Shown: piece by piece, positions 1 to 64,000 of the stretch
Position numbering within the stretch: the first letter of the stretch is position 1
How the letters are laid out: every line of letters begins with the position of its first letter
Source: a virus
Length of the DNA stretch: 64,000 bases
IMG/VR virus record: IMGVR_UViG_3300036766_000889
Direction: 5' to 3' (one strand)
Position numbers and translations under genes: made by a program
The notes under the pieces: model-generated
The model's database searches: none
What the model was told of the DNA's origin: nothing
Seen by the model: the letters and a program-made list of their open reading frames with translations, nothing else

Positions 1-252
1 TTTCGCTGCAAAGTCCGTCTCGCAATTGATTTCAACCACAGCAACGATCTTCCCATCACTGTGGTTGTAGGAAAACACCTTGCCTTCGGTCGCAAGTCGC
101 CCCGCCCGTTCGGCAGCCTTGATGATGCCGCGCTTCTTGAGCAACTCCAGCGCTTGCTCCACATCGCCACCTGACTCTTCAAGCGCTTTACGACAAGCAT
201 CCATCCCGACGCCCGATCGCATTCTAATTTCTTTGATTTTTTCTACACTCAT
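1..252 (-). CDS. tsf: Translation elongation factor Ts, N-terminal part (runs off window; absent from ORF track)
   Basis: Manual translation gives MSVEKIKEIRMRSGVGMDACRKALEESGGDVEQALELLKKRG...ATEG...VEINCETDFAAK: UBA-like N-terminus plus the NCETDF signature of EF-Ts. Confidence 0.93.
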   Translation of the reverse strand, partial: MSVEKIKEIRMRSGVGMDACRKALEESGGDVEQALELLKKRGIIKAAERAGRLATEGKVFSYNHSDGKIVAVVEINCETDFAAK

Positions 253-289
253 AGTGTATACTACACTAGAGAGTTGCGTATTTACGGGG

Positions 290-532
290 ATGAGTAAACC
301 TACCCCCCCCCCCCCATATATTACGCTAGCTGAGACTGCGCCACGTACCGGAGTCGTAACCGTTGTACTTACGGACTTCGTGCCTCGGACAACACTTGCA
401 GTGACGAAACAGCGGACGTTGCTGAGCGTCTACTTCGGCTCCGTAGAGCCAAGCGTGCGCGCCGAACAGACAAAACAAGGCGTCAAGGAAACGAAGCATC
501 AGTTCAACCTATTGTTGGGGTGGTTGTCTTGA
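290..532 (+). CDS. Small hypothetical protein containing a C13 tract
   Basis: ATG at 290 within track ORF 80..532; upstream part of that ORF is antisense to tsf. Confidence 0.4.
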   Translation: MSKPTPPPPYITLAETAPRTGVVTVVLTDFVPRTTLAVTKQRTLLSVYFGSVEPSVRAEQTKQGVKETKHQFNLLLGWLS

Positions 533-593
533 CTGGCCTTCTAAAGCTAGCAGCTCGAACAATCGTTTCATGGCCGCTGCTAACGCAGCAAAG

Positions 594-962
594 TCATCGG
601 CGTCCAGGTCGTCCAACATTTTCCCAAACATGGGCTTTAGCCGAGCTTCTGGTATGAGCCCGAGAATTCGGGACACCTGCATGGCTATCCGAACCACTTC
701 CCCGGTATTGCTGTCGATTTTTTTTCTTCACGGCCCCCGTCTCCTTCGGAGACGAAGTAAACCAGTTCGCCATCGACGGATCTGTGCCTTTGTTGTGGAG
801 GCTGACCGGAAAGCTAACGCGCAGCCATTTAGACGAAGGCGTCGTTTTCTTGCAGAAGCCGCATGTGGTGTTTCCGTCTGGCCGACGTTCCATCGTAGTT
901 TTCAACGGGCTGTCTTTCCCGCAGGAGGGGCAGAACCCGTATCCGTTATCACGTGCTTTCAT
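594..962 (-). CDS. Zn-ribbon protein, possibly frameshift-fused to ORF 509..697
   Basis: CPSC and CGFC pairs; A8 tract at the frame junction. Confidence 0.55.
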   Translation of the reverse strand: MKARDNGYGFCPSCGKDSPLKTTMERRPDGNTTCGFCKKTTPSSKWLRVSFPVSLHNKGTDPSMANWFTSSPKETGAVKKKNRQQYRGSGSDSHAGVPNSRAHTRSSAKAHVWENVGRPGRR

Positions 963-968
963 AGAATT

Positions 969-1184
969 TCAAAAAGCGCAGCCGGTTGACACGGGATCTG
1001 GACATCGAAACCTTCGCGGCCCGTTGTAACTGTCCATAGTCACTATCAGAGTTTTACCACATGTACAGACTCCAGAAACAGGCTCGCCTCCAATCCAGAT
1101 TTGGCTGGGAACATAGACAGTCGGAATCAGATGGAACGTGGAATATGACCTGAAAGAGACGCCTCCGAGAATCACCCATTTCAT
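969..1184 (-). CDS. Small Cys-containing hypothetical protein
   Basis: MKWVILGG...CTCG...RCPD...CAF; co-directional with neighbours. Confidence 0.5.
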   Translation of the reverse strand: MKWVILGGVSFRSYSTFHLIPTVYVPSQIWIGGEPVSGVCTCGKTLIVTMDSYNGPRRFRCPDPVSTGCAF

Positions 1185-1197
1185 GTGGTCGCCTGTA

Positions 1198-1596
1198 TTA
1201 GCGCTTTGGTTCATTTGTATCTTCTACGGGTAGTCCAGCGGCCTGCTGAAGCCGCGTTGCGTCTTGAAGAAGAAGCTTCGTTTCAGCTTTGAGCGCTTTC
1301 ACTTCAAGTCCAAGCATCTGAACTCTCAAAGCCAACAACTCCATCGGCTGTGCTTCAGCCTTCTGTTTTTCCTGAAGCTCTGCCCAAGCCACGAGTACCG
1401 CCCATACTGTAGCGACGCTCAAAAGGACAAGGACAAGAAAAAGTGGGCCGAACTCAACCACCTGGTACCAGAAGTAATGTCGTGCGGACTCCTTGCGTTC
1501 TTCGTCCGTTGGAAACCCTGGAAACCCTGGGAGCAGGATGCGGTCTGGACGTGTCGCTGGCGGTTTACTCATCGGTGCACTCCAACGTGTTCTCAA
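1198..1596 (-). CDS. Single-pass membrane protein with coiled coil
   Basis: Hydrophobic FGPLFLVLVLLSVATVWAVLVAW followed by heptad-like segment. Confidence 0.6.
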   Translation of the reverse strand: MRTRWSAPMSKPPATRPDRILLPGFPGFPTDEERKESARHYFWYQVVEFGPLFLVLVLLSVATVWAVLVAWAELQEKQKAEAQPMELLALRVQMLGLEVKALKAETKLLLQDATRLQQAAGLPVEDTNEPKR

Positions 1597-1639
1597 CGTA
1601 TAATCACATGGTCATAAAACATTAATATCACATAGTTTC

Positions 1640-2197
1640 ATGGAATTGAAATTATGTCGAAAATGTGGACAGGAAAAACCTTTGATAAAATTTCCGAAAC
1701 AGAGGAAAAATCCTATGAAAAGGACAAGTCCCTGTCTCAGATGCTCAGAGAAAAAACGATTAAATAATCCAAATAGTGTAATCGGGAAAACTGTTTTACG
1801 CAGAAGAAAACTGTATTTATCAAATCCAAATAACATTCCTTCTATCATTATTCGGAGCGCGAGACATTATGATAAAACTCATACTAAATACGGTTTTGAC
1901 TTGGATCATGATTTTGTTTCTGCATTAATTGCAGATGGATGTAAATACTGTGGTATTAATAATGTGAGGATGACGCTTGATCGTATTGATAATCAGTTAG
2001 GACATCTGAAATCAAATGTTCATCCAGCTTGTGTGCGATGCAATCATATCCGTGGTTCAATGCCATTTGATGCCTGGATGAATATGGTTCCTTCGATTCG
2101 AAAGACGTATGAACTTGGTCTATTCGCAGATTGGTGGATCGACACCAAGTCCATTTATAAATCAAATATCATACCATTTGTCTCTTCTAGTACCTAG
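1640..2197 (+). CDS. HNH-type (homing) endonuclease
   Basis: CKYCG...TLDRIDNQLGHLKSNVHPACVRCNH motif; AT-rich; opposite strand to neighbours. Confidence 0.8.
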   Translation: MELKLCRKCGQEKPLIKFPKQRKNPMKRTSPCLRCSEKKRLNNPNSVIGKTVLRRRKLYLSNPNNIPSIIIRSARHYDKTHTKYGFDLDHDFVSALIADGCKYCGINNVRMTLDRIDNQLGHLKSNVHPACVRCNHIRGSMPFDAWMNMVPSIRKTYELGLFADWWIDTKSIYKSNIIPFVSSST

Positions 2198-2799
2198 GGT
2201 TCTAGTTCAGCGTCCCAATACAACCAAGAACGCCAGCATTCTGGAATGTCCTTTATAGATTCCATACGTAAAGCTGCAATCGGAAGCGACTTGGGACGTA
2301 CCGGCTGATTCAAAAGGTACATACCGGCTTCAGCGGGCGTACGATTACGCTTGATGGAGTTGCACGGGTAGCAACTCATCACGATGTTCTCCCAGACCGT
2401 TTTACCGCCTTGGGCACGAGGAATTACATGATCAAAATTCAGATCACGCATATTGTGCTTGGCTCCGCAATACTGACAAGCGAACTTGTCTCGAGTCAGC
2501 ACGTTGATCCGGCTGAACTTCACTACTTTCTTCTTGCCGATCTTACCGAGCAGTCGGATTACGGCCGGAACCCTAACCACGAACGTATCCGGGTCAGAGT
2601 CCTCCACGCCAAGCTCGAACCAGGCAAGCATCTGCTTGCTGACCTGCAAGCCATTAGCTGCGTCCCTGGAAATAGCCCGGACAACGTCCGTGTACAGCTC
2701 TACGACTTCAGCACGACCGTCGTGAAGAAGCTGGGCAGCACGCTGCCAACTCACGACTCGGTGAGGTTGAAAACCAATATCTAGGACTAATGTTCTCAT
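2194..2799 (-). CDS. HNH endonuclease, McrA-like
   Basis: RDKFACQYCG...DHVIPRAQGG...WENIVMSCYPCNSIK; directly downstream of Ro60/Y RNA cluster. Confidence 0.88.
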   Translation of the reverse strand: MRTLVLDIGFQPHRVVSWQRAAQLLHDGRAEVVELYTDVVRAISRDAANGLQVSKQMLAWFELGVEDSDPDTFVVRVPAVIRLLGKIGKKKVVKFSRINVLTRDKFACQYCGAKHNMRDLNFDHVIPRAQGGKTVWENIVMSCYPCNSIKRNRTPAEAGMYLLNQPVRPKSLPIAALRMESIKDIPECWRSWLYWDAELEP

Positions 2800-2811
2800 A
2801 TTAATTATTAA

Positions 2812-2937
2812 GTGGTAACAAAATTTAGTGATTCAATTTCAGCTGCTCTACCACTGAGCTATACATAACTTTCGCTATGTAATTGGACTTGAACCAATGA
2901 CCCGCTGTTTGGTTGTAGAACCACCGGCATTTACCAC
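2812..2937 (-). ncRNA. yrlA: YrlA-type bacterial Y RNA
   Basis: Closing stem GTGGTAA/TTACCAC. Inside, in permuted order: T-arm ATTGG-TTCAAGT-CCAAT, closed acceptor-like hairpin TACATAGC-GAAA-GTTATGTA, D-arm TAGCTCAGTGGTAGAGC. Next to TROVE gene. Confidence 0.85.
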
Positions 2938-2967
2938 ACAATAAATGGAAACTATACCATAAACATA

Positions 2968-3173
2968 TGCTGACAACAAGGTTCGCAGAGATGTTTACAT
3001 TATCGGTGTAATCCCATGCAGCATTTGTCAACGTTATTTATACTGACAACGAAATTCGTAGAGATTTTTACAGTTTAAATGTAATCCCTACAGCATTTGT
3101 CAGCGTTATTTGTACTGACGACAAAATTTACAGAGATTCTTTTTACCTGTAGTCCCTGCAGCATTCGTCAGTG
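2968..3173 (-). ncRNA. Tandem array of three ~61-66 nt short Y-RNA-like hairpins (2968-3033, 3041-3105, 3113-3173)
   Basis: Each has closing stem (C/T)TGAC(A/G)A...T(C/T)GTCAG, a 5' AATGCTG motif and a 3' AA(T/C)(T/C)T(T/C)GT motif resembling the YrlA stem; starts 5 nt after the Ro60 stop. Confidence 0.7.
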
Positions 3174-3178
3174 TTATT

Positions 3179-4735
3179 TTATCCTACACCTATCATTTTC
3201 TCAATCTTTTCGACCCAGGCATCTTTATTGCCACCGTCAATGAAACTTGAAATCACACCGAACACTGCATCACTGAAACCACCAACGTTCAAACGGTCTT
3301 CATCGGTGATTACTTGTGCAGTTTGATTCGGTGTTAGGTCAATACACACAAGCTTGGCTTTACGATTACGCCTCTTGAAAGACAACCACTCGGTCGATAA
3401 ACCGGTACCTCTACGATAACCCCTATCAGCCCAGCTTTCGTTGTCGGAGACATATATCACAAGGTCAGCATTTGCATTTTCCTCGTTAAGCAAAGCGAGT
3501 GGAGCAGAACAGGTGGTACCGCCGCCTCCCACACTTGCAATTTGGGTAGCTAGAGTCATCACACTATCACGAGGATTGATCTTCAAATCAACAACATCTG
3601 TTTCAAACGGGATAACTCTTGCGTTTGGATTCTTGCGCAAAATCGCGGCAGCAATCAACGCAGCTATGTCTATGCAACGAGCCTTAGATGTAGCACCTTG
3701 ACGTTGTCCAGTAATCGGGCTACTCATGCTACCGGAAACGTCTACACAGACTACAACGTTACAATTGTAGCTCGGCACGTTGTTCAGCGAATGCTCCATC
3801 GCGTCCTGTAACGCGTTGGTCAATTCGGCAGGAATGTCAGTTGCATTCAAATATGCCATAAGTAGCTGGTATGGAAATACCCGCGCCTTATTGATTTCAT
3901 CAACATTGCGCAAACGTGCAGCCAGTAGACTAACCATTTCTGGGTTGTCTAGCACACCGTGACGCTTGAACGTGTTGAGATTCATACGAGTCATCTGCCA
4001 ACCAGCATTCTTTGCAACGGTTGTCCAGCCAGCCGTATCAAGATTAAGAGAGTCTAGCATCTGAAATGGGACGTCCGGGATGATCTGACTACGGTCAACC
4101 TTATAATTCTCGTACGCACGTACGAGCTCCGGAAGGTGTTCGACAGTATACGGCTTACCAATTAGATAAGCATACAACGCCTTACGATCGTCGCTAACCG
4201 GGTTCGGGCGAACCATCTTAACCAGATCAGATAGAGACGGCTTCTTTCCGACGCTATCTCGGAAAAGTTGGTCCGATGACCGAGATGCAAACCATTCACG
4301 AAGCATGCGTCGAGGAGCAGAACCAAAGGACTTACGGGACGTCTTACCAGATCGGACAATTTGCGCGAAATTTCTCGCCATTTTGCCATTATCGATAACT
4401 CGTGGAAACACAAGCTTAGCTGCAAGTAAGCCTTCTGGACCACGAGAACATAAATGCGCAAGCAAAATCGCTGGCATATCCTTCATATGACCAAGTTGGC
4501 GTGCATATACAGCGACTTTAGCCACATAACTAACTTCACAGTTAGCTGCGTGCTTCAAAACTTCATCCAACTGGTCAGACGCAGCAGCATAGTACGTGTT
4601 ACCGAAGCAACCGGTAGACGCAATTTGAGCAAGAGCTTGCTTTGACGTAAGCGAGTATGCATTCCCACCGGCATGATTTACAGCCGTTGAAACATGAGCC
4701 TGAGGCAGAGTGTTAAATAGTTGTTGATTTGTCAT
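3179..4735 (-). CDS. rsr: Ro60/TROVE domain RNA-binding protein with vWA domain
   Basis: N-terminal VNHAGGNAY, KDMPA, MTRMNLNTF, ARVFPYQLL, and vWA MIDAS VCVDVSGSM...GGGT...VSDNESW. Confidence 0.95.
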   Translation of the reverse strand: MTNQQLFNTLPQAHVSTAVNHAGGNAYSLTSKQALAQIASTGCFGNTYYAAASDQLDEVLKHAANCEVSYVAKVAVYARQLGHMKDMPAILLAHLCSRGPEGLLAAKLVFPRVIDNGKMARNFAQIVRSGKTSRKSFGSAPRRMLREWFASRSSDQLFRDSVGKKPSLSDLVKMVRPNPVSDDRKALYAYLIGKPYTVEHLPELVRAYENYKVDRSQIIPDVPFQMLDSLNLDTAGWTTVAKNAGWQMTRMNLNTFKRHGVLDNPEMVSLLAARLRNVDEINKARVFPYQLLMAYLNATDIPAELTNALQDAMEHSLNNVPSYNCNVVVCVDVSGSMSSPITGQRQGATSKARCIDIAALIAAAILRKNPNARVIPFETDVVDLKINPRDSVMTLATQIASVGGGGTTCSAPLALLNEENANADLVIYVSDNESWADRGYRRGTGLSTEWLSFKRRNRKAKLVCIDLTPNQTAQVITDEDRLNVGGFSDAVFGVISSFIDGGNKDAWVEKIEKMIGVG

Positions 4736-4780
4736 GATCTAACCTATAATAACATACAATCAAATAAGTTGTTTCAATCG

Positions 4781-4854
4781 TGCTGTGCGCGAGACTCGAA
4801 CTCGCAACCTCTCGGACCTAAACCGAGCGCCTCTGCCAATTGGGCTACCACAGC
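4781..4854 (-). tRNA. tRNA-Leu(TAG), short variable loop
   Basis: CTCGG-TTTAGGT-CCGAG anticodon arm; GCGAG-TTCGAGT-CTCGC T-arm. Confidence 0.85.
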
Positions 4855-4861
4855 AAAACAA

Positions 4862-5009
4862 CGGATGGGTTGGACTTACACCAACAGAGCGCCTGGGCTG
4901 GAGTCGAACCAGCTTCTTACCGTTCAGGAGCAAGCTCGTCAGCTTCGCAGCCTCGGTCGATATTCAGCTCGCTAGCAGCCTATTCCCGCCATTCACTGCG
5001 TTGCCATCC
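4862..5009 (-). ncRNA. tRNA-like RNA with two T-arm modules
   Basis: GGATGG/CCATCC terminal stem, GTTGG-TGTAAGT-CCAAC and GCTGG-TTCGACT-CCAGC arms; no anticodon arm found. Confidence 0.5.
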
Positions 5010-5095
5010 TGGTGCAAGAGATGGGATTTGAACCCATAAGACCTTTCGGTCGGATGATTTTAAGTCATCTGCGTATTCCATTCCGCCACTCTTGC
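5010..5095 (-). tRNA. tRNA-Leu(TAA)
   Basis: GATGA-CTTAAAA-TCATC arm, long variable arm, encoded CCA. Confidence 0.95.
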
Positions 5096-5117
5096 GTAAC
5101 GATTGATCTATTAAATC

Positions 5118-5219
5118 AACCAACCACCAAACAATGCGGGCATCGAACCCACTCAGGTTTCACAGCAGTCTCCAGAGTTGCCACGCCCTGCTGGGGCTAC
5201 TCTTGTTTGGCGGTTGGTT
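5118..5219 (-). ncRNA. Structured RNA with 17-bp closing stem and T-arm
   Basis: AACCAACCGCCAAACAA/TTGTTTGGTGGTTGGTT; GTGGG-TTCGATG-CCCGC. Confidence 0.55.
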
Positions 5220-5262
5220 CATTAAACAGAGTTGCATACGACCCAATTAACTGAATTTACAA

Positions 5263-5916
5263 CTAAACTCGTCCGGAAGCGAAAGCCTTAGCAAATTCTC
5301 GTTTGAAAACTTCCGTCTGATCTTCGGGAAGTATGCCGACGTGGCGATAGAATTCAGTAATTGGGCGTACTACGGGAGCCAAAAAGCTTTCTCGTGATCC
5401 TCTCTGGCCCATGACTGTGGCTTCAATTGGTGTTGCCTTACGGGCGTAATAATTCCAGTTTTTCAAGGAAGTAAGAAATAAAGCGTAGGCCATATTTCCT
5501 ACAACATCCACGATAGCTGCCATATGATGGCCAACGCCATCATTGTGCGTGCAAATAGACCCAACTTTGATCATAGACAAAGGTATGACAGGTGGCGTGA
5601 TATCCGAAACTAGGGGAATTACTTTTTCATCAACGAGACTAAAAGGAGGTGGGAACTCCTCGAGATACTTCAGCATCTCTTCAGCTTTCTGCCGTGGTAG
5701 CGTCGAATCATTATCAAATGCAATAATAGTTGCCGAAGCAAAAATGAACTCATGAACCCCAACATCAGTGCGCGTATAAAACGTTCGAAAAAAACCTTTT
5801 TTTCCACGCAACACGCCACATGTCCACTCTATCATCGTTGCAACAGGCTTTGACTTTGGTATCGCTTTCCCACTGATATAATCTTTCAATGTGAAATCGT
5901 CGTCATTCATAGTCAA
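5263..5916 (-). CDS. Hypothetical protein
   Basis: 217-aa ORF, co-directional, overlaps upstream stop. Confidence 0.7.
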   Translation of the reverse strand: MTMNDDDFTLKDYISGKAIPKSKPVATMIEWTCGVLRGKKGFFRTFYTRTDVGVHEFIFASATIIAFDNDSTLPRQKAEEMLKYLEEFPPPFSLVDEKVIPLVSDITPPVIPLSMIKVGSICTHNDGVGHHMAAIVDVVGNMAYALFLTSLKNWNYYARKATPIEATVMGQRGSRESFLAPVVRPITEFYRHVGILPEDQTEVFKREFAKAFASGRV

Positions 5917-6119
5917 TGTCCAGTTTGAGTACTCGATTTTTCTTCTTTACTCAACCCTTCACCACAGTTACCACAGTTACCACTATGACATAGACCAAAA
6001 CATACAATTATGAACAAAGCTAAAATTGCTGAGTCATCTTTTCTTCGTGCCATTGCTACAAGAACAGCAGTAACTCCGAAAATCATAGCAAGAATTAAAG
6101 TGTTTGTTGATATATCCAT
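5913..6119 (-). CDS. Small two-TM membrane protein with Cys-rich tail
   Basis: AAGGAG SD upstream; two hydrophobic segments. Confidence 0.7.
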   Translation of the reverse strand: MDISTNTLILAMIFGVTAVLVAMARRKDDSAILALFIIVCFGLCHSGNCGNCGEGLSKEEKSSTQTGH

Positions 6120-6135
6120 AAACTCCTTGTATCAA

Positions 6136-6218
6136 TGGTTGCGGGCGAAGGAATTGCACCTACTTGTCCGAGGAACCGGGTTATGAGCCCGGTGGGTTTC
6201 TGTTACCCCATGCCCGCA
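6136..6218 (-). tRNA. tRNA-Met(CAT), initiator-like
   Basis: CCGGG-CTCATAA-CCCGG (consecutive G-C pairs), weak U1-A72, CCA; enlarged variable region. Confidence 0.8.
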
Positions 6219-6235
6219 TAATGTAACGAATTCAG

Positions 6236-6308
6236 TACGGGGTGCGGGACTCGAACCCGCCTCAAACTGCCGTGTAAAAGCAGCGCACTCCCTGAATGCG
6301 AACCCCGC
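6236..6308 (-). tRNA. tRNA-Val(TAC)
   Basis: CTGCT-TTTACAC-GGCAG; T-arm GCGGG-TTCGAGT-CCCGC. Confidence 0.88.
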
Positions 6309-6397
6309 ATAATTATTTCACAACGCGACTTGTTTTCCACAACGTTTACATCGGGCGTCAGGTTCGCCACGTCGTTTCCACCAGTCACGAATTCCAT

Positions 6398-7114
6398 TCA
6401 TGGAATACTAACCTCTCTTGCGTGCCGTTCTTGATTTCGTTTGGAACGCTCTGTCTCAAGTGAACCAATCACATGTTCAAGAATCTTTGCGACAGTTGCA
6501 TAGGATCCGACCTCACAAACGAACGACATCATGCCGTCTTCGTAAACCTTGAAGGTTTCTTCGGGCAGCCCAAGCATGTCGATTCCTTCGCAATACACAC
6601 TTTTGTGGCTGCCAGCCCGGTAAATGCGGCCGTCTTTTCTTATGATGGTGCCGGATGCCCAGTTTTTGTTGTACCACTCATCCGACCCATCGGGCGGCTT
6701 CTCTTTTTTCGTATAACCAACATAACGTTCAACTTCGGCCGCGTACTTCTCTGGGCTCCATTCCGAGTACATCACATGATAGGGGATGTGGATTGGAGAG
6801 TCCGAAATCACCACGACCTTGATATTGTAGAAGTTGTCTCGGATGAAGCAATAGGCCGATACTTGATTGTATGGCGTGAACCTGAAGCAGGAGACCGGAA
6901 GTCCTACTGATTTACTAGTTTGTGTCCCTACAATTCTTGGTGGGTACACTTCATCCTGACTGTAGTTAGGAAGGATGGCCGCCACACCACCAATTTTTAG
7001 GATCTGGTTTTCTACACCACTCCTATAGATCAGATCTTCATCTGGCGCGTTTGTACTGCCCCAGGTTTTGAGGTCGATGCCGTTGGCATAAATTGCGTTT
7101 AGTTCTTGCATCAC
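6398..7114 (-). CDS. Hypothetical protein
   Basis: 238-aa ORF coupled to the HD gene. Confidence 0.75.
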   Translation of the reverse strand: MMQELNAIYANGIDLKTWGSTNAPDEDLIYRSGVENQILKIGGVAAILPNYSQDEVYPPRIVGTQTSKSVGLPVSCFRFTPYNQVSAYCFIRDNFYNIKVVVISDSPIHIPYHVMYSEWSPEKYAAEVERYVGYTKKEKPPDGSDEWYNKNWASGTIIRKDGRIYRAGSHKSVYCEGIDMLGLPEETFKVYEDGMMSFVCEVGSYATVAKILEHVIGSLETERSKRNQERHAREVSIP

Positions 7115-7866
7115 AGAGCAGCCAGGTACACGTCAAAGGAAGCATTTCGAGGAAGTTCACCCGCCTCTACACGTGCTTTCAATTCTGTCATTATGATACC
7201 AAGTTCACGACCAGGCGGTAGGCCGAGATGAGCACCTAAAGCATCACCGAGACCTTTTGGTAGGGCTGGAGGCTTTGAATCAGCTAACCGTAAAAACTCC
7301 ATACGTACTTTAAGACCGTCAACTCGAGAAAGTTGAGCCATACGTTTCGCAGGATGCTTAGTTGTGCAGTCTGCTTCGGCTACTGCTAACACAGAATCAG
7401 CCGCAGGTCCAAGTTCAAGGATCAATCGACGTACCGCTGAATCAGTCCAATCAGGATTGTACGCTTCAACCCTGCCAAGATACCTAATGATAAACTCGAT
7501 ATCTTTTATTTCTGATTCATTAAGCAGAAAACCAAGCCGACTAGCGTCTTTCTCAAACAATTCTGCACCGACAAGTTCATGTACAGGGAAACCGATTTCA
7601 CCATTGGGGTATAGACGAAATGTACGTGGTTTTCCTACATCATGATACAACGCAGCTAGTCGCAAGATAAAAGACGGGCGCGTCTGTTTTACCACCTGTT
7701 TGGTGTGTGCCCATAGATCCTTGTGACCGGTATTTGACCCACCGAACCCGACCAGCCCTTGTACAGCTGGGAACAGTTGCGTTATGTCACCGTTCTCCTG
7801 CAGAGCTTCAAGTTTGACATCTACATCATCACTGATGAGAATTTCATATAGTTCATGTCTATTCAT
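7111..7866 (-). CDS. HD-domain protein resembling the C-terminal half of CCA-adding enzymes (no nucleotidyltransferase head)
   Basis: HKDLWAHT...LRLAALYHDVGKP...HELVGA...LGLPPGRELG; start moved to ATG 7866 because the longer ORF overlaps a tRNA. Confidence 0.85.
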   Translation of the reverse strand: MNRHELYEILISDDVDVKLEALQENGDITQLFPAVQGLVGFGGSNTGHKDLWAHTKQVVKQTRPSFILRLAALYHDVGKPRTFRLYPNGEIGFPVHELVGAELFEKDASRLGFLLNESEIKDIEFIIRYLGRVEAYNPDWTDSAVRRLILELGPAADSVLAVAEADCTTKHPAKRMAQLSRVDGLKVRMEFLRLADSKPPALPKGLGDALGAHLGLPPGRELGIIMTELKARVEAGELPRNASFDVYLAAL

Positions 7867-7907
7867 GGTGAAAACACTACGTTCGGTACAGGGAAATTTA
7901 CACTCTG

Positions 7908-7976
7908 TGCCACCGGACGTAATCGAAACGTCACCGACGCCCATATGAAAGGCGCGTTCTTCCTAAGATCGATGGC
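7908..7976 (-). tRNA. tRNA with CAT anticodon (Met or Ile2), minimal D-arm
   Basis: GCCATCG/CGGTGGC acceptor; CGCCT-TTCATAT-GGGCG. Confidence 0.7.
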
Positions 7977-7979
7977 TTG

Positions 7980-8051
7980 TACCCTCGGCAAGACTCGAAC
8001 TTGCATGTACTTCGTTCGTAGCGAAGTGCCCATCCTTTGGACCACGAGGGT
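7980..8051 (-). tRNA. tRNA-Arg(ACG)
   Basis: CTTCG-CTACGAA-CGAAG. Confidence 0.9.
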
Positions 8052-8068
8052 ATGAATTAAACGGACGG

Positions 8069-8140
8069 TGATCACGGCGGGACTCGAACCCGCATCAGCC
8101 AGCTTCGGAGGCTGGTGCCCTTCCTTTAGGCGTCGTGACC
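8069..8140 (-). tRNA. tRNA-Arg(CCG)
   Basis: CCAGC-CTCCGAA-GCTGG. Confidence 0.9.
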
Positions 8141-8214
8141 TGGTGCCCGCGAGAGGATTTTCACCCCTATCAACTACTTAATTGGTAGACGTGCTAGAAT
8201 TGCACCACGCGGAC
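8141..8214 (-). tRNA. Atypical tRNA (loop CAATTAA, nominal anticodon ATT, A33)
   Basis: Cloverleaf with CCA end but non-canonical anticodon loop and T-loop TGAAAAT. Confidence 0.55.
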
Positions 8215-8218
8215 TTAG

Positions 8219-8291
8219 CACCCCCGGCAGGAATCGAACCTACATAGTTCCGCTTAGAAGGCGGACGCCTGATCCATTAGACTACGGGGGC
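8219..8291 (-). tRNA. tRNA-Arg(TCT)
   Basis: TCCGC-CTTCTAA-GCGGA. Confidence 0.92.
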
Positions 8292-8302
8292 AAGATATTC
8301 GG

Positions 8303-8371
8303 AGACCCGCGATAGATTTGAACTATCTTAATTAGTTTTGCAGACTAACCGCCTCACCTGAGGAACGGGTC
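8303..8371 (-). tRNA. tRNA-Cys(GCA)
   Basis: TTAGT-CTGCAAA-ACTAA; U73; short D-arm. Confidence 0.85.
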
Positions 8372-8576
8372 ATATTTTTGAATCTTCCTGTCCATTCACC
8401 AAACGCGTCGACTTAAGTTTACACTCGGGCCAATTGAAACGGATCCAACATGATTCCCCAAGACCATCTCGGTGCCGATGCCAGCCTTGCTTCCAAAGAT
8501 GCCAAGGCAGACGTGGGTATAACAACTGGACCGAGCCACTCAACTCAACGGAACGAACACCTTTAACCATCACCAT
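8370..8576 (-). CDS. Small hypothetical protein
   Basis: Fills gap between tmRNA and tRNA-Cys. Confidence 0.45.
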   Translation of the reverse strand: MVMVKGVRSVELSGSVQLLYPRLPWHLWKQGWHRHRDGLGESCWIRFNWPECKLKSTRLVNGQEDSKI

Positions 8577-8592
8577 CGAACTATCCCCATTG

Positions 8593-8982
8593 TGGACTCG
8601 TGCGGAATCGAACCGCAGTCCTACAAGACTAACGAGCAGCTTCTACGTGTGTATCTGGAGTTCCGAGTGTTAATAAGCACCCCGGTGTCCCAGCCTCCAT
8701 GCTTTGGGGCGCGACAGGTTTCCCTGCTTTGCCTCCACCATCTGTCTGTAAAGTGAACTTCCCACAGCCGTCAGAACGCCGTGGCACAGGTTGCTTTTAA
8801 TCACGCCGCACGGAGTCGATGGCAACTACCTACTCCGTGCAACGGTTTCACGCGGCCTTTAGGACCGGTGCAACATATGCGTTGTCGTTCGCACTTACGT
8901 TGGTCTCTTGATAACCCGGCCTGAAGACCATCCGGGACACGCTGCTACTTATATCATCTCGCAGTCGAAACCTTTCGAGCCC
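8593..8982 (-). ncRNA. ssrA: tmRNA; tag peptide ANDNAYVAPVLKAA* (8848-8892)
   Basis: 5' GGGCTCGAAAGGTTTCGAC; acceptor GGGCTCG/CGAGTCC-A with G3.U70; 3' T-arm; resume context TAAGT GCG AAC GAC AAC; tag ends in AA. Confidence 0.95.
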
Positions 8983-9033
8983 GTATAACAGAACAATTAA
9001 GTTAACAAAAGTACAATCAAACCAAGTAAACCA

Positions 9034-9213
9034 TCAATCTTCGTTATGCCCGATGAGTGGTGATTTACCTGGACAAAGGCAGTGATACTTGATGAAATCA
9101 CAAACAGGGCAAGGCTCTACGCCTAGCAATTGAGCCAAGAACCGAATATGATCCGGGTTATCGGCCGCAGCACGAGCTAGGATCTCAATGGCTTCGTACG
9201 ACGAAATTTTCAT
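9034..9213 (-). CDS. Small hypothetical protein with CxxC motif
   Basis: MKISSYEAIEIL...CPVCDFIKYHCLC. Confidence 0.55.
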   Translation of the reverse strand: MKISSYEAIEILARAAADNPDHIRFLAQLLGVEPCPVCDFIKYHCLCPGKSPLIGHNED

Positions 9214-9231
9214 TTCTATCCTACAGATCGG

Positions 9232-9302
9232 TGCGAGCGGAGAGAATCGAACTCTCACTTACGGTTTGGAAGACCATCGTGCGACCATCACACCGCGCTC
9301 GC
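9232..9302 (-). tRNA. tRNA-Gly(TCC)
   Basis: ATGGT-CTTCCAA-ACCGT. Confidence 0.9.
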
Positions 9303-9357
9303 TTTTTGTTTTCGTCCCAGTGCAACTTACCGTGGCAATTTGCGCAAAGCACCAAGT

Positions 9358-9399
9358 CCTGCTTGGAAGGCTGATGCCAGGCCATTAGACGTCGCTCGC
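9358..9399 (-). pseudogene. 5' half of a second tRNA-Gly(TCC)
   Basis: GCGAGCG acceptor strand, D-loop and CTTCCAA loop; no T-arm or 3' strand follows. Confidence 0.55.
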
Positions 9400-9429
9400 G
9401 AAAATTACACTAGCGGAATTGAAATGAAA

Positions 9430-9834
9430 TTATGTTTTTGGACCTGTTCCGAAATAGGGTGTTGCAAACCCGCCTTTGATCAATTCTTGGTTAGCGTTAA
9501 ACTCAGGTTGATCAGGCGGGGTCACGAAAATGTCTGCTAAATACCGTCCATATTTATCGGGTTTGTAACTAACAATTCGAATGGTCCCCGTATCAAGCAA
9601 ACGAGACAACTCTGTTGACGAAGCCAAACCCGCTTGCTTCGTCACCCCGACGACTTCAGGAGTATTAATCCCATACAAACGAAATTCAACGATTGCTTCT
9701 TTAAGTAAAATAACAGAGTCTAGGATATTGAATCCAAAATCAACTGGAAGGGTAAATGTCTTACTCAGTTTCAAATAGACTGTATCACCGTCTACGACTC
9801 GATGGACTGTGGCCTGATATTCATATTGTTTCAT
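9430..9834 (-). CDS. Thermonuclease (SNase-like) family protein
   Basis: RVVDGDT...RLYGINTPE...DKYGRYLA motifs. Confidence 0.92.
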   Translation of the reverse strand: MKQYEYQATVHRVVDGDTVYLKLSKTFTLPVDFGFNILDSVILLKEAIVEFRLYGINTPEVVGVTKQAGLASSTELSRLLDTGTIRIVSYKPDKYGRYLADIFVTPPDQPEFNANQELIKGGFATPYFGTGPKT

Positions 9835-9866
9835 ATACCTACCGTACCAACTTCATAATCGGTTTA

Positions 9867-9938
9867 GGGCCCTATGACAGAATCGAACTGTCCTAACGTG
9901 CTTACAAAACACGGACATCACCACAATGTTTATAGGGC
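9867..9938 (-). tRNA. tRNA-Thr(TGT)
   Basis: CGTGT-TTTGTAA-GCACG. Confidence 0.88.
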
Positions 9939-9983
9939 AAGCATACGTCACAAATTGACGGTTTAAATCATATCCCGGTATAG

Positions 9984-10052
9984 TGGAGAGACCGGGAATT
10001 GAACCCGGCGCGGTCGGTTTGCAAGACCAACCTCCGCCCCAGCGGCCTCCCC
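9984..10052 (-). tRNA. tRNA-Ala(TGC), short D-arm
   Basis: TTGGT-CTTGCAA-ACCGA; G3.U70. Confidence 0.82.
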
Positions 10053-10080
10053 GAAATTTTTATCGAGTGTCTAAAGGTGT

Positions 10081-10365
10081 ATGATGAAACCACTAGAAGC
10101 CCTAGACAGTGCGATAAGTTATGGTCTCAGGCACCATCAATTCAATCGACGTGGAGTGTATGGAAAAACTCCCGGAGCAGTCATCGGACGAATTGGTGAC
10201 GAAGCTCGAGAAGCTTTATCCAAACTCACATCTGATGAATTAGCTGGTGTGCGTATTGAAAAAGATGAAGTAGGTAGTGATGATTATTTCGCGGATCTTG
10301 AGGTCCGGAAACTCAAGATAGCTTTTGATCAAAAATGCAAGTATCGTGTTACACGACCTTCATAG
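10081..10365 (+). CDS. Hypothetical protein inserted antisense in the tRNA array
   Basis: AAGGTG SD, 94 aa, fills the inter-tRNA gap. Confidence 0.65.
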   Translation: MMKPLEALDSAISYGLRHHQFNRRGVYGKTPGAVIGRIGDEAREALSKLTSDELAGVRIEKDEVGSDDYFADLEVRKLKIAFDQKCKYRVTRPS

Positions 10366-10436
10366 GGCCCGCACCGCGAATTGAACGCGGGTCTCGATCT
10401 TACCGGGATCGAATACTACCATTGTACTATGCGGGC
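10366..10436 (-). tRNA. tRNA-Thr(GGT), C33
   Basis: CGATC-CCGGTAA-GATCG. Confidence 0.82.
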
Positions 10437-10443
10437 AAACTAG

Positions 10444-10516
10444 AGCCCCTGATCGGGATCGAACCGACCTAGCCCTCCTTACGAAAGAGGTACCTCTCCA
10501 TTGAGGTGACAGGGGC
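10444..10516 (-). tRNA. tRNA-Thr(CGT)
   Basis: CCTCT-TTCGTAA-GGAGG. Confidence 0.9.
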
Positions 10517-10521
10517 ATCGG

Positions 10522-10592
10522 TGGAGATCCGGAGAATCGAACTCCGATTTCTAGCTTGCAAGGCTAGCACACGCCCGTTGTGTTAGATCCCC
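10522..10592 (-). tRNA. tRNA-Ala(TGC)
   Basis: CTAGC-CTTGCAA-GCTAG; G3.U70. Confidence 0.9.
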
Positions 10593-10601
10593 ATGATACA
10601 G

Positions 10602-10673
10602 TGGACGTGGCTGGAATCGAACCAGCGGCTTCCTGCGAGTCATGCAGGCACTCGGCCTCTGAGCTACACGTCC
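10602..10673 (-). tRNA. tRNA-Val(GAC)
   Basis: CCTGC-ATGACTC-GCAGG. Confidence 0.88.
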
Positions 10674-10681
10674 GTATAAAT

Positions 10682-10757
10682 TGGTAGGCCGTGAGGGGAT
10701 CGAACCCTCTCCTGTCGCTTATAAGGCGACTGCACTGAACCACTGTGCTAACGGCCC
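10682..10757 (-). tRNA. tRNA-Ile(TAT)
   Basis: GTCGC-CTTATAA-GCGAC; CCA end. Confidence 0.9.
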
Positions 10758-10761
10758 ATAA

Positions 10762-10950
10762 CTATTTCGAAGACTTGATCAATTCCGTGATTCGCATGTG
10801 CTGAAGAGTCAAAATCGCGGCTATCTGTGCTTGCGTCATGCTACCAATGACATCTAGCGCAGACTGAAACAAATCTATGGACGGATGTCCCTTGTCCAGC
10901 AAAGAAGCTATGTATCGTTTGATCACAATCTGCTCTTCTTCGTATTCCAT
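10762..10950 (-). CDS. Small hypothetical protein
   Basis: AGGAGG SD; 62 aa. Confidence 0.7.
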   Translation of the reverse strand: MEYEEEQIVIKRYIASLLDKGHPSIDLFQSALDVIGSMTQAQIAAILTLQHMRITELIKSSK

Positions 10951-11014
10951 GATTCCTCCTATGCTATGCTACAAAACCGGTCCATGCAGAGATAATCGAA
11001 CTCCCATAGTTCGC

Positions 11015-11569
11015 CTATAACAACAAACGTCTGGACTCCAGGCTACTCTCCGAAGACTCTCGATCGGCTAACTCATGCAACTCGCCATGACAGTTGGCGC
11101 AGACCAGCATGGTCTTATCCAATTCCAGCTTCAACTTAGCCCAGCCTGATACCGATCTTGTTGCTACCGTGAAATCCTTACTTGCTGGATCCGTATGGTG
11201 GAAAACCATCGAACGAAGACACTTATCATAACCGCAGCGACAACATACCCCGCCTTTATAGGCGACGGCCATGGCTTTGAGCGATGTTCGTTTTCGGTTG
11301 GCTACGCAAGAGTTGCAGAAAACCCTGGTGGCCCCGCGCCTTGCGCTTCGCAAATAACTATATTTGCGAAAACAGCTGGTGCACCTAATTTCTACAGGCT
11401 TCCGGGTATGCCTAGATCCAGGCAAAATTGGCCGCGAATTTCTGGAACCGTAGGGAGAGCAGGTAAAGCAATACTTCCTCTTGGAAAGAGCCATCCGCCT
11501 TCCGTTTATAATTACCGTGGCTGGTATTTCAACGTCGCAAGCCAAGCACCGCTTAGTGGTAGTAGACAT
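11015..11569 (-). CDS. HNH homing endonuclease with Zn-finger N-terminus
   Basis: YKGGVCCRCGY...FHHTDP...LVCANCHGELH. Confidence 0.88.
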   Translation of the reverse strand: MSTTTKRCLACDVEIPATVIINGRRMALSKRKYCFTCSPYGSRNSRPILPGSRHTRKPVEIRCTSCFRKYSYLRSARRGATRVFCNSCVANRKRTSLKAMAVAYKGGVCCRCGYDKCLRSMVFHHTDPASKDFTVATRSVSGWAKLKLELDKTMLVCANCHGELHELADRESSESSLESRRLLL

Positions 11570-11631
11570 AACGCCATATCATACCATAAGACGAGCGCAT
11601 TAGAAAAGCCAGGACGACCTCAAGCCAGCGT

Positions 11632-11705
11632 TGGTTGGCCCGGAGGGAATTGAACCCTCGCCGCCCGCTTATCAAGCGGATGCACGACCTTCGTGCTGCG
11701 GGCCA
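11632..11705 (-). tRNA. tRNA-Ile(GAT)
   Basis: CCGC-TTGATAA-GCGG; CCA end. Confidence 0.85.
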
Positions 11706-11737
11706 ATGACATCCCCTTCCACTAGACGATGCGTGGA

Positions 11738-11814
11738 TGGTGCTCCAGGCAGGACTCGAACCTGCATAAAAGCCGCTTTAGGAAAGCGGTGCCCATCCTT
11801 TGGACCACTGGAGC
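11738..11814 (-). tRNA. tRNA-Arg(CCT)
   Basis: CCGCT-TTCCTAA-AGCGG; CCA end. Confidence 0.92.
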
Positions 11815-11816
11815 AT

Positions 11817-11893
11817 TGGGTTACATGGCGGGAATCGAACCCAGCTAACACCTGATCCACAATCAGGCCGCTATCCATTAGCGTTCATGCAAC
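11817..11893 (-). tRNA. tRNA-His(GTG)
   Basis: CCTGA-TTGTGGA-TCAGG; G-1:C73; CCA end. Confidence 0.88.
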
Positions 11894-12000
11894 ATAACAC
11901 AGTTTAGGGCCCTTGCGAGGGGTCAATCTCTTACGAGATTCTGCTTCCCGTCACTACAAAGTTTGGCTTTGCGTTTCACCAAGAGTCCCATCCTGTGCGG

Positions 12001-12074
12001 TCGGAGTGACTGGAATCGAACCAGCTCAATCTCTTGCTCCCGAAGCAAGCGGGCAGCCATTACCCCACACTCCG
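12001..12074 (-). tRNA. tRNA-Pro(CGG)
   Basis: CTTGC-TTCGGGA-GCAAG; C1-G72. Confidence 0.9.
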
Positions 12075-12191
12075 TAAAAGAAGACCCCTGATAGCACTCT
12101 ATGGCTTGCTGTACCCGTGAGAGATGGGCCGACGTGCAAACCGAGTAATCTACCGTTTCTCAATCCCTGCCGGGGTCACCGCAGGAAACAG

Positions 12192-12263
12192 TCGAGGTGG
12201 CAAGAATCGAACTTGCGATCTCTGCATCCCAAATGCAGCGCCATTCCACTTGGCTACACCTCG
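12192..12263 (-). tRNA. tRNA-Pro(TGG)
   Basis: CTGCA-TTTGGGA-TGCAG. Confidence 0.92.
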
Positions 12264-12371
12264 ATAAGGGCTGCCGAAGAAGGCGTATCCTTCAGCTTAG
12301 TAGCTTTGCCCTAGCTAGCGTGTCTTTCAGCACGCGACTGGACGCCAGCCAGTCTGACCGTTGCCGGTCGG

Positions 12372-12456
12372 CGGAAGACGGAGGACATGCTCCCCAGACG
12401 CTTGCGCGTCCCCTTGGATTAGCAATCCAGGATGATCCTTGATCATTTCGTCTTCC
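12372..12456 (-). tRNA. Non-canonical 8/4 tRNA-Ser(GCT), allo-tRNA-like
   Basis: 8-bp acceptor GGAAGACG/CGTCTTCC-G, 6-bp D-stem ATGATC/GATCAT, long V-arm, 4-bp T-stem. Confidence 0.7.
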
Positions 12457-12482
12457 AAATTGTCACAGCTCTTTGTTGATTA

Positions 12483-12680
12483 TCAGCGACGATGAAAAGC
12501 CACGATGAGAAGGATCACTCCATCCTTGTCTTGGTAGCGCCATTCCCCGCGATGCTTTTCGTACCGCTCCAGGCTACCCAAAAGACCACGGGCTTGATTC
12601 CTGGTTAGATCAAACCACGGTCCCCATGATTTGGAGCCGTGGAAGCGACAAGCGGTGTACTCGATCCATCCGTGTTCCAT
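12483..12680 (-). CDS. Small hypothetical protein
   Basis: 65-aa co-directional ORF in inter-tRNA gap. Confidence 0.55.
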   Translation of the reverse strand: MEHGWIEYTACRFHGSKSWGPWFDLTRNQARGLLGSLERYEKHRGEWRYQDKDGVILLIVAFHRR

Positions 12681-12738
12681 GACCTAAAGACGTTTGCCTT
12701 TTAGCCAACTGACACATGGCGGAGAAAATAGGAGTCAG

Positions 12739-12819
12739 CGGAAACCGGACGAGAACGCCATGCCTTGCGGCACACACCATTTTCGAGATGGGTCTTGCTC
12801 CTCAGCAAGTTCAGTTTCC
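12739..12819 (-). tRNA. Non-canonical 8/4 tRNA-Ser(CGA) with truncated T-loop
   Basis: GGAAACTG/CGGTTTCC-G, 6-bp D-stem CTTGCT-GAGG-AGCAAG, CCAT-CTCGAAA-ATGG, V-arm GTGCC-GCAA-GGCAT. Confidence 0.6.
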
Positions 12820-12834
12820 AGAGAGCGGGACCAT

Positions 12835-13122
12835 TCAAGGTCGAACTCTGTCTTGCTCCTGCAAGTTCCGTTTCCAATCAGAAATCGTACCGCCCAAGGT
12901 CGAACTCTTGTCTTGCTCCTGCAAGTTCCGTTTCCAATCAGAAATCGTACCGCCCAAGGTCGAACTCTTGCGGGTTCGATCGTTTCCGATCCGGTTTTTT
13001 AACCAGGCAATGTGCAGGGCTGGTGTTGCTTGCGTTTTACCATTACCATTCTTTGCTGAGTCCAACTCCTGTTTCCAGTACAACTCCTGTTTCCGGTATA
13101 GTTCACTTTCCATTTCGTTCAT
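12835..13122 (-). CDS. Small hypothetical protein running into the 60-bp repeat
   Basis: GAGGTG SD before ATG. Confidence 0.45.
   Translation of the reverse strand: MNEMESELYRKQELYWKQELDSAKNGNGKTQATPALHIAWLKNRIGNDRTRKSSTLGGTISDWKRNLQEQDKSSTLGGTISDWKRNLQEQDRVRP
12849..12970. repeat. Exact 60-bp tandem duplication built from tRNA fragments
   Basis: TGTCTTGCTCCTGCAAGTTCCGTTTCCAATCAGAAATCGTACCGCCCAAGGTCGAACTCT x2. Confidence 0.95.
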
Positions 13123-13145
13123 AATTCACCTCATGGATAATACAG

Positions 13146-13228
13146 CGGAAGACGCCGGAATCGAACCGACTCAGCCTTGCGGCCTTATTTGCTTTCCAAG
13201 CAAACTCCTGACCATTCGGATGTCTTCC
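13146..13228 (-). tRNA. tRNA-Ser(GGA)
   Basis: TTTGC-TTGGAAA-GCAAA; long V-arm; G73. Confidence 0.9.
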
Positions 13229-13233
13229 GGTAG

Positions 13234-13317
13234 CGGAGAAGGCGAGAATCGAACTCGCTCAGCCTTTTGGGCCTTATCGGTATTCAAAGCCGACTCCTGA
13301 CCATTCGGGTCTTCTCC
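13234..13317 (-). tRNA. tRNA-Ser(TGA)
   Basis: TCGGC-TTTGAAT-ACCGA; long V-arm; G73. Confidence 0.88.
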
Positions 13318-13354
13318 AACTCGTTACACCGTTCTCTGAGAGTTTGTTCTCCGT

Positions 13355-13534
13355 TCATGCAAGTGTGACTAACTTCCAACCGATACCTTCATCCATCATG
13401 TCAGTATTTGCTATATAAATATCAGAATTTGGAGATTCAACGTCTTCCATAACAGCAGTTCGATGTTCATGACTCAGTTTCAATACGCGCCATAACTTTC
13501 CTTTGCGTTCCCAAACTTCATTTACTTGAGGCAT
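13355..13534 (-). CDS. 59-aa hypothetical protein (below ORF-track cutoff)
   Basis: MPQVNEVWERKGKLWRVLKLSHEHRTAVMEDVES...GWKLVTLA*. Confidence 0.55.
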   Translation of the reverse strand: MPQVNEVWERKGKLWRVLKLSHEHRTAVMEDVESPNSDIYIANTDMMDEGIGWKLVTLA

Positions 13535-13574
13535 GTTTGAACTCTACCGCGTAAGCCACAGACAGTACACTTAG

Positions 13575-13646
13575 CGTCCCGTATCGGAATCGAACCGATG
13601 TTCCCTGACTGAGAATCAGGTTGCCTGGCCTCTAGCAGAACGGGAC
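13575..13646 (-). tRNA. tRNA-Glu(CTC)
   Basis: CCTGA-TTCTCAG-TCAGG. Confidence 0.92.
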
Positions 13647-13647
13647 A

Positions 13648-13724
13648 TGGCGGGACCGACGAGAATCGAACTCGCCTCGACCTGGCGTGACAAGCCAGCG
13701 GCGTCTCCAGACGCCTCCGATCCC
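13648..13724 (-). tRNA. tRNA-Asp(GTC), extended D-stem
   Basis: CTGGC-TTGTCAC-GCCAG; D-arm GGCGTC-TGGA-GACGCC; CCA end. Confidence 0.88.
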
Positions 13725-13829
13725 AAAAGCCGACCGCGACCAACGGAAGTTGTTGATCCGCTGACCAGTGATTCATCGTGCGCACGAACGCCACGGCCAC
13801 GGCGTGTCTTGGCTAGCTAGACCTTCGAC

Positions 13830-13903
13830 TGGTTCGGGCGGAGAGGATCGAACTCCCATAGAAGGTATCAAAAACCTTCGTCTTTCCATTAGACGACGCC
13901 CGA
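13830..13903 (-). tRNA. tRNA-Gln(TTG)
   Basis: AAGGT-TTTTGAT-ACCTT; U1-A72; CCA end. Confidence 0.9.
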
Positions 13904-13912
13904 ATAACACGG

Positions 13913-13983
13913 CAGGGGTAGAGGGAATCGAACCCACGTTGACTGCTTCAGAAACAGCTGCCAAACCACTTGGCGATACCCCA
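13913..13983 (-). tRNA. tRNA-Gln(CTG)
   Basis: CTGT-TTCTGAA-GCAG. Confidence 0.88.
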
Positions 13984-13989
13984 ACGAAG

Positions 13990-14123
13990 TGGACACAACG
14001 GGAATCGAACCCGCTAATTCCTGTTTTTGCAGGATACGGAAAACTGCAGTGACTGATATTTTCGGGTGGCCATCTCCCTACTAACTCAGATCCAGTTTTC
14101 CAGCGCACCGTGGCTTTGTGCCC
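13990..14123 (-). ncRNA. 134-nt tRNA-like RNA with alanine-identity acceptor stem
   Basis: GGGCACA/TGTGTCC-A (G3.U70, A73), T-arm GCGGG-TTCGATT-CCCGT, 9-bp GGAAAACTG/CAGTTTTCC arm in place of an anticodon arm. Confidence 0.65.
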
Positions 14124-14136
14124 GTAACAATTGTAG

Positions 14137-14208
14137 TGCTCCCACGGAGAATCGAACTCCGCTCGCCGGGGTGAAAACCAAGCATTCTGACCACTAAACT
14201 ATGGGAGC
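14137..14208 (-). tRNA. tRNA-Glu(TTC)
   Basis: Loop TTTTCAC; imperfect anticodon stem. Confidence 0.82.
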
Positions 14209-14282
14209 AAACTTTCTAATGTGGTACGTGGGGTCAAACTTAATCTTCAACATCCGGACCAGTACCTTGGTCCGTGAATTTG

Positions 14283-14354
14283 AGCGACTGATGTGAATCG
14301 AACACATGAAGTCCATTTTGGCAAAATGGTGCCTTACCACTAGGCTACAGTCGC
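14283..14354 (-). tRNA. tRNA-Gly(GCC)
   Basis: CCATT-TTGCCAA-AATGG; U73. Confidence 0.92.
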
Positions 14355-14397
14355 GTGCGGACCCTCAAACACTGTTACTGCATGTTGATTAATACTG

Positions 14398-14470
14398 TGG
14401 CTAGGGTCGGTATCGAACCGACTACACCCCGGGCTTCAACCGAGTGCTCTACCGTTTGAGCTACCTAGCC
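14398..14470 (-). tRNA. tRNA-Phe(GAA)
   Basis: CTCGG-TTGAAGC-CCGGG. Confidence 0.9.
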
Positions 14471-14473
14471 AAA

Positions 14474-14657
14474 ACCTTGATCTTCGGCAGTTGGTTCCGT
14501 AGCAAGGAACCGGCCAGACTTAGCTTTTGGAGGTTGCTAGACCCTCCTACTTGCCGACCGCATGAGCCTTTCGAGGGGCGTGCGTTCTATAGGCCATAAG
14601 CCTGCTGTCTGGTATTGAAGCCTACGACCCGCGAGTTAACTCAGGTCTGATCAAGGT
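14474..14657 (-). ncRNA. Unassigned ~184-nt multibranch RNA
   Basis: 9-bp terminal stem ACCTTGATC/GATCAAGGT, inner CCAGAC/GTCTGG helix and several hairpins; fills the Trp-Phe gap. Confidence 0.55.
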
Positions 14658-14659
14658 AG

Positions 14660-14728
14660 CAAGCCGTGACGGAATCGAACCGCCGCCTACTGGTTTGGAA
14701 TCAGTTCGGTCACCATGACCTACGGCTT
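14660..14728 (-). tRNA. tRNA-Trp(CCA)
   Basis: Loop TTCCAAA; G73; short D-arm. Confidence 0.85.
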
Positions 14729-15653
14729 ATTTCAATAAATTATTCGACAGAGCAGTTGTTTTAACAACTGGAGTGTTCTTACTAGCATGGTATCTAAGCA
14801 TCACTTTAGAATTTTTGCATTTCTTACAAATTAAATATGGTCTTCCAGTATCTGACTCTCCTGTTCTAACATAACAGTTTTCAATAGGAACAATACCATG
14901 CACTTTACAAAGTTTATTGGTAGGCGACCTATCCTGTTGAAATTTAGTTTTAGCTTTTTCTGATATTGTTTTTGCTATTTTTGCCTTGCAATCGTTACTA
15001 ATAGATCTTCCAACAGCGGCAAGTTTGATATTCATCCTTGCCTTATCCGAAAATTTTCGGCCTCGACTACGAGAAGCGTTTTTTTCTATGATTTCATGAG
15101 TAAGAATGGGTGGTTTGCAACGTCCATCTCGATGAGCTTTTTTGGCTGCTATAGATATTTTTCTTTTCACATCCGGGAGAGCTTGAATATGACGTGATAT
15201 TTCAATTCTCTTTGCTCGAGATTCTGATGTATTGAGTGCTGCTTTATTTGCAGCACGAGCTTGAGGTGTATGAAATCTAAGGACGACACCGTTTTGTTTT
15301 TCTCGATACTCTGGACGATCCCATGGATTTCGACGAATTGGATGCGGCGTATGAGATCCGCCCTTCATTAAGTTAAATCCAAACTTTGGATCTCGCGTAT
15401 TTTCTTGTTCGATTATCGCTTCTTCAGTCGCATTTGCACCTTCAAGGTCCCGACTCATCGCCAGAACTTCATGGGAGAAGGCATCCTTGCCATACTTACG
15501 AATTGCATTCGGAAAATACCAACGTCCGCCCTTGGAATTCTTAGCTTGGGAGCAATGTTGATTCCAACGATGCATCATTGTATGGCTAGTTAAGCCAATG
15601 TAACGACGACCCGATTCTATATGAGTGTGACAGTAAATGGTCCAGCGTTTCAT
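14727..15653 (-). CDS. GIY-YIG homing endonuclease
   Basis: TIYCHTHIESGRRYIGLT...GFNLMKGG; basic C-terminal repeats. Confidence 0.9.
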   Translation of the reverse strand: MKRWTIYCHTHIESGRRYIGLTSHTMMHRWNQHCSQAKNSKGGRWYFPNAIRKYGKDAFSHEVLAMSRDLEGANATEEAIIEQENTRDPKFGFNLMKGGSHTPHPIRRNPWDRPEYREKQNGVVLRFHTPQARAANKAALNTSESRAKRIEISRHIQALPDVKRKISIAAKKAHRDGRCKPPILTHEIIEKNASRSRGRKFSDKARMNIKLAAVGRSISNDCKAKIAKTISEKAKTKFQQDRSPTNKLCKVHGIVPIENCYVRTGESDTGRPYLICKKCKNSKVMLRYHASKNTPVVKTTALSNNLLK

Positions 15654-15675
15654 GCTGAACCCAATCCATAAAGCT

Positions 15676-16092
15676 CTAACTTGACATGATTTCGATAACC
15701 TCGAGTTCTCGTAGAAAGTTAAGCAAAATTTCTGGAGTCATTTCCTTGAGAGGAAGCGCCTCAGTTTCCGCGATTACAGTGAAATCTCGTTCTTTGTATT
15801 CGCTCTTCTTACCGTAAACAAGTCGATCGATCTTTTGAATCATTCCACCATATGAAGATAGGATATAAACTGCACCCTTATGATGTTTACGATTGAGTAT
15901 GTCAAACTGAAATGACCAATTTTTATCTCCCCGGACGTATTTGTAAGGAGAATTTCGTGAACGTTGTTCGAATATCCGTTGTAAGAACGGGTCTTTACAA
16001 TCTAGTTCTTGCTCCTTCCAGCGCATTTCGCGCAAAACATTATTCAGGTAATCAAGTGAAGGGTTTACCTCTACTATGTATTTTCTTGACAT
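15676..16092 (-). CDS. Hypothetical protein
   Basis: 138-aa ORF ending LEVIEIMSS. Confidence 0.7.
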   Translation of the reverse strand: MSRKYIVEVNPSLDYLNNVLREMRWKEQELDCKDPFLQRIFEQRSRNSPYKYVRGDKNWSFQFDILNRKHHKGAVYILSSYGGMIQKIDRLVYGKKSEYKERDFTVIAETEALPLKEMTPEILLNFLRELEVIEIMSS

Positions 16093-16182
16093 AAATCGTA
16101 CCGTTGTTCGGCACGATTTATGGTGGTCGGTATTCCTCCATCATATCAACTATACATTGGAAATTAAAGAGTATCACACAAT

Positions 16183-16266
16183 TGGCTCCGAGTCCAGGAT
16201 TCGAACCTGGAATGGATTTCTCCGCACGGGTAACAACCGTGTGCCTTACCATTAGACTAACTCGGA
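16183..16266 (-). tRNA. tRNA-Asn(GTT) with long variable arm
   Basis: CACGG-TTGTTAC-CCGTG; V-arm GGA-GAAA-TCC; G73-CCA. Confidence 0.9.
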
Positions 16267-16336
16267 ATAAAAAACAATTCGCGCACCGAGCCATGCCGAG
16301 CAACCCCGATAGGGCCCGGTGCGCGTTGAAACAACT

Positions 16337-16353
16337 TATTCAATTGTCAAAGA
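16337..16353 (-). promoter_or_regulatory. boxA-like antitermination site
   Basis: TCTTTGACAATTGAATA resembles rrn leader boxA. Confidence 0.55.
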
Positions 16354-16404
16354 CTCAGACACTTAGCGTTCGGAGGTTGATCCCTGACGGGCCTCGTCGT
16401 GTCT

Positions 16405-16479
16405 TGGTCGGCAGCACGAGAATCGAACTCGCCTAAGCCTGGGTAAGAACCAGGTGCATCTCCTTGATGCTAACTGCCG
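16405..16479 (-). tRNA. tRNA-Lys(CTT)
   Basis: CCTGG-TTCTTAC-CCAGG; CCA end. Confidence 0.88.
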
Positions 16480-16506
16480 ATGTTTTCTTGAGCACTCAGT
16501 TTTTGT

Positions 16507-16698
16507 CTAATGTTTCGTTGTGGACTCTTCCTGTTCATTACCACACCAATGACAACGTTGAGTCATGACGCCTTCTTTGATACCGGCGTCTTCCCACATA
16601 CAAACACCGGTTCTTCCGCAGGGTGGAACTGGTTTAAGTAACTCACGTGTAGCATTTTTAAACTCACGTTCACGTTTGGTTAGTGTCCTAGTTTTCAT
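16507..16698 (-). CDS. Small Cys-rich hypothetical protein
   Basis: MKTRTLTKREREF...CGRTGVC...CHWCG. Confidence 0.55.
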   Translation of the reverse strand: MKTRTLTKREREFKNATRELLKPVPPCGRTGVCMWEDAGIKEGVMTQRCHWCGNEQEESTTKH

Positions 16699-16713
16699 GA
16701 CATGTTTCTTGGG

Positions 16714-16787
16714 TGGGACCGGCGGGACTTGAACCCGCAACCGTTCGGTTAAAAGCCGACTGCTGCTTCCGATTGAGCTACGGCCCC
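16714..16787 (-). tRNA. tRNA-Lys(TTT)
   Basis: TCGG-CTTTTAA-CCGA. Confidence 0.92.
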
Positions 16788-16848
16788 AAGGAATACTTGA
16801 GTGCAGTAGCTAGGTTTGAGTTCCTTCATGATTACCGTGACTTTCTTG

Positions 16849-16934
16849 TGGTGGAGCCGTGCAGAGTCGAACTGCCTAGTCTAAGACCCGGCGTTTACAG
16901 CGCCAGTCGCCTTCCGAGGACGAACCCCGGCTCC
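16849..16934 (-). tRNA. tRNA-Tyr(GTA)
   Basis: TGGCG-CTGTAAA-CGCCG; V-arm; ACCA end. Confidence 0.88.
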
Positions 16935-17015
16935 GTAATAGATACGAGAGCAGGTGAGCGTCGATAACTTTCGTGCAGTGGTTTGTGTGAATTGAACATT
17001 GTTATTTCGAACCCT

Positions 17016-17056
17016 AAAAACATTGAGACCGCCTCTAGTTTCCTAGGGCGGTCTCA
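17016..17056 (-). terminator. Attenuator terminator hairpin ahead of the tRNA array
   Basis: TGAGACCGCC-CTAG-GAAA-CTAG-A-GGCGGTCTCA followed by ATGTTTTT. Confidence 0.75.
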
Positions 17057-17083
17057 CGCGAACGAGTGTTCTTGTGATTCCGC

Positions 17084-17227
17084 CTACGTCGTATCCTCAT
17101 GGCTAATGGGGCTGACGGCTGGGCGTTGATTCCCTCCGAGCCATATAAATGACGATGTCGCTTCCAAGCGTACGCCATTCAGCGTCGGCTGGACCGTCGT
17201 CATATAAGATTTTATGGATCTGGACAT
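17084..17227 (-). CDS. Putative 47-aa attenuator leader peptide
   Basis: MSRSIKSYMTTVQPTLNGVRLEATSSFIWLGGNQRPAVSPISHEDTT*; starts 10 nt after the -10 box; stop overlaps the antiterminator strand. Confidence 0.6.
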   Translation of the reverse strand: MSRSIKSYMTTVQPTLNGVRLEATSSFIWLGGNQRPAVSPISHEDTT

Positions 17228-17237
17228 CGAAGTATTT

Positions 17238-17266
17238 ACTTTAGCACAGGCTGTTTATGGCGTCAA
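17238..17266 (-). promoter_or_regulatory. sigma70-type promoter of the tRNA operon
   Basis: TTGACG-17 nt-TAAAGT with extended TG. Confidence 0.75.
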
Positions 17267-17387
17267 GGCCCTTGTTTATGATCTTACACTGAAAAGATTC
17301 GAATTTACGTCAGAAGGTAGTTCTTCGTCCTCACCCGCACATTTTTCACATATGATGAATACCGGAGCCATCCGACAATCGTGGAAA

Positions 17388-17636
17388 TCATGTATCGTGA
17401 ACTCTCTCAACTACCCCGTGTTTGCAGCCCCCATCTCCAAAAGGGTGGAGGCCCCAATACTTTATCTTGCATTCTGGACAAGTACGTTGTGAAGGACCAG
17501 TTGCTCCAGTTGCTCCAGTTAACCCGACAGCTTGATTCGGCCACATCGGACCAGTGCACCCGGCAGCCCCCGTTGCCCCGAAAGTATCAATCACTGATAC
17601 TTTCTTTTCGTTTTCAAGTGTCATGGACTCTCTCAA
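17388..17636 (-). CDS. Small protein with GAT/collagen-like repeat and C-terminal Cys/His motif
   Basis: GATGATGP; CPECKIKYWGLHP...CKHGVVERVHDT. Confidence 0.6.
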   Translation of the reverse strand: MRESMTLENEKKVSVIDTFGATGAAGCTGPMWPNQAVGLTGATGATGPSQRTCPECKIKYWGLHPFGDGGCKHGVVERVHDT

Positions 17637-17928
17637 TTATTCCGTGCTTACATTCAGTGTTTGGATGGAGACCCCAGTATGATAACTTGCACTCTGGATA
17701 GGTACGAATCAAGTTACCGCCTCCAATCGCTACATTATCGTTTCCAGTCATGAGCGAACCAAGACGTTCATACCCGACAGCAGTATTAACATTTGTGTTT
17801 TCGGAATTTACATTCGACAGTGCCAGTGCCAGTGCATTTAATGAGTTTATCTTACCTGCAGACTCATTTTGAGAAAGAATCTCATATTTATCTGCACCTA
17901 AAGAAAATAATTTCTTAATCCATGACAT
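17614..17928 (-). CDS. Small protein sharing the same C-terminal motif
   Basis: NTAVG/NVAIG repeat; PECKLSYWGLHP..CKHGIIERVHDT. Confidence 0.65.
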   Translation of the reverse strand: MSWIKKLFSLGADKYEILSQNESAGKINSLNALALALSNVNSENTNVNTAVGYERLGSLMTGNDNVAIGGGNLIRTYPECKLSYWGLHPNTECKHGIIERVHDT

Positions 17929-17933
17929 TTAAA

Positions 17934-20771
17934 TTAACCAGCGTTCGATAAACCAATTAGCATATCGTCCATCGTGAGGGACACGGTTTTAATTTTCTGA
18001 GAAGCTTGAATTAGAGCATCAGCACTAGTGTCCAAAAGTCCACTCTCGAGAGCACGCATGCGTTTTGATTGCCATAAGATTTTCCCAACCATCCGGTCGA
18101 AAATTGCGCCGTGACGACTCTTCAAATTCCCCATATAAAACTTTCCGTCTTTACGAAGAGTGTCGTTCAGGTATGTGTATGTGATGTAATCAGCGGCCTT
18201 CTCAATTTCATTTGCATACGCGATTGCTGAGAAGTCATATCGTCCATCTTCTTTATCTGCTTTTGCTTTTCCTTGACGATTGAGTTGAAAAAGGGCGAGT
18301 AGAGGGACTCCTCGTCCACGTGCAAAATTAGCGCATAGCATCTGGCCTTCTCGTACTGCGCTGTTTACACTAGTCACGTAATCGTTCGTTCGATATTTTG
18401 GCTTTACGAGAGCAAGATAGTCAATTACTATTCCGTCACATCCATATTTTGCATGAAACATTTCGGCCTTACGCCTAATATCTTCAGCCGTAACCTGTTC
18501 CGGTGGATGCCAAATGAAAGGTTTTCCTTTACAGTGAGCTTTAAAATCCTGAGCTACAATTTTGAGACGCTTGTATCCGAGTTCATCAAGCTCACCATCG
18601 CGGACCTTTTGAAAATCAAGCCCGACATAACACTGAGTGATCGGAACACCGGCTTTTTTGTCTTTTTCGTACCAATCTGTTACAAATTTTCCATGCGAAG
18701 AATGAATTACATATAGTTGATTTCGAAGATTCTTGTACTTCATTTCCAAAATGCAGTAGAAGATGTTCTTTCCGTATAAGAAACAGTTATTGTACGTGTA
18801 GTTCAGTGCCAACGTAGTATTATGGGTCACCATATCGTCAACAACAAATGAATGGTGTTCCGGAACCTCCATGTCATAAGTCATTTCTTCACCACAAGGA
18901 ATTATAGAAGCGACTCTTTCCCAGGAAAGGTCTCCATCTAGTGTTTTATCGAGAACTTGACTTTGTCCTCGGAATCTTTCCGCAACATGTGTTGCAACAG
19001 TTCCATGACATATAATTTGACTTACGTATCTTTTCTTTCCACTTGGCATAATGACTGATGTACACCCGGCCATTAGAGAAGATGGAATCGGTGAGTCATC
19101 TTCAATGGAAACTCTATTTATGACTGAATCAAGTTTCCAGTCTTTTCCAATTGGTCTCACATAATCACAGAAAACTCTCTTTGAAAATGCATCAACGACT
19201 CTCGTTACGTATACAACATACGGAGACCCACGATAGTCAAATTCGTAATCCGTAACCGTAGACCTCACCCCAAGTCTCAATAAGAGAGATTGGACCCCGA
19301 GACATAAATCTTCTGAAGTTGAATAATATTTAATGTCATTCCTTGAACTAACACCACACGGACGATCTTCTCGTATGTGGTCACCAACATGAATAGATCC
19401 GTCAGTAGACCAAAGTGCCCCGATAAGTAAGGCCGTCTGGTGTTCTGATAGACCCATCATTTCATCTGGAATTTTCTTTGTTGAAGCGACTTTCCCATAA
19501 ATTTTCAAATTATCAAGAAGTATCCTGACTGGAGAAATTTGATTGTGATGCGTACCGCCTGGACTTCTACTTACACGAACACCGGGAGCTCTATTCAGTG
19601 GGGTCTCTTCCTCAAAATTTGGTCTTAAAAAGTCTGCAGGACCTTCATAAAGACCCATTTCACGAAGACAGTCCATAAAATCATGTCTTATCTCCGTGTT
19701 TGATGCTGTCAGACGTATTTGACCAGATGAAACAGTTCCATCTCCAAGAAGATAACCAACAACTTTTATTTCGTCATCTGAAAATTTTGTCGACGGATTA
19801 TCAATTACAAATTTTTTTGGAACAGCTACCCAGTCACCTGGCCTAAGACCGGAGAGTTCCTTCCATCCGTCTATTGTTAGCCACCTGTGATTTCCAGTTG
19901 CCTTTGTTCTACGTCCAGATTCGAGTTTCAATTCGAAGACTGGACGTATACCATTTTCCACAATATGTGAAGCTTCAGCAGTTATGAGAGAGAATTTTTC
20001 TCCTTCTCTATATACGGAAGTAACCACTGGCATATCACCAGAGTCATAAACTTCCTTCATAGTTCGTCGTCTACCTGTTGAGTGGTCAAAGATAGACGAC
20101 GAACCCGCTAAACACTTTAATTCACCTGAGAATGCGCAATGAACCCAATATTCACCACGTCGATGACCTTTGCATATTGAGTCGACGGGTTCTAGACCAA
20201 ATAACAATCGATCTGAGTATATGTTGTTCTTAACTTGTTCTTCGTATTCAGATATTACTTCTTCAGCATCTTCTGATACGACACCCTCGAGCTTCTCACC
20301 GGCTTCAAGCCTGTGGAGATGGGCCATCATATCTGACATGTACGAAATGGCGTCCGGAACGCCTCGAAGTATCTTTTTTCCGTTGATCGGTTTATCTAAG
20401 TTTCTTCCGTGCTCAGCAATAGCCGAGGCATCACGACAGGCTAGTATGAATTCCCTTGTTAACTGACTTTCAAGTTGAGATTTTACGATCGAAAGGAAAT
20501 TTGTCCGAATGTACGGCTGAGCTTTTTTAACTTCTTCAAGTCGAGAAGTTACTTCAATTTTGTCTTTTTTCTCAAAGAACTCACGAACGAGAGAGAAATC
20601 CGGAGGAGCGGACATCTGACCATAAAAGTTCTTGAGGTACTCATGAATTTCATGATCCTCTTCATTCGGAAACCCTAAGTCATGTTCTTGAAGTCTAACC
20701 CAGTTTTGATAACAATCATCAGCTTCAGGTTGACCACCCACTTGTATGACACTTCTTAAGATTCTTTCCAA
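17934..20771 (-). CDS. DnaB-like replicative helicase containing an intein
   Basis: Walker A AFSGELK[intein]TT; IVIDYL; QLNR; IEKAAD; KSRHG. Confidence 0.9.
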   Translation of the reverse strand: MERILRSVIQVGGQPEADDCYQNWVRLQEHDLGFPNEEDHEIHEYLKNFYGQMSAPPDFSLVREFFEKKDKIEVTSRLEEVKKAQPYIRTNFLSIVKSQLESQLTREFILACRDASAIAEHGRNLDKPINGKKILRGVPDAISYMSDMMAHLHRLEAGEKLEGVVSEDAEEVISEYEEQVKNNIYSDRLLFGLEPVDSICKGHRRGEYWVHCAFSGELKCLAGSSSIFDHSTGRRRTMKEVYDSGDMPVVTSVYREGEKFSLITAEASHIVENGIRPVFELKLESGRRTKATGNHRWLTIDGWKELSGLRPGDWVAVPKKFVIDNPSTKFSDDEIKVVGYLLGDGTVSSGQIRLTASNTEIRHDFMDCLREMGLYEGPADFLRPNFEEETPLNRAPGVRVSRSPGGTHHNQISPVRILLDNLKIYGKVASTKKIPDEMMGLSEHQTALLIGALWSTDGSIHVGDHIREDRPCGVSSRNDIKYYSTSEDLCLGVQSLLLRLGVRSTVTDYEFDYRGSPYVVYVTRVVDAFSKRVFCDYVRPIGKDWKLDSVINRVSIEDDSPIPSSLMAGCTSVIMPSGKKRYVSQIICHGTVATHVAERFRGQSQVLDKTLDGDLSWERVASIIPCGEEMTYDMEVPEHHSFVVDDMVTHNTTLALNYTYNNCFLYGKNIFYCILEMKYKNLRNQLYVIHSSHGKFVTDWYEKDKKAGVPITQCYVGLDFQKVRDGELDELGYKRLKIVAQDFKAHCKGKPFIWHPPEQVTAEDIRRKAEMFHAKYGCDGIVIDYLALVKPKYRTNDYVTSVNSAVREGQMLCANFARGRGVPLLALFQLNRQGKAKADKEDGRYDFSAIAYANEIEKAADYITYTYLNDTLRKDGKFYMGNLKSRHGAIFDRMVGKILWQSKRMRALESGLLDTSADALIQASQKIKTVSLTMDDMLIGLSNAG
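18819..20114 (-). mobile_element. Intein with LAGLIDADG endonuclease (432 aa)
   Basis: Starts CLAG, block B ATGNH, GYLLGDG and GALWSTDG motifs, ends TYDMEV...VTHN/T. Confidence 0.93.
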
Positions 20772-20832
20772 CTAGGCCTCCGATCAAGAACGGCCTGTTT
20801 AAGAATTTTCATCATTATTTCCATTCGTAACA

Positions 20833-21672
20833 TCAATCCCTGCTTGAAAACTTTTTACCACTACCAGACCCTCTCCCAAAGTTCTCAAATCCTTTAGGCA
20901 GATCCGGGTCCGGATCGGCAGAGCGTATGCGTCCTCTTTTCTTTTCGGGTGCGGGTCTAGTCGGTTCTTCTTGATTTTGATAACGTTTAGTCGGTTGGGA
21001 AGACTGAGACGCTATCGGCTCTGGAGCGAATGCCGATACTGCAGATTGAGAATCGGGAGAATGCGCGAGTGATATGCGCGGTATGACGAGCTCATTCATC
21101 GCACCTTTTAAAATACTCCAAACTGAATCCGAGTATGAAACGCTTCCCTGACCAAACGGGCGATCATAATATGAAACAACCCATGTTGGAAGATCTCGGT
21201 CTAGCCTGATACAAATAGATTCTTCAAGTATGGCTGCAGCAGCCTTATTCTTTGATACAAGCTCTCCTAACTGAATTACACACAAAGCAGGAGGACCCAT
21301 CACTTCTTCAAGCGTATTAATTACTTCTCCGGCGTCGTCGCCTTTAGACTTTCTGGAAGTGCTACCAACGTATACGTCGCGAAGTTCTCGATCCGATGTT
21401 ATACGGACAAATTTTGATGAATTTATCATCATTGCAGCTTTGACTAGTGCGTACAAGTCTTCTCTGGCCGCTTTGATGAAATATGATTTTTTGATACCAC
21501 CCCGCAAGATGGGTAATTTTAGATGTTCATGTGTGAGGTCAGCACATCTAACGTAAGCTGGCATCGCCGCTGCCACTCTTCGTAAAACGGCACACTCACA
21601 CTCTTTCGGCATCATCCCATCCTGGCGTTCAATAACACCAGTATCACCACAATGCTCGCATGTCTTTCTCAT
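20833..21672 (-). CDS. Possible helicase loader-like (DnaC/DnaI-type, degenerate) protein
   Basis: N-terminal CxxC...CxC; adjacent to helicase; no intact Walker A. Confidence 0.45.
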   Translation of the reverse strand: MRKTCEHCGDTGVIERQDGMMPKECECAVLRRVAAAMPAYVRCADLTHEHLKLPILRGGIKKSYFIKAAREDLYALVKAAMMINSSKFVRITSDRELRDVYVGSTSRKSKGDDAGEVINTLEEVMGPPALCVIQLGELVSKNKAAAAILEESICIRLDRDLPTWVVSYYDRPFGQGSVSYSDSVWSILKGAMNELVIPRISLAHSPDSQSAVSAFAPEPIASQSSQPTKRYQNQEEPTRPAPEKKRGRIRSADPDPDLPKGFENFGRGSGSGKKFSSRD

Positions 21673-21682
21673 CTGGATAACG

Positions 21683-23851
21683 TTACAGTAAATCAGACAA
21701 GTCTAGTTCGATCGTAGCCGTAGGGTTATCTTCCCAAACCTTTACGTTTTTCTGAGTCTTCTTAGTATCTTTCAGTTTTGCAGTTTTCAAAGTCTTCCCT
21801 GACGCAATTCTTGCGTTTACTTTTGCGAGTAGAGTACCCTTATCTCCAGCTTTACTTCCTGATTTCTGATTGAACTCTTGTCTCATCATGTTCATGACGT
21901 CTTTCACAACGTCCTTGTCACTAAAGTCCAACCCGCCTTTCAAAGCATCACCAGCTACCTTATCTATGAGTTTCTTCTTGTCTCGAAGAGCTTTGTAAAC
22001 GTTGTGGTCTATGGTCTTTTTCCCGCTCTTTTTCCTTGCAAGGAAATGGTGGGCTATAACAGTAGTATATGAAGACCCGATTCGGATCATACGACCGATT
22101 AACTGTACGTAGTCACCACAACTCCACGGTAGATCAATGAAAACAAAGTGTTCGGCTGACTGCAAGTTCAACGATTCCGCACCGGCAGTAGTGATCAATA
22201 TTACGTTTGTTCCGGAATTCATATCCTGAAACTTATTCTTCGATTCTTCTCTGATTTTTGGGTCGTTCTCTTTACCGGTTATTCGAACATATCTTATCCC
22301 ATTACGTTTGTTACCACTACCGTCAACCCACTTCGTTTCTTCAAGTGTCTTTCCAATAAGACTGATCATTTTTTCAAATCTTGAAAAAACAATGACTTTT
22401 TGTCCTTCGGCTTCGTCGAGAAGTAAATCGATGAGGGCATCAATTTTGCTTGAAGGACCATCAAATGGTTCGTCGTCTTCGTTCACCAACAAAAGCGGCG
22501 AGTTTACCGCTTGTTGAATCATCGTCATACTAGCTAAAACTTGACCGCTCGTAGTCTCATCATCATCCATGTCTTGCATTAGACCGGCTTCTGCCATGTC
22601 ATATAATTCTTCCTGCAAGTCATAAAGTTCACATTCAACTTCACGTGATAACAACTGAGGGAGTTCTTTAGCTACATCATGTTTCTTTCGTGAAAGATAG
22701 AATAACTCAATCCTTCGGACGAATTCATCCAAATTCTTATATCCGACGACAATCGGTACCTTACGCCCACCCCCTATATGCTGTAGTTTCGTTATGCAGA
22801 ATTCATCTTGAAAACGAGTAATTTTTGGAAAGAGATTCGGCTTGATTATGCGGAATAAGCTCCAAAACTCCATTAGTCTATTTTTCACCGGGGTGGCTGT
22901 CATCCCGTAGACTCGTTGACATTTGAGAGAAAGCGCCTGAACTTTCTGATGAAACTGACTCCTATGATTTTTTAATTTATGCATCTCGTCCATGACGAGC
23001 ATGAAACGAGTTTCAGGATGAAGTTCTTTCAAGTGAACAACATAATCTATTATTCCAGGGACCGTTATAGACGGATGAGCCTGATCAGTTAATTTTTGAA
23101 CGTTCGAGTTCAAAGCATTCAGTTTATCACGAGATATTCGGAACGATGACAAACGATCTGTGTCCTCGGAATCCCACCCAACGGGGGCTTGTATTCCCTT
23201 CGAATCGGAACTCATTTGATCACGAATATAATCTTGAACATCGAAAAGACGACTTTGAAAATGAGCGTCAAATTTTATCTCCTCCTCTTTTGCCAGTTTA
23301 CTTTCCTCTTTTGCATCAAAACGTGCTTTCTTTAGTTGGTCCCGTAGTAATTTCGGTACTTTTACCGAAGTATCGCGGATTACCGATGATTCCAGGTCAC
23401 GCATGACCGTGTCATATGTGATCAATAACAAACGCTTCTTCGATGACTCATGCTTAACGAAGAAACTTTCATATATGGCGCGACGTTCAAATGGTTCTCC
23501 GGATGCTGGGACGGCTTCCATGTTTTGCATGAAACGTTCGGTCTCAGCCACCCACTGAAATAGAGCTGATTTCGTGGTTATTATTATCGGAACATAGTCG
23601 GGTTCAACATCCCATATGTAACCGATGGCTGTTAAAGCAATAAGAGTTTTTCCAAGTCCAGTGTCATCACCCTCGATCATGCTCTCAAGTTGGAGTATAT
23701 TCATCACCCCAATTTTTTGATAATTTCTGAGAGTAACTGACTGTTCGTCCCCATATTCATTTACGTACGAATTTTTGAGGTATGAAGATGGTTTCATAAC
23801 CATTTCTTCTTTTAACCTAATTTCTCTAATTCGATCGATCACATCAGTCAT
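21683..23851 (-). CDS. SNF2-family helicase/ATPase
   Basis: DDTGLGKT, DEMH, MTATP, KVIVFS, SLNL, QLIGRMIRIG. Confidence 0.92.
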   Translation of the reverse strand: MTDVIDRIREIRLKEEMVMKPSSYLKNSYVNEYGDEQSVTLRNYQKIGVMNILQLESMIEGDDTGLGKTLIALTAIGYIWDVEPDYVPIIITTKSALFQWVAETERFMQNMEAVPASGEPFERRAIYESFFVKHESSKKRLLLITYDTVMRDLESSVIRDTSVKVPKLLRDQLKKARFDAKEESKLAKEEEIKFDAHFQSRLFDVQDYIRDQMSSDSKGIQAPVGWDSEDTDRLSSFRISRDKLNALNSNVQKLTDQAHPSITVPGIIDYVVHLKELHPETRFMLVMDEMHKLKNHRSQFHQKVQALSLKCQRVYGMTATPVKNRLMEFWSLFRIIKPNLFPKITRFQDEFCITKLQHIGGGRKVPIVVGYKNLDEFVRRIELFYLSRKKHDVAKELPQLLSREVECELYDLQEELYDMAEAGLMQDMDDDETTSGQVLASMTMIQQAVNSPLLLVNEDDEPFDGPSSKIDALIDLLLDEAEGQKVIVFSRFEKMISLIGKTLEETKWVDGSGNKRNGIRYVRITGKENDPKIREESKNKFQDMNSGTNVILITTAGAESLNLQSAEHFVFIDLPWSCGDYVQLIGRMIRIGSSYTTVIAHHFLARKKSGKKTIDHNVYKALRDKKKLIDKVAGDALKGGLDFSDKDVVKDVMNMMRQEFNQKSGSKAGDKGTLLAKVNARIASGKTLKTAKLKDTKKTQKNVKVWEDNPTATIELDLSDLL

Positions 23852-24090
23852 TGAAATTCTCCGCCATATGTCAATCCGTCAGTTCATACTTCAAATGTAT
23901 CATTTATGAATACGGTAGTGTTACGCCGCATAGATCACGCAAGGAATGAAGGATTCAATTGAAATCCTACATTTAACCCGGCAATTTTCAAAGTGAAGTT
24001 TACGGTCAATGGGAAAGTACAGGAAAAGATTAAACTTTGTATAGTTATTTAATGTATTCGTCAACAGTAGTATAAATCTCGATTACGAAT

Positions 24091-25041
24091 ATGACATTAC
24101 CAAAATATCTATACGATCCAGACAATTACGTAGAAGTACTCGGTAACTTCAATAAAATTGGGTCGGCGGCTGTTACAGCCGCTTCACGTATATATTTATC
24201 GAAGGGAGGAGGGGCATTACTTCCTACGACGATCCCGGGTCTGGTTATTGCACACAACTGTTACTGGCTTCCATTATTCCATGCTTGGTTAGTAGACGAC
24301 ATAATGAAACCGGCAACAATTTTAATATCCGGATTTAACGGAGCCCAATCAACTTTATGGATTGACCCGTCCACGGCATTCTTCGGGATCTGGAATGACT
24401 CGATGTGGCAGTCTTCCCCGCCAACAGGGGCACAATTATTGTCGATGCCTGGGGCGGGAAGTTTTCGTACTTCCAATAACTTCGATTGGACTTTCCCAAG
24501 AGTAGTAGTTAAAGAAGTTTCCTTGTACGAACTCGCATCTTCAGCATCTTTTAACATAATAGATCCTATTGGAGCTTATACACCAAGCTTGGGACTTTTC
24601 ATGATGCCCCCTGGGGTACTCGGAGATTTTCCAGTCTCTCTTGATTATGCAACTTTCGCGTTGAGTGAAGGTTATTGGAACCTGCGAATTCCACAGGGCT
24701 CCGTATTAGGTTTGACGGTAGAAGTAATGGTTGATTTCGCTGGAGTCCTTGCAACAGCCAACACTGTCATAGCCTATGTTGGAACCAAAGGAGAAGTTCT
24801 TGGTACAGATCGAAAATGGACTCCTCCGTACAACGGCGGAACATCAGACATAACCATTCCCGTAGGAAATGTAGCATCGTTGGATAATGGAATTCAGATA
24901 TTGACAATTCCTTTATTATTCTTCGTTAGTAACTACACGAATGAATACTATTTGAGAATCCAGCACCAAAATACAGTTACAATTTCTAGGATTCTTGGTA
25001 TACGAGTTGTTTATCTGGAAGCTGGCCTTAGAGGGCTTTGA
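24091..25041 (+). CDS. Hypothetical protein, possibly a virion fibre/accessory protein
   Basis: 316-aa beta-rich ORF paired with DUF4376-like gene. Confidence 0.65.
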   Translation: MTLPKYLYDPDNYVEVLGNFNKIGSAAVTAASRIYLSKGGGALLPTTIPGLVIAHNCYWLPLFHAWLVDDIMKPATILISGFNGAQSTLWIDPSTAFFGIWNDSMWQSSPPTGAQLLSMPGAGSFRTSNNFDWTFPRVVVKEVSLYELASSASFNIIDPIGAYTPSLGLFMMPPGVLGDFPVSLDYATFALSEGYWNLRIPQGSVLGLTVEVMVDFAGVLATANTVIAYVGTKGEVLGTDRKWTPPYNGGTSDITIPVGNVASLDNGIQILTIPLLFFVSNYTNEYYLRIQHQNTVTISRILGIRVVYLEAGLRGL

Positions 25042-25047
25042 GGTGAT

Positions 25048-25665
25048 ATGATGGGTTTAGAAGAACATCCAAGTTTCCTCAAAATAGTGACAGACGATCA
25101 CCAATATACACTCGCACAAACTGCTAATGGTACGTTCAACGTTAACAAAATAAGCATTGATTTGCGTGCGTCCGGTATTACACAGTTACCACAAACGATA
25201 GGGATATCAAGTACATCTGTGACGTTTCGTTTTTCGGCTCCACTAAGTGTACCTGATAAAGACAGGCTCAACGCCGTAGTGGCCTCTCATACAGGCAATG
25301 GAACTTTGCTGGAACTTGCAAAAAGAACGAAGTCATTGTATGTTGATCAACGTACTACCGGTTTAATAGAACGTGGCACATTCGTTTACGATACTAAACA
25401 ATTCTCGACATCAAAGACAGCTCAGTTCAACACACACGTAATGTGGACACGTCGCAACGAATCTAGTTTTTCCTACCCTGTCGTGCGCGCAACGAAGGAC
25501 AACTTGTCAACAACGTCACTCGCAGACGCCACGGCAGTTGAAGCATTTTATGATGCTTCAGAGTCAGCAGTGCGTAGTATTCTAGACGCCGGTAACGCGC
25601 TCAAGACTCAAGTGAATGCCGCTACAACGGTAGAAGAAGTGAACGCCGTTATTGATAACCGCTAG
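25048..25665 (+). CDS. DUF4376-like tail-fibre-associated protein
   Basis: C-terminal ALKTQVNAATTVEEVNAVIDNR; paralog of 54726..55313. Confidence 0.65.
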   Translation: MMGLEEHPSFLKIVTDDHQYTLAQTANGTFNVNKISIDLRASGITQLPQTIGISSTSVTFRFSAPLSVPDKDRLNAVVASHTGNGTLLELAKRTKSLYVDQRTTGLIERGTFVYDTKQFSTSKTAQFNTHVMWTRRNESSFSYPVVRATKDNLSTTSLADATAVEAFYDASESAVRSILDAGNALKTQVNAATTVEEVNAVIDNR

Positions 25666-25673
25666 TTCGATAA

Positions 25674-26006
25674 TCATTCACACCCTGCGACGAAGAGCGA
25701 CGGCCCGCCATGGTGCGCGACTTGCGCCGCGTCGATAGCGCACGCCATCTCTTCCATGCCGCTCGCTCCGCCGTCACCGTGATTCCAAGCTTCGATCACA
25801 CCAGCAAGCGCCACCTTCAGCCGCGAGATCTCTGCCAGCGCGGCGTCACGCTCGCGCTCCGCATACTCGCCGCTCTCATAGAGCAATTGCGATTGCAGTT
25901 TTGAGAGGTCTAGCGCCTTGGTCAGCCGCGAGATCTCCTCCCGCGCTTCGTCGAGTTCACGGTGTGCGGACCGTAGTAGAGCAGTTTTATACTCACCGTC
26001 GATCAT
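25674..26006 (-). CDS. Coiled-coil hypothetical protein
   Basis: Repeated EISRL segment; GC-rich. Confidence 0.7.
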   Translation of the reverse strand: MIDGEYKTALLRSAHRELDEAREEISRLTKALDLSKLQSQLLYESGEYAERERDAALAEISRLKVALAGVIEAWNHGDGGASGMEEMACAIDAAQVAHHGGPSLFVAGCE

Positions 26007-26029
26007 CCTAGACCCATTCCATAAACATA

Positions 26030-26689
26030 CTAATTAAACGAAAAATACACCGAAGCTAGTAAACTTGATTCAAACCCATCATATATCAGTGAATACCCAA
26101 CGTACGGTCCGAAATTCTTTGTAAGATCGTAACCAAGTCCACCGCCACAAGAGTTCACACCAGTGTATAAAGCAGCGTTCAAGTCATCAATGTGGAAAAA
26201 GTCCCATCCAATGCCAGCATCAAAAATTCGCTTTTGTTTTTCGTCGAGTGTTTTGATAGCTTGAGGAAAGAAAAGTCCAACTTGTGCTCTGACCCTTAGG
26301 CGAAACATCGGATCAGGAGGCTCTGGGCGGTAATGAATTTGCGTTTGCAAGGTCATACCCATTTCACGTTCCAGTGTTTTCCCGATTTTAAGCTTGAACC
26401 TAATCGGATTTGCTTGACCGCCGTTCGTGTAAACTCGACCCTTCCAGTCCTGGATAATCGTTATCTTGTCATCAGTCGTGAGAACGGCAGGCGACTGATG
26501 AATGTCATCAAGTTCTTGAAGAGCACTCTTGATGTCACTGAGTTGCTCTTTCGTTATGCACCTTCCACCGGGTGGAGGTACACACTCTTGTACGGGAGCC
26601 GCTGATTGTACGGGGTCGACTGGCTGCGGTTCATCCGCGAATGCTAATGACGGGATAAGAAGAGCGACTACAAAAAATAATATCTTCAT
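26030..26689 (-). CDS. Secreted protein with beta-barrel-like C-terminus
   Basis: Signal peptide (AFA/D); alternating beta-strands ending SVYFSFN. Confidence 0.65.
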   Translation of the reverse strand: MKILFFVVALLIPSLAFADEPQPVDPVQSAAPVQECVPPPGGRCITKEQLSDIKSALQELDDIHQSPAVLTTDDKITIIQDWKGRVYTNGGQANPIRFKLKIGKTLEREMGMTLQTQIHYRPEPPDPMFRLRVRAQVGLFFPQAIKTLDEKQKRIFDAGIGWDFFHIDDLNAALYTGVNSCGGGLGYDLTKNFGPYVGYSLIYDGFESSLLASVYFSFN

Positions 26690-27189
26690 CCGAGATCCTT
26701 TAAGATCTTCTTAGTGTCTACACCTTTATCATGATTCGTGACTTCGTAAGTCGACGGAGCTATTAAAACAATCTGCTTGACGTCCTTGTTTTTCACGCCC
26801 GTAGGAAGCTTGATTGTCACATCTGGCTTACCGGGCTGAACGACCGTCACCGTATTTGGATCAGACAAAATGGATGGTGGTTTAATCGGGACGACAACAG
26901 GAGCTTGAACCCAACCTTTATCATCAGACTGACCGGGTTGGATGATTTGACCGGTCTCCGGGTCTTTACGTTCCGGTGGAGGTGTTGTTACAATAACATT
27001 CGGGTCATGCGTATTTTTATTCCACAACCACCCGAGAAGTCCACCGATTTGTACCTTCTTACCAAGGAACATCATCGCACCAGCTCCAACCACGAGCAAC
27101 ACTGTTGCTGCGGTGGCGAGCGGGTATCTGATCAAATAAGAAAAAGATACTTTTAACACACCATTAACCCATCCAAACAATTTATTCAT
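26686..27189 (-). CDS. Membrane-anchored Pro-rich protein
   Basis: N-terminal TM; ATGA overlap with next gene. Confidence 0.7.
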   Translation of the reverse strand: MNKLFGWVNGVLKVSFSYLIRYPLATAATVLLVVGAGAMMFLGKKVQIGGLLGWLWNKNTHDPNVIVTTPPPERKDPETGQIIQPGQSDDKGWVQAPVVVPIKPPSILSDPNTVTVVQPGKPDVTIKLPTGVKNKDVKQIVLIAPSTYEVTNHDKGVDTKKILKDLG

Positions 27190-27363
27190 TGGATAACCTT
27201 TATTGAATTACAATTAAAGATTTCCGATCCTATAAACGAGACTCTTCAACCATGCCATGAACGTTGGCTTCGATTCAGAAGTTTTCGTATTGGGATTATT
27301 CATTATGTGTATAATTTACAATGATGTACATTCTGAATCGAGTGAAAGGTATATCATGACACA

Positions 27364-30348
27364 TCAAAAAACAAAATAGCGCTTAACGCTACCAAGCAGT
27401 ATACGTGAAGTAAGAGAAGAGTCAAACCCTAGGGATATGAACTTGTAAACATCAACAGATCCTACAGCATCTGAAAGCCACCCATCGTTCGGATTTTCCC
27501 ATATGATGGACGGACCCCAAGCACTAGGACCAGGAGTAACTTGAGCTCCTGCAAGAGTATGACTTATTATAACTTCGAAGTCATCACCAATCGTGTACGT
27601 CAAATTCGTAGACATATCGATCAGATTAACTAAGCATGCAACTCCAATATTAAATATGAATCGATCAGACCCTTCTACACAAACAAGTGAAAGAGGTCCG
27701 GCCGCTAGGATATTCACATAAGGAACCGGAGTGCCTCTCCTAACAGATTGGGCCTTGAGAGGCGACAACATGAAGTTAACTGCGCCAGTCGGGAGGGGCT
27801 TAGTCAAATAAGTCGGACTAGAATATGTAAAATATGGAGTTGAGTCCCAACCGGTCCAGGGGGCGTCGTTACCGGGCTCTTTCAAAGAAATACGGAAAGA
27901 CGGGAGACCGAAAAAAGAATAATCATCCAAGACAGTAGTTGCAGCACCTATTCCAGGAACATCTTTATTCCAGTTACCAAGGTTATCTAGATACGCATTT
28001 ACGGTGTCAATAGAAGACGATCCTGTTGTAGATGCAAAATAATACGATCTCAATGCAGTTGAAGTTGCTGTAAGATTCAAACCCTGCGTTACTAGTGAAA
28101 ACGTTGAGTCTTTCAGATTAATTTGAATACGAGGAACGTAAACGTTCTGTTCAAGACTCTCGTGGAAAGGGTCTCCAAGACTGAAAAGAGGAGTACCAAC
28201 TCGTGGAACACCAGACGATATGTCTGACGGAGAAATCGTAACAGGGCTTGTCCAGTCAAATTCAGTCCACGAAGTGTTGAGAGCAGCTGGACGAGTAGAA
28301 TATTGAGTCGTACCCTCCCATACGAGAATTCTCGTAGCGACGAGTCCCGCCACGTCTTTCGTGTAATTCGTTCCGTCGTATGTAGCGTTCCACGTTTCAA
28401 TAGTAATTCCTGGCGTATTCCCAAATTGATAGAGACGTGTCCTAACCTGATTATTTCCCAGGATGGACGTTGTTTCCAATAAAAGAGTCGGACCTAAAGA
28501 TAAATTAAACGAAGCCGTAACACGAGGCTTTAACTGATCACTAGCGCTACCGGTCAGTTGTTTCCCGAGATCCAGTTGTCCGACAGCCATGAATGGGAAA
28601 TGCTTCGGAATAATATTCGGAATGATCAGACCATCAGGACCGATAACCGGAGAAGAACCAAAATTCGACGTACCTCCTAGTGGGTTTATGGGAGGAAAAT
28701 CGTTTATTGACAAGAATTGTTGAACAATAGTATCCGTCCCATTAGGGACTTCACCGAGTTCCATCATTTCAGGAATCAGCGTATGAACGAACGGAGCAGG
28801 GGTCGGTTCGACACCGAGAGTAGAAACACTTGAAACGGGACTAGCACTAAATCCGAGCTTTGACATCACTGGTGCAAGCCCAGTAATTGTTATGGACGAG
28901 TTTTCAATATGGCTGGGGTTAGAGAAAACAATTTCATCGTTTCCGTACAGAGCAGCTATGCTACTGCCCTTAAAGGTTCCAGGAACGAGTCCAATCTTCT
29001 CGAGGGTGACCATGTAGTCAGCCGGTGATGAACCTCCTGGATTTCCCGGGTAAACAGTCAACGTTGAACCAGGCCCCGATGTATCAAGGCTCTTGATCAC
29101 CACTTTCAACTGATTGGTGATAGGGTCTATTACCTGAACAGCTTGACCCGCCGCACCAGCACCAACAATGGCGGCTTGAATGAAAGCGACTAGTTCACTA
29201 ACAGTAACAACACTTGGACCGGGGGTGAATTGAATTGGGAGCATCGTCTGGAAAGAAATGAAGAATGATTCAGATATTCCGAAAGAGTAAGGACCTGATA
29301 ATTCTGATTTTACGGTGGCCGCACCAGCCATGTACCCAGTGTCAATGAGTGTTCGGTTATTCCATTGGGTGTTAACCAGGTTTATTACACTTTGAGGGGA
29401 TGTAGGTACTGGTGAGAAGGTTACGGGAACATTCTGATTCAACCCTCGAACCGGGTCGAATATGTTAATTGTTACCGTATCAGCAGCGAGAAGGGAAGAG
29501 AAATCAGACCTATATGTAATGAGACTTGGACGAAGGAACCCTTTCCGAAAGAAAGACAGTTCGAATCTTTCGCCATTGATGTGGGGTCCGGGAAACTCAC
29601 GGAGGCGTGCGTACACCGGCTGTGCTGGTGGAACCTCTTCCGTATATCGAAGGTATCCGAGAGGCGCGGGGAAAGTTATGAGTGCCGTGTTGAAGGTTAC
29701 GGCCGGAGTCTGGTCGTCTCTCCGAAGGGATACATGCCCACCGAGACCATCTCTAGAAACGGTGATAACTCCCCGTCTCGGAGCCGTTATTCCATTTGAC
29801 ACAGATGGGCTCGTAGCGAACCCTAACTTCGTGAGGGTTCCTATCGTGACATCTGTTATCGTGACGAATGCTTCATCGCTGTATGTCCTACCCAGTGTAT
29901 CTGCACTGGTTAGGACAAGTTGACCTTTGATATTTTCCGCAACAGGTGTTGAAACACCAAATGGGCCCAGAGCCGTATTGATCATCGAGGCAACTCTCGA
30001 TGTTGTCAAAACCGGGTTGCCACTTATATTTACAATATCGGATACCAAAACGGTAACGGTAACCGGGTTCCCAGAATTAACTCCAGGAAGAATAATGGTG
30101 AAGCTATGGCCAACCGCAATGTTAATGAACGGCCCGAACCCTCCGTATAAAATGGCAGGAGCTGATTCATCAGCACCGTTTACGAGGCCGGTTACGGACT
30201 GTGCAAGAAATTCATCATATGATTGTGGCGGATTTAAGTTTATTAAATTCTGTACATCAGAACCGCCAAACTTAACGGAGCCTACCATGTCCATACGAAC
30301 GGACTTGGTTTTTAAATCCTTGATCTGATGTTTGCGCGGTTGTGTCAT
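27364..30348 (-). CDS. Virion structural protein (tail/baseplate)
   Basis: 994 aa, G/S/T/P-rich, in morphogenesis cluster. Confidence 0.7.
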   Translation of the reverse strand: MTQPRKHQIKDLKTKSVRMDMVGSVKFGGSDVQNLINLNPPQSYDEFLAQSVTGLVNGADESAPAILYGGFGPFINIAVGHSFTIILPGVNSGNPVTVTVLVSDIVNISGNPVLTTSRVASMINTALGPFGVSTPVAENIKGQLVLTSADTLGRTYSDEAFVTITDVTIGTLTKLGFATSPSVSNGITAPRRGVITVSRDGLGGHVSLRRDDQTPAVTFNTALITFPAPLGYLRYTEEVPPAQPVYARLREFPGPHINGERFELSFFRKGFLRPSLITYRSDFSSLLAADTVTINIFDPVRGLNQNVPVTFSPVPTSPQSVINLVNTQWNNRTLIDTGYMAGAATVKSELSGPYSFGISESFFISFQTMLPIQFTPGPSVVTVSELVAFIQAAIVGAGAAGQAVQVIDPITNQLKVVIKSLDTSGPGSTLTVYPGNPGGSSPADYMVTLEKIGLVPGTFKGSSIAALYGNDEIVFSNPSHIENSSITITGLAPVMSKLGFSASPVSSVSTLGVEPTPAPFVHTLIPEMMELGEVPNGTDTIVQQFLSINDFPPINPLGGTSNFGSSPVIGPDGLIIPNIIPKHFPFMAVGQLDLGKQLTGSASDQLKPRVTASFNLSLGPTLLLETTSILGNNQVRTRLYQFGNTPGITIETWNATYDGTNYTKDVAGLVATRILVWEGTTQYSTRPAALNTSWTEFDWTSPVTISPSDISSGVPRVGTPLFSLGDPFHESLEQNVYVPRIQINLKDSTFSLVTQGLNLTATSTALRSYYFASTTGSSSIDTVNAYLDNLGNWNKDVPGIGAATTVLDDYSFFGLPSFRISLKEPGNDAPWTGWDSTPYFTYSSPTYLTKPLPTGAVNFMLSPLKAQSVRRGTPVPYVNILAAGPLSLVCVEGSDRFIFNIGVACLVNLIDMSTNLTYTIGDDFEVIISHTLAGAQVTPGPSAWGPSIIWENPNDGWLSDAVGSVDVYKFISLGFDSSLTSRILLGSVKRYFVF

Positions 30349-30383
30349 GATAAAGTCAAAGTGCTGGGCCGTCCTGTAAGGTT

Positions 30384-33300
30384 CTAAAAGGTCAAGTAAA
30401 ACAGCTCTAATAGGTCCCCAAGGACCACAGGGTCAAAAAGAGGCGGGTCGGGGATGTAGACCAAATTCTGATTGGTCGGACCACCAATAGTACAACTCGT
30501 CCCGTACGTTATTTTCACACCGTTCAAGAAAAATTGAACCGCAGTCGGATCAAGTGGCCTCTTACTAAGAGTGAAATCAGTTTGACCATTCGATGTAACA
30601 AGGAGAGTTTCTTGTACTTGTGATAGCAGCGGAACATCGCCTGAACCGTAGAATAGCGGATCGTCATAAATTTTATTGACAAAAACCGGTTTTTCAGACG
30701 GCTGAATAGAAGTGTCAACAAAACCGCGTCTCTTCTCAAGCGGACGTCCGAGAAGACGAAATCGGTCAGCAGCTGTAAATCCCTCGTTAGCTCCCGAAGC
30801 AGAGTGGGCAATCTCGGTATCGCGGAAATAAGCCGGGACTGCTTGTGTCACAACAACCATTTGCAGCTCAGAGCCCATATGAATTTCAGCCATTCCGACT
30901 GATTCCGGTTGAGACCGAACTAGGTATGCGTTAGCAAGAAGAACAGAGCCAACCTCAGAATTCGGTCTAGCCTTTTGGAACTTGGAAGAGATCACTCCAC
31001 CCGGCCATGGTCCAGTAGTCGAATACGCGGCCCCTCCACGGGTCGTCTTAAAGATTGCCGTATCCGTCGGGTTTTGAGTCCCATCGACTTTTACGATTGA
31101 CTCCATTCCAACCCCTGCAGATCCAGAGGTATTGCCGCAAATGAATTCAGTCCCCTCCCATGTAGAAGCTCCAGCTGCTCCTTGATTGGTGGATGACTCA
31201 TAATTCACATTGGAAAGAGTTCCCATGGACGAAGCTCCGACATTACTGAAGCTCCTCTGTTGCCAAAGAGTCTTACCACAGAAATCTTTGTCTCTGAAAT
31301 AAATACCAAGTGGTAGGTTAACGGTGCAACCAGCAAACTCTTGATGGACATCGTTATCATATCTCTCTGACAAGCCATGAAGAGCGAGTGGAGGACGAGT
31401 CGCAAGAGATGCTGGGTTTACAGGGAATTTTGGAGTCGACCAGTCTTCATACCCAACTCTGTTAACGGAAAACCTGCGCCAAAGGTCCACAGGACTTCCC
31501 TGATAATCAGGCGGGTTATTCGGGGCTTCAAAATCGTTCAAAAGAGGAAGAGGAACCGACCCGGAAAGTCGTCCCGTACCTAACGATGTAACGAAAGACG
31601 TTGAAGCCAAAACTTCGAAACCAGTCTTATTTGGCATCGTAAGGGATGCGACCGGCACGAGTGGACTAGCAGCAATTCCTGTGGCTTCACCAGGCGTCAG
31701 GGGTCCGAGTCTGTATAGGTCATCTGAGTACGCACTTTGGGTTCCGAACACATCGCCTTGATATGGCGCACGACTGTAATAAACCGTGAGTTCATTGTTC
31801 GAAGCGTCTGCAGATAGCGGTGCTGGTGAGATTAGACCAACTCCGTTACTCTCATGGCCCGTCGTAACGTCATCCGTGAAACTTTCTATTGCAAGAGACC
31901 CAGCTCCACCAGAAAGTTTCGTAATGCAAAGACGTCCGTTTGTCTGCAAGAACCCACGATCGAAACCGAATAGTGTGCACTCAATCAAGAAATCCGTGTT
32001 ATCGAATGTCGTTCCGGTAGGAGCTTTTGCAAAGTCAATGATGTCGGCTGACATAACAAATGTCATGTCGCCGTTAACATCAACGTCAAGAAGAACTGAT
32101 GGTCCGTCATACGAGTCTCTCATGAGATTCACGTTTGAACCAACGAGACCCGTGAATATACGGTCGTTATTAAATGGGCTAGAAACGGGGGTGTAAGACC
32201 CCGCACCGACACCAGGGGCCCTAACATAAATGCCAGTAATTCGGGCGGGAGCCAAAAACGGAGGGAAACGAATCCCCTTGAAGACACCGCCCGTAGAAGA
32301 CGTTAACGCAGAGTTTGAATATTTTTCACCAAAAACGGTGATGGATCCAGCTGCTTGACCATATGTCTCTCCGACTCTCGCATTTGCGATATAAAAGCCA
32401 GGAGATGCGGACGGATAAGCAACAAAATCTTGATTATAACCTGACGTGGTCTGGTTTGGACCTTCAAGTGACACCATCAAGAAGTTGATTCCACTCGGGA
32501 AAACGGTGTTTGACACCGGCTGAATCGGAATATGATGAAGACCCTGCTTCGGTAGATACTCGAGAGGTATGTCAACATATCTGGTCTCGAGTCCGTTCAT
32601 GAACAGATCGAGTGGGTCAACGACCGGATGAACGATAGACGATCCGTCCTGACTAAGGAGTGGCATAGCACCTTGAGCAACAGACCACACATCATTGCCT
32701 GTGTCCGTTACGGCCGCACCATTTGTAATAACGACACTCGTAGGTGAAATGTAAGACGCAATAACCCAGGATCCATTGTTTGTCAGCTGAGATGAATTAG
32801 AAATATTTAAACTAACGCCAACTAGTCCAGGATACACGCCAGTCAAACCGGTAACAGTGACTGTTGGCCCGACCACAGTAATTGTCGCAGCAGTCCCGGA
32901 CAGGAACCAATTGAGAATTGATCCGTCACGACATAGTAACGCAGGGAGGACTAAACTGCGATATGGAGCTACATATAATGTCTTGGATCCTGGATCAATC
33001 ATGACCTCTGAAGTTTTTGCCAGATTTCTGTTATTACCTGTCTGTACGTAAGGTGAATCGCCAAGGTACGTCGGAATCATGCGGGATCGATCAGAAAGAC
33101 CACCACGAAGCATGACCTTTGAGGAGTTTGTCGGTGAACCCCTGTACTGAGCTGCGTGTATGTAGTCAGGCTTATGAGAAAGACCGCGACCACCGCCATA
33201 AACCACAGCGAACTCGATGTGCATTGATAATTTAGAAGCGTACGTAGAATCGACACTTGCTTGCATGGCGTACACGAATTCGTTGAGAACCGTGTCAACA

Positions 33301-35288
33301 GCGCCACTCTGGAACAGGATTACCATGTTCCCATTCGCATCGAACGAAACATTGATTCCCTGGTTATGCTTGAGAATCGGAAGAGTACCCGATGGAGGCG
33401 AAACCGAAAGATTTGGATTCGAAACAGTCGGGTCTAGAGATAGATCTGATGTACCACCATTTGGGTCGTACGTCATTCCTTCAAAACGAATTAGAACGGC
33501 GTCTTGATCCTCTGATGGAGAAACAAATCGAACTTGGTCAGTGTCACTACCGGGCAATCCCTTACGGAAATTCTGAACCAAAACTGTGATTCGATCGCCG
33601 TTCCACCATGCAGGGTATGAACCGGCCATGGTGGTGTAAAGACGTTGCGACGGACCGTGTGTAGGCGGGTTTCCGGTCCAAAGGACCGAGATATCATACG
33701 GAGCAATGCTTTTTTGCTGCGGATTATTCAGAGGTACGGAGTTAGTCGGAACGGTGACAGGAACGTTGAATCTCTGGACGGTAACAGCATCTGAATAAAC
33801 CCGCCTGTTCCCATCCGGGGCATCGAGTCTAGTTAAACCGCCAACGAATATCGTTGAATCTGTTACGCGGTCACCATATAAGATAACGGGACCTGAAGAA
33901 TTTGTAGATCCATAACGCTTCCATGCTGTTCTGAGGTTTCCCTTCAGAAGTTCCATGAAATTTGTTTTCAGAATACTGTCATAGTCAAATTTCGAAGCAA
34001 CTGAGTGACGGAGATCAAGAATATCAGTTGCTGCTATCTGGTCTGAGTACAGTCCGTCCGGACGGACTGTGTACGGAACTAAAGCGGCTCCGGTCAGGTG
34101 ACTTCGTACAGTCGTTTGAACTTGTCCGCGTTCAATGATTATCGTAAACTGAGTCGGAGATACGGCGATAATGTTAGCAACGCGAATAACTTCATCATCA
34201 ATTTTGAAATATGCTTCAGCAAATGAATTCATCGTGGCTAGACTAGTGCCAGTGATGCTTGTAAGAGTAAATTGGGTGTCAGTGCTTGCAATGTCAGCAA
34301 GCAGGTTAACTCCAGCTATATACTTAGTCGCGTTATTTCTGGTTTGAGCTTTACTATTTCGGTTGAAAGCTCCAGCTACGTTGCCGACATCAGAAAACCC
34401 TGCGCTGTTCCTACGAAAAACAGCACATAACGGGATTGCGTATACATACCCGTCAACAGTTCCGAAAGTAGATGGGTCCCCGGTTCCAGATCTCCAAAGA
34501 CCTGGATCCCCGAGTTCCTGTCTCATATTTTGGAAAGGAATCGCTGACGGAACCTGAAGCATTCCTTGAGCGAAAACGAGAGATGGGTCAAAGCCTTCAG
34601 GGTATTGCGAAATGCCAATATCCGTAACAACACGAATGCGATATTGTATCTGAATTCTTTTTGTCGTCGCAGCGTTTAAGTCTGGATCAACAAGGTCATC
34701 GTGAAGGTATGAAAAACCACCTTCTACATTTCCGAACTTGTAAATGAAGCCGCGTATCGGTTTTCCAGGAGCCGCATTTGGCGGTGCCGGGTCAACTTCA
34801 ATTCGAGCAAGCCAGACCTCGAGAAAAACGAATTCTGACCGGTTGCCACCGGTAGAAGAGGTCGGTGGATTCAGAAGAATCTTATTCCACGAGTCAACGT
34901 CATTCGCGGCAAGCGGTGGAGCGCCAGTTCTGGTTCCCGTAACGGGTATAAGCCACCCGTTTACAGCGGCCCATGTAATATTACGGGTTTCACCAGGGGT
35001 ATTTCGACCGAAATAAAATAAATTTGAGTTTTGAGGATCTGTGAAGAAATCCGATCGAGGATTGGCTTCGTCCATAAGCCAACCAGATGCCATCTCAGAT
35101 CGAACGGCTTCCGCTCTGGCTTCTAGCTCAATCAGGGATATTAGATTGAGTTCAGAGTCAAGAGGGGGCCTTCGTGCCTGGAATATTACCCCAGCAAGTT
35201 GCTTATCCCTGTTATCAGTGTACCTCGACACGCCGGGGCCAAGTGGGTTGGTAGGCATTATACCACCCCCGAAACTAAGTTCTGACAA
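30384..35288 (-). CDS. Large virion structural protein
   Basis: 1634 aa; N-terminus paralogous to 39058..42144; likely start at MPTNPLG (35258). Confidence 0.75.
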   Translation of the reverse strand: MSELSFGGGIMPTNPLGPGVSRYTDNRDKQLAGVIFQARRPPLDSELNLISLIELEARAEAVRSEMASGWLMDEANPRSDFFTDPQNSNLFYFGRNTPGETRNITWAAVNGWLIPVTGTRTGAPPLAANDVDSWNKILLNPPTSSTGGNRSEFVFLEVWLARIEVDPAPPNAAPGKPIRGFIYKFGNVEGGFSYLHDDLVDPDLNAATTKRIQIQYRIRVVTDIGISQYPEGFDPSLVFAQGMLQVPSAIPFQNMRQELGDPGLWRSGTGDPSTFGTVDGYVYAIPLCAVFRRNSAGFSDVGNVAGAFNRNSKAQTRNNATKYIAGVNLLADIASTDTQFTLTSITGTSLATMNSFAEAYFKIDDEVIRVANIIAVSPTQFTIIIERGQVQTTVRSHLTGAALVPYTVRPDGLYSDQIAATDILDLRHSVASKFDYDSILKTNFMELLKGNLRTAWKRYGSTNSSGPVILYGDRVTDSTIFVGGLTRLDAPDGNRRVYSDAVTVQRFNVPVTVPTNSVPLNNPQQKSIAPYDISVLWTGNPPTHGPSQRLYTTMAGSYPAWWNGDRITVLVQNFRKGLPGSDTDQVRFVSPSEDQDAVLIRFEGMTYDPNGGTSDLSLDPTVSNPNLSVSPPSGTLPILKHNQGINVSFDANGNMVILFQSGAVDTVLNEFVYAMQASVDSTYASKLSMHIEFAVVYGGGRGLSHKPDYIHAAQYRGSPTNSSKVMLRGGLSDRSRMIPTYLGDSPYVQTGNNRNLAKTSEVMIDPGSKTLYVAPYRSLVLPALLCRDGSILNWFLSGTAATITVVGPTVTVTGLTGVYPGLVGVSLNISNSSQLTNNGSWVIASYISPTSVVITNGAAVTDTGNDVWSVAQGAMPLLSQDGSSIVHPVVDPLDLFMNGLETRYVDIPLEYLPKQGLHHIPIQPVSNTVFPSGINFLMVSLEGPNQTTSGYNQDFVAYPSASPGFYIANARVGETYGQAAGSITVFGEKYSNSALTSSTGGVFKGIRFPPFLAPARITGIYVRAPGVGAGSYTPVSSPFNNDRIFTGLVGSNVNLMRDSYDGPSVLLDVDVNGDMTFVMSADIIDFAKAPTGTTFDNTDFLIECTLFGFDRGFLQTNGRLCITKLSGGAGSLAIESFTDDVTTGHESNGVGLISPAPLSADASNNELTVYYSRAPYQGDVFGTQSAYSDDLYRLGPLTPGEATGIAASPLVPVASLTMPNKTGFEVLASTSFVTSLGTGRLSGSVPLPLLNDFEAPNNPPDYQGSPVDLWRRFSVNRVGYEDWSTPKFPVNPASLATRPPLALHGLSERYDNDVHQEFAGCTVNLPLGIYFRDKDFCGKTLWQQRSFSNVGASSMGTLSNVNYESSTNQGAAGASTWEGTEFICGNTSGSAGVGMESIVKVDGTQNPTDTAIFKTTRGGAAYSTTGPWPGGVISSKFQKARPNSEVGSVLLANAYLVRSQPESVGMAEIHMGSELQMVVVTQAVPAYFRDTEIAHSASGANEGFTAADRFRLLGRPLEKRRGFVDTSIQPSEKPVFVNKIYDDPLFYGSGDVPLLSQVQETLLVTSNGQTDFTLSKRPLDPTAVQFFLNGVKITYGTSCTIGGPTNQNLVYIPDPPLFDPVVLGDLLELFYLTF

Positions 35289-35428
35289 TCAAATTCCATG
35301 TCTAAAATCTCTTTCATCGATTTCTCGTTCCCTGAGAACCGGATTAACGCCATATCTTAGCCAGTTTCAGGGTTCTAAACAGTTTTTCACATAAGCATCT
35401 TAGATGCTGTTTACCATACTATCGTGGT

Positions 35429-36079
35429 TCATCCGGCTAGCAACAAATAATCGGAAAGATGCCACGGAACCATGGACAGGTTTGTAAATCTAAGCCGAAC
35501 ACTGAGTGGTGTTGGATTGGCGTATAGATATTCCAAACCTGACTGCATGCTAGGAACAAGAACCGCTGCTCCAGCTGAATCCATAATGTCAACTTGGAAA
35601 ATCCCAGAACCAAAATCAACAAATGACGAACTACCAGGATCCCATCCATATAAAAGAGACGCAGGGTCTGGCTGCTCAAGAGTTTGTTCCACGTTTCTAT
35701 TTAGAAGGAAACCATCATACGTGACAGACACTCGAGTTAAAATCGGGATGGTCAATAACATGGTGTCGGTCATAAGTACCCCGCCAGGCATGACAAAAGT
35801 ACCTTTATTTGGGGCAACAACAATCCCAAGCGATAGCGTTTGATAAACTAACGAGATATCTAAAAATTCATCACTAAATGACTGAGGAAGAGTCGGATGG
35901 AGTGCCATCAAAGCACTCTTCTTGGCAGCAATCAGCAATAATGGATCGTTGCTATCCATCGGTACCGAACCGGCCCCGGTTGGTACGTTAACGATATACT
36001 TCCCACTAACTGAGAAATTCAGTGGGCTATTGTAAACTCCTTGAATTTCTCCACTTTGTGAGTCAACAAGTACCTTCAT
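35429..36079 (-). CDS. Putative structural protein
   Basis: 216-aa ORF in cluster. Confidence 0.7.
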   Translation of the reverse strand: MKVLVDSQSGEIQGVYNSPLNFSVSGKYIVNVPTGAGSVPMDSNDPLLLIAAKKSALMALHPTLPQSFSDEFLDISLVYQTLSLGIVVAPNKGTFVMPGGVLMTDTMLLTIPILTRVSVTYDGFLLNRNVEQTLEQPDPASLLYGWDPGSSSFVDFGSGIFQVDIMDSAGAAVLVPSMQSGLEYLYANPTPLSVRLRFTNLSMVPWHLSDYLLLAG

Positions 36080-36121
36080 ATTTACTTTCCATGTAGATCA
36101 AGAGATATCACTGTTAACGAT

Positions 36122-39058
36122 CTAAAAGAGTTTGTTGTTATCAACAATGTTGCCCGCGCCAGCATTATTGATTTCACCCACGCCTCCCGCACCATCGTTC
36201 ACTACCATGTTACCTGTGATGATGTTGTTATCGGAGGTCGCCAATATATCGATTTCAGCGGTGTTCACTCCTAACGGGGTAATACACTTAATCGTGTTGG
36301 TGTCCACGATATTTTGATGCGCACCACTAGTCAGCTGTATACGGCATGCATTACCAGCATTTGATGCAGCCTGATTATCACCAATATTGCCACTGACTGT
36401 GTTGCGAACCGCGCCAGACGTAAACCAAACCAAATTGTATATGCCAGTTACAGTCCACGTTGCAATGTTGCCTTTGACTACGTTATATTCACATTTGTTC
36501 GGGGACGCTATGAATCCATCAAGACGAATCGCGGTGTCAAATTGCCCGTTAATCGTGTTGTCAGTGATTTGACAGTGCCTGGCGTTGACACAATGAATAG
36601 AATACTGCGTACCTATCCCTGTAAACCTGTTACGATTCACTCTGCTTCGAATGCCTTCTAATCGTAGGTATGGTAGGGCGTAAGCAACATCTGAGTCTAT
36701 CAAACAGTTATCAAGCAATGCGGCTCCAGCAGAGCTACCTATTTCGACTAAAGCCGTGGTCGGGGTACCACCGTCATGTTCAATTGATAGATTTGAAACT
36801 ATTGGTTGGCTACTAAATAACTGTACATAATAGCTGAACGATGAAGTAGCTTCGACATTTCGAACAGAACCACCTGTTACGCTGCCGCCGGAGACTCGTA
36901 GGTAACTACCGCCACTACGACGAATTGACCAGTAGCGGCATATCATGAGATTGTAGACGTTCGAATTGTTCAGCTCTACTAATGAAAATGCACTAAATGC
37001 ACCCGTACCATGAACTCCTGATGAAGGACCATCAACCATCAGCCCGTATACATCAATATATTGGAGACTGACAGCAAAACGACTGTCGTTTCCAAAATCA
37101 CCCTCTACCATGTTGATAAGACGAACATCGGTCATCACAGAAGCTTGCAATGGAGCCGTACCTGCTAATTCAAAAGCTACATTGTTCGAAAATACTTGTA
37201 GAACTGCTGCAGAACCTGCACCAGAAATGAAAGCACGACCACCGCCAGTCATCGCCCATTTTTTCTCACGTAAGTCAATATAAATACGATCATATGTCGA
37301 CGAAAAATATGAATACCCGTTTTGCTCGTTCAGCACCAAGATGGAATCTCGATGCTGACCAGACGCACCGACACTTGCACCAGGGTTGATTGTTAATCCA
37401 TCAATTACGAAATGGCCATGATTGAGCACGGACACGTTATCTCGGCCACCAAACAAGATGACTGGTGTTCCTGGAGCAGGAACCACTGAAGTTGGATCAC
37501 AGTTCGATGAGCCGTACTCCATGTGGACGTCGCGCATAACTAACGGCATACCACTGCTTGCGTTGCCATAGCCATAAAACAACTGACGACCTGCTCCCGC
37601 ATCATCACTACCACCAAAGAGCTTGAGAGATTCAAACACGACACCAGAGTTTGGTGCTGCAAGTGCTCTGCCACGTGTTGCTGTGGCTGTGACATTCTTG
37701 AACGTCATATTGTAGACGTCAGAGATAAACATAGTGGCGCTAAGTGTGCTGAGTCCATCACCACGAGCCGAGAAGACGCAATCTTCGAACGAAACAAGAC
37801 CACCAAGGGTGCTAGTAATATGGAGTGCGCTATCTGAGCTTGGCGTGGCCGGGTCGAGAACGCCATAGACATTAGAGATAGACAGTGGTTCAATACCAGC
37901 TTCCATCTCAATAACATGACCACATATAACACCGCCCGCACGGAGATTTGTCGCAGTACCACTACTAGTCGAGGCGAACTTGATCAAGGATAAGTCGCCA
38001 ACATTAATGTTGGTGAATGCTATATCCCGCACAGACATGTCCTGGTCACCAAGAACCACAACAGGATCTGTTGCTCCTGTGTTGCCGTACATACCGGAGA
38101 TTACTACTCCGTGCAGCGTGCAGTGGAAACCTTGCATGTCAATGCACTGATATCCAGCAGCGAGCGAGCCACCATGTCCAAGCGAGATATTCGTTATACT
38201 GTTTCGGATGCCGTACAGTTCAACAGCCCTCGTAGTCATACCATCCATGTTGTTGATCACAACATTCGAGATGCTACAATGTGATGACGATCCAGACAGT
38301 TGGATTAGAGGAACGCCCAGATACTTGGCGTTGTTGATGATTACTTGATCTATTATAGTTCGATACGCATTAGTTTGTATGCTAAACTGGCAGTCACGTA
38401 CCCAAGAGAGCCGATTACCCTCTCCAGTAATAGTCATCGAAGTGGATTGAGGGGTTGCGTAAATAAATTCAAATGTGTTTTCGGAGCAGTTTACGTTGAT
38501 ATCGCCTAAAATGTCGAGGATAAGGCGATCAAATTTATTAAGCCCAAAGCCGAAAAACCCTGCGATGTTGACGTTACCAGGTGTCTTCAACGATACGTTT
38601 GAGAAAAGATTGATTGCAAGGATAACGAAGTTACCTGCTGCTTGCAACGTTATATTTTCAATCTGGCATGCAAAGCCCACATTAAAGGATCCAGGCGAGA
38701 CAATTGTGACTCCTGTAAAGTCGTTGTATCCCTTGATGGATATGTTGTTGAGTTGAGTTGCTGCGTTCCAGTTATACATACCAGAACGTAAATACAGCAT
38801 AGGCTTACTAATGCTAGCTGTGTAAGCAGCATAAGCGTCAATCAAAGCGTTCGGACCAACGAAGTCTGCTAATCCAGCTGCAACTGGATTAGCATCAAGA
38901 ATCCAAATTGCTTTTACACTAGTGGCAACAGTGGGAGCCGGATATGTACCGATAAGATCGCCTGAAGCTGCCGAACCGATTAAGATCGCATCGATTACAG
39001 ATTGAGGCAGAGGCTCTTTACTCGGATGAACCTGTAGTGGGTTGTACGGCTTCGGCAT
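36122..39058 (-). CDS. Right-handed beta-helix tailspike/depolymerase-like protein
   Basis: Many I/V-x-G/N-N turns (NTVSGN, NIITGN); GDLIGTYPAPTV fibre motif. Confidence 0.75.
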   Translation of the reverse strand: MPKPYNPLQVHPSKEPLPQSVIDAILIGSAASGDLIGTYPAPTVATSVKAIWILDANPVAAGLADFVGPNALIDAYAAYTASISKPMLYLRSGMYNWNAATQLNNISIKGYNDFTGVTIVSPGSFNVGFACQIENITLQAAGNFVILAINLFSNVSLKTPGNVNIAGFFGFGLNKFDRLILDILGDINVNCSENTFEFIYATPQSTSMTITGEGNRLSWVRDCQFSIQTNAYRTIIDQVIINNAKYLGVPLIQLSGSSSHCSISNVVINNMDGMTTRAVELYGIRNSITNISLGHGGSLAAGYQCIDMQGFHCTLHGVVISGMYGNTGATDPVVVLGDQDMSVRDIAFTNINVGDLSLIKFASTSSGTATNLRAGGVICGHVIEMEAGIEPLSISNVYGVLDPATPSSDSALHITSTLGGLVSFEDCVFSARGDGLSTLSATMFISDVYNMTFKNVTATATRGRALAAPNSGVVFESLKLFGGSDDAGAGRQLFYGYGNASSGMPLVMRDVHMEYGSSNCDPTSVVPAPGTPVILFGGRDNVSVLNHGHFVIDGLTINPGASVGASGQHRDSILVLNEQNGYSYFSSTYDRIYIDLREKKWAMTGGGRAFISGAGSAAVLQVFSNNVAFELAGTAPLQASVMTDVRLINMVEGDFGNDSRFAVSLQYIDVYGLMVDGPSSGVHGTGAFSAFSLVELNNSNVYNLMICRYWSIRRSGGSYLRVSGGSVTGGSVRNVEATSSFSYYVQLFSSQPIVSNLSIEHDGGTPTTALVEIGSSAGAALLDNCLIDSDVAYALPYLRLEGIRSRVNRNRFTGIGTQYSIHCVNARHCQITDNTINGQFDTAIRLDGFIASPNKCEYNVVKGNIATWTVTGIYNLVWFTSGAVRNTVSGNIGDNQAASNAGNACRIQLTSGAHQNIVDTNTIKCITPLGVNTAEIDILATSDNNIITGNMVVNDGAGGVGEINNAGAGNIVDNNKLF

Positions 39059-42000
39059 TAAACTGTCCGCCTATGATTCATGAGATTTCCACGTACCCGA
39101 TAAACAGCAGCACAAGACGATGATAGGTCAGAACTAAGGTCGATGGTATTTTCATTACCAAAATCGACCCAATTCGTGAAAACAACCAAAACCAACGTCC
39201 CTTTACGGAATTGAAATGCCAAACCACTTGGCAGATCTTGTTTAACTTCCATCAAAACCGGTAGAGCAACCTTATGTCGAATTTTCGACGAAAGTAACGG
39301 TCCAATGGAAGTCGGACCATAAATAGAGCCTAGTAATGATGATTGAGGCCAGAAATTTCTACCTTCAGAATCGGTGGTAGTTATAACATTTGAAAACAAA
39401 GTCGTTTTTGAGGCATCAGGAGTATACGGAATGACGACAGGGACAGTGACGTAGCCAGTATTAACATTCATCCCTAACACTGAAACTGAAGATGGTGAAT
39501 TCAAAGCGGATTCTGATGCAGGTCCTGGAACAAGACCAACCGGAATTTGTTCAGACGGCGAAACAAACGGAAAGCCTGAATCTGGACTTCCGGATCCGGT
39601 TAGAATAGAATGTAGCGATTTCCCTATAGCTCGAGGAACAAGATGGAGAGTAGAAATTCCTGCAGGAACAACATTTGACTGAATTGATCTAGACTGGTAA
39701 AAGAACTGATATGAGTCTCCAGGTATAGCTTGAAGTGGTGGAAGGGGACGTCGAGCCTGGTACGTAACAATGATTTGAGTTCCTAACGCAGGAACTGATG
39801 ATAATGTAATGGAAGTGAACGTAGTCCACAAAGTGGAACCTGATATGGCATAACCACCTAAGACATATTGAACAACCCCACCAGCAAGGTAAGCATTCAC
39901 AAACACTGATCCAGTCAACGTGAACGTATTTGCACCAGTGACGAGAATAAACCATGCGCCATTCGCTTCAGTCGTTCCTGTTACACCAGATATGATGATC
40001 GAATTTCCGTTCGACAAACCATGAGGCGAGGACGTCGTGATCTCGATAAGACCGAATCCATCATCCGTAGCACCCGTAATATTCATCGAAAGGGTAGGTG
40101 TTACGTTCGGATCTAAAACATCCGGAACCCACATGACATCAGATATGCCATCAGCAATAGCCGTCCAGTTTTGAACAGTCGTGCGAAGTCTTGCTGTTAT
40201 CTCTCTATGCGTTGGGTCGCACTTCCATAATGGTCCTGGATATGCCGTGTCCCCATATAGAGCATTTCTGTTCAAATCACTAGTTGTTTGGAAAGTAGAC
40301 ACTGACGGATCAACCCATGCAGCAATATTGGCTGCTGGTGGAGTCCACAAAGCATGCGGGCTCACGATATTACGAGAAGCACCACTATTACTAGGATAGT
40401 CAATGAGAACTTCTACGAAAAGAGTAAGACCGGCTGCCACCGGGGCATCAAAAGTTATAATGGCTGTATCTACATAGATGCCAGAAATCGTTAGAGCCAC
40501 CGATAAAACGGCTGGAGAACCACCTAGAAGAGCATCATAATCAGTTCCAACACCATCCCAAACCCTAACCTTCGTAACCGATGATAGCGTGACACCGGTC
40601 GGAGAGGTCAGAGTAAGATCGACTGGAGAACCAGCCCATGGAACTGTGAAAGCTGACAAATTAACAACAACAATTGCTGATGGGGCTACAATAGGAACCA
40701 TCGCAACTGCAGATTCAGTTATCCGTCTGTCGGAGAACGAGGTTCGAACTCCATCCGGTTGACCCATCTTGGAACCGAAGGCTAACTCATCTTTCACGAA
40801 GATTGAGGTGCCAACACATGGTCCGGATACGTCCATTCTTGTTGTGAGGGTGTTATCTAAAACTTCTTGAAATGTCTTATCCAGGACTTCGTTGAAGTCC
40901 CAGGCAACACCACGTCGAAGATCCAACAAGTCTCCAACAACAATCTGATCCGCGTACAAGCCATCTGGCCTGTCTGAGGTGAGACTCGTCATCAAAACGC
41001 CGCCATTGACGTTGGTTACCCTATCAAATCCTCCGGAGTTTCTACGGGCGATAGCGCAAACAGGAACGGCATACATTAATCCATCAACTGTTCCGAGAGC
41101 TAATGCGCCGACTGAATTGTTTTCGCCAGTTATCCATAACCCATTATCGAACGAGTCACGAACATAGGGGTATGTAATTAACTCAGCACCGTCAACATCT
41201 GACGCAGTGAGATAAGGGACTGTATGAGCAAGAACGTTCGGATCTTCTAAGCCATCCGGATAAGTTTCAATATCAATCCCAGGTATGACCCTATATCTAT
41301 ATTGAATCTGAACACGTTTGGCTGTTTCACTAAGAAACGTCGGGTCAAGTAAATCGTCAGAAAGGTTTTCATTTCTAAATGGAGGTCCGTCTGAAGCTTT
41401 TGCGTTTCCATACCGAAGAATCTGTCCAGACGGACTTTTGTTTGATATATCGGGGAGCGGAGACACGAGGGCTCGCCACACTTCAAGAATCACAAGATCG
41501 GTTCGAACACCGGTTAGTGGTGGGACCGGAAGAGTTATTCGGTTGACACCGGGGGTAGCTAATTCTGTCAGGTCAAATCTGACTTGCCACCCATTTACGA
41601 GAACTTCGGAAGCCCTGAGACGTAGTTTGTTTGCTATTGAAACCAGAGCAATCCCGCCAGCAAGGTAAACATTCACAAATACTGATCCAGTCAACGTGAA
41701 CGTATTTGCACCAGTGGAGAGAATAAACCACAAGCCGTTCGCTTCAATCGTTCCTGTTACACCAGATATAATAATCGAATTTCCTCCATTTGACAAACCA
41801 TGGGGCAAGAGCGTTGTGATTTCAATAAGACCAAATCCATCGTCCGCAGCACCAGTAATAGTAATCGGTCCCGGTGTGTAGAAAATGTAATCACCAAGAA
41901 CGTTCGATTCGTCAACGAACGTATTTGTCATGAAGCATGACGGAAGAAGCTTTGATGCTAGACCTGTAACTCCTCCACGCCCCAAAACTTCCTGAAGAAG

Positions 42001-42144
42001 ATTCATCTCCCAATCAGTTGCCGGTTTATCCTGTTGAAGGACGAGAGACTCCCAAGAATGGTCCTCAGCAGTATACGGGCCTCCACCTGGCAATACTGCC
42101 TGTGGCGATTGGCTGACAAAAGGACCTAAATCTTTATAAGTCAT
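39058..42144 (-). CDS. Virion structural protein with two inserted ~68-aa repeat modules
   Basis: VILEVW...RVQIQYR...GTVDG...RRN...RPDGLY core plus two ITGA.DDGFGLIEITT..PHGL modules. Confidence 0.75.
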   Translation of the reverse strand: MTYKDLGPFVSQSPQAVLPGGGPYTAEDHSWESLVLQQDKPATDWEMNLLQEVLGRGGVTGLASKLLPSCFMTNTFVDESNVLGDYIFYTPGPITITGAADDGFGLIEITTLLPHGLSNGGNSIIISGVTGTIEANGLWFILSTGANTFTLTGSVFVNVYLAGGIALVSIANKLRLRASEVLVNGWQVRFDLTELATPGVNRITLPVPPLTGVRTDLVILEVWRALVSPLPDISNKSPSGQILRYGNAKASDGPPFRNENLSDDLLDPTFLSETAKRVQIQYRYRVIPGIDIETYPDGLEDPNVLAHTVPYLTASDVDGAELITYPYVRDSFDNGLWITGENNSVGALALGTVDGLMYAVPVCAIARRNSGGFDRVTNVNGGVLMTSLTSDRPDGLYADQIVVGDLLDLRRGVAWDFNEVLDKTFQEVLDNTLTTRMDVSGPCVGTSIFVKDELAFGSKMGQPDGVRTSFSDRRITESAVAMVPIVAPSAIVVVNLSAFTVPWAGSPVDLTLTSPTGVTLSSVTKVRVWDGVGTDYDALLGGSPAVLSVALTISGIYVDTAIITFDAPVAAGLTLFVEVLIDYPSNSGASRNIVSPHALWTPPAANIAAWVDPSVSTFQTTSDLNRNALYGDTAYPGPLWKCDPTHREITARLRTTVQNWTAIADGISDVMWVPDVLDPNVTPTLSMNITGATDDGFGLIEITTSSPHGLSNGNSIIISGVTGTTEANGAWFILVTGANTFTLTGSVFVNAYLAGGVVQYVLGGYAISGSTLWTTFTSITLSSVPALGTQIIVTYQARRPLPPLQAIPGDSYQFFYQSRSIQSNVVPAGISTLHLVPRAIGKSLHSILTGSGSPDSGFPFVSPSEQIPVGLVPGPASESALNSPSSVSVLGMNVNTGYVTVPVVIPYTPDASKTTLFSNVITTTDSEGRNFWPQSSLLGSIYGPTSIGPLLSSKIRHKVALPVLMEVKQDLPSGLAFQFRKGTLVLVVFTNWVDFGNENTIDLSSDLSSSCAAVYRVRGNLMNHRRTV

Positions 42145-42250
42145 TACTTACCATTGCCATCCAATAATAGGTCGCTTTACCATACGAGCAAAAACGCTAT
42201 GGAAAGTTGACTTATACTCGGACCTTCCAACACGGCTGATGAAAAAACGC

Positions 42251-43219
42251 TCAAATAATGCTGGAAAGATTGGAGTTATTTTTTCGACGTTTTTGGCGAC
42301 GAGCAGCATCATATACCCTTGCTCGTTCAAGTTTGCACTTATAACATCCACGTTCGCTAAATGTTCCGGGTTTATCACTCAGTTGATGCCCACGTTTACA
42401 GTGGGTAGGAAGACATTTTAAACATATACGGCTACGTCCATTTTTAGAAAACTTAATATTCCCTCCAGAAAATTCATGACCATTCACACAGTAAGTTCTA
42501 GAATTATATTCTTTCTTAGAAACCCTATCACTCCGGCACTGTCTACAGTACCTCCACCCATTATCATCTATTTGAGTATTTTTAGGAGTAAACTCATGAC
42601 CGTTTACACAGTGAGTTTTAGACGCACGTTTTTGATTTGCAGTCTTGAAACCCTTCATGAATTTTGAAGATATGCCCGGGTCTTGATGAAGAGCGCGAAT
42701 AATCCCAGACATATGGATACGAGATTCTACGCTAGAAAACTGAGATGATGTTGCAGCGGATAATTTCGCACGAACTTCCGGACGAGAAAGAACCTCTCGA
42801 GAAGCTGCAGATTTGGCCGCTTGGTTAACCGGGTTTTCATACCATGTTTTCATGGAAGCTGAGACCTTCTCACGAAATCCAGGACGATCCCAAGGGTTAC
42901 TCTTAGGGTGTGGAATATGCTGTCCACCCCTCATTAAGTTAAACCCAAACTTTGGGTCTCGCGTACCCTCTTGTTCTATTATTTGTTCTTCGGTTGCATT
43001 TGCACCTTCAAGATCCCAGCTCATTGCCAGAACTTCATGCGAAAATGCATCTTTCCCGTACTTGCGGATCGCGTTTGCAAAATGCCAACGTCCGTCCTTC
43101 GAGTGATTTGATTTAGCTACATGTTCAGACCAACGCTTCTCCATCGTTTGGCTTGTAAGCCCAATGTAGCGCCGTCCAGTTTCAACATGCGTATGACAAT
43201 AGATGGTGTAATACTTCAC
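42251..43219 (-). CDS. GIY-YIG homing endonuclease with C-terminal HCxNGH repeats
   Basis: TIYCHTHVETGRRYIGLT; GTG at 43219 aligns with paralog starts. Confidence 0.9.
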   Translation of the reverse strand: MKYYTIYCHTHVETGRRYIGLTSQTMEKRWSEHVAKSNHSKDGRWHFANAIRKYGKDAFSHEVLAMSWDLEGANATEEQIIEQEGTRDPKFGFNLMRGGQHIPHPKSNPWDRPGFREKVSASMKTWYENPVNQAAKSAASREVLSRPEVRAKLSAATSSQFSSVESRIHMSGIIRALHQDPGISSKFMKGFKTANQKRASKTHCVNGHEFTPKNTQIDDNGWRYCRQCRSDRVSKKEYNSRTYCVNGHEFSGGNIKFSKNGRSRICLKCLPTHCKRGHQLSDKPGTFSERGCYKCKLERARVYDAARRQKRRKNNSNLSSII

Positions 43220-43892
43220 CACCATTAAGAGTCATAAAAAAGCTAAATGACAAACGCCAGACCCAAGACAAGGTACTCGTCGGTGGCTTGTTGATCACGG
43301 GAAAGGTTAGGTAGTTTATTAACGTATCTAACCCGACTAAATTTACTGTGGGGTCATATGCGCCATTCGAGGGAAGGACGGGGCTGCTAACATTCATATT
43401 TGTTGATATGTCACCCCCGATGAGACCCATCTCTGTTATAGGCCCAACGGCTTCTGATTCGGAGAAGACAGTTGTGATATCAATAACGGCTGTCGGAATC
43501 CCGGACACGGCCCCGTTACTGTCGATAAATGAAGAGGAAGCGACGGCTTTCCGTCCTATCTCGCTATATAACGAACGTTGAGTGGTAGTAGCCGGTGGCG
43601 GATTCTGGAGATTCCATCCGACATCGCCTGAACCTACTGCCAAAGCATAAACCCCAAAGTTAGGTTCTGAGACGTGCGGAGAAGCAGAGTTACGCATGAG
43701 ACGAGCAATGAGAATACTCGCGTCCATGGTTACCACATTCTTGAGGTGACCGTTCGTCTCCTCACCCGTTCGAACATCTCTAAGAGTCCAAAAGACTTCG
43801 CCGCGAAATCCACGGTATGAATCCGTGGCTTTCCCTTCAGCCGAAAGGCGTGGTGATTTATCCACTGTTTTTTGAAATTTATCGATTGGCAT
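43182..43892 (-). CDS. Tail/baseplate structural protein
   Basis: NVV...AVGSG...EAVGPITEMGL...FPVINK pattern typical of tail-fibre/baseplate N-domains. Confidence 0.7.
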   Translation of the reverse strand: MPIDKFQKTVDKSPRLSAEGKATDSYRGFRGEVFWTLRDVRTGEETNGHLKNVVTMDASILIARLMRNSASPHVSEPNFGVYALAVGSGDVGWNLQNPPPATTTQRSLYSEIGRKAVASSSFIDSNGAVSGIPTAVIDITTVFSESEAVGPITEMGLIGGDISTNMNVSSPVLPSNGAYDPTVNLVGLDTLINYLTFPVINKPPTSTLSWVWRLSFSFFMTLNGGEVLHHLLSYAC

Positions 43893-43916
43893 TTAATACT
43901 CTCCTGATGACTATAC

Positions 43917-44540
43917 TCAGTAAATAATCACGACACTCACGGGAGGACCTGTGGTGTCAGTCATGACCCCGATTGCGGACCTCTGGGTCGTTTTTAGGAA
44001 ACAAAACCCGGCATTAAGCACAGGTTCGTAACCAACGCTATATGCTGGAGGAAAAGGAGGTGGATCCAGAACAGTTCCGCCAGAAATGTACGCGTTTACA
44101 AAAGCCGAACCGCTGAGAGTGAACGTATTCGCACCAGTTGACAAGATTATCCATCCACCGTTTGCTTCAGTGGTTCCGATAATACCATCAATAAAAACCA
44201 AACTTCCACTCGACAAACCATGCGGTGCAGTGGTTGTTATTTCCACAAGACCGAAACCATCGTTCGCAGCACCAGAAACCGAAATTGTTACAATTCGAGG
44301 GGGTCCCCATAGCCATGGACGACGATTTGACCCAGGCGGTGGAGAGTATTTATCAGATGGGGTTGCTGTGACTGAGAATGACTTGATATCTATCTTATTA
44401 AGGCCAGGCTGCTGATTGAGCGATGGAGAAACAAACCCAATACCAGCGGCACTAGATAAGACTGAAGGTCCTCCCTCGCTAGTGAGAGATTTGATCGGAA
44501 CGAAACCAAGGGGTTGTCCAAGAGGGACTGGGTCTGCCAT
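43917..44540 (-). CDS. Structural protein with third copy of the repeat module
   Basis: VSGAANDGFGLVEITTTAPHGL...YISGG. Confidence 0.7.
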   Translation of the reverse strand: MADPVPLGQPLGFVPIKSLTSEGGPSVLSSAAGIGFVSPSLNQQPGLNKIDIKSFSVTATPSDKYSPPPGSNRRPWLWGPPRIVTISVSGAANDGFGLVEITTTAPHGLSSGSLVFIDGIIGTTEANGGWIILSTGANTFTLSGSAFVNAYISGGTVLDPPPFPPAYSVGYEPVLNAGFCFLKTTQRSAIGVMTDTTGPPVSVVIIY

Positions 44541-44547
44541 ATATATT

Positions 44548-45387
44548 TCACCTGATTAGGCTCTTACCATTAGCGCAAATACTAACGGGATGATGCATCA
44601 TTTGTTTTTTGGCAGTTTTCGAAATTTTTTGCTTTAAAAAGAGATATCTTGTTTGAGCTTTTGAAAGCTTTGCACGATACTCAGGACTGTACTCACGTAG
44701 TTTATTAGACTCAGTAACAAGAGCCATTTTTGCTATGACTTCCGGTCTAGAATGAACTTCTTTAGATATTATTGATTTCTTAGCTCTAAATTCTGGCGTA
44801 TTATACACAGTTTTCTGAGACGCAATGCACTTTGCTCTAAATACTGGGTCAAGCCATAATTTTTTTGATCGTAAAGATGCTTTTTCTTTAACCTCATGTC
44901 GTGACTGAACTTCTTTTGAAGAGACTGATCTTTTTAACTTAGATTCCGGTGTATTGAGTCCTGCCTTCGCAGCAGCTACATTTTTAGCTCGAATAACCGG
45001 GTCTTGCCAGCGCGTTTTTGACGCCAGCGCCGCCTTGGCACGATACTCAGGGTTATTCCAAGGGTTTTTTATTGGATGCGGAACGTGCTTTCCACCAGGT
45101 GCTAAATTAAAACCGTATTTCGGATCACGAGTCTTCCATCGCTTGATCAGGCATTTTTCTGCTAAATTCGCATCATCGAGTGATTCAAAGACTCGAATCA
45201 CTCGATGTTCAAAAGCTTCAGGACTATATAGACGGATTGCATTCGGGAAATGCCATCGTCCGCCCTTGGAATTCTTGGCATGAGAGACATGTGTCTTCCA
45301 TCGGGCAAGCATTGTTTGACTAGTCAACCCAATATAACGACGTCCAGATTCAGCATGAGTGTGACAGTAAACGGTCCAACGTTTCAT
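44548..45387 (-). CDS. GIY-YIG homing endonuclease
   Basis: TVYCHTHAESGRRYIGLT...GFNLAPGG; basic helical repeats. Confidence 0.9.
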   Translation of the reverse strand: MKRWTVYCHTHAESGRRYIGLTSQTMLARWKTHVSHAKNSKGGRWHFPNAIRLYSPEAFEHRVIRVFESLDDANLAEKCLIKRWKTRDPKYGFNLAPGGKHVPHPIKNPWNNPEYRAKAALASKTRWQDPVIRAKNVAAAKAGLNTPESKLKRSVSSKEVQSRHEVKEKASLRSKKLWLDPVFRAKCIASQKTVYNTPEFRAKKSIISKEVHSRPEVIAKMALVTESNKLREYSPEYRAKLSKAQTRYLFLKQKISKTAKKQMMHHPVSICANGKSLIR

Positions 45388-45410
45388 ACCAAAATGGTGT
45401 CATAAAAAGA

Positions 45411-48400
45411 CTAACTGACAATTACCAAACTCACAGCATCTCGAGCAGCGTCTCGCACGATCTTGTATTCATGAAAATTACCATCACCCCAATCGAAAGG
45501 AACCCGATATATGACGGTTCCGTACGGAATGCCTTGTGATGAGTCAGCTGCTGCGAGGTTTTGTAGTTTAACGAATCTGGTCCCGGAAATTTCTTCAAAC
45601 CCAATGCCGATCATGAATCCACGATCAACAGCACCACTTACACCAGCGTATATGCCAGTGTCACCATTCAAATCCGTTACTGTCGGCATGACAATACGGA
45701 CGGCAAAATTAACTTCAAAGTCGAATGATGGTGAGTTTGGAAGACCAGTTGATGTTTTGTAAATAGTATCAATGTTGTTTGATTCGTATCTCAAAGCAGT
45801 TATCGGTCCAACCGATACGAGAGATACCTGTACGTTTGGATCACTCCCATTAGTGAGAGTCCAAGTCGTCATTCCAGGAACTTCGAGACCAAGGGAAGTC
45901 GAACCGTAACCAGACACAGAGATAGACGACCCAGGTCCAGAAGACGGACTTACAACAACAATTCTTCCGTCTCCAACATCAAAACATATATCACCAGTAA
46001 AATATGAATTGATTCTTGCGACAACAAGAGCAACGGTCGTATCTGTTGGCTGGAATTGGACGTCAGTTTGAACTCCATCAACTGTTATGAATAGTATACC
46101 GTCTCCGAGTATCGTGAACGGTTCTTGATTCGACCCAGTTAACTGAGCTTGTTCCGGAAATGCTCTTCCTGTAATACCAACGCCATGTGGCGTTGTCATC
46201 AGTATTCCACTCATGTGAAGTGTTTCATCATCCGAAAACGGAGAAACAAGACCTGTTTCTCCATCAGGCTGAGTGAAAAATTTCATACTTTCATACAAAA
46301 CTCTGTCCGGGGGGTCAAGCCTAATGAAAACGGAGCTTCCATGAGAACCAGGGTTGGTTAAATGCGCTGAATATTTATTCCACTCATCAAAACATAAGTT
46401 CAGAAAGTCGTCGAAATTCGATATAACAATGGTAGAAATCGAGTTAGTAACATCGTGAATCGTATGTACATGAGAACCAGAGTCTCCAACAGTAGCCACT
46501 CTGTGTTTGTCATATTTAGCCCTAAACGATTCGGAGATTAAAACGGCACTAGGGACATCAACCGCGTCATCAACCACAATCAAACGACCCGGGTCATTGT
46601 TAAGATGAACCCTATACTGATTAGTATGTGAATTATATTTATTTTTCAGATCATTAGTGAAAGCCATCGCGTTTACCGTCGATGGATTGTCTATTGAACC
46701 GACAATGGCATTGTTTGGAGCGAAGTGAACGTCGTCAACACCAAAATTCCATCTAACAAGATGCCGGTTAATATACGTGAAAAGGTCAAGAGCGAGTTGA
46801 TATGCTGTTTGTCCGTCCGTCGCCGGAGCAGACCAAAACGAGTCATATGTATCATTCAAAGTGTGAATTGTCGGTTGTACGACGTGAGCGTTATATGCAG
46901 AAAGTAAGCCATTCAAGATTAGAATGGAAGAAGGTAAATCTGTAGCTGGGGGAAGATTCACCTGATTAAAAGTGTCAGGGGATAAATGAACAGGAATGAA
47001 AGAAGAACCGGCAAATCCAGATGCGGTGAGGTGTAAGTTATAATCATTAACAAGAGAGTTCGTAAGAACAATCAGTTGTTGAATAAATGGTAAAACCTCA
47101 AGTTTATTGACGGTATCATCTTCAAGTTCTGACACAAATCCGGGAGAATTAACAAAGTCAGCAGAAGGTATAGATTCAACAGAAACATCTACTTTTACTA
47201 AACCACCGCGTGAATCAAGATCCTGAGTCATTGGAACTGGTGGAGTACCTTCACCGAGAACGGTAAAAGCAGGGTCCATGCCAGCCATGTTGTCATCACT
47301 TGGTGTTCCACCAGACCAGACACCAAAACCGAAGTGCTCGTGTTTGTTCTTGGTAAGAAGATGATCAGGAGAAGTTACCGCATTCCCATAATTCGTTACT
47401 TGATGGCTTGGAATTCTTCTTTCCGTTAAAGTGATCTTTCCAATTGAATATGAAATTTCACCCCATACGGTTCTATCAATTTCAAACGGATTGAAGCTTC
47501 CGAAGGCCACGGAATTTCTAGAGTTCGTGATTTCTTTAAGAAAACTACTATCGGACGGAGGAAGCGTGAGAGAATTATAGTTTACCGATATGGAAGGAAT
47601 TATTCCACCGTCCACGTAAACAGATACGAAACCTATCGGGTCTCTGACAATTCTATAAGTGTGAGTCTGAGTCCAGTCTATCTGGTGTAGATAATATGAA
47701 CTAAAAAACGATGGGTCTCCTCCCTTATATAAACCAATATATCTACGTGAAATTGCTAACGGGTCTGAAATTTTTGAATCACGGAATACACAAACAGAAG
47801 ACCAATCAACAATTGACTGCGAAGAAAGCAGATCAGCATTTGCTACAGGTTCACTACCAGATCCAAACGTAATTGCCGGACCAGCAACACCGGTCTTAAG
47901 AACCGAATAAGCAAAAGTTCCTACAGGAGTATTATCAGCTAAAACAATGCAAAGATTTGCAATTTTAGAAGTGTAAATGTCGTAAGAATGAGGCTTCCCG
48001 TCATTCCATGCAAATGGCATTTCCGCGATAGAAACCAAGACACTCGTTCCAAAATCGAAACTAAGTATGTTTATATACTGTTGACCGATGGAATCCTGTG
48101 CGAGATGAAGTTCAACGTTTTTACCAAGTGGACCTTCATCGACATTTATGAGAACACCACACGGTCTTAAACTAGACCCTGCTGCTATCGGATACCCTGG
48201 AGTGCAAGAAATAACAGCACACCGAAAATCAAACTTCCAGTCTGCTGATGGACTAAGAATATCGTTAAGGAATAACGGGTCAACAAAGCTATACGCTCTG
48301 TAGTCAACGTTGCTCGAGTCAGTTATCCGTAAAGTTCTGCCGAAAAGTCTCGCGGACTGCGTACCGGACATGTTCCATGGAGAAACCTCAAGTTCTGGAT

Positions 48401-51371
48401 AATTTTCTCCAAACCATGAAACTCTCGGTTCAGGATTTGAGTCGCGTCCGAAATAAGTTCCAACTTGAATGCCAAGCTTTTCAACGGCGTGACCACCGAT
48501 GACCTGAATAGACGATTCAACACCAAGAGATTTGTTCGTAAATTTGACTTTTCCATCTACGGCAGATGCCATGGCAAATGGCAACTGAGAATTGATTATA
48601 TTTGATATCGTTACAGCGTCAGTGATAGAGTATGTGAATGATAGAGTTTGTGGTAAACCGCCATCGATGGATAAAATCATAGTGTCACCTGACACTATAG
48701 GGAAAGGCTCAGTTAAAATACCGGTAACAGTCGAAGGTGTTGGGACTCCTTGTATAAATACAAGGTGAACGGAAAGTTCTCCGTCATCGAGAAATACACC
48801 AGATGCTCTATTGTCTAAAGAAAATGTGTAAAATCCAACGCTAGCGGTAAACTCAATGGAACTAGAAGTCGTATTTTGTAAGATCGGTTCTAGTCGGATG
48901 AATCCACGATAAGCACCGGTCGATAAACCAAGAGAGTCCTCTGTCCCGACCGGAGCGCTTGATGTCGAATCCAGAATGAGTTTTCCAGAAACAACCCTGT
49001 CGTAACCACCTTGTCCTATTGTTATCCACGGAGCAAAAGGATCTTTCTCCGGAACATCGATAGGTTCATATACGACTGATTTGTTATCTATAACTTGATC
49101 GAAGTCAAGTGGCGTTACATTTACCCGTACGAAATTCCAGAAGCTAATAGAGGAAGCTTGTCTTGATAATGAACCAAAGAAAGCTTGCTGAACCTGGTCT
49201 ATCCTAAGGTCAACATCAGAAGCTGCCGGGAGAGAGTTTATCTTGATAGAAGCAAGCGGTACGGGGTCACCACCAGCATAGAGAGATACGACATCGTCAT
49301 TTTTGTAAAGTCTGTACGTGGAAGTTATGGTCCAATCAAATGCGGATCCGACCCAACTTGTTTCGAGTTCCGGAAACTGAGCCTTTATGAGTATTCCAAC
49401 TTGTCTGACAGGACCAACTACGTTAACCGTGTCTTCAACATAGTGAACGCCCGGTTGCACTCTGTGAGCATTGAAGCTGTCTGACAGTATGTTGATTAAT
49501 GATATAGCGGTTTCAGGACTTGATGCATCAGGTTCGTACACAACATCAAAAACATCGGCAATGAGATGGACGACTCCATCTCCAAGAGTTCCTCTATTAA
49601 TGTGTTGATTAAACAGAAACTTCAGTCTGTTTGTAAGAATTATTAAAGACGTTTCATCTGTAGCCGACACGACATCAACGGAATCCTGAGGAGAGTTTGG
49701 TCTATGCACACCCGTAGTAATTAGGTGAGCGTTAAACTTCTCCATGAGCGTGTTAGCTCGTGACATGGCTGATGACAGGTTGTTAGCTGTCGTTTCAAGA
49801 AGACCAGCCAAAGCAAGAGTATAACCGTCAGTGAACCCAAACCCAGGACCAACCACAACACCGTCGTTGTGTATTCCAGCAGTAACAAGTGAGCCAGCAG
49901 TAAAACCTAACCCGGAACCAAACGATAAGTCATCACTTTGACTTGATTGCGCACTCATGCGGAAAGCCGCAGAAACTGTGCTAGGAAACCCAAGATTAAG
50001 AGGATACGTATAAAACGGAGGATTACTGTATGGACCGGATTGGACGTCAATATCTGCAAGTGTGAGTTGAGAACCCCCAGGCTCGAGAAATACGACACCA
50101 GATCCCTTCGACACCCACGGGTCAGTTGACATATCCGGAAGTGTCGTCGGGTCGTATCTTACAGTAGTTTCCTCAACAGTCGTTTCAAATACTGGGTATG
50201 CAACTCGGTTACCCGGCACATTGAGAAGGAGCGTGTTTGGATCGTTCAAAACAGCGGTATAAACTCTCTCGAGACCTTTGTACTTCCAGCCAACTTTTAG
50301 TGGTTGAAATGGAGCACCAATTGTCCCATCATATGAAGTCGGATCTAAAAGGAAAGATCTGGCTCTATAAGTGTGGCCAGGAAGGCCGACAACGCCATTG
50401 TTACCGCACTCATTCAAGACGAATTCAGGAGTGTTAAGACGTTCAAATCTCGTTGGAGGATTGGAAAGATAACTATAATCGACCGTGATCACATCACCGT
50501 GGACCGGTTCATCAGTAAGAACTATAGCCCCGAGTAAACCAAATACAACGTCAACTGAAACTGGGATTCCGTTAGAGTAGTTCGTGCCGACTCGTACTAC
50601 AACATCTGAAGGATCGTCAGCTACCTGATCGGTTCTAGGGTCTTGTATGATCCACGCAAATGGCCCGATCAAAGGCCCGCTCCCCACGATTGATTCCGTT
50701 TCGGGAGTTGTTATACGACTATCTTTATCCCTTGACAGATGAACGATATCATCCTGTCTGTGGAGCTCCATTTTTCTGCGAAGGTCATTCGCCAGGAGCA
50801 TTGCTGACGGTAGGTTATAAGCTTCACTAGCTTGTGGTAGGTCTTTCAGGTCAGGTTCAATATGGACGGGACCGCCAATACTAAACACAGTGTTTAAGTG
50901 GTTTGAGAAAGCACTCAAGAGACCATTCAACAAAATTGTGGCCGATGTTATGTCAACAACAAATCCTGCGTTTGCGTTATTAACTATGTCTTGGTTGACA
51001 TGAGATATCGAGACTTTATGTTGGTTATACCTATACTGTAATTCATTTGACAAAGCCATGAGGGTATCAAGCGTAGCTTGCTCATCGGCCCAGTCAAAAC
51101 TAGCATTGTCAAGTTCAACAGTGGAACTCGACATGACTTTCGATATGTAAAATGTTCCATCATTTCTCCCGGATGGAGAACCGGAGATCACGAGTTGTTT
51201 GCCAACATGCGATTGTGAGAAAGGCATGGATGACACTGAAACCGACCTCGGACCAGTTATCAATAAATCAGCCCCTCCGACTAGCTGGATCGGTTTCTTG
51301 ACTATAGGTCCCCTATGCGTGAACAAAGTTCGATCCGCAGCAGACCCAAGTCCCGTGAAAAATACTGTCAT
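45411..51371 (-). CDS. 1986-aa virion protein with His-containing helical repeats and lectin-like beta segments
   Basis: Repeated NxL...(F/Y)NxH...H...D; FDW...H.Y.I motifs. Confidence 0.75.
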   Translation of the reverse strand: MTVFFTGLGSAADRTLFTHRGPIVKKPIQLVGGADLLITGPRSVSVSSMPFSQSHVGKQLVISGSPSGRNDGTFYISKVMSSSTVELDNASFDWADEQATLDTLMALSNELQYRYNQHKVSISHVNQDIVNNANAGFVVDITSATILLNGLLSAFSNHLNTVFSIGGPVHIEPDLKDLPQASEAYNLPSAMLLANDLRRKMELHRQDDIVHLSRDKDSRITTPETESIVGSGPLIGPFAWIIQDPRTDQVADDPSDVVVRVGTNYSNGIPVSVDVVFGLLGAIVLTDEPVHGDVITVDYSYLSNPPTRFERLNTPEFVLNECGNNGVVGLPGHTYRARSFLLDPTSYDGTIGAPFQPLKVGWKYKGLERVYTAVLNDPNTLLLNVPGNRVAYPVFETTVEETTVRYDPTTLPDMSTDPWVSKGSGVVFLEPGGSQLTLADIDVQSGPYSNPPFYTYPLNLGFPSTVSAAFRMSAQSSQSDDLSFGSGLGFTAGSLVTAGIHNDGVVVGPGFGFTDGYTLALAGLLETTANNLSSAMSRANTLMEKFNAHLITTGVHRPNSPQDSVDVVSATDETSLIILTNRLKFLFNQHINRGTLGDGVVHLIADVFDVVYEPDASSPETAISLINILSDSFNAHRVQPGVHYVEDTVNVVGPVRQVGILIKAQFPELETSWVGSAFDWTITSTYRLYKNDDVVSLYAGGDPVPLASIKINSLPAASDVDLRIDQVQQAFFGSLSRQASSISFWNFVRVNVTPLDFDQVIDNKSVVYEPIDVPEKDPFAPWITIGQGGYDRVVSGKLILDSTSSAPVGTEDSLGLSTGAYRGFIRLEPILQNTTSSSIEFTASVGFYTFSLDNRASGVFLDDGELSVHLVFIQGVPTPSTVTGILTEPFPIVSGDTMILSIDGGLPQTLSFTYSITDAVTISNIINSQLPFAMASAVDGKVKFTNKSLGVESSIQVIGGHAVEKLGIQVGTYFGRDSNPEPRVSWFGENYPELEVSPWNMSGTQSARLFGRTLRITDSSNVDYRAYSFVDPLFLNDILSPSADWKFDFRCAVISCTPGYPIAAGSSLRPCGVLINVDEGPLGKNVELHLAQDSIGQQYINILSFDFGTSVLVSIAEMPFAWNDGKPHSYDIYTSKIANLCIVLADNTPVGTFAYSVLKTGVAGPAITFGSGSEPVANADLLSSQSIVDWSSVCVFRDSKISDPLAISRRYIGLYKGGDPSFFSSYYLHQIDWTQTHTYRIVRDPIGFVSVYVDGGIIPSISVNYNSLTLPPSDSSFLKEITNSRNSVAFGSFNPFEIDRTVWGEISYSIGKITLTERRIPSHQVTNYGNAVTSPDHLLTKNKHEHFGFGVWSGGTPSDDNMAGMDPAFTVLGEGTPPVPMTQDLDSRGGLVKVDVSVESIPSADFVNSPGFVSELEDDTVNKLEVLPFIQQLIVLTNSLVNDYNLHLTASGFAGSSFIPVHLSPDTFNQVNLPPATDLPSSILILNGLLSAYNAHVVQPTIHTLNDTYDSFWSAPATDGQTAYQLALDLFTYINRHLVRWNFGVDDVHFAPNNAIVGSIDNPSTVNAMAFTNDLKNKYNSHTNQYRVHLNNDPGRLIVVDDAVDVPSAVLISESFRAKYDKHRVATVGDSGSHVHTIHDVTNSISTIVISNFDDFLNLCFDEWNKYSAHLTNPGSHGSSVFIRLDPPDRVLYESMKFFTQPDGETGLVSPFSDDETLHMSGILMTTPHGVGITGRAFPEQAQLTGSNQEPFTILGDGILFITVDGVQTDVQFQPTDTTVALVVARINSYFTGDICFDVGDGRIVVVSPSSGPGSSISVSGYGSTSLGLEVPGMTTWTLTNGSDPNVQVSLVSVGPITALRYESNNIDTIYKTSTGLPNSPSFDFEVNFAVRIVMPTVTDLNGDTGIYAGVSGAVDRGFMIGIGFEEISGTRFVKLQNLAAADSSQGIPYGTVIYRVPFDWGDGNFHEYKIVRDAARDAVSLVIVS

Positions 51372-51401
51372 CGTTTACGCTGTTCAATAGAGAGTCTGAA
51401 T

Positions 51402-54206
51402 TTAGGGCTGGATCGGGTTTCCGAACAAATCCGACAAGCCCCCAATATCAAGACCATACGTAACAAAATCTTTCATCCCGCGAACTTGTACACGCAAAAC
51501 TCTTGGGTTACTCCAATATGATTCGCCAACCAGTAGTCCAGGCGGGCCAGTAAAACTGAGCTGAGCAAGCGTTACAGGTTCTTCGCGCATCGGCTTAGAA
51601 AAGAAGACATCGAGTTGGTCCTTTACCAATTTTTCTTTTGGCGACCCTCGTCCGGCTCCAGGTTCTGGTGAAGCAGATGCTATGAATGGTGGGTCAGATA
51701 CGCCCAAAAATGACGCGCTTATTCTTCTTGTTGTTGGTGACGGGCGTGAGTATGGGTCATTCGAAAGAACCTTCAGATCAGCTGTGATGGTATACTCAGA
51801 CCCATCAGTGAGACCATCGTAATGAAACATAATAGTGTCAAAAAGCTTAGAAAACTGTAGTCTTGGTCCTTTGGCATAATGGGACGAAAGGTTATTTCTA
51901 TGAGCAAAAAGTGCTCTGCTTAAAGCGATAGCGACGATAGAAGCTGATTTCAAATCAACCGCGTCTGGTTCGTAAACTGCGTCGGCCGAAGCCTGGAAAA
52001 TATGATATATACCATCAACATTTGCGACATGACGGTTATATACGCTTTTCAAAAAATTAACAGCCGTGACTATTGACTCTTCACTCATTGACGGAATGTT
52101 GGAATCGTTAAAGTCATCAAGTGTATCAGTTAGTATATGTACAGGAATTTGTCCTGATGGGGATACCCCAGATTCAGACAAATGAGTCCTGAAAACTTGC
52201 ATCAGTTCTTCTATGAGAGCTTGTATCGAATAGACGGACGTCTCAAGGGATATGCTTGTAACGTTGACAGGAAGACCATCCGTATTTGTTATCCGTACAT
52301 CTTCCGTTCTAGGCATAACGAGATCAGCGGATGTTCTAATGCTTAAAGAACGTTTGCGAGGTAGGACTGACATTAAACTAACTTCACCAAATGGTGAAGT
52401 TGTGAAAACGAACGGCGTATCTTGAAAATCAGCACTATTGAGATTTACCGTTATGGTATACTTCGGAATCGATGCTTCACTGACTAGTTTCAACCTGGCC
52501 GCATATGTAAACCCATCTCTAATGGGTGGTGCAGAATCGGGGTCAGCAAATGGAGTAGTAGAGTCAACTTCAACAGGAAACTCATAAATTATATGATTGT
52601 TGAAAACATCCTTCATTGTTGAAGAAATTGACAGAGCAGAAACTGGGTCTATCACAGTTTGAGGCGTTAGAGTATTAACATCGTCAAAATATAGGTGTGG
52701 AGGTCTAGAAGCCAAGTGCGCAACGTATTTTATCTGTAACTCGTTCAATAACGAAATAGCTTCTGATGTGGTTGTTATAGATGGAGTGATGCATTCTGGA
52801 TGCGAGTATGGAGCGTTCGGGGTGTTTACAGTATCCTCATATGAGTGCCATGGACCAAGTTCATGCATAGACAAACGAGTTTTGAGTTCATCAGCAATGA
52901 GTGACGCGGAGTATAAATCAGATGAGTCATTCGGATCTGCAGATGTAATAATATTTTCGTTGTCCGTAGCTATGTGATAAGGAATGACTCCGAACAACGC
53001 ACTTAGATGCGAGTTAAACCCGTATTTAAGAGCAGTGGCTAGTGATACAGCTTGTTGAATCGTAAATGCAGGTTCAAGGTCCACCACATCTGCCATGTCG
53101 GGGTTAGAATGTGATGGAACAGTAACGGAGTGTGAATTAAATTTTTCTAATAAATCATTCAGAAGTCCCGTTACTGACGCGACAGATGGCGGTGAATCGG
53201 CATCTGCAAAATGAACATTTTGAAATGACAAATGACTATTGAATTTAGACTTAAAATCTAAGCATATCGCAATAAGTGAAGGAGAATCAATAGGATCCGG
53301 AGCAGTGACTGGAAGAGAGTCACCAGAAAGGTGAACACCTTCTTTCGTAACATTCCATTTTGAAATGTCAGTTATATCAGTCGAAAGCATCGGGCAGCTA
53401 AAGAAAACGTCAACGTACGCGTTACGCTCTGCTGGAACTACCTTGCTAACATGTGCGGATGTGACTGTTGGAGTTGATATGTCAGCATAAGAAAAAGGAG
53501 GAGGAGAAGTAAGTCTCAAATCAAGAAAAACTTCACCGTCACCTGTATTAAAAGATGAGTCTGTGACTTTCTGATACTGAATTAGGAACTTATCTCCAGA
53601 AACGAGTCCGGGTTGAATTCTGAATCTTATGTTCGTTTCAGGAACGTCCGGAAAGCTTATAACCGGCAAAAGAACCGACATAGGTAAAACGGTGTCACCA
53701 ACAATGGGAAAAATCTGAGCAGTGGCGTAAATCGTAGACGTATCTCGAACCGATTTATCGAACACTATGTCGATACAAGACCTGTCAGAGAGGAAAGCTC
53801 CGACTGCTCGAGGTGGGGCTGGAACCGAAGCACTGAAGTTATAGGTAGAGGTTGAAGATATTCTGCCGTCCAGTGAATGAATGTCTTGAAGTAACAAAGA
53901 GTAAACAGCGGATAGTGTGAAGTCTCCAGAAAAAGTAACGGCGACAGATGTCATATCGCTATCAAAGAATTCAACTGAAATAGCAGAAGGTATGAAAATC
54001 TCTGGAACACCAAAAACTGGTGATAAAAAATAGGCTCTTGGCCTTAAAGCACTTTCGTCTACAGGAACCTCAAATACGACTCTTAGTGTAATAGAGTCAA
54101 GAACATGGACTCTAAAACCAAATGACGGTCCCTGATTGGGAAGAATGCCGAGAACAATCTTTCCTAGCAAACTTCCAGGCTGACCGAGGATAGACTGATT
54201 CGGCAC
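51402..54206 (-). CDS. 934-aa virion protein with the same His repeats and Ig-like segments
   Basis: FSKPM/FDKSV Ig-like motifs; about 9 His repeats. Confidence 0.72.
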   Translation of the reverse strand: MPNQSILGQPGSLLGKIVLGILPNQGPSFGFRVHVLDSITLRVVFEVPVDESALRPRAYFLSPVFGVPEIFIPSAISVEFFDSDMTSVAVTFSGDFTLSAVYSLLLQDIHSLDGRISSTSTYNFSASVPAPPRAVGAFLSDRSCIDIVFDKSVRDTSTIYATAQIFPIVGDTVLPMSVLLPVISFPDVPETNIRFRIQPGLVSGDKFLIQYQKVTDSSFNTGDGEVFLDLRLTSPPPFSYADISTPTVTSAHVSKVVPAERNAYVDVFFSCPMLSTDITDISKWNVTKEGVHLSGDSLPVTAPDPIDSPSLIAICLDFKSKFNSHLSFQNVHFADADSPPSVASVTGLLNDLLEKFNSHSVTVPSHSNPDMADVVDLEPAFTIQQAVSLATALKYGFNSHLSALFGVIPYHIATDNENIITSADPNDSSDLYSASLIADELKTRLSMHELGPWHSYEDTVNTPNAPYSHPECITPSITTTSEAISLLNELQIKYVAHLASRPPHLYFDDVNTLTPQTVIDPVSALSISSTMKDVFNNHIIYEFPVEVDSTTPFADPDSAPPIRDGFTYAARLKLVSEASIPKYTITVNLNSADFQDTPFVFTTSPFGEVSLMSVLPRKRSLSIRTSADLVMPRTEDVRITNTDGLPVNVTSISLETSVYSIQALIEELMQVFRTHLSESGVSPSGQIPVHILTDTLDDFNDSNIPSMSEESIVTAVNFLKSVYNRHVANVDGIYHIFQASADAVYEPDAVDLKSASIVAIALSRALFAHRNNLSSHYAKGPRLQFSKLFDTIMFHYDGLTDGSEYTITADLKVLSNDPYSRPSPTTRRISASFLGVSDPPFIASASPEPGAGRGSPKEKLVKDQLDVFFSKPMREEPVTLAQLSFTGPPGLLVGESYWSNPRVLRVQVRGMKDFVTYGLDIGGLSDLFGNPIQP

Positions 54207-54208
54207 TA

Positions 54209-54670
54209 TTAGCCCCTAGGATAGCGAAATAAACTCGCCATCTTTTCCATAGCACTTAGGTTCTCTTGTGTCTGAGTCTGACCTGTACGAATACAGACAA
54301 TATCACCGATTTCTGGATTTTTAAGTCCTTCCTGATTAGGGATGAAAATGTAGTTCGTTAGATCTCGAATCTGAAGCCTTCCGATTCCGATAGACTTAAT
54401 CGGCCCAGCGGCATTCTTAAACATTTCAAACTCACATTTATGATATGAAGACAAAATGGATGTTGATGTGAATCTCACCAAAACAGAACCGTTAGGAAGA
54501 ATAGTTGAGACTTCTCCCATCGGAGGATCCATAGTCTGATCTAGACCAGGGTTAGCAGACATCTTAGATGAGTTCCCTCCTTGAACACCAGAGACTGTTC
54601 TCATTTGCGTAGGTACAAAACCCGCATTTGAGTTTTGAAAAAGTAACTGTCCGGGTTTTTTGGGATCCAT
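54209..54670 (-). CDS. Hypothetical protein
   Basis: GGAGAGG SD; 153 aa. Confidence 0.7.
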   Translation of the reverse strand: MDPKKPGQLLFQNSNAGFVPTQMRTVSGVQGGNSSKMSANPGLDQTMDPPMGEVSTILPNGSVLVRFTSTSILSSYHKCEFEMFKNAAGPIKSIGIGRLQIRDLTNYIFIPNQEGLKNPEIGDIVCIRTGQTQTQENLSAMEKMASLFRYPRG

Positions 54671-54678
54671 CTGTCAAC

Positions 54679-54716
54679 CTCTCCTAGAAAGTGTCCACGT
54701 TGAGCGTGCGAGCAAT
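54679..54716. repeat. 38-bp direct repeat, copy 1 (36/38 identical to 55324-55361)
   Basis: CTCTCCTAGAAAGTGTCCACGTTGAGCGTGCGAGCAAT. Confidence 0.9.
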
Positions 54717-54725
54717 GTTTACCCG

Positions 54726-55313
54726 TCATCGGTTATCGACGATCGCGTTGATGCTATCTAGCGTGGTCGCCGCCACCACCTGTGCCTTCAACGCAGCTCC
54801 GCCATCGCGGATTGCGCGGATTGCAGTCACAGCCGCAGCATGGAACTCCTCGACCGCCGCCGCGTCTTCCAGCGATACGGAATCGAGATCGTTCTTCACG
54901 AAGAAGACGACCGGATACGCGAAACTTGGCGCATTTCTGCTGTTGAATGCGCCAGTTATGTTCAACTGCGACACCTCGGACAAACCAAACAGTTTGCCGC
55001 TTGCAGAAGGATACTCGAAGCCACCAGCCGCAATCAGCTCAGACGTCTTAGATTTGATGGCCCTGAGTTTTCCCTCCTTGAGCGCGACGAGCACTTTGGA
55101 AGGCTGGTTGTGCGTAGCAACCACTGCGTTCAGCAGCGATCGATCCCCTTGCGACACCGGCCCCGCGAAACCAATGCGCAGCCCCGATCGAAGACCTCGC
55201 ACAAGAGACGGTCGCTGTGAAAGCCCAGCTTCCGCCAGCTCTTTTGCGAGCGCGGAATAATCGACTTCACCGTTCGCTGTTGCGGAGAAGGGGTATTCAA
55301 CAATGACGTTCAT
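54726..55313 (-). CDS. DUF4376-like tail-fibre-associated protein
   Basis: Ends ALKAQVVAATTLDSINAIVDNR; directly after tail fibre gene. Confidence 0.7.
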   Translation of the reverse strand: MNVIVEYPFSATANGEVDYSALAKELAEAGLSQRPSLVRGLRSGLRIGFAGPVSQGDRSLLNAVVATHNQPSKVLVALKEGKLRAIKSKTSELIAAGGFEYPSASGKLFGLSEVSQLNITGAFNSRNAPSFAYPVVFFVKNDLDSVSLEDAAAVEEFHAAAVTAIRAIRDGGAALKAQVVAATTLDSINAIVDNR

Positions 55314-55323
55314 GTGCGACCAG

Positions 55324-55361
55324 CTCTCCTAGAAAGTATCCACGTTGAGCGTGCGAGCGAT
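55324..55361. repeat. 38-bp direct repeat, copy 2 (tail-fibre 3' end)
   Basis: CTCTCCTAGAAAGTATCCACGTTGAGCGTGCGAGCGAT encodes [10 protein letters not shown] on the minus strand. Confidence 0.9.
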
Positions 55362-56864
55362 TGTAAACAACGTGCCTGCGAGGACTACGCGACGACCGTT
55401 GGAAGCGAGAGCGGCTCCGTTGGGGTTGATGTTGAAACCAAGCTCGCCTGGGTTTCCAGGGCAAAAAACTTGAGACCACGGCTGATCCAAGCCTTGCAGA
55501 GAAACGTGAAGCCCGCCCAGGTTGTCTCCCACTGTTGAGTGCGCGACAAAGGCTTGGACGCCGCTGAAGTACGCGATATGCGGGATGTAGTTGTAACGAC
55601 CGGCAATCGGACCAGGCGGAAACACGTCTGCACGTTGCGTCCAGGTGATGCCGTCCGGCGACGATATGATGTACGCAAAGCTATCAAGACCGTTGTAGCC
55701 GACAGCAACAAACTCGCCATTGCCAAAGGCAACGTCTTCAAGCGACACGAAGTTCGCGGCAATTGAAGGAGACGTCCGGGAGGTCCAGGTCACTCCGTTA
55801 GACGACGTCAGGATGACTCCGCGATCCGCAGCCGGTCCATTGCCAACGGCGACAAACGTCCCATTACCATAAGCGATTCCATACAGTGACACGGGGAGGA
55901 TTTCGGGTTGTGGGCGATGAGTCCAGGTGACTCCGTCTGGAGAACTTTGAATTTCTCCAGAAAGGCCAACTGCCACCCACATGCCGCCGCCAAAGACCAC
56001 ATCTTCCAGTGTCGATGCAGGGAAGAAACCGGCCCCGACCGTTCTTTGGACAGTGGCACCGAATAAAGTGTCCAGCGTGTGGATTACCATGTTACCAGGC
56101 GCGTACCCGCCCACAAGAACGAACCTACCAACGCCGTCGCTCGCAACGCCTGTGAAGGTGCCCGAAAAAACGGATCCCGGCGTTACCTGTACCCAGTATT
56201 TGGCATCAGCATAGGAAGCAAAAACGGAAGCGCGGGTACCGAACGGTGAACCACCGCACGTCTCGCCACATACCACCCAATACTCGTTTGGGAAGCCGAA
56301 ATCGGTGAGAGGACCAGATGCTGCCGCACGAAGGTCATTCGTGCCAGTTGGGCTTGGCGCATACGGAATCTCGATATTGAAAGCCAACGGTCCTTGAGGA
56401 CCAGGACCGGTAGGTCCCTGAAGTCCGGTAGGTCCCTGAAGTCCGGTAGGTCCCTGAAGTCCGGTGAACCCTTGAGGACCAGTAGCGCCCTGAGGACCAG
56501 TAGGTCCCTGAAGTCCGACCGATCCAATAGACCCAGTGGGTCCAAGCGGGCCAACAGGACCAAGTGCCCCGGTAGGACCAGCAAAATCCTGAGTAAGTTT
56601 ACTAAGAGCACCAGCCGTCAAAACATGAAAACATGCCGCCCCGGATTGGTGAGAATTCGGAATTGTCCCCTCTACCCCACGCTGAACGGAAAATACGTTC
56701 CCGGTAACACCAACAACAAGCATTATCTCGCTATCGATGAGGATTCGAAATTGGGGTTGAAGAGGGAATATGGAACCGGAGGTAACCTGACAAAAGCCCA
56801 CAGATGAGTCCATGGATAGGTTAATGGTCCCCTGAGAATTATTAGCAAAACGTTCAAGTGCCAT
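55329..56864 (-). CDS. Tail fibre: collagen-like stalk plus Asp-box/beta-propeller tip
   Basis: (G-X-Y)n including 18-bp tandem repeats near 56405-56465; SSPDGVTWT x3. Confidence 0.85.
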
Positions 56865-56917
56865 ATTAATTACTCAGCATAAGAGACCCAGTCCATTAAC
56901 CCAAATCAACAAATATT

Positions 56918-57727
56918 CTAGTAGTCGTTGCTATGATCCTCATTGGTCACATTCACGGCTTTTTTAAACCCTTTTCTATCTAAACCAGCAACACCTTCTG
57001 TGAATTTCCGAAAGTCTTCGTATGAATAATTCGATAAAATTGATTTAGAAGAGTCCCCAATCTTTCCTTTATGGGATTGGGTTCTCTTCCCTAGATAAAC
57101 ATCCTGCAAAATGAACTTTAGGTTGTAGAGAGTATGAGATGGTCTAATGATGGAAAGAAGAATGCGTATATTTTTTTCTGCAAGAATTGTATTGATGGAC
57201 CCGGGGTTTGGAAGAACAACATCTATTGTTATACCAAACTCGTCAGAAATATCATAACCGGAGTCTTTCTTTCTACCATTAAGAAAGTTCTCACGAACTA
57301 TTATATTTCCTCCAGTAACGAGTTCAACAGCCTTTTGAATTGATTGAGGTATACTTCCATTGAAATAAACCGATATGACTTGGTTTAAGAAATCTCTAAA
57401 CTCAATGTCTGTTTTCTCAATGTCCGGTGCCCCGTCTGTACCTGGAAAAACGGAAGATGTAAGAATTTGATATAAGAATTCAGTTCTTGTAGTTGAGTAT
57501 GACTGGTCGATCTGAATATCTTCAAGTGATAAACGAAGACGCGCAATCGAAATTGCCATGGCCTTCACTTCACGAGCATATAACGGACCGTCGATGGAAG
57601 ACTTCCAGTAATCAGAAAGCAACGATAAAATAATCTTGAAGTTACGTTGAGACTCGTCATCGAGTCTTGATATCCACTCTTCACCGGCTTCGTACGTATT
57701 GAAATTTTTGCGGACTATTATGGCCAT
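56918..57727 (-). CDS. Baseplate wedge protein (P2 gpI-like position)
   Basis: Follows J-like gene; GS..SI..AV and IRPSH motifs. Confidence 0.6.
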   Translation of the reverse strand: MAIIVRKNFNTYEAGEEWISRLDDESQRNFKIILSLLSDYWKSSIDGPLYAREVKAMAISIARLRLSLEDIQIDQSYSTTRTEFLYQILTSSVFPGTDGAPDIEKTDIEFRDFLNQVISVYFNGSIPQSIQKAVELVTGGNIIVRENFLNGRKKDSGYDISDEFGITIDVVLPNPGSINTILAEKNIRILLSIIRPSHTLYNLKFILQDVYLGKRTQSHKGKIGDSSKSILSNYSYEDFRKFTEGVAGLDRKGFKKAVNVTNEDHSNDY

Positions 57728-57731
57728 AATA

Positions 57732-60700
57732 TCAAGCCGGTCGGTAGGTAATCGTTATGTCGCCCGGGGTAACGTACTCAATAGAAGAAACATTAATATC
57801 TTTGGATCCTAAATCTCCATGTACGACGTATGTAACTGAGAAACTGTGCATCGACGGTACATCAGGCGGACTTTGACTATTATCAAGAGAAAGGAACACT
57901 TTGTTAGCGGTAAGAGAAAGACGTTTTGAAGTTATGTCTTCTTGACCCACCCCATCAGCAAGAAGAGTCGCGTCATCTGAGTATCCCTGTATGACAGAAC
58001 CTTTGGCCCCGATCACCCAGGCTTGATTCGGGTAATAACCAACAGTGTCGATTGATTCCGATTGAATCATAACGAGATTATCTTTGAAAACGCCATTGAA
58101 TACGTTTTTGTCAACACCGCTGTCAACAGTATTGAATGGAAGAGGTTGATCAAGTACGTATACGGCATTTGCAAAGAGTGACAAACTAGGAACAAATATA
58201 TAGTCAGATGGGATTGGTTCACGAATACGCACGGCCCCATCTTTAAGAGTCATCTTAAAGAATGGCTGTATGATATAATCAACGCCGGTAACACTTTTCA
58301 TTGCAGCAGTTATATCAGTCTGGTAGATTGATTGACCAACTCCCTTACCATCCGTCATTACAGTAATGGCAGTCCTTATATTTGAATCAACAGTAGCTTG
58401 CACCGAGTTCGGTTTAAGTTGAACGGTAGCTTCAATTGACAAAGGATTTTCAGTTGCTTGCTTTGCTATTGCATCAGCTGTCGTGTGCTTTGATTTGTTA
58501 ATGTTAGCCTGAAGCTGTTGAAGTACATCGTTAACGACATACGTGATAACAAAGTTCTCATCATGTTCGTAATCAACTGATACGACAGACCCAGTATTGA
58601 TTGCCGAATCAGCAGAACGAATGATCTTAGCTGGTACTGTCTGCGTTCCGGAAATGATAAAGTAATCGGGGTTTACCGTATTCGGACCGTTGTAGACTAA
58701 AGAACGATCCTTCGAAAGAACTTTGATAGTCAGTACGTTCACACCGACTTTCCCGAGTGATTCAACAAACTCTCCTATCATGACATGTTGTTCATCGTTC
58801 ACCGGGATAAGAATACCACTCGGAACTCCGTCAACCTGTTCGATAGAAACATAATCTTGAGAGATCGTGCTTTCACCTTCAACGAGCTGGTCCTGATTTT
58901 TATATAAAGAAAAACCAGAAGATGAATCCAGTTCGCCAGATGATTCGCCTACAACAGAAACCACGCGACGAACTGGCTGAATTTTAGATATAAACCGGTT
59001 ACTGCTTTGATACCTATAATCACCTTCAATAAAATCATCAAATCTTGTTTCAGGTTGGGGTATTAAAGTAGACACCTTAATAGTTCGGTAATCTATGATC
59101 ATAACGCCAGTAAGGTCATAAGATGAAGTAGGAAAGTTTGAGTGGTTCCTCAGTCCAAAATTTTGAGAAGGGTTATATAACATTTCCTGAATTGAAGATT
59201 GAGGCGACAGACGTGAATCTCTAGCTCTAAAAATGAGCTCCGATGAATCAACAATTTCAAATCTTACAGATTGTGCGATATTGAATTGAAACGCAAACGT
59301 TTCCGATACAGTTCTTTCCAACAGTCCCTTTACGTATAAGTCTACTTTTCCACCCGTGTGTTTAAAACGGACCGGATCCCAATCACGCATCATGAACTCG
59401 TCACCAGACTTAACAACTAGTGCTTGGAAAACCCCGGGAGTCCCATTCGCAATTCTCTCATACCCACCGGATGTTCCAGTATCAAGAGATGAAAGAGCGT
59501 TAAGACAATCCTCGGATAAGTCAAGATTGTTTTGACGGTCACTACCAAAATTAGATGCAACATCATTAATAGTTGATAGTCCTGACGCTCCAGATGTGAC
59601 AGTGTTAAGATCGCCAGCAGGAACATTTCCAATGGAACCAGGCGATTCCGCTATCATCTGAACCTGAATCTCGTATCGCTTACTATCGTTATTGTAATAA
59701 GCTTGAGCATTTGCCGCAAATAACGTCACTTGGCCGAAAGATCTGAATCTTGGGGCCGTTGAATTTTGGTTAGAAGCAACCACGGCATTCTGCGAAACAA
59801 CAAGATTCCTTGTTGGTTTCGTCATTGTGTAAAATGTCTGAAGAACCGACGCAAATTTTTGACCTTTACGTTTTCTCCCGTAATTTTGAGCAAGTGAATC
59901 AAAAGCCCCATCTATGAGAGACTGGACAGATGTGTCATCGGAAACATTCAAAGCCGTTTTTAGGTTCGATTTGTATGCCGAATTTGCAACAAGAACAGAT
60001 GTTCCTGTCATTCCAGGGTCGTCAATTGCAAGAAGAGCTGGAAAAGATTTAGCACGATGAACGAAGTCCAAAAGAAAGTAAGCTTTTTGGATTTCGTTAG
60101 AAAATGGTTCTATATGAACTTCACGAATGGTAGAACCGGGTATGAGAGACAACGTTGGTTCGGTTTTCGAAATTTCGTTAATGTAGTCAGCTGCAACTTG
60201 ACGTTGATCTCTGATTTTTATGCCGCGAATTTGAGTATCGAGCGGTAACGGTCCACCGGAAACTTCTGGAGAGAAACGACTCTCCATCAATTGACTTGTC
60301 GTAGGATCCGTATATACAGCCGTTACAACGTAAAAAATCGGGTCATCGGGTTGAACGGCAGAAAACGTATCAGTGTTAAGTATACCAGCATTTGCAGTCG
60401 AGTTTCTGTTGTGGTTGAAAACGAACTGTTTCAACTCAGTACGACGAATGATTTCACCGTGGAAGCTGAAATCCGGACTAGCAAACAACGGCCAAGACGT
60501 AGTACCCTTTAGCTCACTGATCTCACCGGTTATTGAATCCGCAGTTTGTAACTGCACCTGAAGCTCTAAATTTTCGTCAGGTTCAGTGAAATTATAAGTG
60601 AAATCAAGCATAACCGTCTCGTCTGTGACGGTTTCCGTAGCTTTTGAGCTCGGGATGATATCAAGATTTATTTTAAGATAACCATTCGTTCCGCCACCGG

Positions 60701-61160
60701 CTGCCGGAGAACCATATACGTTGTACCCAACAGCGGATTCAGAGTTCAGATTTGACCAAACAATATCTAGAGTAGTTGCTCGACGTCTAACATTCAAACC
60801 AGATGGGGGAGCAAAAGCTAGTTGGGACTCAACACTTGGAACAGCGTTTACTGTAACAGTAGATGGGGTGCTTACTGAACCTGATATGTCAACTGACCTG
60901 ATCTGGATAGTATTATACCCGGTCTCTAAAGCTATACCCTCGGGGAAGCTTAACGGGTTAGGCACTCTAAAATTCGGCAGAACGAGGCCGACGAGAGTGG
61001 GGTCCGACACAAACCCGGCATCGTTAATGTTGATCTGAACATCAACAGTGTTCGGATCAACAGTTCCAGAAAATTGGATCCCACGAAGATTCGTGGTAAC
61101 GACCAGGTTCGTGGTTGTACCAGTACTATCGAATAGGTTAATTCTCGGTGCTGTCGCCAT
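57732..61160 (-). CDS. Baseplate J-like wedge protein
   Basis: PGSTIRE, LAQNYGRKRK, AESPGSIGNVPAG, GSDRQNN..L, GGKVDLYV. Confidence 0.8.
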   Translation of the reverse strand: MATAPRINLFDSTGTTTNLVVTTNLRGIQFSGTVDPNTVDVQININDAGFVSDPTLVGLVLPNFRVPNPLSFPEGIALETGYNTIQIRSVDISGSVSTPSTVTVNAVPSVESQLAFAPPSGLNVRRRATTLDIVWSNLNSESAVGYNVYGSPAAGGGTNGYLKINLDIIPSSKATETVTDETVMLDFTYNFTEPDENLELQVQLQTADSITGEISELKGTTSWPLFASPDFSFHGEIIRRTELKQFVFNHNRNSTANAGILNTDTFSAVQPDDPIFYVVTAVYTDPTTSQLMESRFSPEVSGGPLPLDTQIRGIKIRDQRQVAADYINEISKTEPTLSLIPGSTIREVHIEPFSNEIQKAYFLLDFVHRAKSFPALLAIDDPGMTGTSVLVANSAYKSNLKTALNVSDDTSVQSLIDGAFDSLAQNYGRKRKGQKFASVLQTFYTMTKPTRNLVVSQNAVVASNQNSTAPRFRSFGQVTLFAANAQAYYNNDSKRYEIQVQMIAESPGSIGNVPAGDLNTVTSGASGLSTINDVASNFGSDRQNNLDLSEDCLNALSSLDTGTSGGYERIANGTPGVFQALVVKSGDEFMMRDWDPVRFKHTGGKVDLYVKGLLERTVSETFAFQFNIAQSVRFEIVDSSELIFRARDSRLSPQSSIQEMLYNPSQNFGLRNHSNFPTSSYDLTGVMIIDYRTIKVSTLIPQPETRFDDFIEGDYRYQSSNRFISKIQPVRRVVSVVGESSGELDSSSGFSLYKNQDQLVEGESTISQDYVSIEQVDGVPSGILIPVNDEQHVMIGEFVESLGKVGVNVLTIKVLSKDRSLVYNGPNTVNPDYFIISGTQTVPAKIIRSADSAINTGSVVSVDYEHDENFVITYVVNDVLQQLQANINKSKHTTADAIAKQATENPLSIEATVQLKPNSVQATVDSNIRTAITVMTDGKGVGQSIYQTDITAAMKSVTGVDYIIQPFFKMTLKDGAVRIREPIPSDYIFVPSLSLFANAVYVLDQPLPFNTVDSGVDKNVFNGVFKDNLVMIQSESIDTVGYYPNQAWVIGAKGSVIQGYSDDATLLADGVGQEDITSKRLSLTANKVFLSLDNSQSPPDVPSMHSFSVTYVVHGDLGSKDINVSSIEYVTPGDITITYRPA

Positions 61161-61194
61161 GTTGACGACTATACCTGATAGAAAGCCTGATGAA

Positions 61195-62352
61195 CTAGAC
61201 TATTCTGAACGATTTACCACCGGAGGAGAGAAAGAATGGATTCGGGTTACCAATTAGTCTTTTCAGAACCACTGGTTCACGGCTTCTAGATGTTATTCCC
61301 GTAACAACTACGGCAACTGTCGGATCCTCGTCTGGAACTTGAACAGTCAAGCTCCCAAGAGAGTATGGAAACTCCGCGTCAGAAACTTCCTGAAACGGGA
61401 ATTGTTGGTCCTGCTGCATTTTAATATTCTGATATGTTTTGAAGGTCTGGCTGATATCAAGAGTGATGAGAGAAGATGCTGATACCCCTCCAGTTATATT
61501 CTTACCACCTATACGATCGGTTAATCTAGACCCCAACCAAGGCCATTTGAAGTGCGATCCGGCTCTCGTAAATAAAAATTTCCCGAATTCTTGAGCAAGC
61601 AGATCAGAGTCTGTAACTGTTTCATATGATCCATTTAATGGGCTATAGTCAAATTCAATTTGAATCCCATGACATCTTCGACAGTTAGATGGAATTGTGA
61701 AATATCCAATCTGAAAAGTTGGACTGGAATTTCTAATCGGTTCTGAAAATTTGATTAGTTTCCCATTCCCGCCAGCGACAAGGGTGAGATCATCATCTAT
61801 AATATTCCAGGAAGGAAAAGTCCTTCGACTAACAACTTTCCTACCAGGTATTATCCCAATTTGAGTGTATCCGGCGAGCACCCGATGTGTGGTAGGTAAA
61901 GAACTTGTACGATCTGTCCATCGTGGATCTGGGAATGAAAACGAAACGGCCGATGGGCCAGATATTGGAGATTTAAAGAACACCCTTCCGTTGGAGGATG
62001 TAATGGATAATTCAGGTATCTTTAAAGATAAATCTTTCGCCAGGTCAAAAGCTTTTACGTTATTTCCGGAGATCATCTGAATCAGTCTGGACATCCCAGA
62101 GCCGACTTGAACGTATAGCATGTCGCTAACGCCAGAAACTATTCTATATGGTTCTATGCGAGATAGTGGAAGTTCTGGAACAGACCATATTCCGGATGGA
62201 GGAACAAACATCCCGTCCATCCAAACAGTGACGTTTGAATTGGACGGGTTCTTCGGAAATCTGATTGAGTCGTCTGAGTCAGCGATAAGACTAACAGTCT
62301 CGAGCTTCACTTCGTGGGAACAAACTTTTTCCAACGCGAAATCGTAACTCAT
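61195..62352 (-). CDS. Baseplate protein with gp25-like C-terminus
   Basis: CRRCHG; LAQEFGKFLFTRAGSH..PWLGSRL. Confidence 0.6.
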   Translation of the reverse strand: MSYDFALEKVCSHEVKLETVSLIADSDDSIRFPKNPSNSNVTVWMDGMFVPPSGIWSVPELPLSRIEPYRIVSGVSDMLYVQVGSGMSRLIQMISGNNVKAFDLAKDLSLKIPELSITSSNGRVFFKSPISGPSAVSFSFPDPRWTDRTSSLPTTHRVLAGYTQIGIIPGRKVVSRRTFPSWNIIDDDLTLVAGGNGKLIKFSEPIRNSSPTFQIGYFTIPSNCRRCHGIQIEFDYSPLNGSYETVTDSDLLAQEFGKFLFTRAGSHFKWPWLGSRLTDRIGGKNITGGVSASSLITLDISQTFKTYQNIKMQQDQQFPFQEVSDAEFPYSLGSLTVQVPDEDPTVAVVVTGITSRSREPVVLKRLIGNPNPFFLSSGGKSFRIV

Positions 62353-63092
62353 ACTGGTGTAGTCCCCCCGCCATCGTTTAAACCACGTAAGGAATTCGCA
62401 TCTTCTGTCAAAAGATCTTCCTCAGAATTCTTGTCTCCGATTCTCCCGATATCTTTCCCAAACTTGTCTTTGCTAATAACCACATTCATAGCGCCGGGGG
62501 TAAACATTTCGCCCATAACGGCGGCAATCTGGTCATCAACAGACCTATTGGCAGAACTACCTATCATTCTACTGAGGTCTCTAACTTCATTACTGAGTTG
62601 GTCAGAGTAATCGAGACATCGTTTGATCTTGAACTCCAGGTGCTCCCTCTTTCTTTTGATGACCTCGAGTTGCCAAAATTTAAGTCTCTGAACTCTCAAA
62701 CCAAGGTCACGGTCAAATCGTTGGTCACCTCTATTTCGACGTCCGTTTGAAAACACGTCAGAGTAACCGGATGTAGGACCCCCGTCAATGTTCACACCGC
62801 GTGTCAGAAAAACAGGTTTATCTGACGTCCTCAATAACATATCTCTTTCTGGAACGCCACCAAGAATTTTGTAAGCTTGAATAAGCTTAGCGCCATAACT
62901 ATTCGGAGGGTTACATGAAAAACTCAGCGGGTCATTGTTGTCGTCATATATCGTTTCAAATATACCATTCATCCCAAGCTGACGATTGAGCCAGTTTATT
63001 CTATCCTTGATGTCTTGGTCTTGGATCTTGGAAAAGTCGACAAGTTCGTCAAACTGCCCAGTAGTAAAGGTTCCAAAGAAATTAAAACTAAT
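62349..63092 (-). CDS. Hypothetical protein; start uncertain
   Basis: Track ORF to 63275 overlaps the HNH gene; SD GAGGTG precedes an in-frame ATT at 63092. Confidence 0.6.
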   Translation of the reverse strand: MSFNFFGTFTTGQFDELVDFSKIQDQDIKDRINWLNRQLGMNGIFETIYDDNNDPLSFSCNPPNSYGAKLIQAYKILGGVPERDMLLRTSDKPVFLTRGVNIDGGPTSGYSDVFSNGRRNRGDQRFDRDLGLRVQRLKFWQLEVIKRKREHLEFKIKRCLDYSDQLSNEVRDLSRMIGSSANRSVDDQIAAVMGEMFTPGAMNVVISKDKFGKDIGRIGDKNSEEDLLTEDANSLRGLNDGGGTTPV

Positions 63093-63771
63093 AACCCACC
63101 TCGATCTTTCTCTGGTGGACACATACTCCTCCACCAAGATATTTGCTGAAGTTACAATTCCAACAAAGTAATTGAAATAAAGACATATCGATTTTCTTAT
63201 CAAGAATAAGTTTATAAAGGTCTGCTCCACCTCTCGGCCCAAGGCAAGAAGAACCATCATTATTAATATGATCAACTGTCAGTCGGAAAATTCCGGTGTC
63301 TTCACAGCATTTACATATACCACCCAGAAAATTTATCACTTCCAGACGTATCTCAATGCTTTTGATACGACGGTTTTCATTTCGCCGTGTAGATGATGAA
63401 TGTTTCGGCCGAGTCATTTCTATTTCATCATTGCAATTCCGACATAGTATCCTGTACCTAGACCTACACTCCGGATTTTTAAGTATAAACTTCTTTATTT
63501 GATCAGGATGTTTTGACTGACGTTCAATTGAACCATCACCATCAACATGGTCTACTGTCAAAAATTCACGTTCTGTAATTCCACAAATATCACACTTCGC
63601 ACCAAGTAATTCAATACATTTATTACGAATTGATTGATTATAAAGACGCAAACGAATAGCAGAACAATCAGCACATACTGGTCGAGTAGGTCTAGTACGC
63701 GAATATTTATGAAATCCACATAACGGATCAAAACGAGAACAAGAACCACACGTTTTTTGTTCTCGTATCAT
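63088..63771 (-). CDS. Homing endonuclease with two tandem HNH-like domains
   Basis: Two LG..C..C...LTVDH..GDG/NDG...LC.NCN units. Confidence 0.85.
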   Translation of the reverse strand: MIREQKTCGSCSRFDPLCGFHKYSRTRPTRPVCADCSAIRLRLYNQSIRNKCIELLGAKCDICGITEREFLTVDHVDGDGSIERQSKHPDQIKKFILKNPECRSRYRILCRNCNDEIEMTRPKHSSSTRRNENRRIKSIEIRLEVINFLGGICKCCEDTGIFRLTVDHINNDGSSCLGPRGGADLYKLILDKKIDMSLFQLLCWNCNFSKYLGGGVCVHQRKIEVGY

Positions 63772-63801
63772 AAATTGTGGTCATTAACACTTAACACGTG
63801 T

Positions 63802-64000
63802 TCAAGCCCATCCGCCGCCAAGAATGAAACCCAACGCTTTAAAAGCTCCTAAAAACGCAGGACCGGGACCACCAGCACATAAAACTATTCCGGAGTGAAG
63901 TCCAAAAGGGGAACTACCGGGTTTGTTGTCCGATGTCATAATGGCTGATGCAAGACCAGCAGAGGAGTCTCCCGTGGTAAACAATATAGAAACAGACACT
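63802..64000 (-). CDS. C-terminus of a protein starting beyond the window
   Basis: Open frame to the window edge. Confidence 0.6.
   Translation of the reverse strand, partial: VSVSILFTTGDSSAGLASAIMTSDNKPGSSPFGLHSGIVLCAGGPGPAFLGAFKALGFILGGGWA

Follow-up and report, generated by a model that had tools for sequence, protein, structure and literature searches.

The long tRNA array of a giant phage, a large myophage, is likely controlled by ribosome-mediated transcription attenuation, in which a short translated leader would read the overall health of translation. The array lies in the first 17 kb of the window, i.e. of the whole 64,000-nt stretch of DNA that was analysed. The reason for complete tRNA sets in phages has long been debated, with codon bias and protection from tRNA-cleaving nucleases as the two lines of argument. 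The new part here is the control of the array, whereas such gene parts are already known in jumbo phages. Up to 67 tRNAs, a tmRNA, EF-Ts, RtcB, CCA enzyme and a TROVE protein have been reported from huge and jumbo phages, and the available portions of these papers neither describe array regulation nor single out a stand-alone HD half (PMC7162821, PMC7824862). A literature search of incomplete coverage returned no published case of an attenuator on a tRNA array. The direct evidence comprises the anatomy of the locus, its conservation, the covariation of the terminator, the amino-acid completeness of the leader and computed folding states.

Anatomy of the leader and the array

The 17-kb block contains 39 tRNA-like genes for all 20 amino acids, a tmRNA, a stand-alone HD protein, Ro60 accompanied by Y-type RNAs (YrlA and three short Y-like hairpins), an HNH gene and EF-Ts, and further two homing-type endonucleases and a staphylococcal-nuclease-fold protein (9430..9834, minus strand). 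On the minus strand the elements follow each other in the order promoter, leader ORF, antiterminator on the UAG, terminator, tRNA-Tyr/Lys/Lys and boxA. The initial annotation had placed a promoter, an attenuator and a boxA-like site at the head of the block, and all three are present and conserved. The sigma70-type promoter (17266-17238) has a 17-nt spacer and an extended -10, and similar boxes occur in homologs. It is followed by a near-leaderless ORF of 47 codons with the stop UAG (17084..17227), whose open frame is conserved. The antiterminator strand (17080..17086) overlaps this UAG and was recognized as complement of the terminator and from the folding states, while folding and covariation define the intrinsic terminator hairpin with its U-tract (17016..17056, -26.5 kcal/mol). 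No second hairpin followed by a U-tract was found to exceed about -13 kcal/mol in strength on the minus strand of the 17 kb. As in ribosome-mediated attenuators, a leader ORF occurs together with a conserved intrinsic terminator and with an antiterminator that excludes this terminator and lies where a ribosome could reach it. Unlike a leader of the trpL type, this one does not repeat the codons of one to three cognate amino acids; it uses 36 different codons in 47 and samples 19 amino acids, Cys missing. It is among the most diverged of its family and also lacks the strong pre-stop hairpin found in most homologs. A second mini-ORF with a partly conserved Tyr-Arg motif (16895..16999, minus strand) runs into tRNA-Tyr.

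The array (4780..16934, minus strand) was assembled from ARAGORN, Infernal, folding and reading of the sequence, and the annotated number of about 39 tRNA-like genes and the tmRNA were both confirmed. ARAGORN listed 33 tRNAs and the tmRNA, all on the minus strand, and under relaxed settings a second CAU tRNA (7907-7976). Infernal added Asp(GUC) (13651-13725), Ser(UGA) (13234-13318) and an odd AUU-loop tRNA (8144-8214), and two Ser genes with 8-bp acceptor stems completed the count, namely Ser(GCU) read from the sequence (~12372-12456) and Ser(CGA) found by folding (12738-12819), both on the minus strand. A degenerate tRNA copy (~10976-11035) and a half tRNA-Gly (~9365-9398) stand outside the 39. 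CCA is encoded in 14 of 38 listed tRNA genes, including the first four of the array, which opens with Tyr(GUA), Lys(UUU), Lys(CUU) and Asn. The tmRNA (8590..8982, minus strand, 103.6 bits) also lies within the array in four relatives. With its many tRNA genes in one orientation and an HNH endonuclease gene nearby, the array has the layout of an L-array. Homologs of the other structured RNAs of the array were not found in the loci of relatives examined.

The boxA-like antitermination site (16341..16356, minus strand) follows tRNA-Lys(CUU). It matches the consensus, lies on the sense strand in the leader part of a presumably long non-coding transcript, and has sense-strand counterparts in 14 of 19 homologs and antisense ones in none, which is consistent with a putative boxA. 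Reading it as a -35 box was rejected, because no -10 follows in the window.

Conservation of the leader and attenuator

In about 30 relatives the same leader precedes a tRNA array that opens with Tyr-Lys-Lys, with one full leader/attenuator copy per genome. Its architecture was found at the head of all nine Tyr-first arrays, which came from unrelated protein searches, and was absent from all others of the 45 sub-array starts examined as well as from the Ile-first arrays of other phages. A pattern search of metagenomes that specified neither a tRNA nor the 3' strand of the terminator gave 39 matches, 29 of them with terminator and U-tract; in 27 of these 29 a tRNA-Tyr or tRNA-Lys comes next, and the two remaining contigs end first. 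The other ten matches have neither terminator nor tRNA and are chance hits, as are apparently 13 of the 14 matches to the strict attenuator pattern in viral contigs.

The terminator stem covaries, with 98.5% of cells paired and 21 double changes, a value that 0 of 500 shuffles reached; in homolog G008 all three strands are altered together. All homologs have the antiterminator complement at the stop codon. Its core is nearly invariant, and therefore its covariation score is weak; in 25 homologs the core was fixed by the pattern search itself. In the folding calculations the antiterminator had a probability above 0.5 in 29-30 of 30 leaders with no ribosome or with one stalled 4-15 codons upstream. 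At equilibrium and without a ribosome, the full-length leader adopted the terminator fold in 26 of 30, hence read-through would require kinetic trapping. In many homologs 3-5 nt separate the terminator stem from the U-tract.

An open frame of 44-67 codons ending in UAG is present in 32 of 32 homologs, and promoter-like boxes lie 180-250 nt ahead of the leader stop in 17 of them. Similarity among the peptides is only about 20%. Nevertheless, 27 of the 32 full leaders include all 20 amino acids, compared with 4.9% of windows of the same length from real genes, and at least 19 occur within 45 codons in 14 of 18 independent clusters (background 4.6%). Rare residues occur about once per leader at shifting positions. 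The leader peptide thus conserves composition, not sequence. A reading as arrest peptide is unsupported, because the conserved Pro-Thr-Ser and Glu-Val-Gly ends are RNA hairpin strands in most homologs.

Proposed switch and its trigger

From these features we infer that the leader is translated and the array co-transcribed, in which direction the switch works in vivo, and what triggers it. RNA polymerase would start at the 17266 promoter and a ribosome would load on the leader. When all codons are read promptly, the ribosome would reach the UAG and cover the antiterminator strand, the terminator would fold, and transcription would stop about 65 nt later. When any charged tRNA is in short supply or has been cleaved, or when translation fails for another reason, the ribosome would lag behind, the antiterminator would form first and the polymerase would enter the array, where boxA could shield the long non-coding transcript from Rho. 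The spare tRNAs are thus probably made only upon ribosome stalling. The output, a full tRNA set with tmRNA and the terminal HNH gene, would restore translation and thereby close the switch again. We lean towards such a closed feedback loop in a clade of giant phages, with the all-amino-acid leader as universal test of tRNA supply in which any slow codon opens the complete tRNA set and the tmRNA, and with an end-healing enzyme and perhaps Ro60 having joined in the present phage. The inducibility already proposed for this block gains support from an attenuator that is conserved, covarying, preceded by a leader type with every amino acid and the only strong terminator on the minus strand in 17 kb.

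If this is true, phage tRNA genes represent an on-demand reserve that is opened only when decoding falters. The leader of this phage would respond when any of 19 amino acids is lacking, with cysteine as the exception, and those of the 20-amino-acid relatives when any of the 20 is lacking; such a leader would also make a portable sensor for translation stress in general.

In the classical trpL, hisL, thrL and ilvL attenuators the position of the ribosome chooses between a 2:3 antiterminator and a 3:4 terminator; their leaders contain repeats of one to three cognate codons, and a 1:2 hairpin masks strand 2. The phage switch would share the decision by ribosome position, however, its strand 2 lies on the stop codon, no RNA masks it, and all amino acids are sampled. 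Another close counterpart is the uORF attenuator of actinobacterial whiB7/wblC, where efficient translation leads to a Rho-independent terminator and stalling to an antiterminator; it likewise has a long leader ORF and senses general translation stress including tRNA shortage, but it controls a transcription factor, not tRNA genes (10.1101/2025.10.10.681568). Moreover, its leader is alanine-rich, whereas the phage-borne one keeps one of every amino acid. The trn operon of Anabaena PCC 7120 is a long supernumerary L-array induced by translation stress, with a co-regulated HNH neighbour and rtcB in the same response; in contrast to the phage array it is plasmid-borne, has 26 genes and is under the TrcR repressor at the promoter, and the available parts of both papers describe no attenuator and do not mention tmRNA (PMC8421152, PMC10272220).

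A host defence that cleaves tRNAs may be the trigger. The same mechanism could also serve as a timing or dosage device, without any link to defence nucleases, which responds to host tRNA pools drained late in infection or to translation uncoupled from transcription; this is a serious possibility, if somewhat short of an even chance. Against it, the array opens with Tyr, Lys, Lys and Asn or Gln, and tRNAs for these amino acids are common targets of anticodon nucleases. The first four genes encode their own CCA, and the genomes of relatives often encode RtcB, RNA ligase or CCA enzyme. In its favour, a leader with all amino acids cannot distinguish cleavage from starvation or load, and the related Anabaena array responds, according to the available part of the source, to any ribosome inhibitor (PMC8421152).

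Extent of the unit and passenger genes

The initial annotation regarded the whole block as a co-directional island with one promoter and five functions. The tRNAs and the tmRNA are indeed all on the minus strand, but an endonuclease VII/HNH-type gene (1640..2197) lies on the plus strand, convergent with the minus-strand HNH_5 endonuclease (2194..2799) that marks the 3' end of the array. Upstream, the minus-strand orientation continues to 23851, so that direction alone sets no boundary. In five relatives HNH_5 follows the leader on the same strand after 16-31 kb. tRNA replacement and ribosome rescue by tmRNA under the switch are supported, and the conserved unit consists of leader, tRNAs, usually tmRNA, and HNH. 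The identities of HD protein, Ro60, HNH_5 and EF-Ts were confirmed, yet synteny places the HD gene, Ro60 and EF-Ts mostly at other sites or after a terminator or promoter of their own, and the case for their joint membership in one module is weak.

We consider it unlikely, accordingly, that all 17 kb including HD, Ro60, Y RNAs and EF-Ts form one attenuated transcript selected as five-function rescue module. In this phage the genes concerned are all downstream of the switch on the same strand, no strong terminator was found between 17016 and base 1, and CCA-enzyme HD domains heal cyclic-phosphate ends (PMC10673834). The HD gene (7111..7866, minus strand) encodes the stand-alone C-terminal half, HD domain plus tail, of a CCA-adding enzyme. 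It covers only positions 211-457 of the 466-position profile, and with the nucleotidyltransferase head missing it does not qualify as CCA-adding enzyme. The metal ligands H54, H75, D76, H96 and D166 are kept; the H, HD, H and D ligands of the predicted phosphohydrolase are invariant in the alignment, and one further His is Tyr here. In this phage the read-through transcript probably includes the gene, but in four of five relatives the gene lies outside the array. Ro60/Rsr with vWA_Ro60 and TROVE domains (3179..4735, minus strand) has an extended -10 site just upstream at 4754, occurs in three of nine same-leader records and lies upstream of the switch in all three. EF-Ts, of which the N-terminus is present at the window edge (1..252, minus strand), is preceded by a promoter-like site and was found in one of the nine records. 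It pairs with RtcB in relatives, and both follow HNH_5 after 5-10 kb in four of them, which would fit a common transcript; however, opposite-strand genes precede, and in L221 and L222 EF-Ts stands directly behind a terminator. EF-Ts is thus probably transcribed separately with RtcB following, Ro60 and the Y RNAs probably have promoters of their own as well, and by gene order repair genes and EF-Ts appear to be mostly loose neighbours rather than fixed parts of the switch-controlled unit. Among the window ORFs examined no RtcB, CCA enzyme or SmpB was found, and SmpB was absent from all five relatives searched.

Three tandem Y-like hairpins of about 65 nt (2966..3172, minus strand) carry the Ro-binding motif or a one-base variant, and a YrlA-type RNA (2809..2937, minus strand, promoter-like site upstream at 2959) gave a full-length Infernal match to Rfam RF02553 (E 5.5e-13), its 64.5 bits being slightly below the gathering cut-off of 69. 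Bacterial Ro60 loci, and those of 22 phages, have YrlA within 4 kb on the same strand and extra hairpin Y RNAs, YrlB (PMC4201824). The present locus resembles this arrangement, with the YrlA-type RNA 242 nt downstream of Ro60 on the same strand, but differs by three tandem minimal hairpins downstream of Ro60; a look around Ro60 in four other phages found no such hairpins.

The promoter at 17266-17238 is conserved, but that it is the only one is doubtful, since four 5-of-6 extended -10 sites stand directly ahead of internal genes. It is nevertheless improbable that the terminator merely insulates a small-protein gene and that constitutive internal promoters serve a cassette spread by homing endonucleases: such -10 sites, the four nuclease genes of the block and, in the available parts of the sources, HNH genes travelling with tRNA arrays (PMC6409571, PMC8421152) would fit, but sigma70 sites are not in excess (19 versus 20.1 in shuffles), no promoter was found in the stretch from the attenuator terminator to tRNA-Tyr, the peptide retains composition rather than sequence, and the terminator complement on the stop codon is conserved. 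The single RNA run (share 0.06) consists of contigs of an approximately 90% relative that also cover the upstream helicase; being contigs only, it gives no evidence on expression or co-transcription.

Regarding the host, the nearest named cellular matches, Sorangiineae for the HD gene and Kofleriaceae for EF-Ts, may hint at Myxococcota, as a lead only; comparison of EF-Ts with species genomes did not reveal the host, and a search for a cultured close relative of the phage found none. Among the nucleases inside the array, the HNH homing-type gene (11015..11569, minus strand) ends in the degenerate tRNA and has its own -10-like site. The GIY-YIG homing endonuclease (14727..15653, minus strand), a mobile passenger, is missing in a close relative with the joint at 14731-15675.

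Probable leader attenuator at the head of the array

Comparison of the DNA ahead of the first tRNA, in arrays reached via protein searches, identified a shared leader design. After a promoter comes a short ORF closed by a UAG codon, on which a GC-rich strand lies; a hairpin follows, its 5' arm able to pair with this strand, and then a U-tract. In the window, the ORF is located at 17084..17227 (-), with the antiterminator strand at 17080..17086 and the terminator at 17016..17056. All nine arrays whose first genes are Tyr, Lys, Lys (or nearly so) carry the design at their head, and every other sub-array start lacks it; in one relative (locus G008) all three leader strands are altered with pairing retained. 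A metagenome search with a pattern specifying neither tRNAs nor the terminator 3' strand gave 39 matches, 29 of them with the terminator, and tRNA-Tyr or tRNA-Lys came next in 27 of these 29. The homolog alignment contains 21 double changes in the terminator, a covariation signal that none of 500 shuffles reached; the antiterminator core shows little covariation because it is almost invariant. With a covariance model, each genome yields a single full leader copy, located where the array begins, and the leader terminator is the sole strong one on the minus strand within 17 kb. A second array family (L117, L120, L129, L013 and L014 among the relatives' loci) has Ile, Tyr, Asn directly after the promoter, boxA in some cases, and no leader attenuator. 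Within the last 15 leader codons, all homologs retain a purine-rich run that resembles a Shine-Dalgarno sequence and lies 12 nt ahead of the UAG. In most cases this run is paired with a strand upstream of it; its effect might be to pause the polymerase or to hold the terminating ribosome.

Predicted switch direction and composition of the leader peptide

Folding of the nascent RNA ending after the terminator 5' arm was computed for 30 homologs with the ribosome absent, stalled or over the stop. The antiterminator formed in 29-30 of them when no ribosome was present or when it had halted 4-15 codons short of the stop, and a footprint over the stop gave the terminator in 30/30, the antiterminator being blocked there by construction of the model. 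According to these computed states, healthy translation would bring a ribosome over the stop, permit the terminator and keep the array off, and any stall would lead to the antiterminator and turn the array on. The full-length leader RNA favours the terminator at equilibrium, hence we infer that the ON state must be kinetic. The inducibility proposed in the initial annotation gains support from the conserved attenuator, the terminator covariation, the amino-acid completeness of the leaders and the folding states, and we regard it as likely. A boxA-like site after the first Lys or Gln tRNAs, present in the window and 14 of 19 homologs and never on the opposite strand, would fit a long untranslated transcript.

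The leader peptides have a median identity of only 20% over the first 30 residues (18 clusters), but their composition is unusual. The last 45 codons encode on average three amino acids more than same-base shuffles (31/32 cases), and all 20 amino acids occur in 27 of 32 full leaders; among windows of equal length taken from real genes the share is 4.9%. Each of Trp, Cys, Met, His, Phe and Tyr appears about once per leader, at shifting positions. What is conserved among these leaders is their composition and not their sequence. The window leader itself has 19 amino acids (without Cys) and 36 different codons (p ~0.05 and ~0.015 versus its own genes).

The same switch direction, stall = on, has been described for the whiB7 attenuator (10.1101/2025.10.10.681568), one of the two closest working analogues. 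The other is the Anabaena trn array, which is induced by translation stress, but via a repressor (PMC8421152). Attenuator control of a tRNA array was not found in the literature searched.

Extent of the conserved unit

The island at 1-17266 had been read as a single module of five functions. Its parts are already known in phages: up to 67 tRNAs, tmRNA and EF-Ts in huge phages (PMC7162821), RtcB, CCA enzyme and TROVE proteins in jumbo phages (PMC7824862), YrlA in 22 phages (PMC4201824), and HNH genes travelling with tRNA arrays (PMC6409571, PMC8421152). Many of the fetched phages have arrays of 30-49 tRNAs. Synteny in relatives upheld the unit for the tRNAs, the tmRNA (part of the array in the window phage and in four relatives, absent from two) and HNH_5 (window 2194..2799 (-)), which closes the array in five relatives. 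It did not do so for the remainder. Ro60 occurs in three of nine records, in each of which it lacks YrlA and lies upstream of the leader by 16-23 kb; the stand-alone HD gene (window 7111..7866 (-)) lies within the array only in relative G005, and a full CCA enzyme is encoded elsewhere in three relatives. EF-Ts (window 1..252 (-)) is found in one of nine records. Relatives' EF-Ts genes are separated from HNH_5 by opposite-strand genes, with a terminator ahead of EF-Ts in two cases, and RtcB follows in all five cases with EF-Ts found. SmpB was looked for in five relatives and not found. The window also has extended -10 sites ahead of the internal HNH, Ro60 and YrlA, and a -10-like box 5 nt before the EF-Ts start. 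From gene placement and these promoter-like sites, the conserved unit consists of leader, tRNAs, tmRNA and HNH; Ro60, HD, EF-Ts and the like are cargo incidentally kept downstream in the window phage, and a single five-function module is unlikely. In one relative (locus L005), a nucleotidyltransferase head (PolyA_pol, 3647-4810) and the HD half (10001-10771) are separate genes 5 kb apart with RNA ligase and PTH2 nearby, possibly a split CCA-adding enzyme.

Inventory of the island and its phage

As an observation, the initial description was largely right. ARAGORN detected 33 tRNAs and the tmRNA, all on the minus strand; Infernal and relaxed searches contributed Asp, Ser(UGA), a further tRNA with CAU and one with an AUU loop. 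Two Ser genes (12372-12456 and 12738-12819, (-)), whose acceptor stems measure 8 bp and T stems 4 bp, bring the tRNA-like total to 39, representing all 20 amino acids. Ro60, HD, HNH_5 and EF-Ts were all confirmed. The YrlA candidate scores slightly under the Rfam cut-off, and downstream of the Ro60 stop lie three stable hairpins, each carrying the Ro-binding motif or a variant of it. Strict co-directionality fails at a plus-strand endonuclease (1640-2197), and the island contains two more homing-type endonucleases and an SNase. The array's GIY-YIG gene is absent from a close relative; two homing endonucleases of its family lie at 42251-43225 and 44548-45387 (-). At 9303-9400 (-), a 5' half tRNA-Gly, an HNH C-terminus relic and an intact tRNA-Gly, in this order, form the scar of a homing endonuclease, and relative G001 carries a similar stretch. 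An exact 60-nt tandem repeat (12849-12968 (-)), within a short ORF, duplicates the 5' portion of the latter of the two Ser genes. The atypical gene at 8141-8214 (-) has an odd T-loop and a loop reading AUU (UUA if shifted); G001 and another relative, G007, have related odd loops.

The phage from which the window comes is large and tailed: genes for the baseplate wedge and others of tail type fill 27-62 kb, and directly upstream of the island lie a DnaB with an intein and a SNF2 helicase. Its relatives are known as contigs from uncultured phages, the longest 510 kb, and no close cultured phage was found. Among named cellular organisms, the HD protein and EF-Ts have their closest relatives in Myxococcota, a lead to a possible host.

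Further structured RNAs lie on the minus strand of the array. A 185-nt multi-branch RNA with a 9-bp closing stem (14471-14657; z -2.8) occupies the tRNA-Trp/tRNA-Phe gap, with neither an Rfam match nor a homolog in the fetched loci. Directly after the tmRNA lies a rod with a central bubble and 6S-like shape (8385-8562; -64 kcal/mol), also without Rfam match. A tRNA-like RNA (13988-14124) combines a G3-U70 acceptor stem and T-arm with a long arm replacing the anticodon arm, and two T-arm-bearing RNAs flank tRNA-Leu(UAA), at 4860-5009 and at 5112-5240, the latter with a 17-bp closing stem (z -4.0).

What the first reader, a model, noticed from the sequence alone, without database searches (positions are those of the whole stretch)
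2812..4735. Ro60 gene followed by four Y-like RNAs: three minimal hairpins and one YrlA
Seen: three diverged ~61-66 nt repeats start 5 nt after the Ro60 stop. Their closing stems show compensatory variation (CTGACGA/TCGTCAG vs CTGACAA/TTGTCAG) and their apical loops vary. A YrlA-like RNA follows. All four share 5'-AATGC opposite a 3' AATTTTGT-like strand next to the closing stem. Known: Y RNAs bind Ro60 through a conserved basal stem, and YrlA carries a tRNA-mimic domain. Inference: the shared motif is the Ro60 site, and the short units are an unannotated minimal Y RNA class (gates, decoys or adaptors), possibly linked to the adjacent HNH nuclease at 2194..2799.
Basis: partly seen in the sequence, partly recalled or inferred. 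Interest (0 to 1): 0.8.

Follow-up and report, generated by a model that had tools for sequence, protein, structure and literature searches.

The report
Phage Ro60 with YrlB-like RNA triplet
A large tRNA-rich phage carries the RNA-surveillance protein Ro60 followed by three short hairpin RNAs and one tRNA-like YrlA RNA; the hairpins are diverged relatives of Salmonella YrlB, a known Ro60 partner, so this is a known kind of system.

Summary
On the minus strand a Ro60 gene (3179-4735) is followed by three diverged tandem hairpins (3110-3176, 3038-3108, 2965-3036). A YrlA follows at 2809-2937 (Rfam 64.5 bits, E 1.8e-14, just under the cut-off of 69).

All four RNAs share a closing stem, a 5' AAUGC loop and a 3' A/U-rich YUUGU strand.

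The hairpins are not a new class. A covariance model built from 30 such hairpins, none from Salmonella, hits the Rfam-certified YrlB of an enterobacterial rsr-yrlB-yrlA-rtcB fragment. YrlB is a published, Rsr-bound Y RNA.

Rfam's own YrlB model misses the window's copies.

In two sets of loci not used to build the model, the same module sits beside Ro60:
- 21 of 67 viral contigs;
- 76 of 80 species genomes (65 with short forms).

All 305 hits in these sets lie on the Ro60 strand. Some cultured bacteria (Undibacterium) have five short hairpins in a row.

The HNH link is not supported. That HNH family also occurs away from Ro60, for example at the end of a tRNA array.

The scan's earlier notes on other DNA describe hairpin arrays beside Ro60-like genes, but with a different handle (ACAGCAA).

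Verdict: a new member of a known kind, of moderate interest.

The parts
3179..4735 (-). Ro60/Rsr orthologue (TROVE + vWA with DxSxS MIDAS motif), 518 aa
   Evidence: Pfam vWA_Ro60 and TROVE both pass their cut-offs. PDB 2NVO Rsr matches at E 1.7e-18 over residues 19-501. It is 55-57% identical to bacterial Rsr proteins and 99% to P0001. D332, S334 and S336 are invariant in alignment A1.
3110..3176 (-). Short Y RNA unit 1 (YrlB-like hairpin); 5' motif GACGAAUG
   Evidence: MFE -17.9 kcal/mol, z -3.4. R2 scores 61.3 bits, E 2e-13. Its motif fits GNCGAAN0-1G (PMC4201824).
3038..3108 (-). Short Y RNA unit 2 (YrlB-like hairpin) with an apical UACA/UGUA mini-stem
   Evidence: MFE -19.4 kcal/mol, z -4.1. 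R2 scores 63.1 bits.
2965..3036 (-). Short Y RNA unit 3 (YrlB-like hairpin), with one bulged U in the upper stem
   Evidence: The fold is. R2 scores 61.1 bits.
2809..2937 (-). YrlA-type Y RNA with a tRNA-like module (T-arm GGUUCAAGUCC, D-arm UAGCUCAGUGGUAGAGC)
   Evidence: Rfam RF02553 scores 64.5 bits (gathering score 69), E 1.8e-14, across model positions 1-114. L004 shows a compensatory U-A to C-G change.
2194..2799 (-). HNH endonuclease, an adjacent gene judged not to be part of the Ro60/Y RNA unit
   Evidence: Pfam HNH_5 and phrog_16726. Homologues lie away from Ro60 in Rctr197k, at the end of a tRNA array, and in Atu_ph07.
4780..4854 (-). tRNA-Leu(UAG), 45 nt upstream of the Ro60 start; it marks the end of the tRNA array that the Ro60 unit continues
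   Evidence: ARAGORN and Rfam tRNA at 50.9 bits.

Best explanation
This is a phage-borne Ro60/Y RNA module of the bacterial rsr-yrlB-yrlA type. Ro60 is encoded at the downstream end of a long same-strand tRNA/tmRNA array. Three tandemly duplicated YrlB-like hairpin Y RNAs and one YrlA follow it.

All four RNAs carry the same Ro60-binding module: a closing stem, the 5' strand GNCGAAUGC (GNYRAAUGC in this phage), the 3' strand YUUGUC, and an upper stem ending in GA(C/U)UACA.

Inferred mechanism:
- The RNAs are cut out of a read-through transcript. No terminator-like site lies between Ro60 and the HNH gene, and A/U-rich AAAUAAC linkers separate the units.
- Each RNA binds the outer rim of the Ro60 ring through the shared module.
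- YrlA, through its tRNA-like domain, tethers Ro60 to an effector such as host PNPase. This has been shown for Deinococcus and Salmonella, and in vitro for Thermus phage phiLo.
- The short hairpins occupy or gate Ro60 without that effector domain, or present small variable apical loops to other partners.

Shown here: sequence, fold, covariation, synteny and strand, and homology to a certified YrlB. Inferred: expression, processing, Ro60 binding and function during infection.
For: - Ro60 is identified, and YrlA.
- All three units fold into the same two-helix hairpin.
- On a structure-blind MAFFT alignment of 30 short hairpins from Ro60 loci, 93.9% of cells pair, against 66.5% in shuffles and at most 59.6% with slid partners. 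Fifteen of 16 pairs show compensatory changes.
- Model R2 contains no Salmonella sequence, yet it hits the Rfam-certified YrlB (RF02565, 105.5 bits) of an rsr-yrlB-yrlA-rtcB fragment at 33.6 bits, E 3e-6.
- Independent loci: 58 hits in 21 of 67 viral contigs and 247 hits in 76 of 80 species genomes, all on the Ro60 strand. Short forms (90 nt or less) occur in 19 and 65 of those loci.
- Metagenome loci, which include the training sequences: 204 hits, none inside Ro60, 186 within 1 kb of it, with hit lengths peaking at 70-80 and 110-150 nt.
- There are no other R2 hits in the 64-kb window or in unrelated loci.
- The gene order matches the Salmonella rsr-yrlBA-rtcBA operon (bioRxiv 10.1101/312249; PMC7790460).
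- Phage Ro60 binding phage-encoded Y-like RNAs and host PNPase is published for phiLo (PMC12135203).
Against: - There are no expression, end-mapping or binding data for this phage.
- Rfam's YrlB model gives no hit on the units at E up to 10.
- YrlA falls 4.5 bits below Rfam's gathering score.
- Units 2 and 3 and the YrlA carry A instead of G at position 4 of GNCGAAN0-1G. The change is compensated in the stem, but it is rare in the family (3 of 30 sequences).
- The apical loops are A-rich, not the 'small pyrimidine-rich loop' described for YrlB and Yrn2 (PMC4201824).
- The closest cultured-phage Ro60 locus (Mx1, 48% identity) has no such RNA within the 4 kb fetched on either side of its Ro60 gene.
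- Within the window alone the covariation is weak.
Confidence: 0.8

Rival explanations
1. The three hairpins are decaying tandem copies of a YrlA that lost its tRNA-like module. They are pseudo-Y RNAs with no role.
For: The copies are tandem and about 81% alike. Unit 1 lacks 4 nt of the apical mini-stem and has a C·A mismatch in this window. Covariation within the window alone is weak.
Against: - Every difference in the stems except one keeps pairing, and the one mismatch is a U-A pair in the 98% relative.
- Short forms are a distinct length class, present beside Ro60 in 65 of 80 genomes and 19 viral contigs.
- The class includes the expressed, Rsr-bound Salmonella YrlB (PMC4201824).
Confidence: 0.07
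2. The hairpins are cis-acting 3' elements of the Ro60 mRNA, such as stabilisers, processing sites or attenuators, rather than separate RNAs that bind Ro60.
For: They start 6-7 nt after the stop codon. No convincing promoter of their own was found. The one sigma-70-like site (3204-3176) belongs to a scan whose total count does not exceed chance.
Against: - The conserved single-stranded letters are those of the YrlA Ro60-binding module.
- In other loci the same hairpins lie upstream of Ro60 (57 of 204 hits) or between tRNAs.
- No U-tract follows them.
Confidence: 0.06
3. Ro60, the Y RNAs and the downstream HNH nuclease form one functional unit.
For: The HNH gene starts 10 nt after YrlA on the same strand. 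Full-length homologues (28-90% identity) lie within 3 kb of Ro60 in 10 other fetched loci, with a partial match in an eleventh. Phage Mx1 has one about 4.5 kb from its Ro60.
Against: - Only 11 of about 158 Ro60 loci have it, at changing positions, upstream or downstream.
- The best homologue among deposited phage records (Rctr197k) sits at the end of a tRNA array with no Ro60 within 6 kb. In Atu_ph07 it is also not next to Ro60.
- It occurs in Pseudomonas, Rhizobium and cyanophage records, groups that do not appear among those named in the Ro60 search summary.
- The window has other homing-type nucleases in the same region. In L002 a LAGLIDADG-like ORF occupies the equivalent spot.
Confidence: 0.04

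Closest known systems
Salmonella Typhimurium rsr-yrlB-yrlA-rtcBA operon; YrlB (Rfam RF02565) and YrlA (Rfam RF02553)
   Same: The order is the same: Ro60, then short hairpin Y RNA(s), then the tRNA-like YrlA, all on one strand. The basal module is the same: closing stem, CGAAUGC, upper stem ending GAUUACA, and 3' UUGUCG.
   Different: This locus is phage-borne, has three short copies instead of one, and has no RtcB or RtcA next to it. It sits inside a tRNA/tmRNA array. Rfam's YrlB model does not detect the copies. The motif has A at position 4 in three of the four RNAs.
Hairpin-type second Y RNAs of other bacteria: M. smegmatis YrlB, D. radiodurans Yrn2 (Chen et al. 2014, PMC4201824)
   Same: They are Ro60-linked RNAs that form one long hairpin without a full tRNA-like domain and are encoded beside Ro60 together with a tRNA-like Y RNA.
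   Different: Those RNAs were found by immunoprecipitation and were not linked to one another by sequence. They are described as having a small pyrimidine-rich loop, whereas the loops here are A-rich.
Thermus phage phiLo Ro60 with Yrl1/Yrl2 (PMC12135203; PDB 9KOP, 9L5Y)
   Same: A phage Ro60 with phage-encoded hairpin Y-like RNAs carrying a CGAA motif. Binding to Ro60 and ternary complexes with host PNPase were shown in vitro.
   Different: The phiLo Ro60 is only about 22% identical. Its RNAs lie upstream of the gene. Model R2 finds nothing in the phiLo locus.
Mycobacteriophage (cluster C) and other actinophage Ro60 + YrlA loci (Chen et al. 2014)
   Same: Large tRNA-rich phages that encode Ro60 and a YrlA-type RNA.
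   Different: Their Ro60 proteins are 21-26% identical to this one. Model R2 gave no hit in the eight fetched loci, which are six actinophages plus phiLo and CcrPW.

Membership tests
YrlB-type (hairpin) Y RNA | Encoded close to (within about 2-4 kb) and on the same strand as a Ro60/Rsr gene | tested here: met
   The units start 6-7 nt after the Ro60 stop, on the same strand.
YrlB-type (hairpin) Y RNA | Long stem formed by the 5' and 3' ends, carrying GNCGAAN0-1G on the 5' strand (PMC4201824) | tested here: met
   Unit 1 has GACGAAUG. Units 2 and 3 have GACAAAUG, with the partner C changed to U.
YrlB-type (hairpin) Y RNA | No tRNA-like (T-arm/D-arm) effector domain; a single hairpin | tested here: met
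   The units are 67-72 nt with only a 0-4 bp apical mini-stem. There are no tRNA or YrlA hits on them.
YrlB-type (hairpin) Y RNA | Detectable homology to Salmonella YrlB | tested here: inconclusive
   Rfam RF02565 gives no hit at E up to 10. However, model R2, built without Salmonella sequences, hits the certified YrlB at 33.6 bits, E 3e-6, and R1 hits it at 15.2 bits.
YrlB-type (hairpin) Y RNA | Small pyrimidine-rich apical loop (a descriptive feature in PMC4201824) | tested here: not met
   The loops are A-rich, for example UUUAAAC and CCGAUAA.
YrlB-type (hairpin) Y RNA | Bound by Ro60/Rsr in vivo and dependent on it for accumulation | not testable with these tools
   This needs RIP, EMSA or Northern blots.
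YrlA (Rfam RF02553) | Full-length match to the covariance model with T-arm and D-arm, within 4 kb of Ro60 on the same strand (criteria of Chen et al. 2014: E below 5e-5) | tested here: met
   Model positions 1-114 align at E 1.8e-14, 242 nt downstream of Ro60.
YrlA (Rfam RF02553) | Score at or above Rfam's gathering cut-off (69 bits) | tested here: not met
   The score is 64.5 bits. Many YrlA RNAs beside related Ro60 genes also score 56-68 bits.
Ro60/Rsr protein | TROVE (HEAT-repeat ring) plus C-terminal vWA domain with MIDAS DxSxS | tested here: met
   Pfam TROVE and vWA_Ro60, PDB 2NVO, 1YVP and 9NEN, and invariant D332, S334 and S336.
Free-standing HNH homing endonuclease (for 2194-2799) | HNH catalytic domain; patchy distribution at varying genomic positions | tested here: met
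   Pfam HNH_5. Distribution is shown. Cleavage and mobility were not tested.

The most novel reading that the evidence does not exclude
YrlB-like hairpins are not a Salmonella oddity. They would be the commonest partner RNA of this Ro60 subfamily, present beside Ro60 in most genomes and in many phages, often as tandem arrays of two to five copies with variable apical loops.

In that reading they form a modular adaptor or gate set. In tRNA-rich phages the set would be co-processed with the tRNA operon and used to redirect host RNA decay or to guard phage tRNAs.

I found no paper in the held library that describes this breadth. Chen et al. 2014 state that YrlB searches found only Salmonella orthologues.
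Probability: 0.3. Interest if true: 0.55.

Novelty: new member of a known kind. Interest (0 to 1): 0.38.

Why it matters
For this window, it assigns four unannotated RNA genes and explains the non-coding stretch after Ro60.

More generally, the model built here links Salmonella YrlB to hundreds of short hairpins beside Ro60 genes in bacteria and phages. Rfam's YrlB model found none of them in the 26 Ro60 loci scanned. That gives the Ro60 field a testable family of effector-less Y RNAs. It also gives phage systems in which to ask what Ro60 does during infection, with candidate roles as gate, decoy or adaptor.

It is an extension of known biology, not a new kind of system.

Tried and rejected
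- A megablast of the region against deposited phages found nothing.
- An exact-pattern scan of viral contigs for the hairpin's 5' half gave one chance match inside a coding region (L003).
The nearest usable relative besides the 98% copy is about 56% identical.
- Phage Mx1 (L001) has a hairpin with a U-run right after Ro60 and no Y RNA. L002 has one hairpin 1.4 kb downstream, behind a LAGLIDADG-like ORF.
- Six actinophage loci, phiLo and CcrPW gave no R2 hit.
- The sigma-70-like site at 3204-3176 would start transcription at unit 1. The scan's site count is not above the shuffled expectation, so I give it little weight.
- No whole genome is held for this window, so the host and total genome size are unknown.
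- Two reviews of bacterial Y RNAs (PMC10870794, PMC6047535) were not held. I cannot exclude that they mention wider YrlB-like RNAs.
- I checked the non-coding gaps at 4855-5009 and 5096-5262 for tRNA-like or other Rfam families. Only a sub-threshold ARAGORN call appeared.
Full report
**What is there**

The window is phage DNA. It encodes tail-fibre-like proteins, an SNF2 helicase, a DnaB helicase split by an intein with a LAGLIDADG domain, and several homing-type nucleases. It carries 33 tRNA genes and a tmRNA on the minus strand between 4780 and 16934. No whole genome is held for it, and megablast finds no match among deposited phages.

At the downstream end of the tRNA array, 45 nt after tRNA-Leu(UAG), lies a 518-aa ORF at 3179-4735 (-).
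- It matches Pfam vWA_Ro60 (72.8 bits) and TROVE (26.1 bits).
- It matches the solved Deinococcus Rsr (2NVO, E 1.7e-18, residues 19-501) and animal Ro60 structures.
- It is 55-57% identical to many bacterial Rsr proteins and 48% identical to the Ro60 of Myxococcus phage Mx1.
- The DxSxS MIDAS residues are invariant among its closest relatives.

**The RNAs**

Three tandem units follow the TAA stop on the same strand, at 3110-3176, 3038-3108 and 2965-3036. They are about 81% alike and are separated by A/U-rich AAAUAAC linkers. Each folds alone into an 8-bp closing stem, an internal loop with AUGC on the 5' side and AAUUUUG, AAUUUCG or AACCUUG on the 3' side, and an 8-9-bp upper stem. Two of the three add a 4-bp UACA/UGUA apical mini-stem. 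Seven of the 17 pairs differ among the copies. All but one difference keeps pairing, and three pairs change on both sides. With only three sequences this is weak evidence, because 39 of 500 shuffles do as well.

A YrlA follows. Rfam RF02553 matches 2809-2937 over the whole model, including the T-arm and D-arm, at 64.5 bits and E 1.8e-14. That is 4.5 bits under the curated cut-off, which is why the default scan missed it. YrlA has the same AAUGC / AAAUUUUGU loop next to its closing stem. A metagenome contig whose Ro60 is 98% identical (L004) has the same 3+1 layout. It carries a U-A to C-G double change in the YrlA acceptor-like stem and a C-to-U change that restores a pair in unit 1.

**What the short units are**

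A covariance model of the three units (R1) was searched against 79 metagenome loci that encode Ro60 proteins 50-56% identical to this one. It gave 58 matches at E up to 0.01, six of them the window's and L004's own copies, and every match lay on the Ro60 strand. The matches fell into short forms of about 70 nt and long forms of 100-150 nt. The long forms are largely YrlA RNAs according to Rfam.

Thirty short forms were aligned with MAFFT, which knows nothing of structure.
- Invariant letters are AUGC, A-UACA and the U-G of YUUGUC.
- 93.9% of cells pair, against 66.5% in shuffles and at most 59.6% when partners are slid.
- Compensatory changes occur at 15 of 16 pairs.
- All 30 fold by minimum free energy into the same hairpin.

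A second model (R2) was built from these 30 sequences.

**The link to YrlB**

The link to a known family came from two short GenBank records labelled as unverified phage clones (L084, L085). They are an enterobacterial rsr-yrlB-yrlA-rtcB fragment. Rfam's YrlB (RF02565) scores 105.5 bits at 719-796, and YrlA scores 70.9 bits at 800-918. These lie between the end of a Ro60 ORF and an ORF running off the end of the clone in the rtcB position. R2 contains no sequence from these records, yet it hits that YrlB at 33.6 bits, E 3e-6, pairing the same stems around CGAAUGC, GGGAUUACA and UUUGUCG. R1 also reaches it, at 15.2 bits.

The window's hairpins are therefore YrlB-like RNAs. In Salmonella, YrlB is encoded between rsr and yrlA and is bound by Rsr (PMC4201824; bioRxiv 10.1101/312249; PMC7790460). 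Chen et al. 2014 also report that each of the three species they studied has a hairpin-type Y RNA in addition to the tRNA-like one, and that GNCGAAN0-1G on the 5' strand is the likely Rsr contact. Unit 1 has GACGAAUG. Units 2 and 3 and the YrlA have A at position 4, with the partner base changed to match.

**How general it is**

Two sets of loci that played no part in model building were searched with R2.
- In 67 viral contigs encoding this Ro60 subfamily, R2 found 58 matches in 21 loci. Thirty-four of them are short, in 19 loci, and four loci have three or more short copies.
- In 80 species-representative genomes it found 247 matches in 76 loci. Eighty-eight are short, in 65 loci. The genomes include Variovorax, Neisseria, Undibacterium, Luteolibacter, Pyrinomonadaceae, Verrucomicrobia, Planctomycetota and Myxococcales.

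All 305 matches lie on the Ro60 strand. Two Undibacterium isolates have five short hairpins in a row directly after Ro60, followed by longer forms. In the metagenome set, which includes the training sequences, 186 of 204 matches lie within 1 kb of Ro60 and none lies inside it.

R2 finds nothing else in the 64-kb window, in unrelated loci, or beside the distant Ro60 genes of six actinophages, phiLo and CcrPW. Rfam's YrlB model hit none of these RNAs in the 26 Ro60 loci scanned. This agrees with the statement in Chen et al. 2014 that YrlB searches found only Salmonella orthologues.

**How it most likely works**

Shown here:
- the gene order;
- the shared module and its covariation;
- its strict association with Ro60, including strand;
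- homology to a certified YrlB.

Inferred:
- The RNAs are released from a read-through transcript of the tRNA-Ro60 region. No terminator-like site lies between Ro60 and the HNH gene.
- Each RNA binds Ro60 through the shared module.
- YrlA couples Ro60 to an effector such as host PNPase. This is described for Deinococcus and Salmonella and was shown in vitro for phage phiLo (PMC12135203).
- The short hairpins lack the effector domain, so they gate or occupy Ro60, or offer small variable loops to other partners.
- The three copies look like a lineage-specific tandem duplication kept under structural constraint.

**The HNH gene**

The ORF at 2194-2799 is an HNH endonuclease. Full-length homologues lie near Ro60 in 10 other fetched loci, with a partial match in an eleventh, out of about 158. 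They sit upstream in some loci and downstream in others. The best homologue among deposited phage records (Rctr197k) sits at the end of a tRNA array with no Ro60 within 6 kb. In Atu_ph07 it is also not next to Ro60. The family also occurs in Pseudomonas, Rhizobium and cyanophage records, groups not named in the Ro60 search summary.

The window has further homing-type nucleases nearby: 1640-2197 (+), a GIY-YIG gene at 14727-15653, and the intein in DnaB. In L002 a LAGLIDADG-like ORF sits between Ro60 and its hairpin. The HNH gene therefore tracks tRNA-type arrays, as free-standing homing endonucleases do, and I do not count it as part of the unit.

**Comparison with earlier notes of this scan**

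One earlier first-reader note on this same genome describes the same array and agrees with the observation. Notes on other DNA describe hairpin arrays beside Ro60-like (DUF2828) genes that share a different handle, ACAGCAA. The present case is the canonical Rsr/YrlA/YrlB type, not that family.

**Verdict**

It is wrong that they form a new class, and it is unsupported on the HNH link. This is a new, diverged, triplicated phage member of the YrlB kind. The wider result, that YrlB-like hairpins accompany most Ro60 genes of this subfamily, is a useful extension. I could not find it in the papers held, but two key reviews were not available.

Noticed in passing
window 4780-16934 (-): A same-strand array of 33 tRNA genes and a tmRNA (8590-8982, tag ANDNAYVAPVLKAA). 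The Ro60/Y RNA unit forms its downstream end.
   Followed up: partly
window 7111-7944 (-): A 277-aa HD-domain protein (Pfam HD, 25.9 bits) lies inside the tRNA array. Its neighbouring ORFs, 6398-7114 and 5263-5916, have no family match.
   Followed up: no
window 17934-20771 (-): A DnaB-like helicase is interrupted by an intein that carries a LAGLIDADG domain.
   Followed up: no
window 1640-2197 (+) and 14727-15653 (-): Two further homing-type nucleases: an endonuclease VII/HNH-like ORF convergent with the HNH gene, and a GIY-YIG ORF inside the tRNA array.
   Followed up: partly
window 4855-5009 and 5096-5262 (-): Two non-coding gaps between tRNA genes contain T-arm-like GGTTCGA stretches. ARAGORN calls only a sub-threshold tRNA-Ser(UGA) at 4889-4957, and Rfam finds nothing. 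They may be decayed or unusual tRNAs.
   Followed up: partly
window 3204-3176 (-): A sigma-70-like site (TTGAGA, 17-nt spacer, TAAAAT; 10 of 12 matches) overlaps the Ro60 stop and would start transcription at the first hairpin. The number of such sites in the region is not above chance.
   Followed up: no
L084 919-1039 (and L085 1072-1192): In the enterobacterial rsr-rtcB fragment, a third Y-like RNA lies after YrlB and YrlA. It has the Ro60 module and a T-arm-like GCAGGUUCAAUCCCUGC, and it sits just before the downstream ORF in the rtcB position. Rfam does not report it. The records are deposited as unverified 'phage' clones but look like host DNA.
   Followed up: partly
L232 4128-4725 and L236 4139-4736 (Undibacterium spp.): Five YrlB-like hairpins in tandem lie directly after Rsr, followed by a 111-nt form, with YrlA-type RNAs further downstream. 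These cultured bacteria would be convenient for experiments.
   Followed up: partly
L045 4148-5030 and L056 1641-2758: Another phage-like Ro60 locus (51% identity) in which short Y hairpins directly abut tRNA genes and a tmRNA follows. This suggests co-processing with tRNAs.
   Followed up: partly
L002 4633-6011: In an IMG/VR phage contig (Ro60 49% identical), a LAGLIDADG-like ORF and a 150-aa ORF sit between Ro60 and its single YrlB-like hairpin (5942-6011).
   Followed up: partly

Follow-up and report, generated by a model that had tools for sequence, protein, structure and literature searches.

The window, the whole 64,000-nt stretch of DNA analysed here (IMG/VR record IMGVR_UViG_3300036766_000889), is part of a jumbo phage, as judged from the DnaB with an intein, the SNF2 helicase and the homing endonucleases that it encodes. 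A gene at 20833-21672 has relatives on viral contigs of up to 427 kb. On the minus strand, ARAGORN finds 33 tRNA genes and a tmRNA (8592-8982) between 16934 and 4780, and further tRNAs of the array were recovered using Rfam and a relaxed scan. The array thus holds at least 33 tRNA genes and the tmRNA, interspersed with homing endonucleases. It starts with tRNA-Tyr(GUA) (16849-16934) and closes with a minus-strand Ro60/TROVE gene (3179-4735), identified by protein search, whose closest named relatives are found in Myxococcota. An atypical tRNA with a GTC (Asp) anticodon (13724-13650, minus strand), missed by ARAGORN and Rfam at their defaults, matches the place of tRNA-Asp in a homologous phage locus, L001; because it is counted, the array covers all 20 amino acids. 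Other elements of the window include a tRNA-Ile with a UAU anticodon, rare in bacteria (10682-10757, minus strand), and a tRNA-like element with an odd ATT anticodon loop (8144-8214, minus strand), which matches Rfam and is not called by default ARAGORN. The latter may be read as a pseudo-tRNA or as a tRNA mimic, and is of interest since Ro60 is encoded in the same region. Three similar genes are of the GIY-YIG type by their N-termini (14727-15653, 42251-43225 and 44548-45387), and a hairpin at 15661-15639 overlaps the start of the first of them.

The array is preceded by a leader, all elements of which lie on the minus strand. A sequence scan recovers a sigma70-type -35 hexamer, TTGACG (17261-17266), separated by a 17-nt spacer from TAAAGT (17243-17238), which together with a preceding TG forms an extended -10 element (17238-17246). 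The usual spacing places the predicted start site at ~17232-17230, leaving a 3-5 nt leader ahead of an open reading frame. With a 9/12 match, the promoter is not significant on its own, since the region contains 20 such sites against 25 expected from shuffles; its position is, however, conserved in the homologues described below. The -35 hexamer is TTGACG at the same place in L001 and L136, and TTGACA, TTGCGT or TTGCCG across L140, L147, L142, L133 and L137. An AGTGTAA motif is located just upstream of the promoter (17290-17284), and a TGTAA core occurs near several homologous leaders and inside the window array (9411, 8425 and 7904). It is possibly a second (phage) promoter or operator.

The upstream open reading frame (uORF; 17084-17227), supported by the ORF list and by homologue comparison, has 47 codons and a UAG stop, and its ATG is not preceded by a Shine-Dalgarno (SD) sequence. 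It uses 19 amino acids and 36 codon types, including one AGA and two ATA codons. Cys is missing although the array has a tRNA-Cys, and five of the 32 array anticodons have no codon that they could read in the uORF. Asp is encoded once, three codons before the stop, and a ribosome stalled there may already cover the antiterminator strand. An earlier sequence-only reading had located the promoter, the uORF, the complementarity at the stop and the hairpin, and each was found in its place on the minus strand. The same reading had cautioned that the codon breadth exceeds chance only modestly; for the window copy alone this is right, the probability under random sequence being ~0.14 for 19 amino acids and ~0.11 for 36 codon types.

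Folding and homologue comparison define two alternative structures around the uORF stop. The antiterminator 5' strand, with a GGCGG core, begins at the last base of the stop codon (17074-17084); it can pair with a shared strand with a CCGCC core (17047-17057), enclosing a small hairpin (17060-17071) that varies in sequence among homologues and is predicted in nearly all of them. The antiterminator pairing (17086-17074 with 17057-17047) has a folding energy of -21.1 kcal/mol (z -3.7), reached by none of 200 shuffles. The shared strand alternatively serves the terminator hairpin (17016-17059; core stem 17057-17024, GAAA loop) by pairing with its 3' arm, at -27.1 kcal/mol (z -5.2; 0/200 shuffles). 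The tail of the terminator consists of ATG and five T (17023-17016), and tRNA-Tyr starts at 16934. With its strong hairpin and short, gapped run of five U, the terminator was not called by the scan. Terminators at the ends of host genes (L360, L362 and L363) have the same hairpin and gapped U tail without the stop-linked strand, which eases the worry over the imperfect U tract.

The same layout before the first tRNA was found in eight phage leaders: the window and seven others. The homologues were reached by different routes: L001 via a neighbouring protein, L133, L136 and L137 via a downstream DNA pattern, and the distant phages G002, G005 and G009 by alignment of a marker protein (37-47% identity) combined with a tRNA scan, where the leader was not used. 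All seven display a promoter, uORF, stop, G-rich strand, small hairpin, GC-rich hairpin, gapped U tail, tRNA-Tyr and tRNA-Lys. The closest, L136, encodes a uORF peptide identical to that of the window with one synonymous change, behind a nearly identical promoter; its terminator differs by an A-U to G-C pair change and a rebuilt loop, and a gene is inserted between the terminator and tRNA-Tyr (L136:870-1300). No such leader precedes the arrays of 7-8 tRNAs in G001 and G008, where the weak hits of the covariance model introduced below correspond to ordinary terminators or to noise. Scanning viral contigs with single proteins or exact patterns gave nothing or chance matches, and among the matches listed in the terminator pattern scan the only leader recovered was that of G009. 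In cultured phages (INPHARED), only tRNA matches and one weak protein match were found. The array of G009 (L144) seems, as judged by eye, to contain an EF-Tu-like gene just before tRNA-Pro(UGG).

A covariance model running from the final 22 nt of the uORF to the end of the U tail, with the uORF body outside, matches Myxococcota genomes chosen for their Ro60, as well as 34 of 101 genomes of Polyangiaceae, the family of assembly G016. Several matches lie megabases into one contig and are therefore chromosomal. The element is thus not confined to phages. We examined 31 bacterial copies, having left out four hits (a near duplicate, a long gene and two with other geometry); model hits L387, L390 and L395 lie at the ends of longer genes. 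tRNAs occur within 1.4 kb of 28 of these copies, often Tyr, Lys, Gln and Asn as in the phages. The leader, tRNAs and Ro60 of L175 and L237 follow the order of the window, and tRNA-Tyr stands directly behind the tail in L353, L370 and L384. Phylum-wide searches, scoring 26 candidates per genome under a strict pattern, gave almost nothing beyond Polyangiaceae, which does not amount to absence, and a tRNA-Tyr pattern found none in bacterial genomes. The bacterial copies make Polyangia the suggested hosts of the uncultured phages, which are 240-430 kb in size. In some host arrays a second leader-attenuator is found in tandem 0.3-1.6 kb from the first (L368:139-244, L378:888-980, L386:2400-2482, L237:3610-3698 and L397).

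Both structures are conserved across the homologues. Across 41 aligned hits, the nine base pairs of the terminator are kept in 98.9% of cells, in an alignment that had been fitted to the terminator structure, against at most 59% in slid controls. Four of the nine pairs show covariation, with 15 two-sided changes, a count reached by none of 500 shuffles. The check proposed in the sequence-only reading was to look upstream of tRNA arrays in related phages for this layout accompanied by compensatory changes, and it is present in the seven other phage leaders and about 30 bacterial copies. The antiterminator fold begins at the stop in 38 of 38 copies. Its strand pairs better with its own partner than with swapped ones (-19.2 vs -16.1 kcal/mol; own better in 34/36), and shuffles reach only -10.0 kcal/mol against the -19.2 kcal/mol obtained with its own terminator arm. 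The GGCGG/CCGCC core hardly varies, apart from mismatches in a few copies, and hence contributes little covariation; L001 and L140 each show a change of one base in the antiterminator strand together with a change of its partner, the terminator keeping a G-U pair there. Folded without a ribosome, nascent RNA that extends to the terminator loop is predicted to adopt mainly the antiterminator in 33 of 36 copies. The 1:2 hairpin of the trp type is not predicted in the phage copies (P(1:2) ~0), so that untranslated RNA should read through.

The uORF frame and its stop position are conserved in all 38 copies analysed. Six of the seven distinct phage uORFs (L001, L133, L137, L140, L142 and L147) encode all 20 amino acids within 46-55 codons, with an internal Met. 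The individual probabilities are 0.017-0.06 under random sequence and 0.013-0.037 under phage coding sequence, and their product over five lineages is ~1e-8 if these are taken as independent; the number of codon types is likewise above the null. Because the start codons of phage uORFs were picked by eye from the promoter position, the count was repeated on the last 44 codons, which do not depend on the start, giving 19.4 amino-acid types against 16.0 under the null. Most of the peptides are unalignable, the exceptions being L133 and L137, which are clearly related, and the weak scores of the window with L001 and of L001 with L142. The positions of W, C, M, H, Y and F relative to the stop differ among phage uORFs. 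A functional leader peptide was considered and rejected: neither Pfam nor PHROG gave a match to the uORF peptide, and most pairs cannot be aligned.

Since the uORF body is absent from the covariance model, the bacterial copies are a fair test of the frame. In all 31, the frame that terminates at the uORF stop stays open over 51 codons or more, where an opening of 44 codons is expected with a probability of 0.29 for each. The bacterial frames contain 17.6 amino-acid types per 44 codons, compared to 15.1 under the null and 15.4 in host genes (Wilcoxon P 2e-7, a value which, like the others, overstates independence because the copies are related); L365, one of the host copies used, has low amino-acid diversity. 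The significance of the broad codon use therefore comes from the homologues and not from the window copy, and the broad-codon leader of the sequence-only reading, weak in the window, is strong across the family.

The layout, alternative pairing, open frame, amino-acid coverage and position before tRNA arrays recovered by sequence comparison support a ribosome-controlled transcription attenuator that tests the decoding of almost every amino acid and gates the tRNA array, a reading we hold with high confidence. RNA polymerase would start at the sigma70 promoter and a ribosome would load on the nearly leaderless uORF, with transcription and translation assumed to be coupled in these hosts. If all codons are decoded at normal speed, the ribosome would reach the UAG stop, where it would probably linger with the aid of the SD-like motif and cover the GGCGG strand; CCGCC would then pair with the 3' arm of the terminator, and transcription would stop near 17016 despite the weak U tail. 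A delay in roughly the first 42 codons, or the failure of a ribosome to load, would allow GGCGG:CCGCC to form first, and the polymerase would enter the tRNA genes. Such delay could be caused by lack of a charged tRNA, by tRNA cleavage or by ribosome poisoning. The uORF peptide would thus act as a codon checklist and not as a functional protein, and production of the extra tRNAs is probably confined to times of slow decoding by the ribosomes. Read-through may extend far enough to place the whole 14-kb tRNA/tmRNA/Ro60 region under this control.

The end of the uORF carries an SD-like motif at positions -13 to -9 from the stop (17095-17099; TGAGG in the window, consensus GGAGG), found by homologue comparison. 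In 36 of 36 copies the anti-SD is predicted to pair more strongly with it than with the uORF body, and the stop codon is UAG in 33 of 36, the remaining three having UAA. The motif and UAG are partly built into the RNA model for the host copies; the motif is also present in the phage seeds found without the RNA model. An SD sequence at -13 to -9 with the stop codon in the A site approximates the usual spacing of SD to the P-site codon, and the motif may therefore hold the ribosome over the antiterminator strand. These features would also fit a ribosome-controlled attenuator that senses release-factor or recycling activity at the SD-anchored UAG, with amino-acid breadth secondary, and the tmRNA in the array agrees with such a role. 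It would leave unexplained why the peptides of six phage leaders contain all 20 amino acids although they cannot be aligned, why the host copies are enriched in amino-acid types, and why three copies end in UAA; we regard it as improbable, while the best of the alternatives.

Somewhat less probable still is a switch independent of translation, driven by a protein or RNA such as a phage antiterminator, Ro60 or an uncharged tRNA, or a mark for nuclease cutting in the tRNA precursor. The weak U tail would suit it, and the near-invariant stem could be a binding site. Rfam, however, has no match in the leader region (16935-17950), T-box included, even at E values up to 5, and in the 5' region neither sequence nor fold is conserved; what persists in 38 of 38 copies is an open frame with its stop fixed at the antiterminator base. 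On the lack of an Rfam match and of sequence conservation in the 5' part, a structured non-coding RNA (6S, SRP, Y RNA or T-box) in place of the uORF was also rejected. Least probable of all is an ordinary small gene with an ordinary terminator and chance complementarity, the tRNAs being transcribed from other promoters such as a phage late promoter: similar hairpins do end ordinary host genes, the TGTAA motif may be another promoter and the L133 and L137 peptides can be aligned, but the antiterminator strand tracks its own partner, distant peptides are unalignable yet keep 20 amino acids, a scan finds no promoter-like site between the terminator and the first tRNA, and in three host copies tRNA-Tyr comes immediately behind the tail.

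Two putative accessory mini-ORFs were observed on the minus strand at the head of the window array. One, of 34 codons with one Tyr codon (16895-16999), runs into tRNA-Tyr and has its stop in the anticodon loop of that tRNA, with the same frame and stop in L001, L133 and L147; the other, of 26 codons with two Lys codons (16749-16829), reads into tRNA-Lys(UUU). Mini-ORFs with cognate codons reading into tRNA-Tyr or tRNA-Lys(UUU) are also found in L140, L142, L377 and L379, and Lys-rich versions recur in phages and hosts. The idea of a cognate mini-ORF before every tRNA was rejected: the signal is mild, with 73 observed against 52.5 under label permutation (P 0.014, computed on related sequences), and comes mostly from Tyr and Lys.

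The leaders trpL, hisL, pheL and the multivalent ilv/thr leaders contain runs of one to three cognate codons and control biosynthesis genes, and in trp/his-type leaders a 1:2 hairpin terminates the untranslated RNA. As in these systems, the stop of the uORF adjoins mutually exclusive antiterminator and terminator structures, and the position of the ribosome would pick the fold. Unlike them, our leaders have no cluster of cognate codons, rare residues occurring about once each among 19-20 types, no 1:2 protector hairpin is predicted, and tRNA genes follow in place of amino-acid biosynthesis or synthetase genes. Of the trp/his-type geometry seen in the sequence-only reading, the attenuator is supported, while the trp/his model gives way to that of whiB7/wblC. 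In Actinobacteria, the whiB7/wblC uORF, which in M. smegmatis has 19 of 20 amino acids without Cys (10.1101/2023.06.02.543512 = PMC10274678), directs terminator formation when translated efficiently and antiterminator formation when translated slowly, and its composition decides which shortages induce (PMC10274678). The window-type uORF is similarly near-complete in amino acids, and the whiB7 uORF is the closer model for how the leader would work. The actinobacterial uORF serves a transcription factor with positive feedback, whereas here the leader precedes tRNA arrays in jumbo phages and in Polyangiaceae, which belong to another phylum. The element would work like an attenuator of a known kind, yet the features compared place it outside the trp/his and whiB7 families.

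A long tRNA array with a homing endonuclease is also known from Anabaena PCC 7120, where the cryptic trn operon (L-array) is normally silent and is induced by translational stress under the repressor TrcR (PMC8421152, PMC10272220). Control there is by a repressor, unlike the proposed attenuator leader of our arrays, and the words attenuation and leader are absent from PMC8421152. A literature search covering few subscription journals found no paper on attenuation of tRNA arrays. Phage tRNAs have been described as standing in for tRNAs that host nucleases cut (PMC10264068, PMC11555353); the abstracts of these articles deal with the tRNAs themselves and not with a sensor switching them on. Such replacement would give a phage a reason to make tRNAs on demand.

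Anti-phage tRNA cleavage is accordingly one plausible trigger. As the same element is found in host chromosomes, the attenuator can be read as a general switch for translation stress common to phages and hosts, and such stress is no less likely than anti-phage anticodon nucleases to be the trigger. A fuller scheme, which we offer tentatively and think somewhat less likely to be right than wrong, is that a family of pan-amino-acid attenuators of Polyangiaceae chromosomes and jumbo phages switches on reserve tRNAs, tmRNA and Ro60 when any charged tRNA runs short, cuts by defence nucleases included, with the SD-like motif parking the ribosome on the stop to keep the switch off and the Tyr and Lys mini-ORFs adding a second, tRNA-specific control. 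Whether long tRNA arrays in phages and bacteria serve codon matching or the replacement of damaged tRNAs is an old question. A leader with all amino acids that ends transcription unless decoding slows would make the arrays an on-demand reserve with feedback from its own product. The question thereby becomes testable codon by codon with a 250-nt reporter, for which Cys-free and Cys-containing leaders offer a natural control, and the copies on multi-megabase bacterial contigs indicate a host system that could be studied without phage isolation.

In Acidobacteria, chiefly Pyrinomonadaceae, the tRNA arrays linked to Ro60 carry a leader unrelated to this one, in which a uORF of ~43-89 codons with 18-20 amino acids is followed right after its stop by a hairpin and by a terminator with a good U tract (L179:5030-5550 and L185:4840-5360; also L162, L164, L173, L188, L194, L196, L222 and L236). 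This leader has four strands, the first of which would be covered by a ribosome standing at the stop; its logic may therefore differ.
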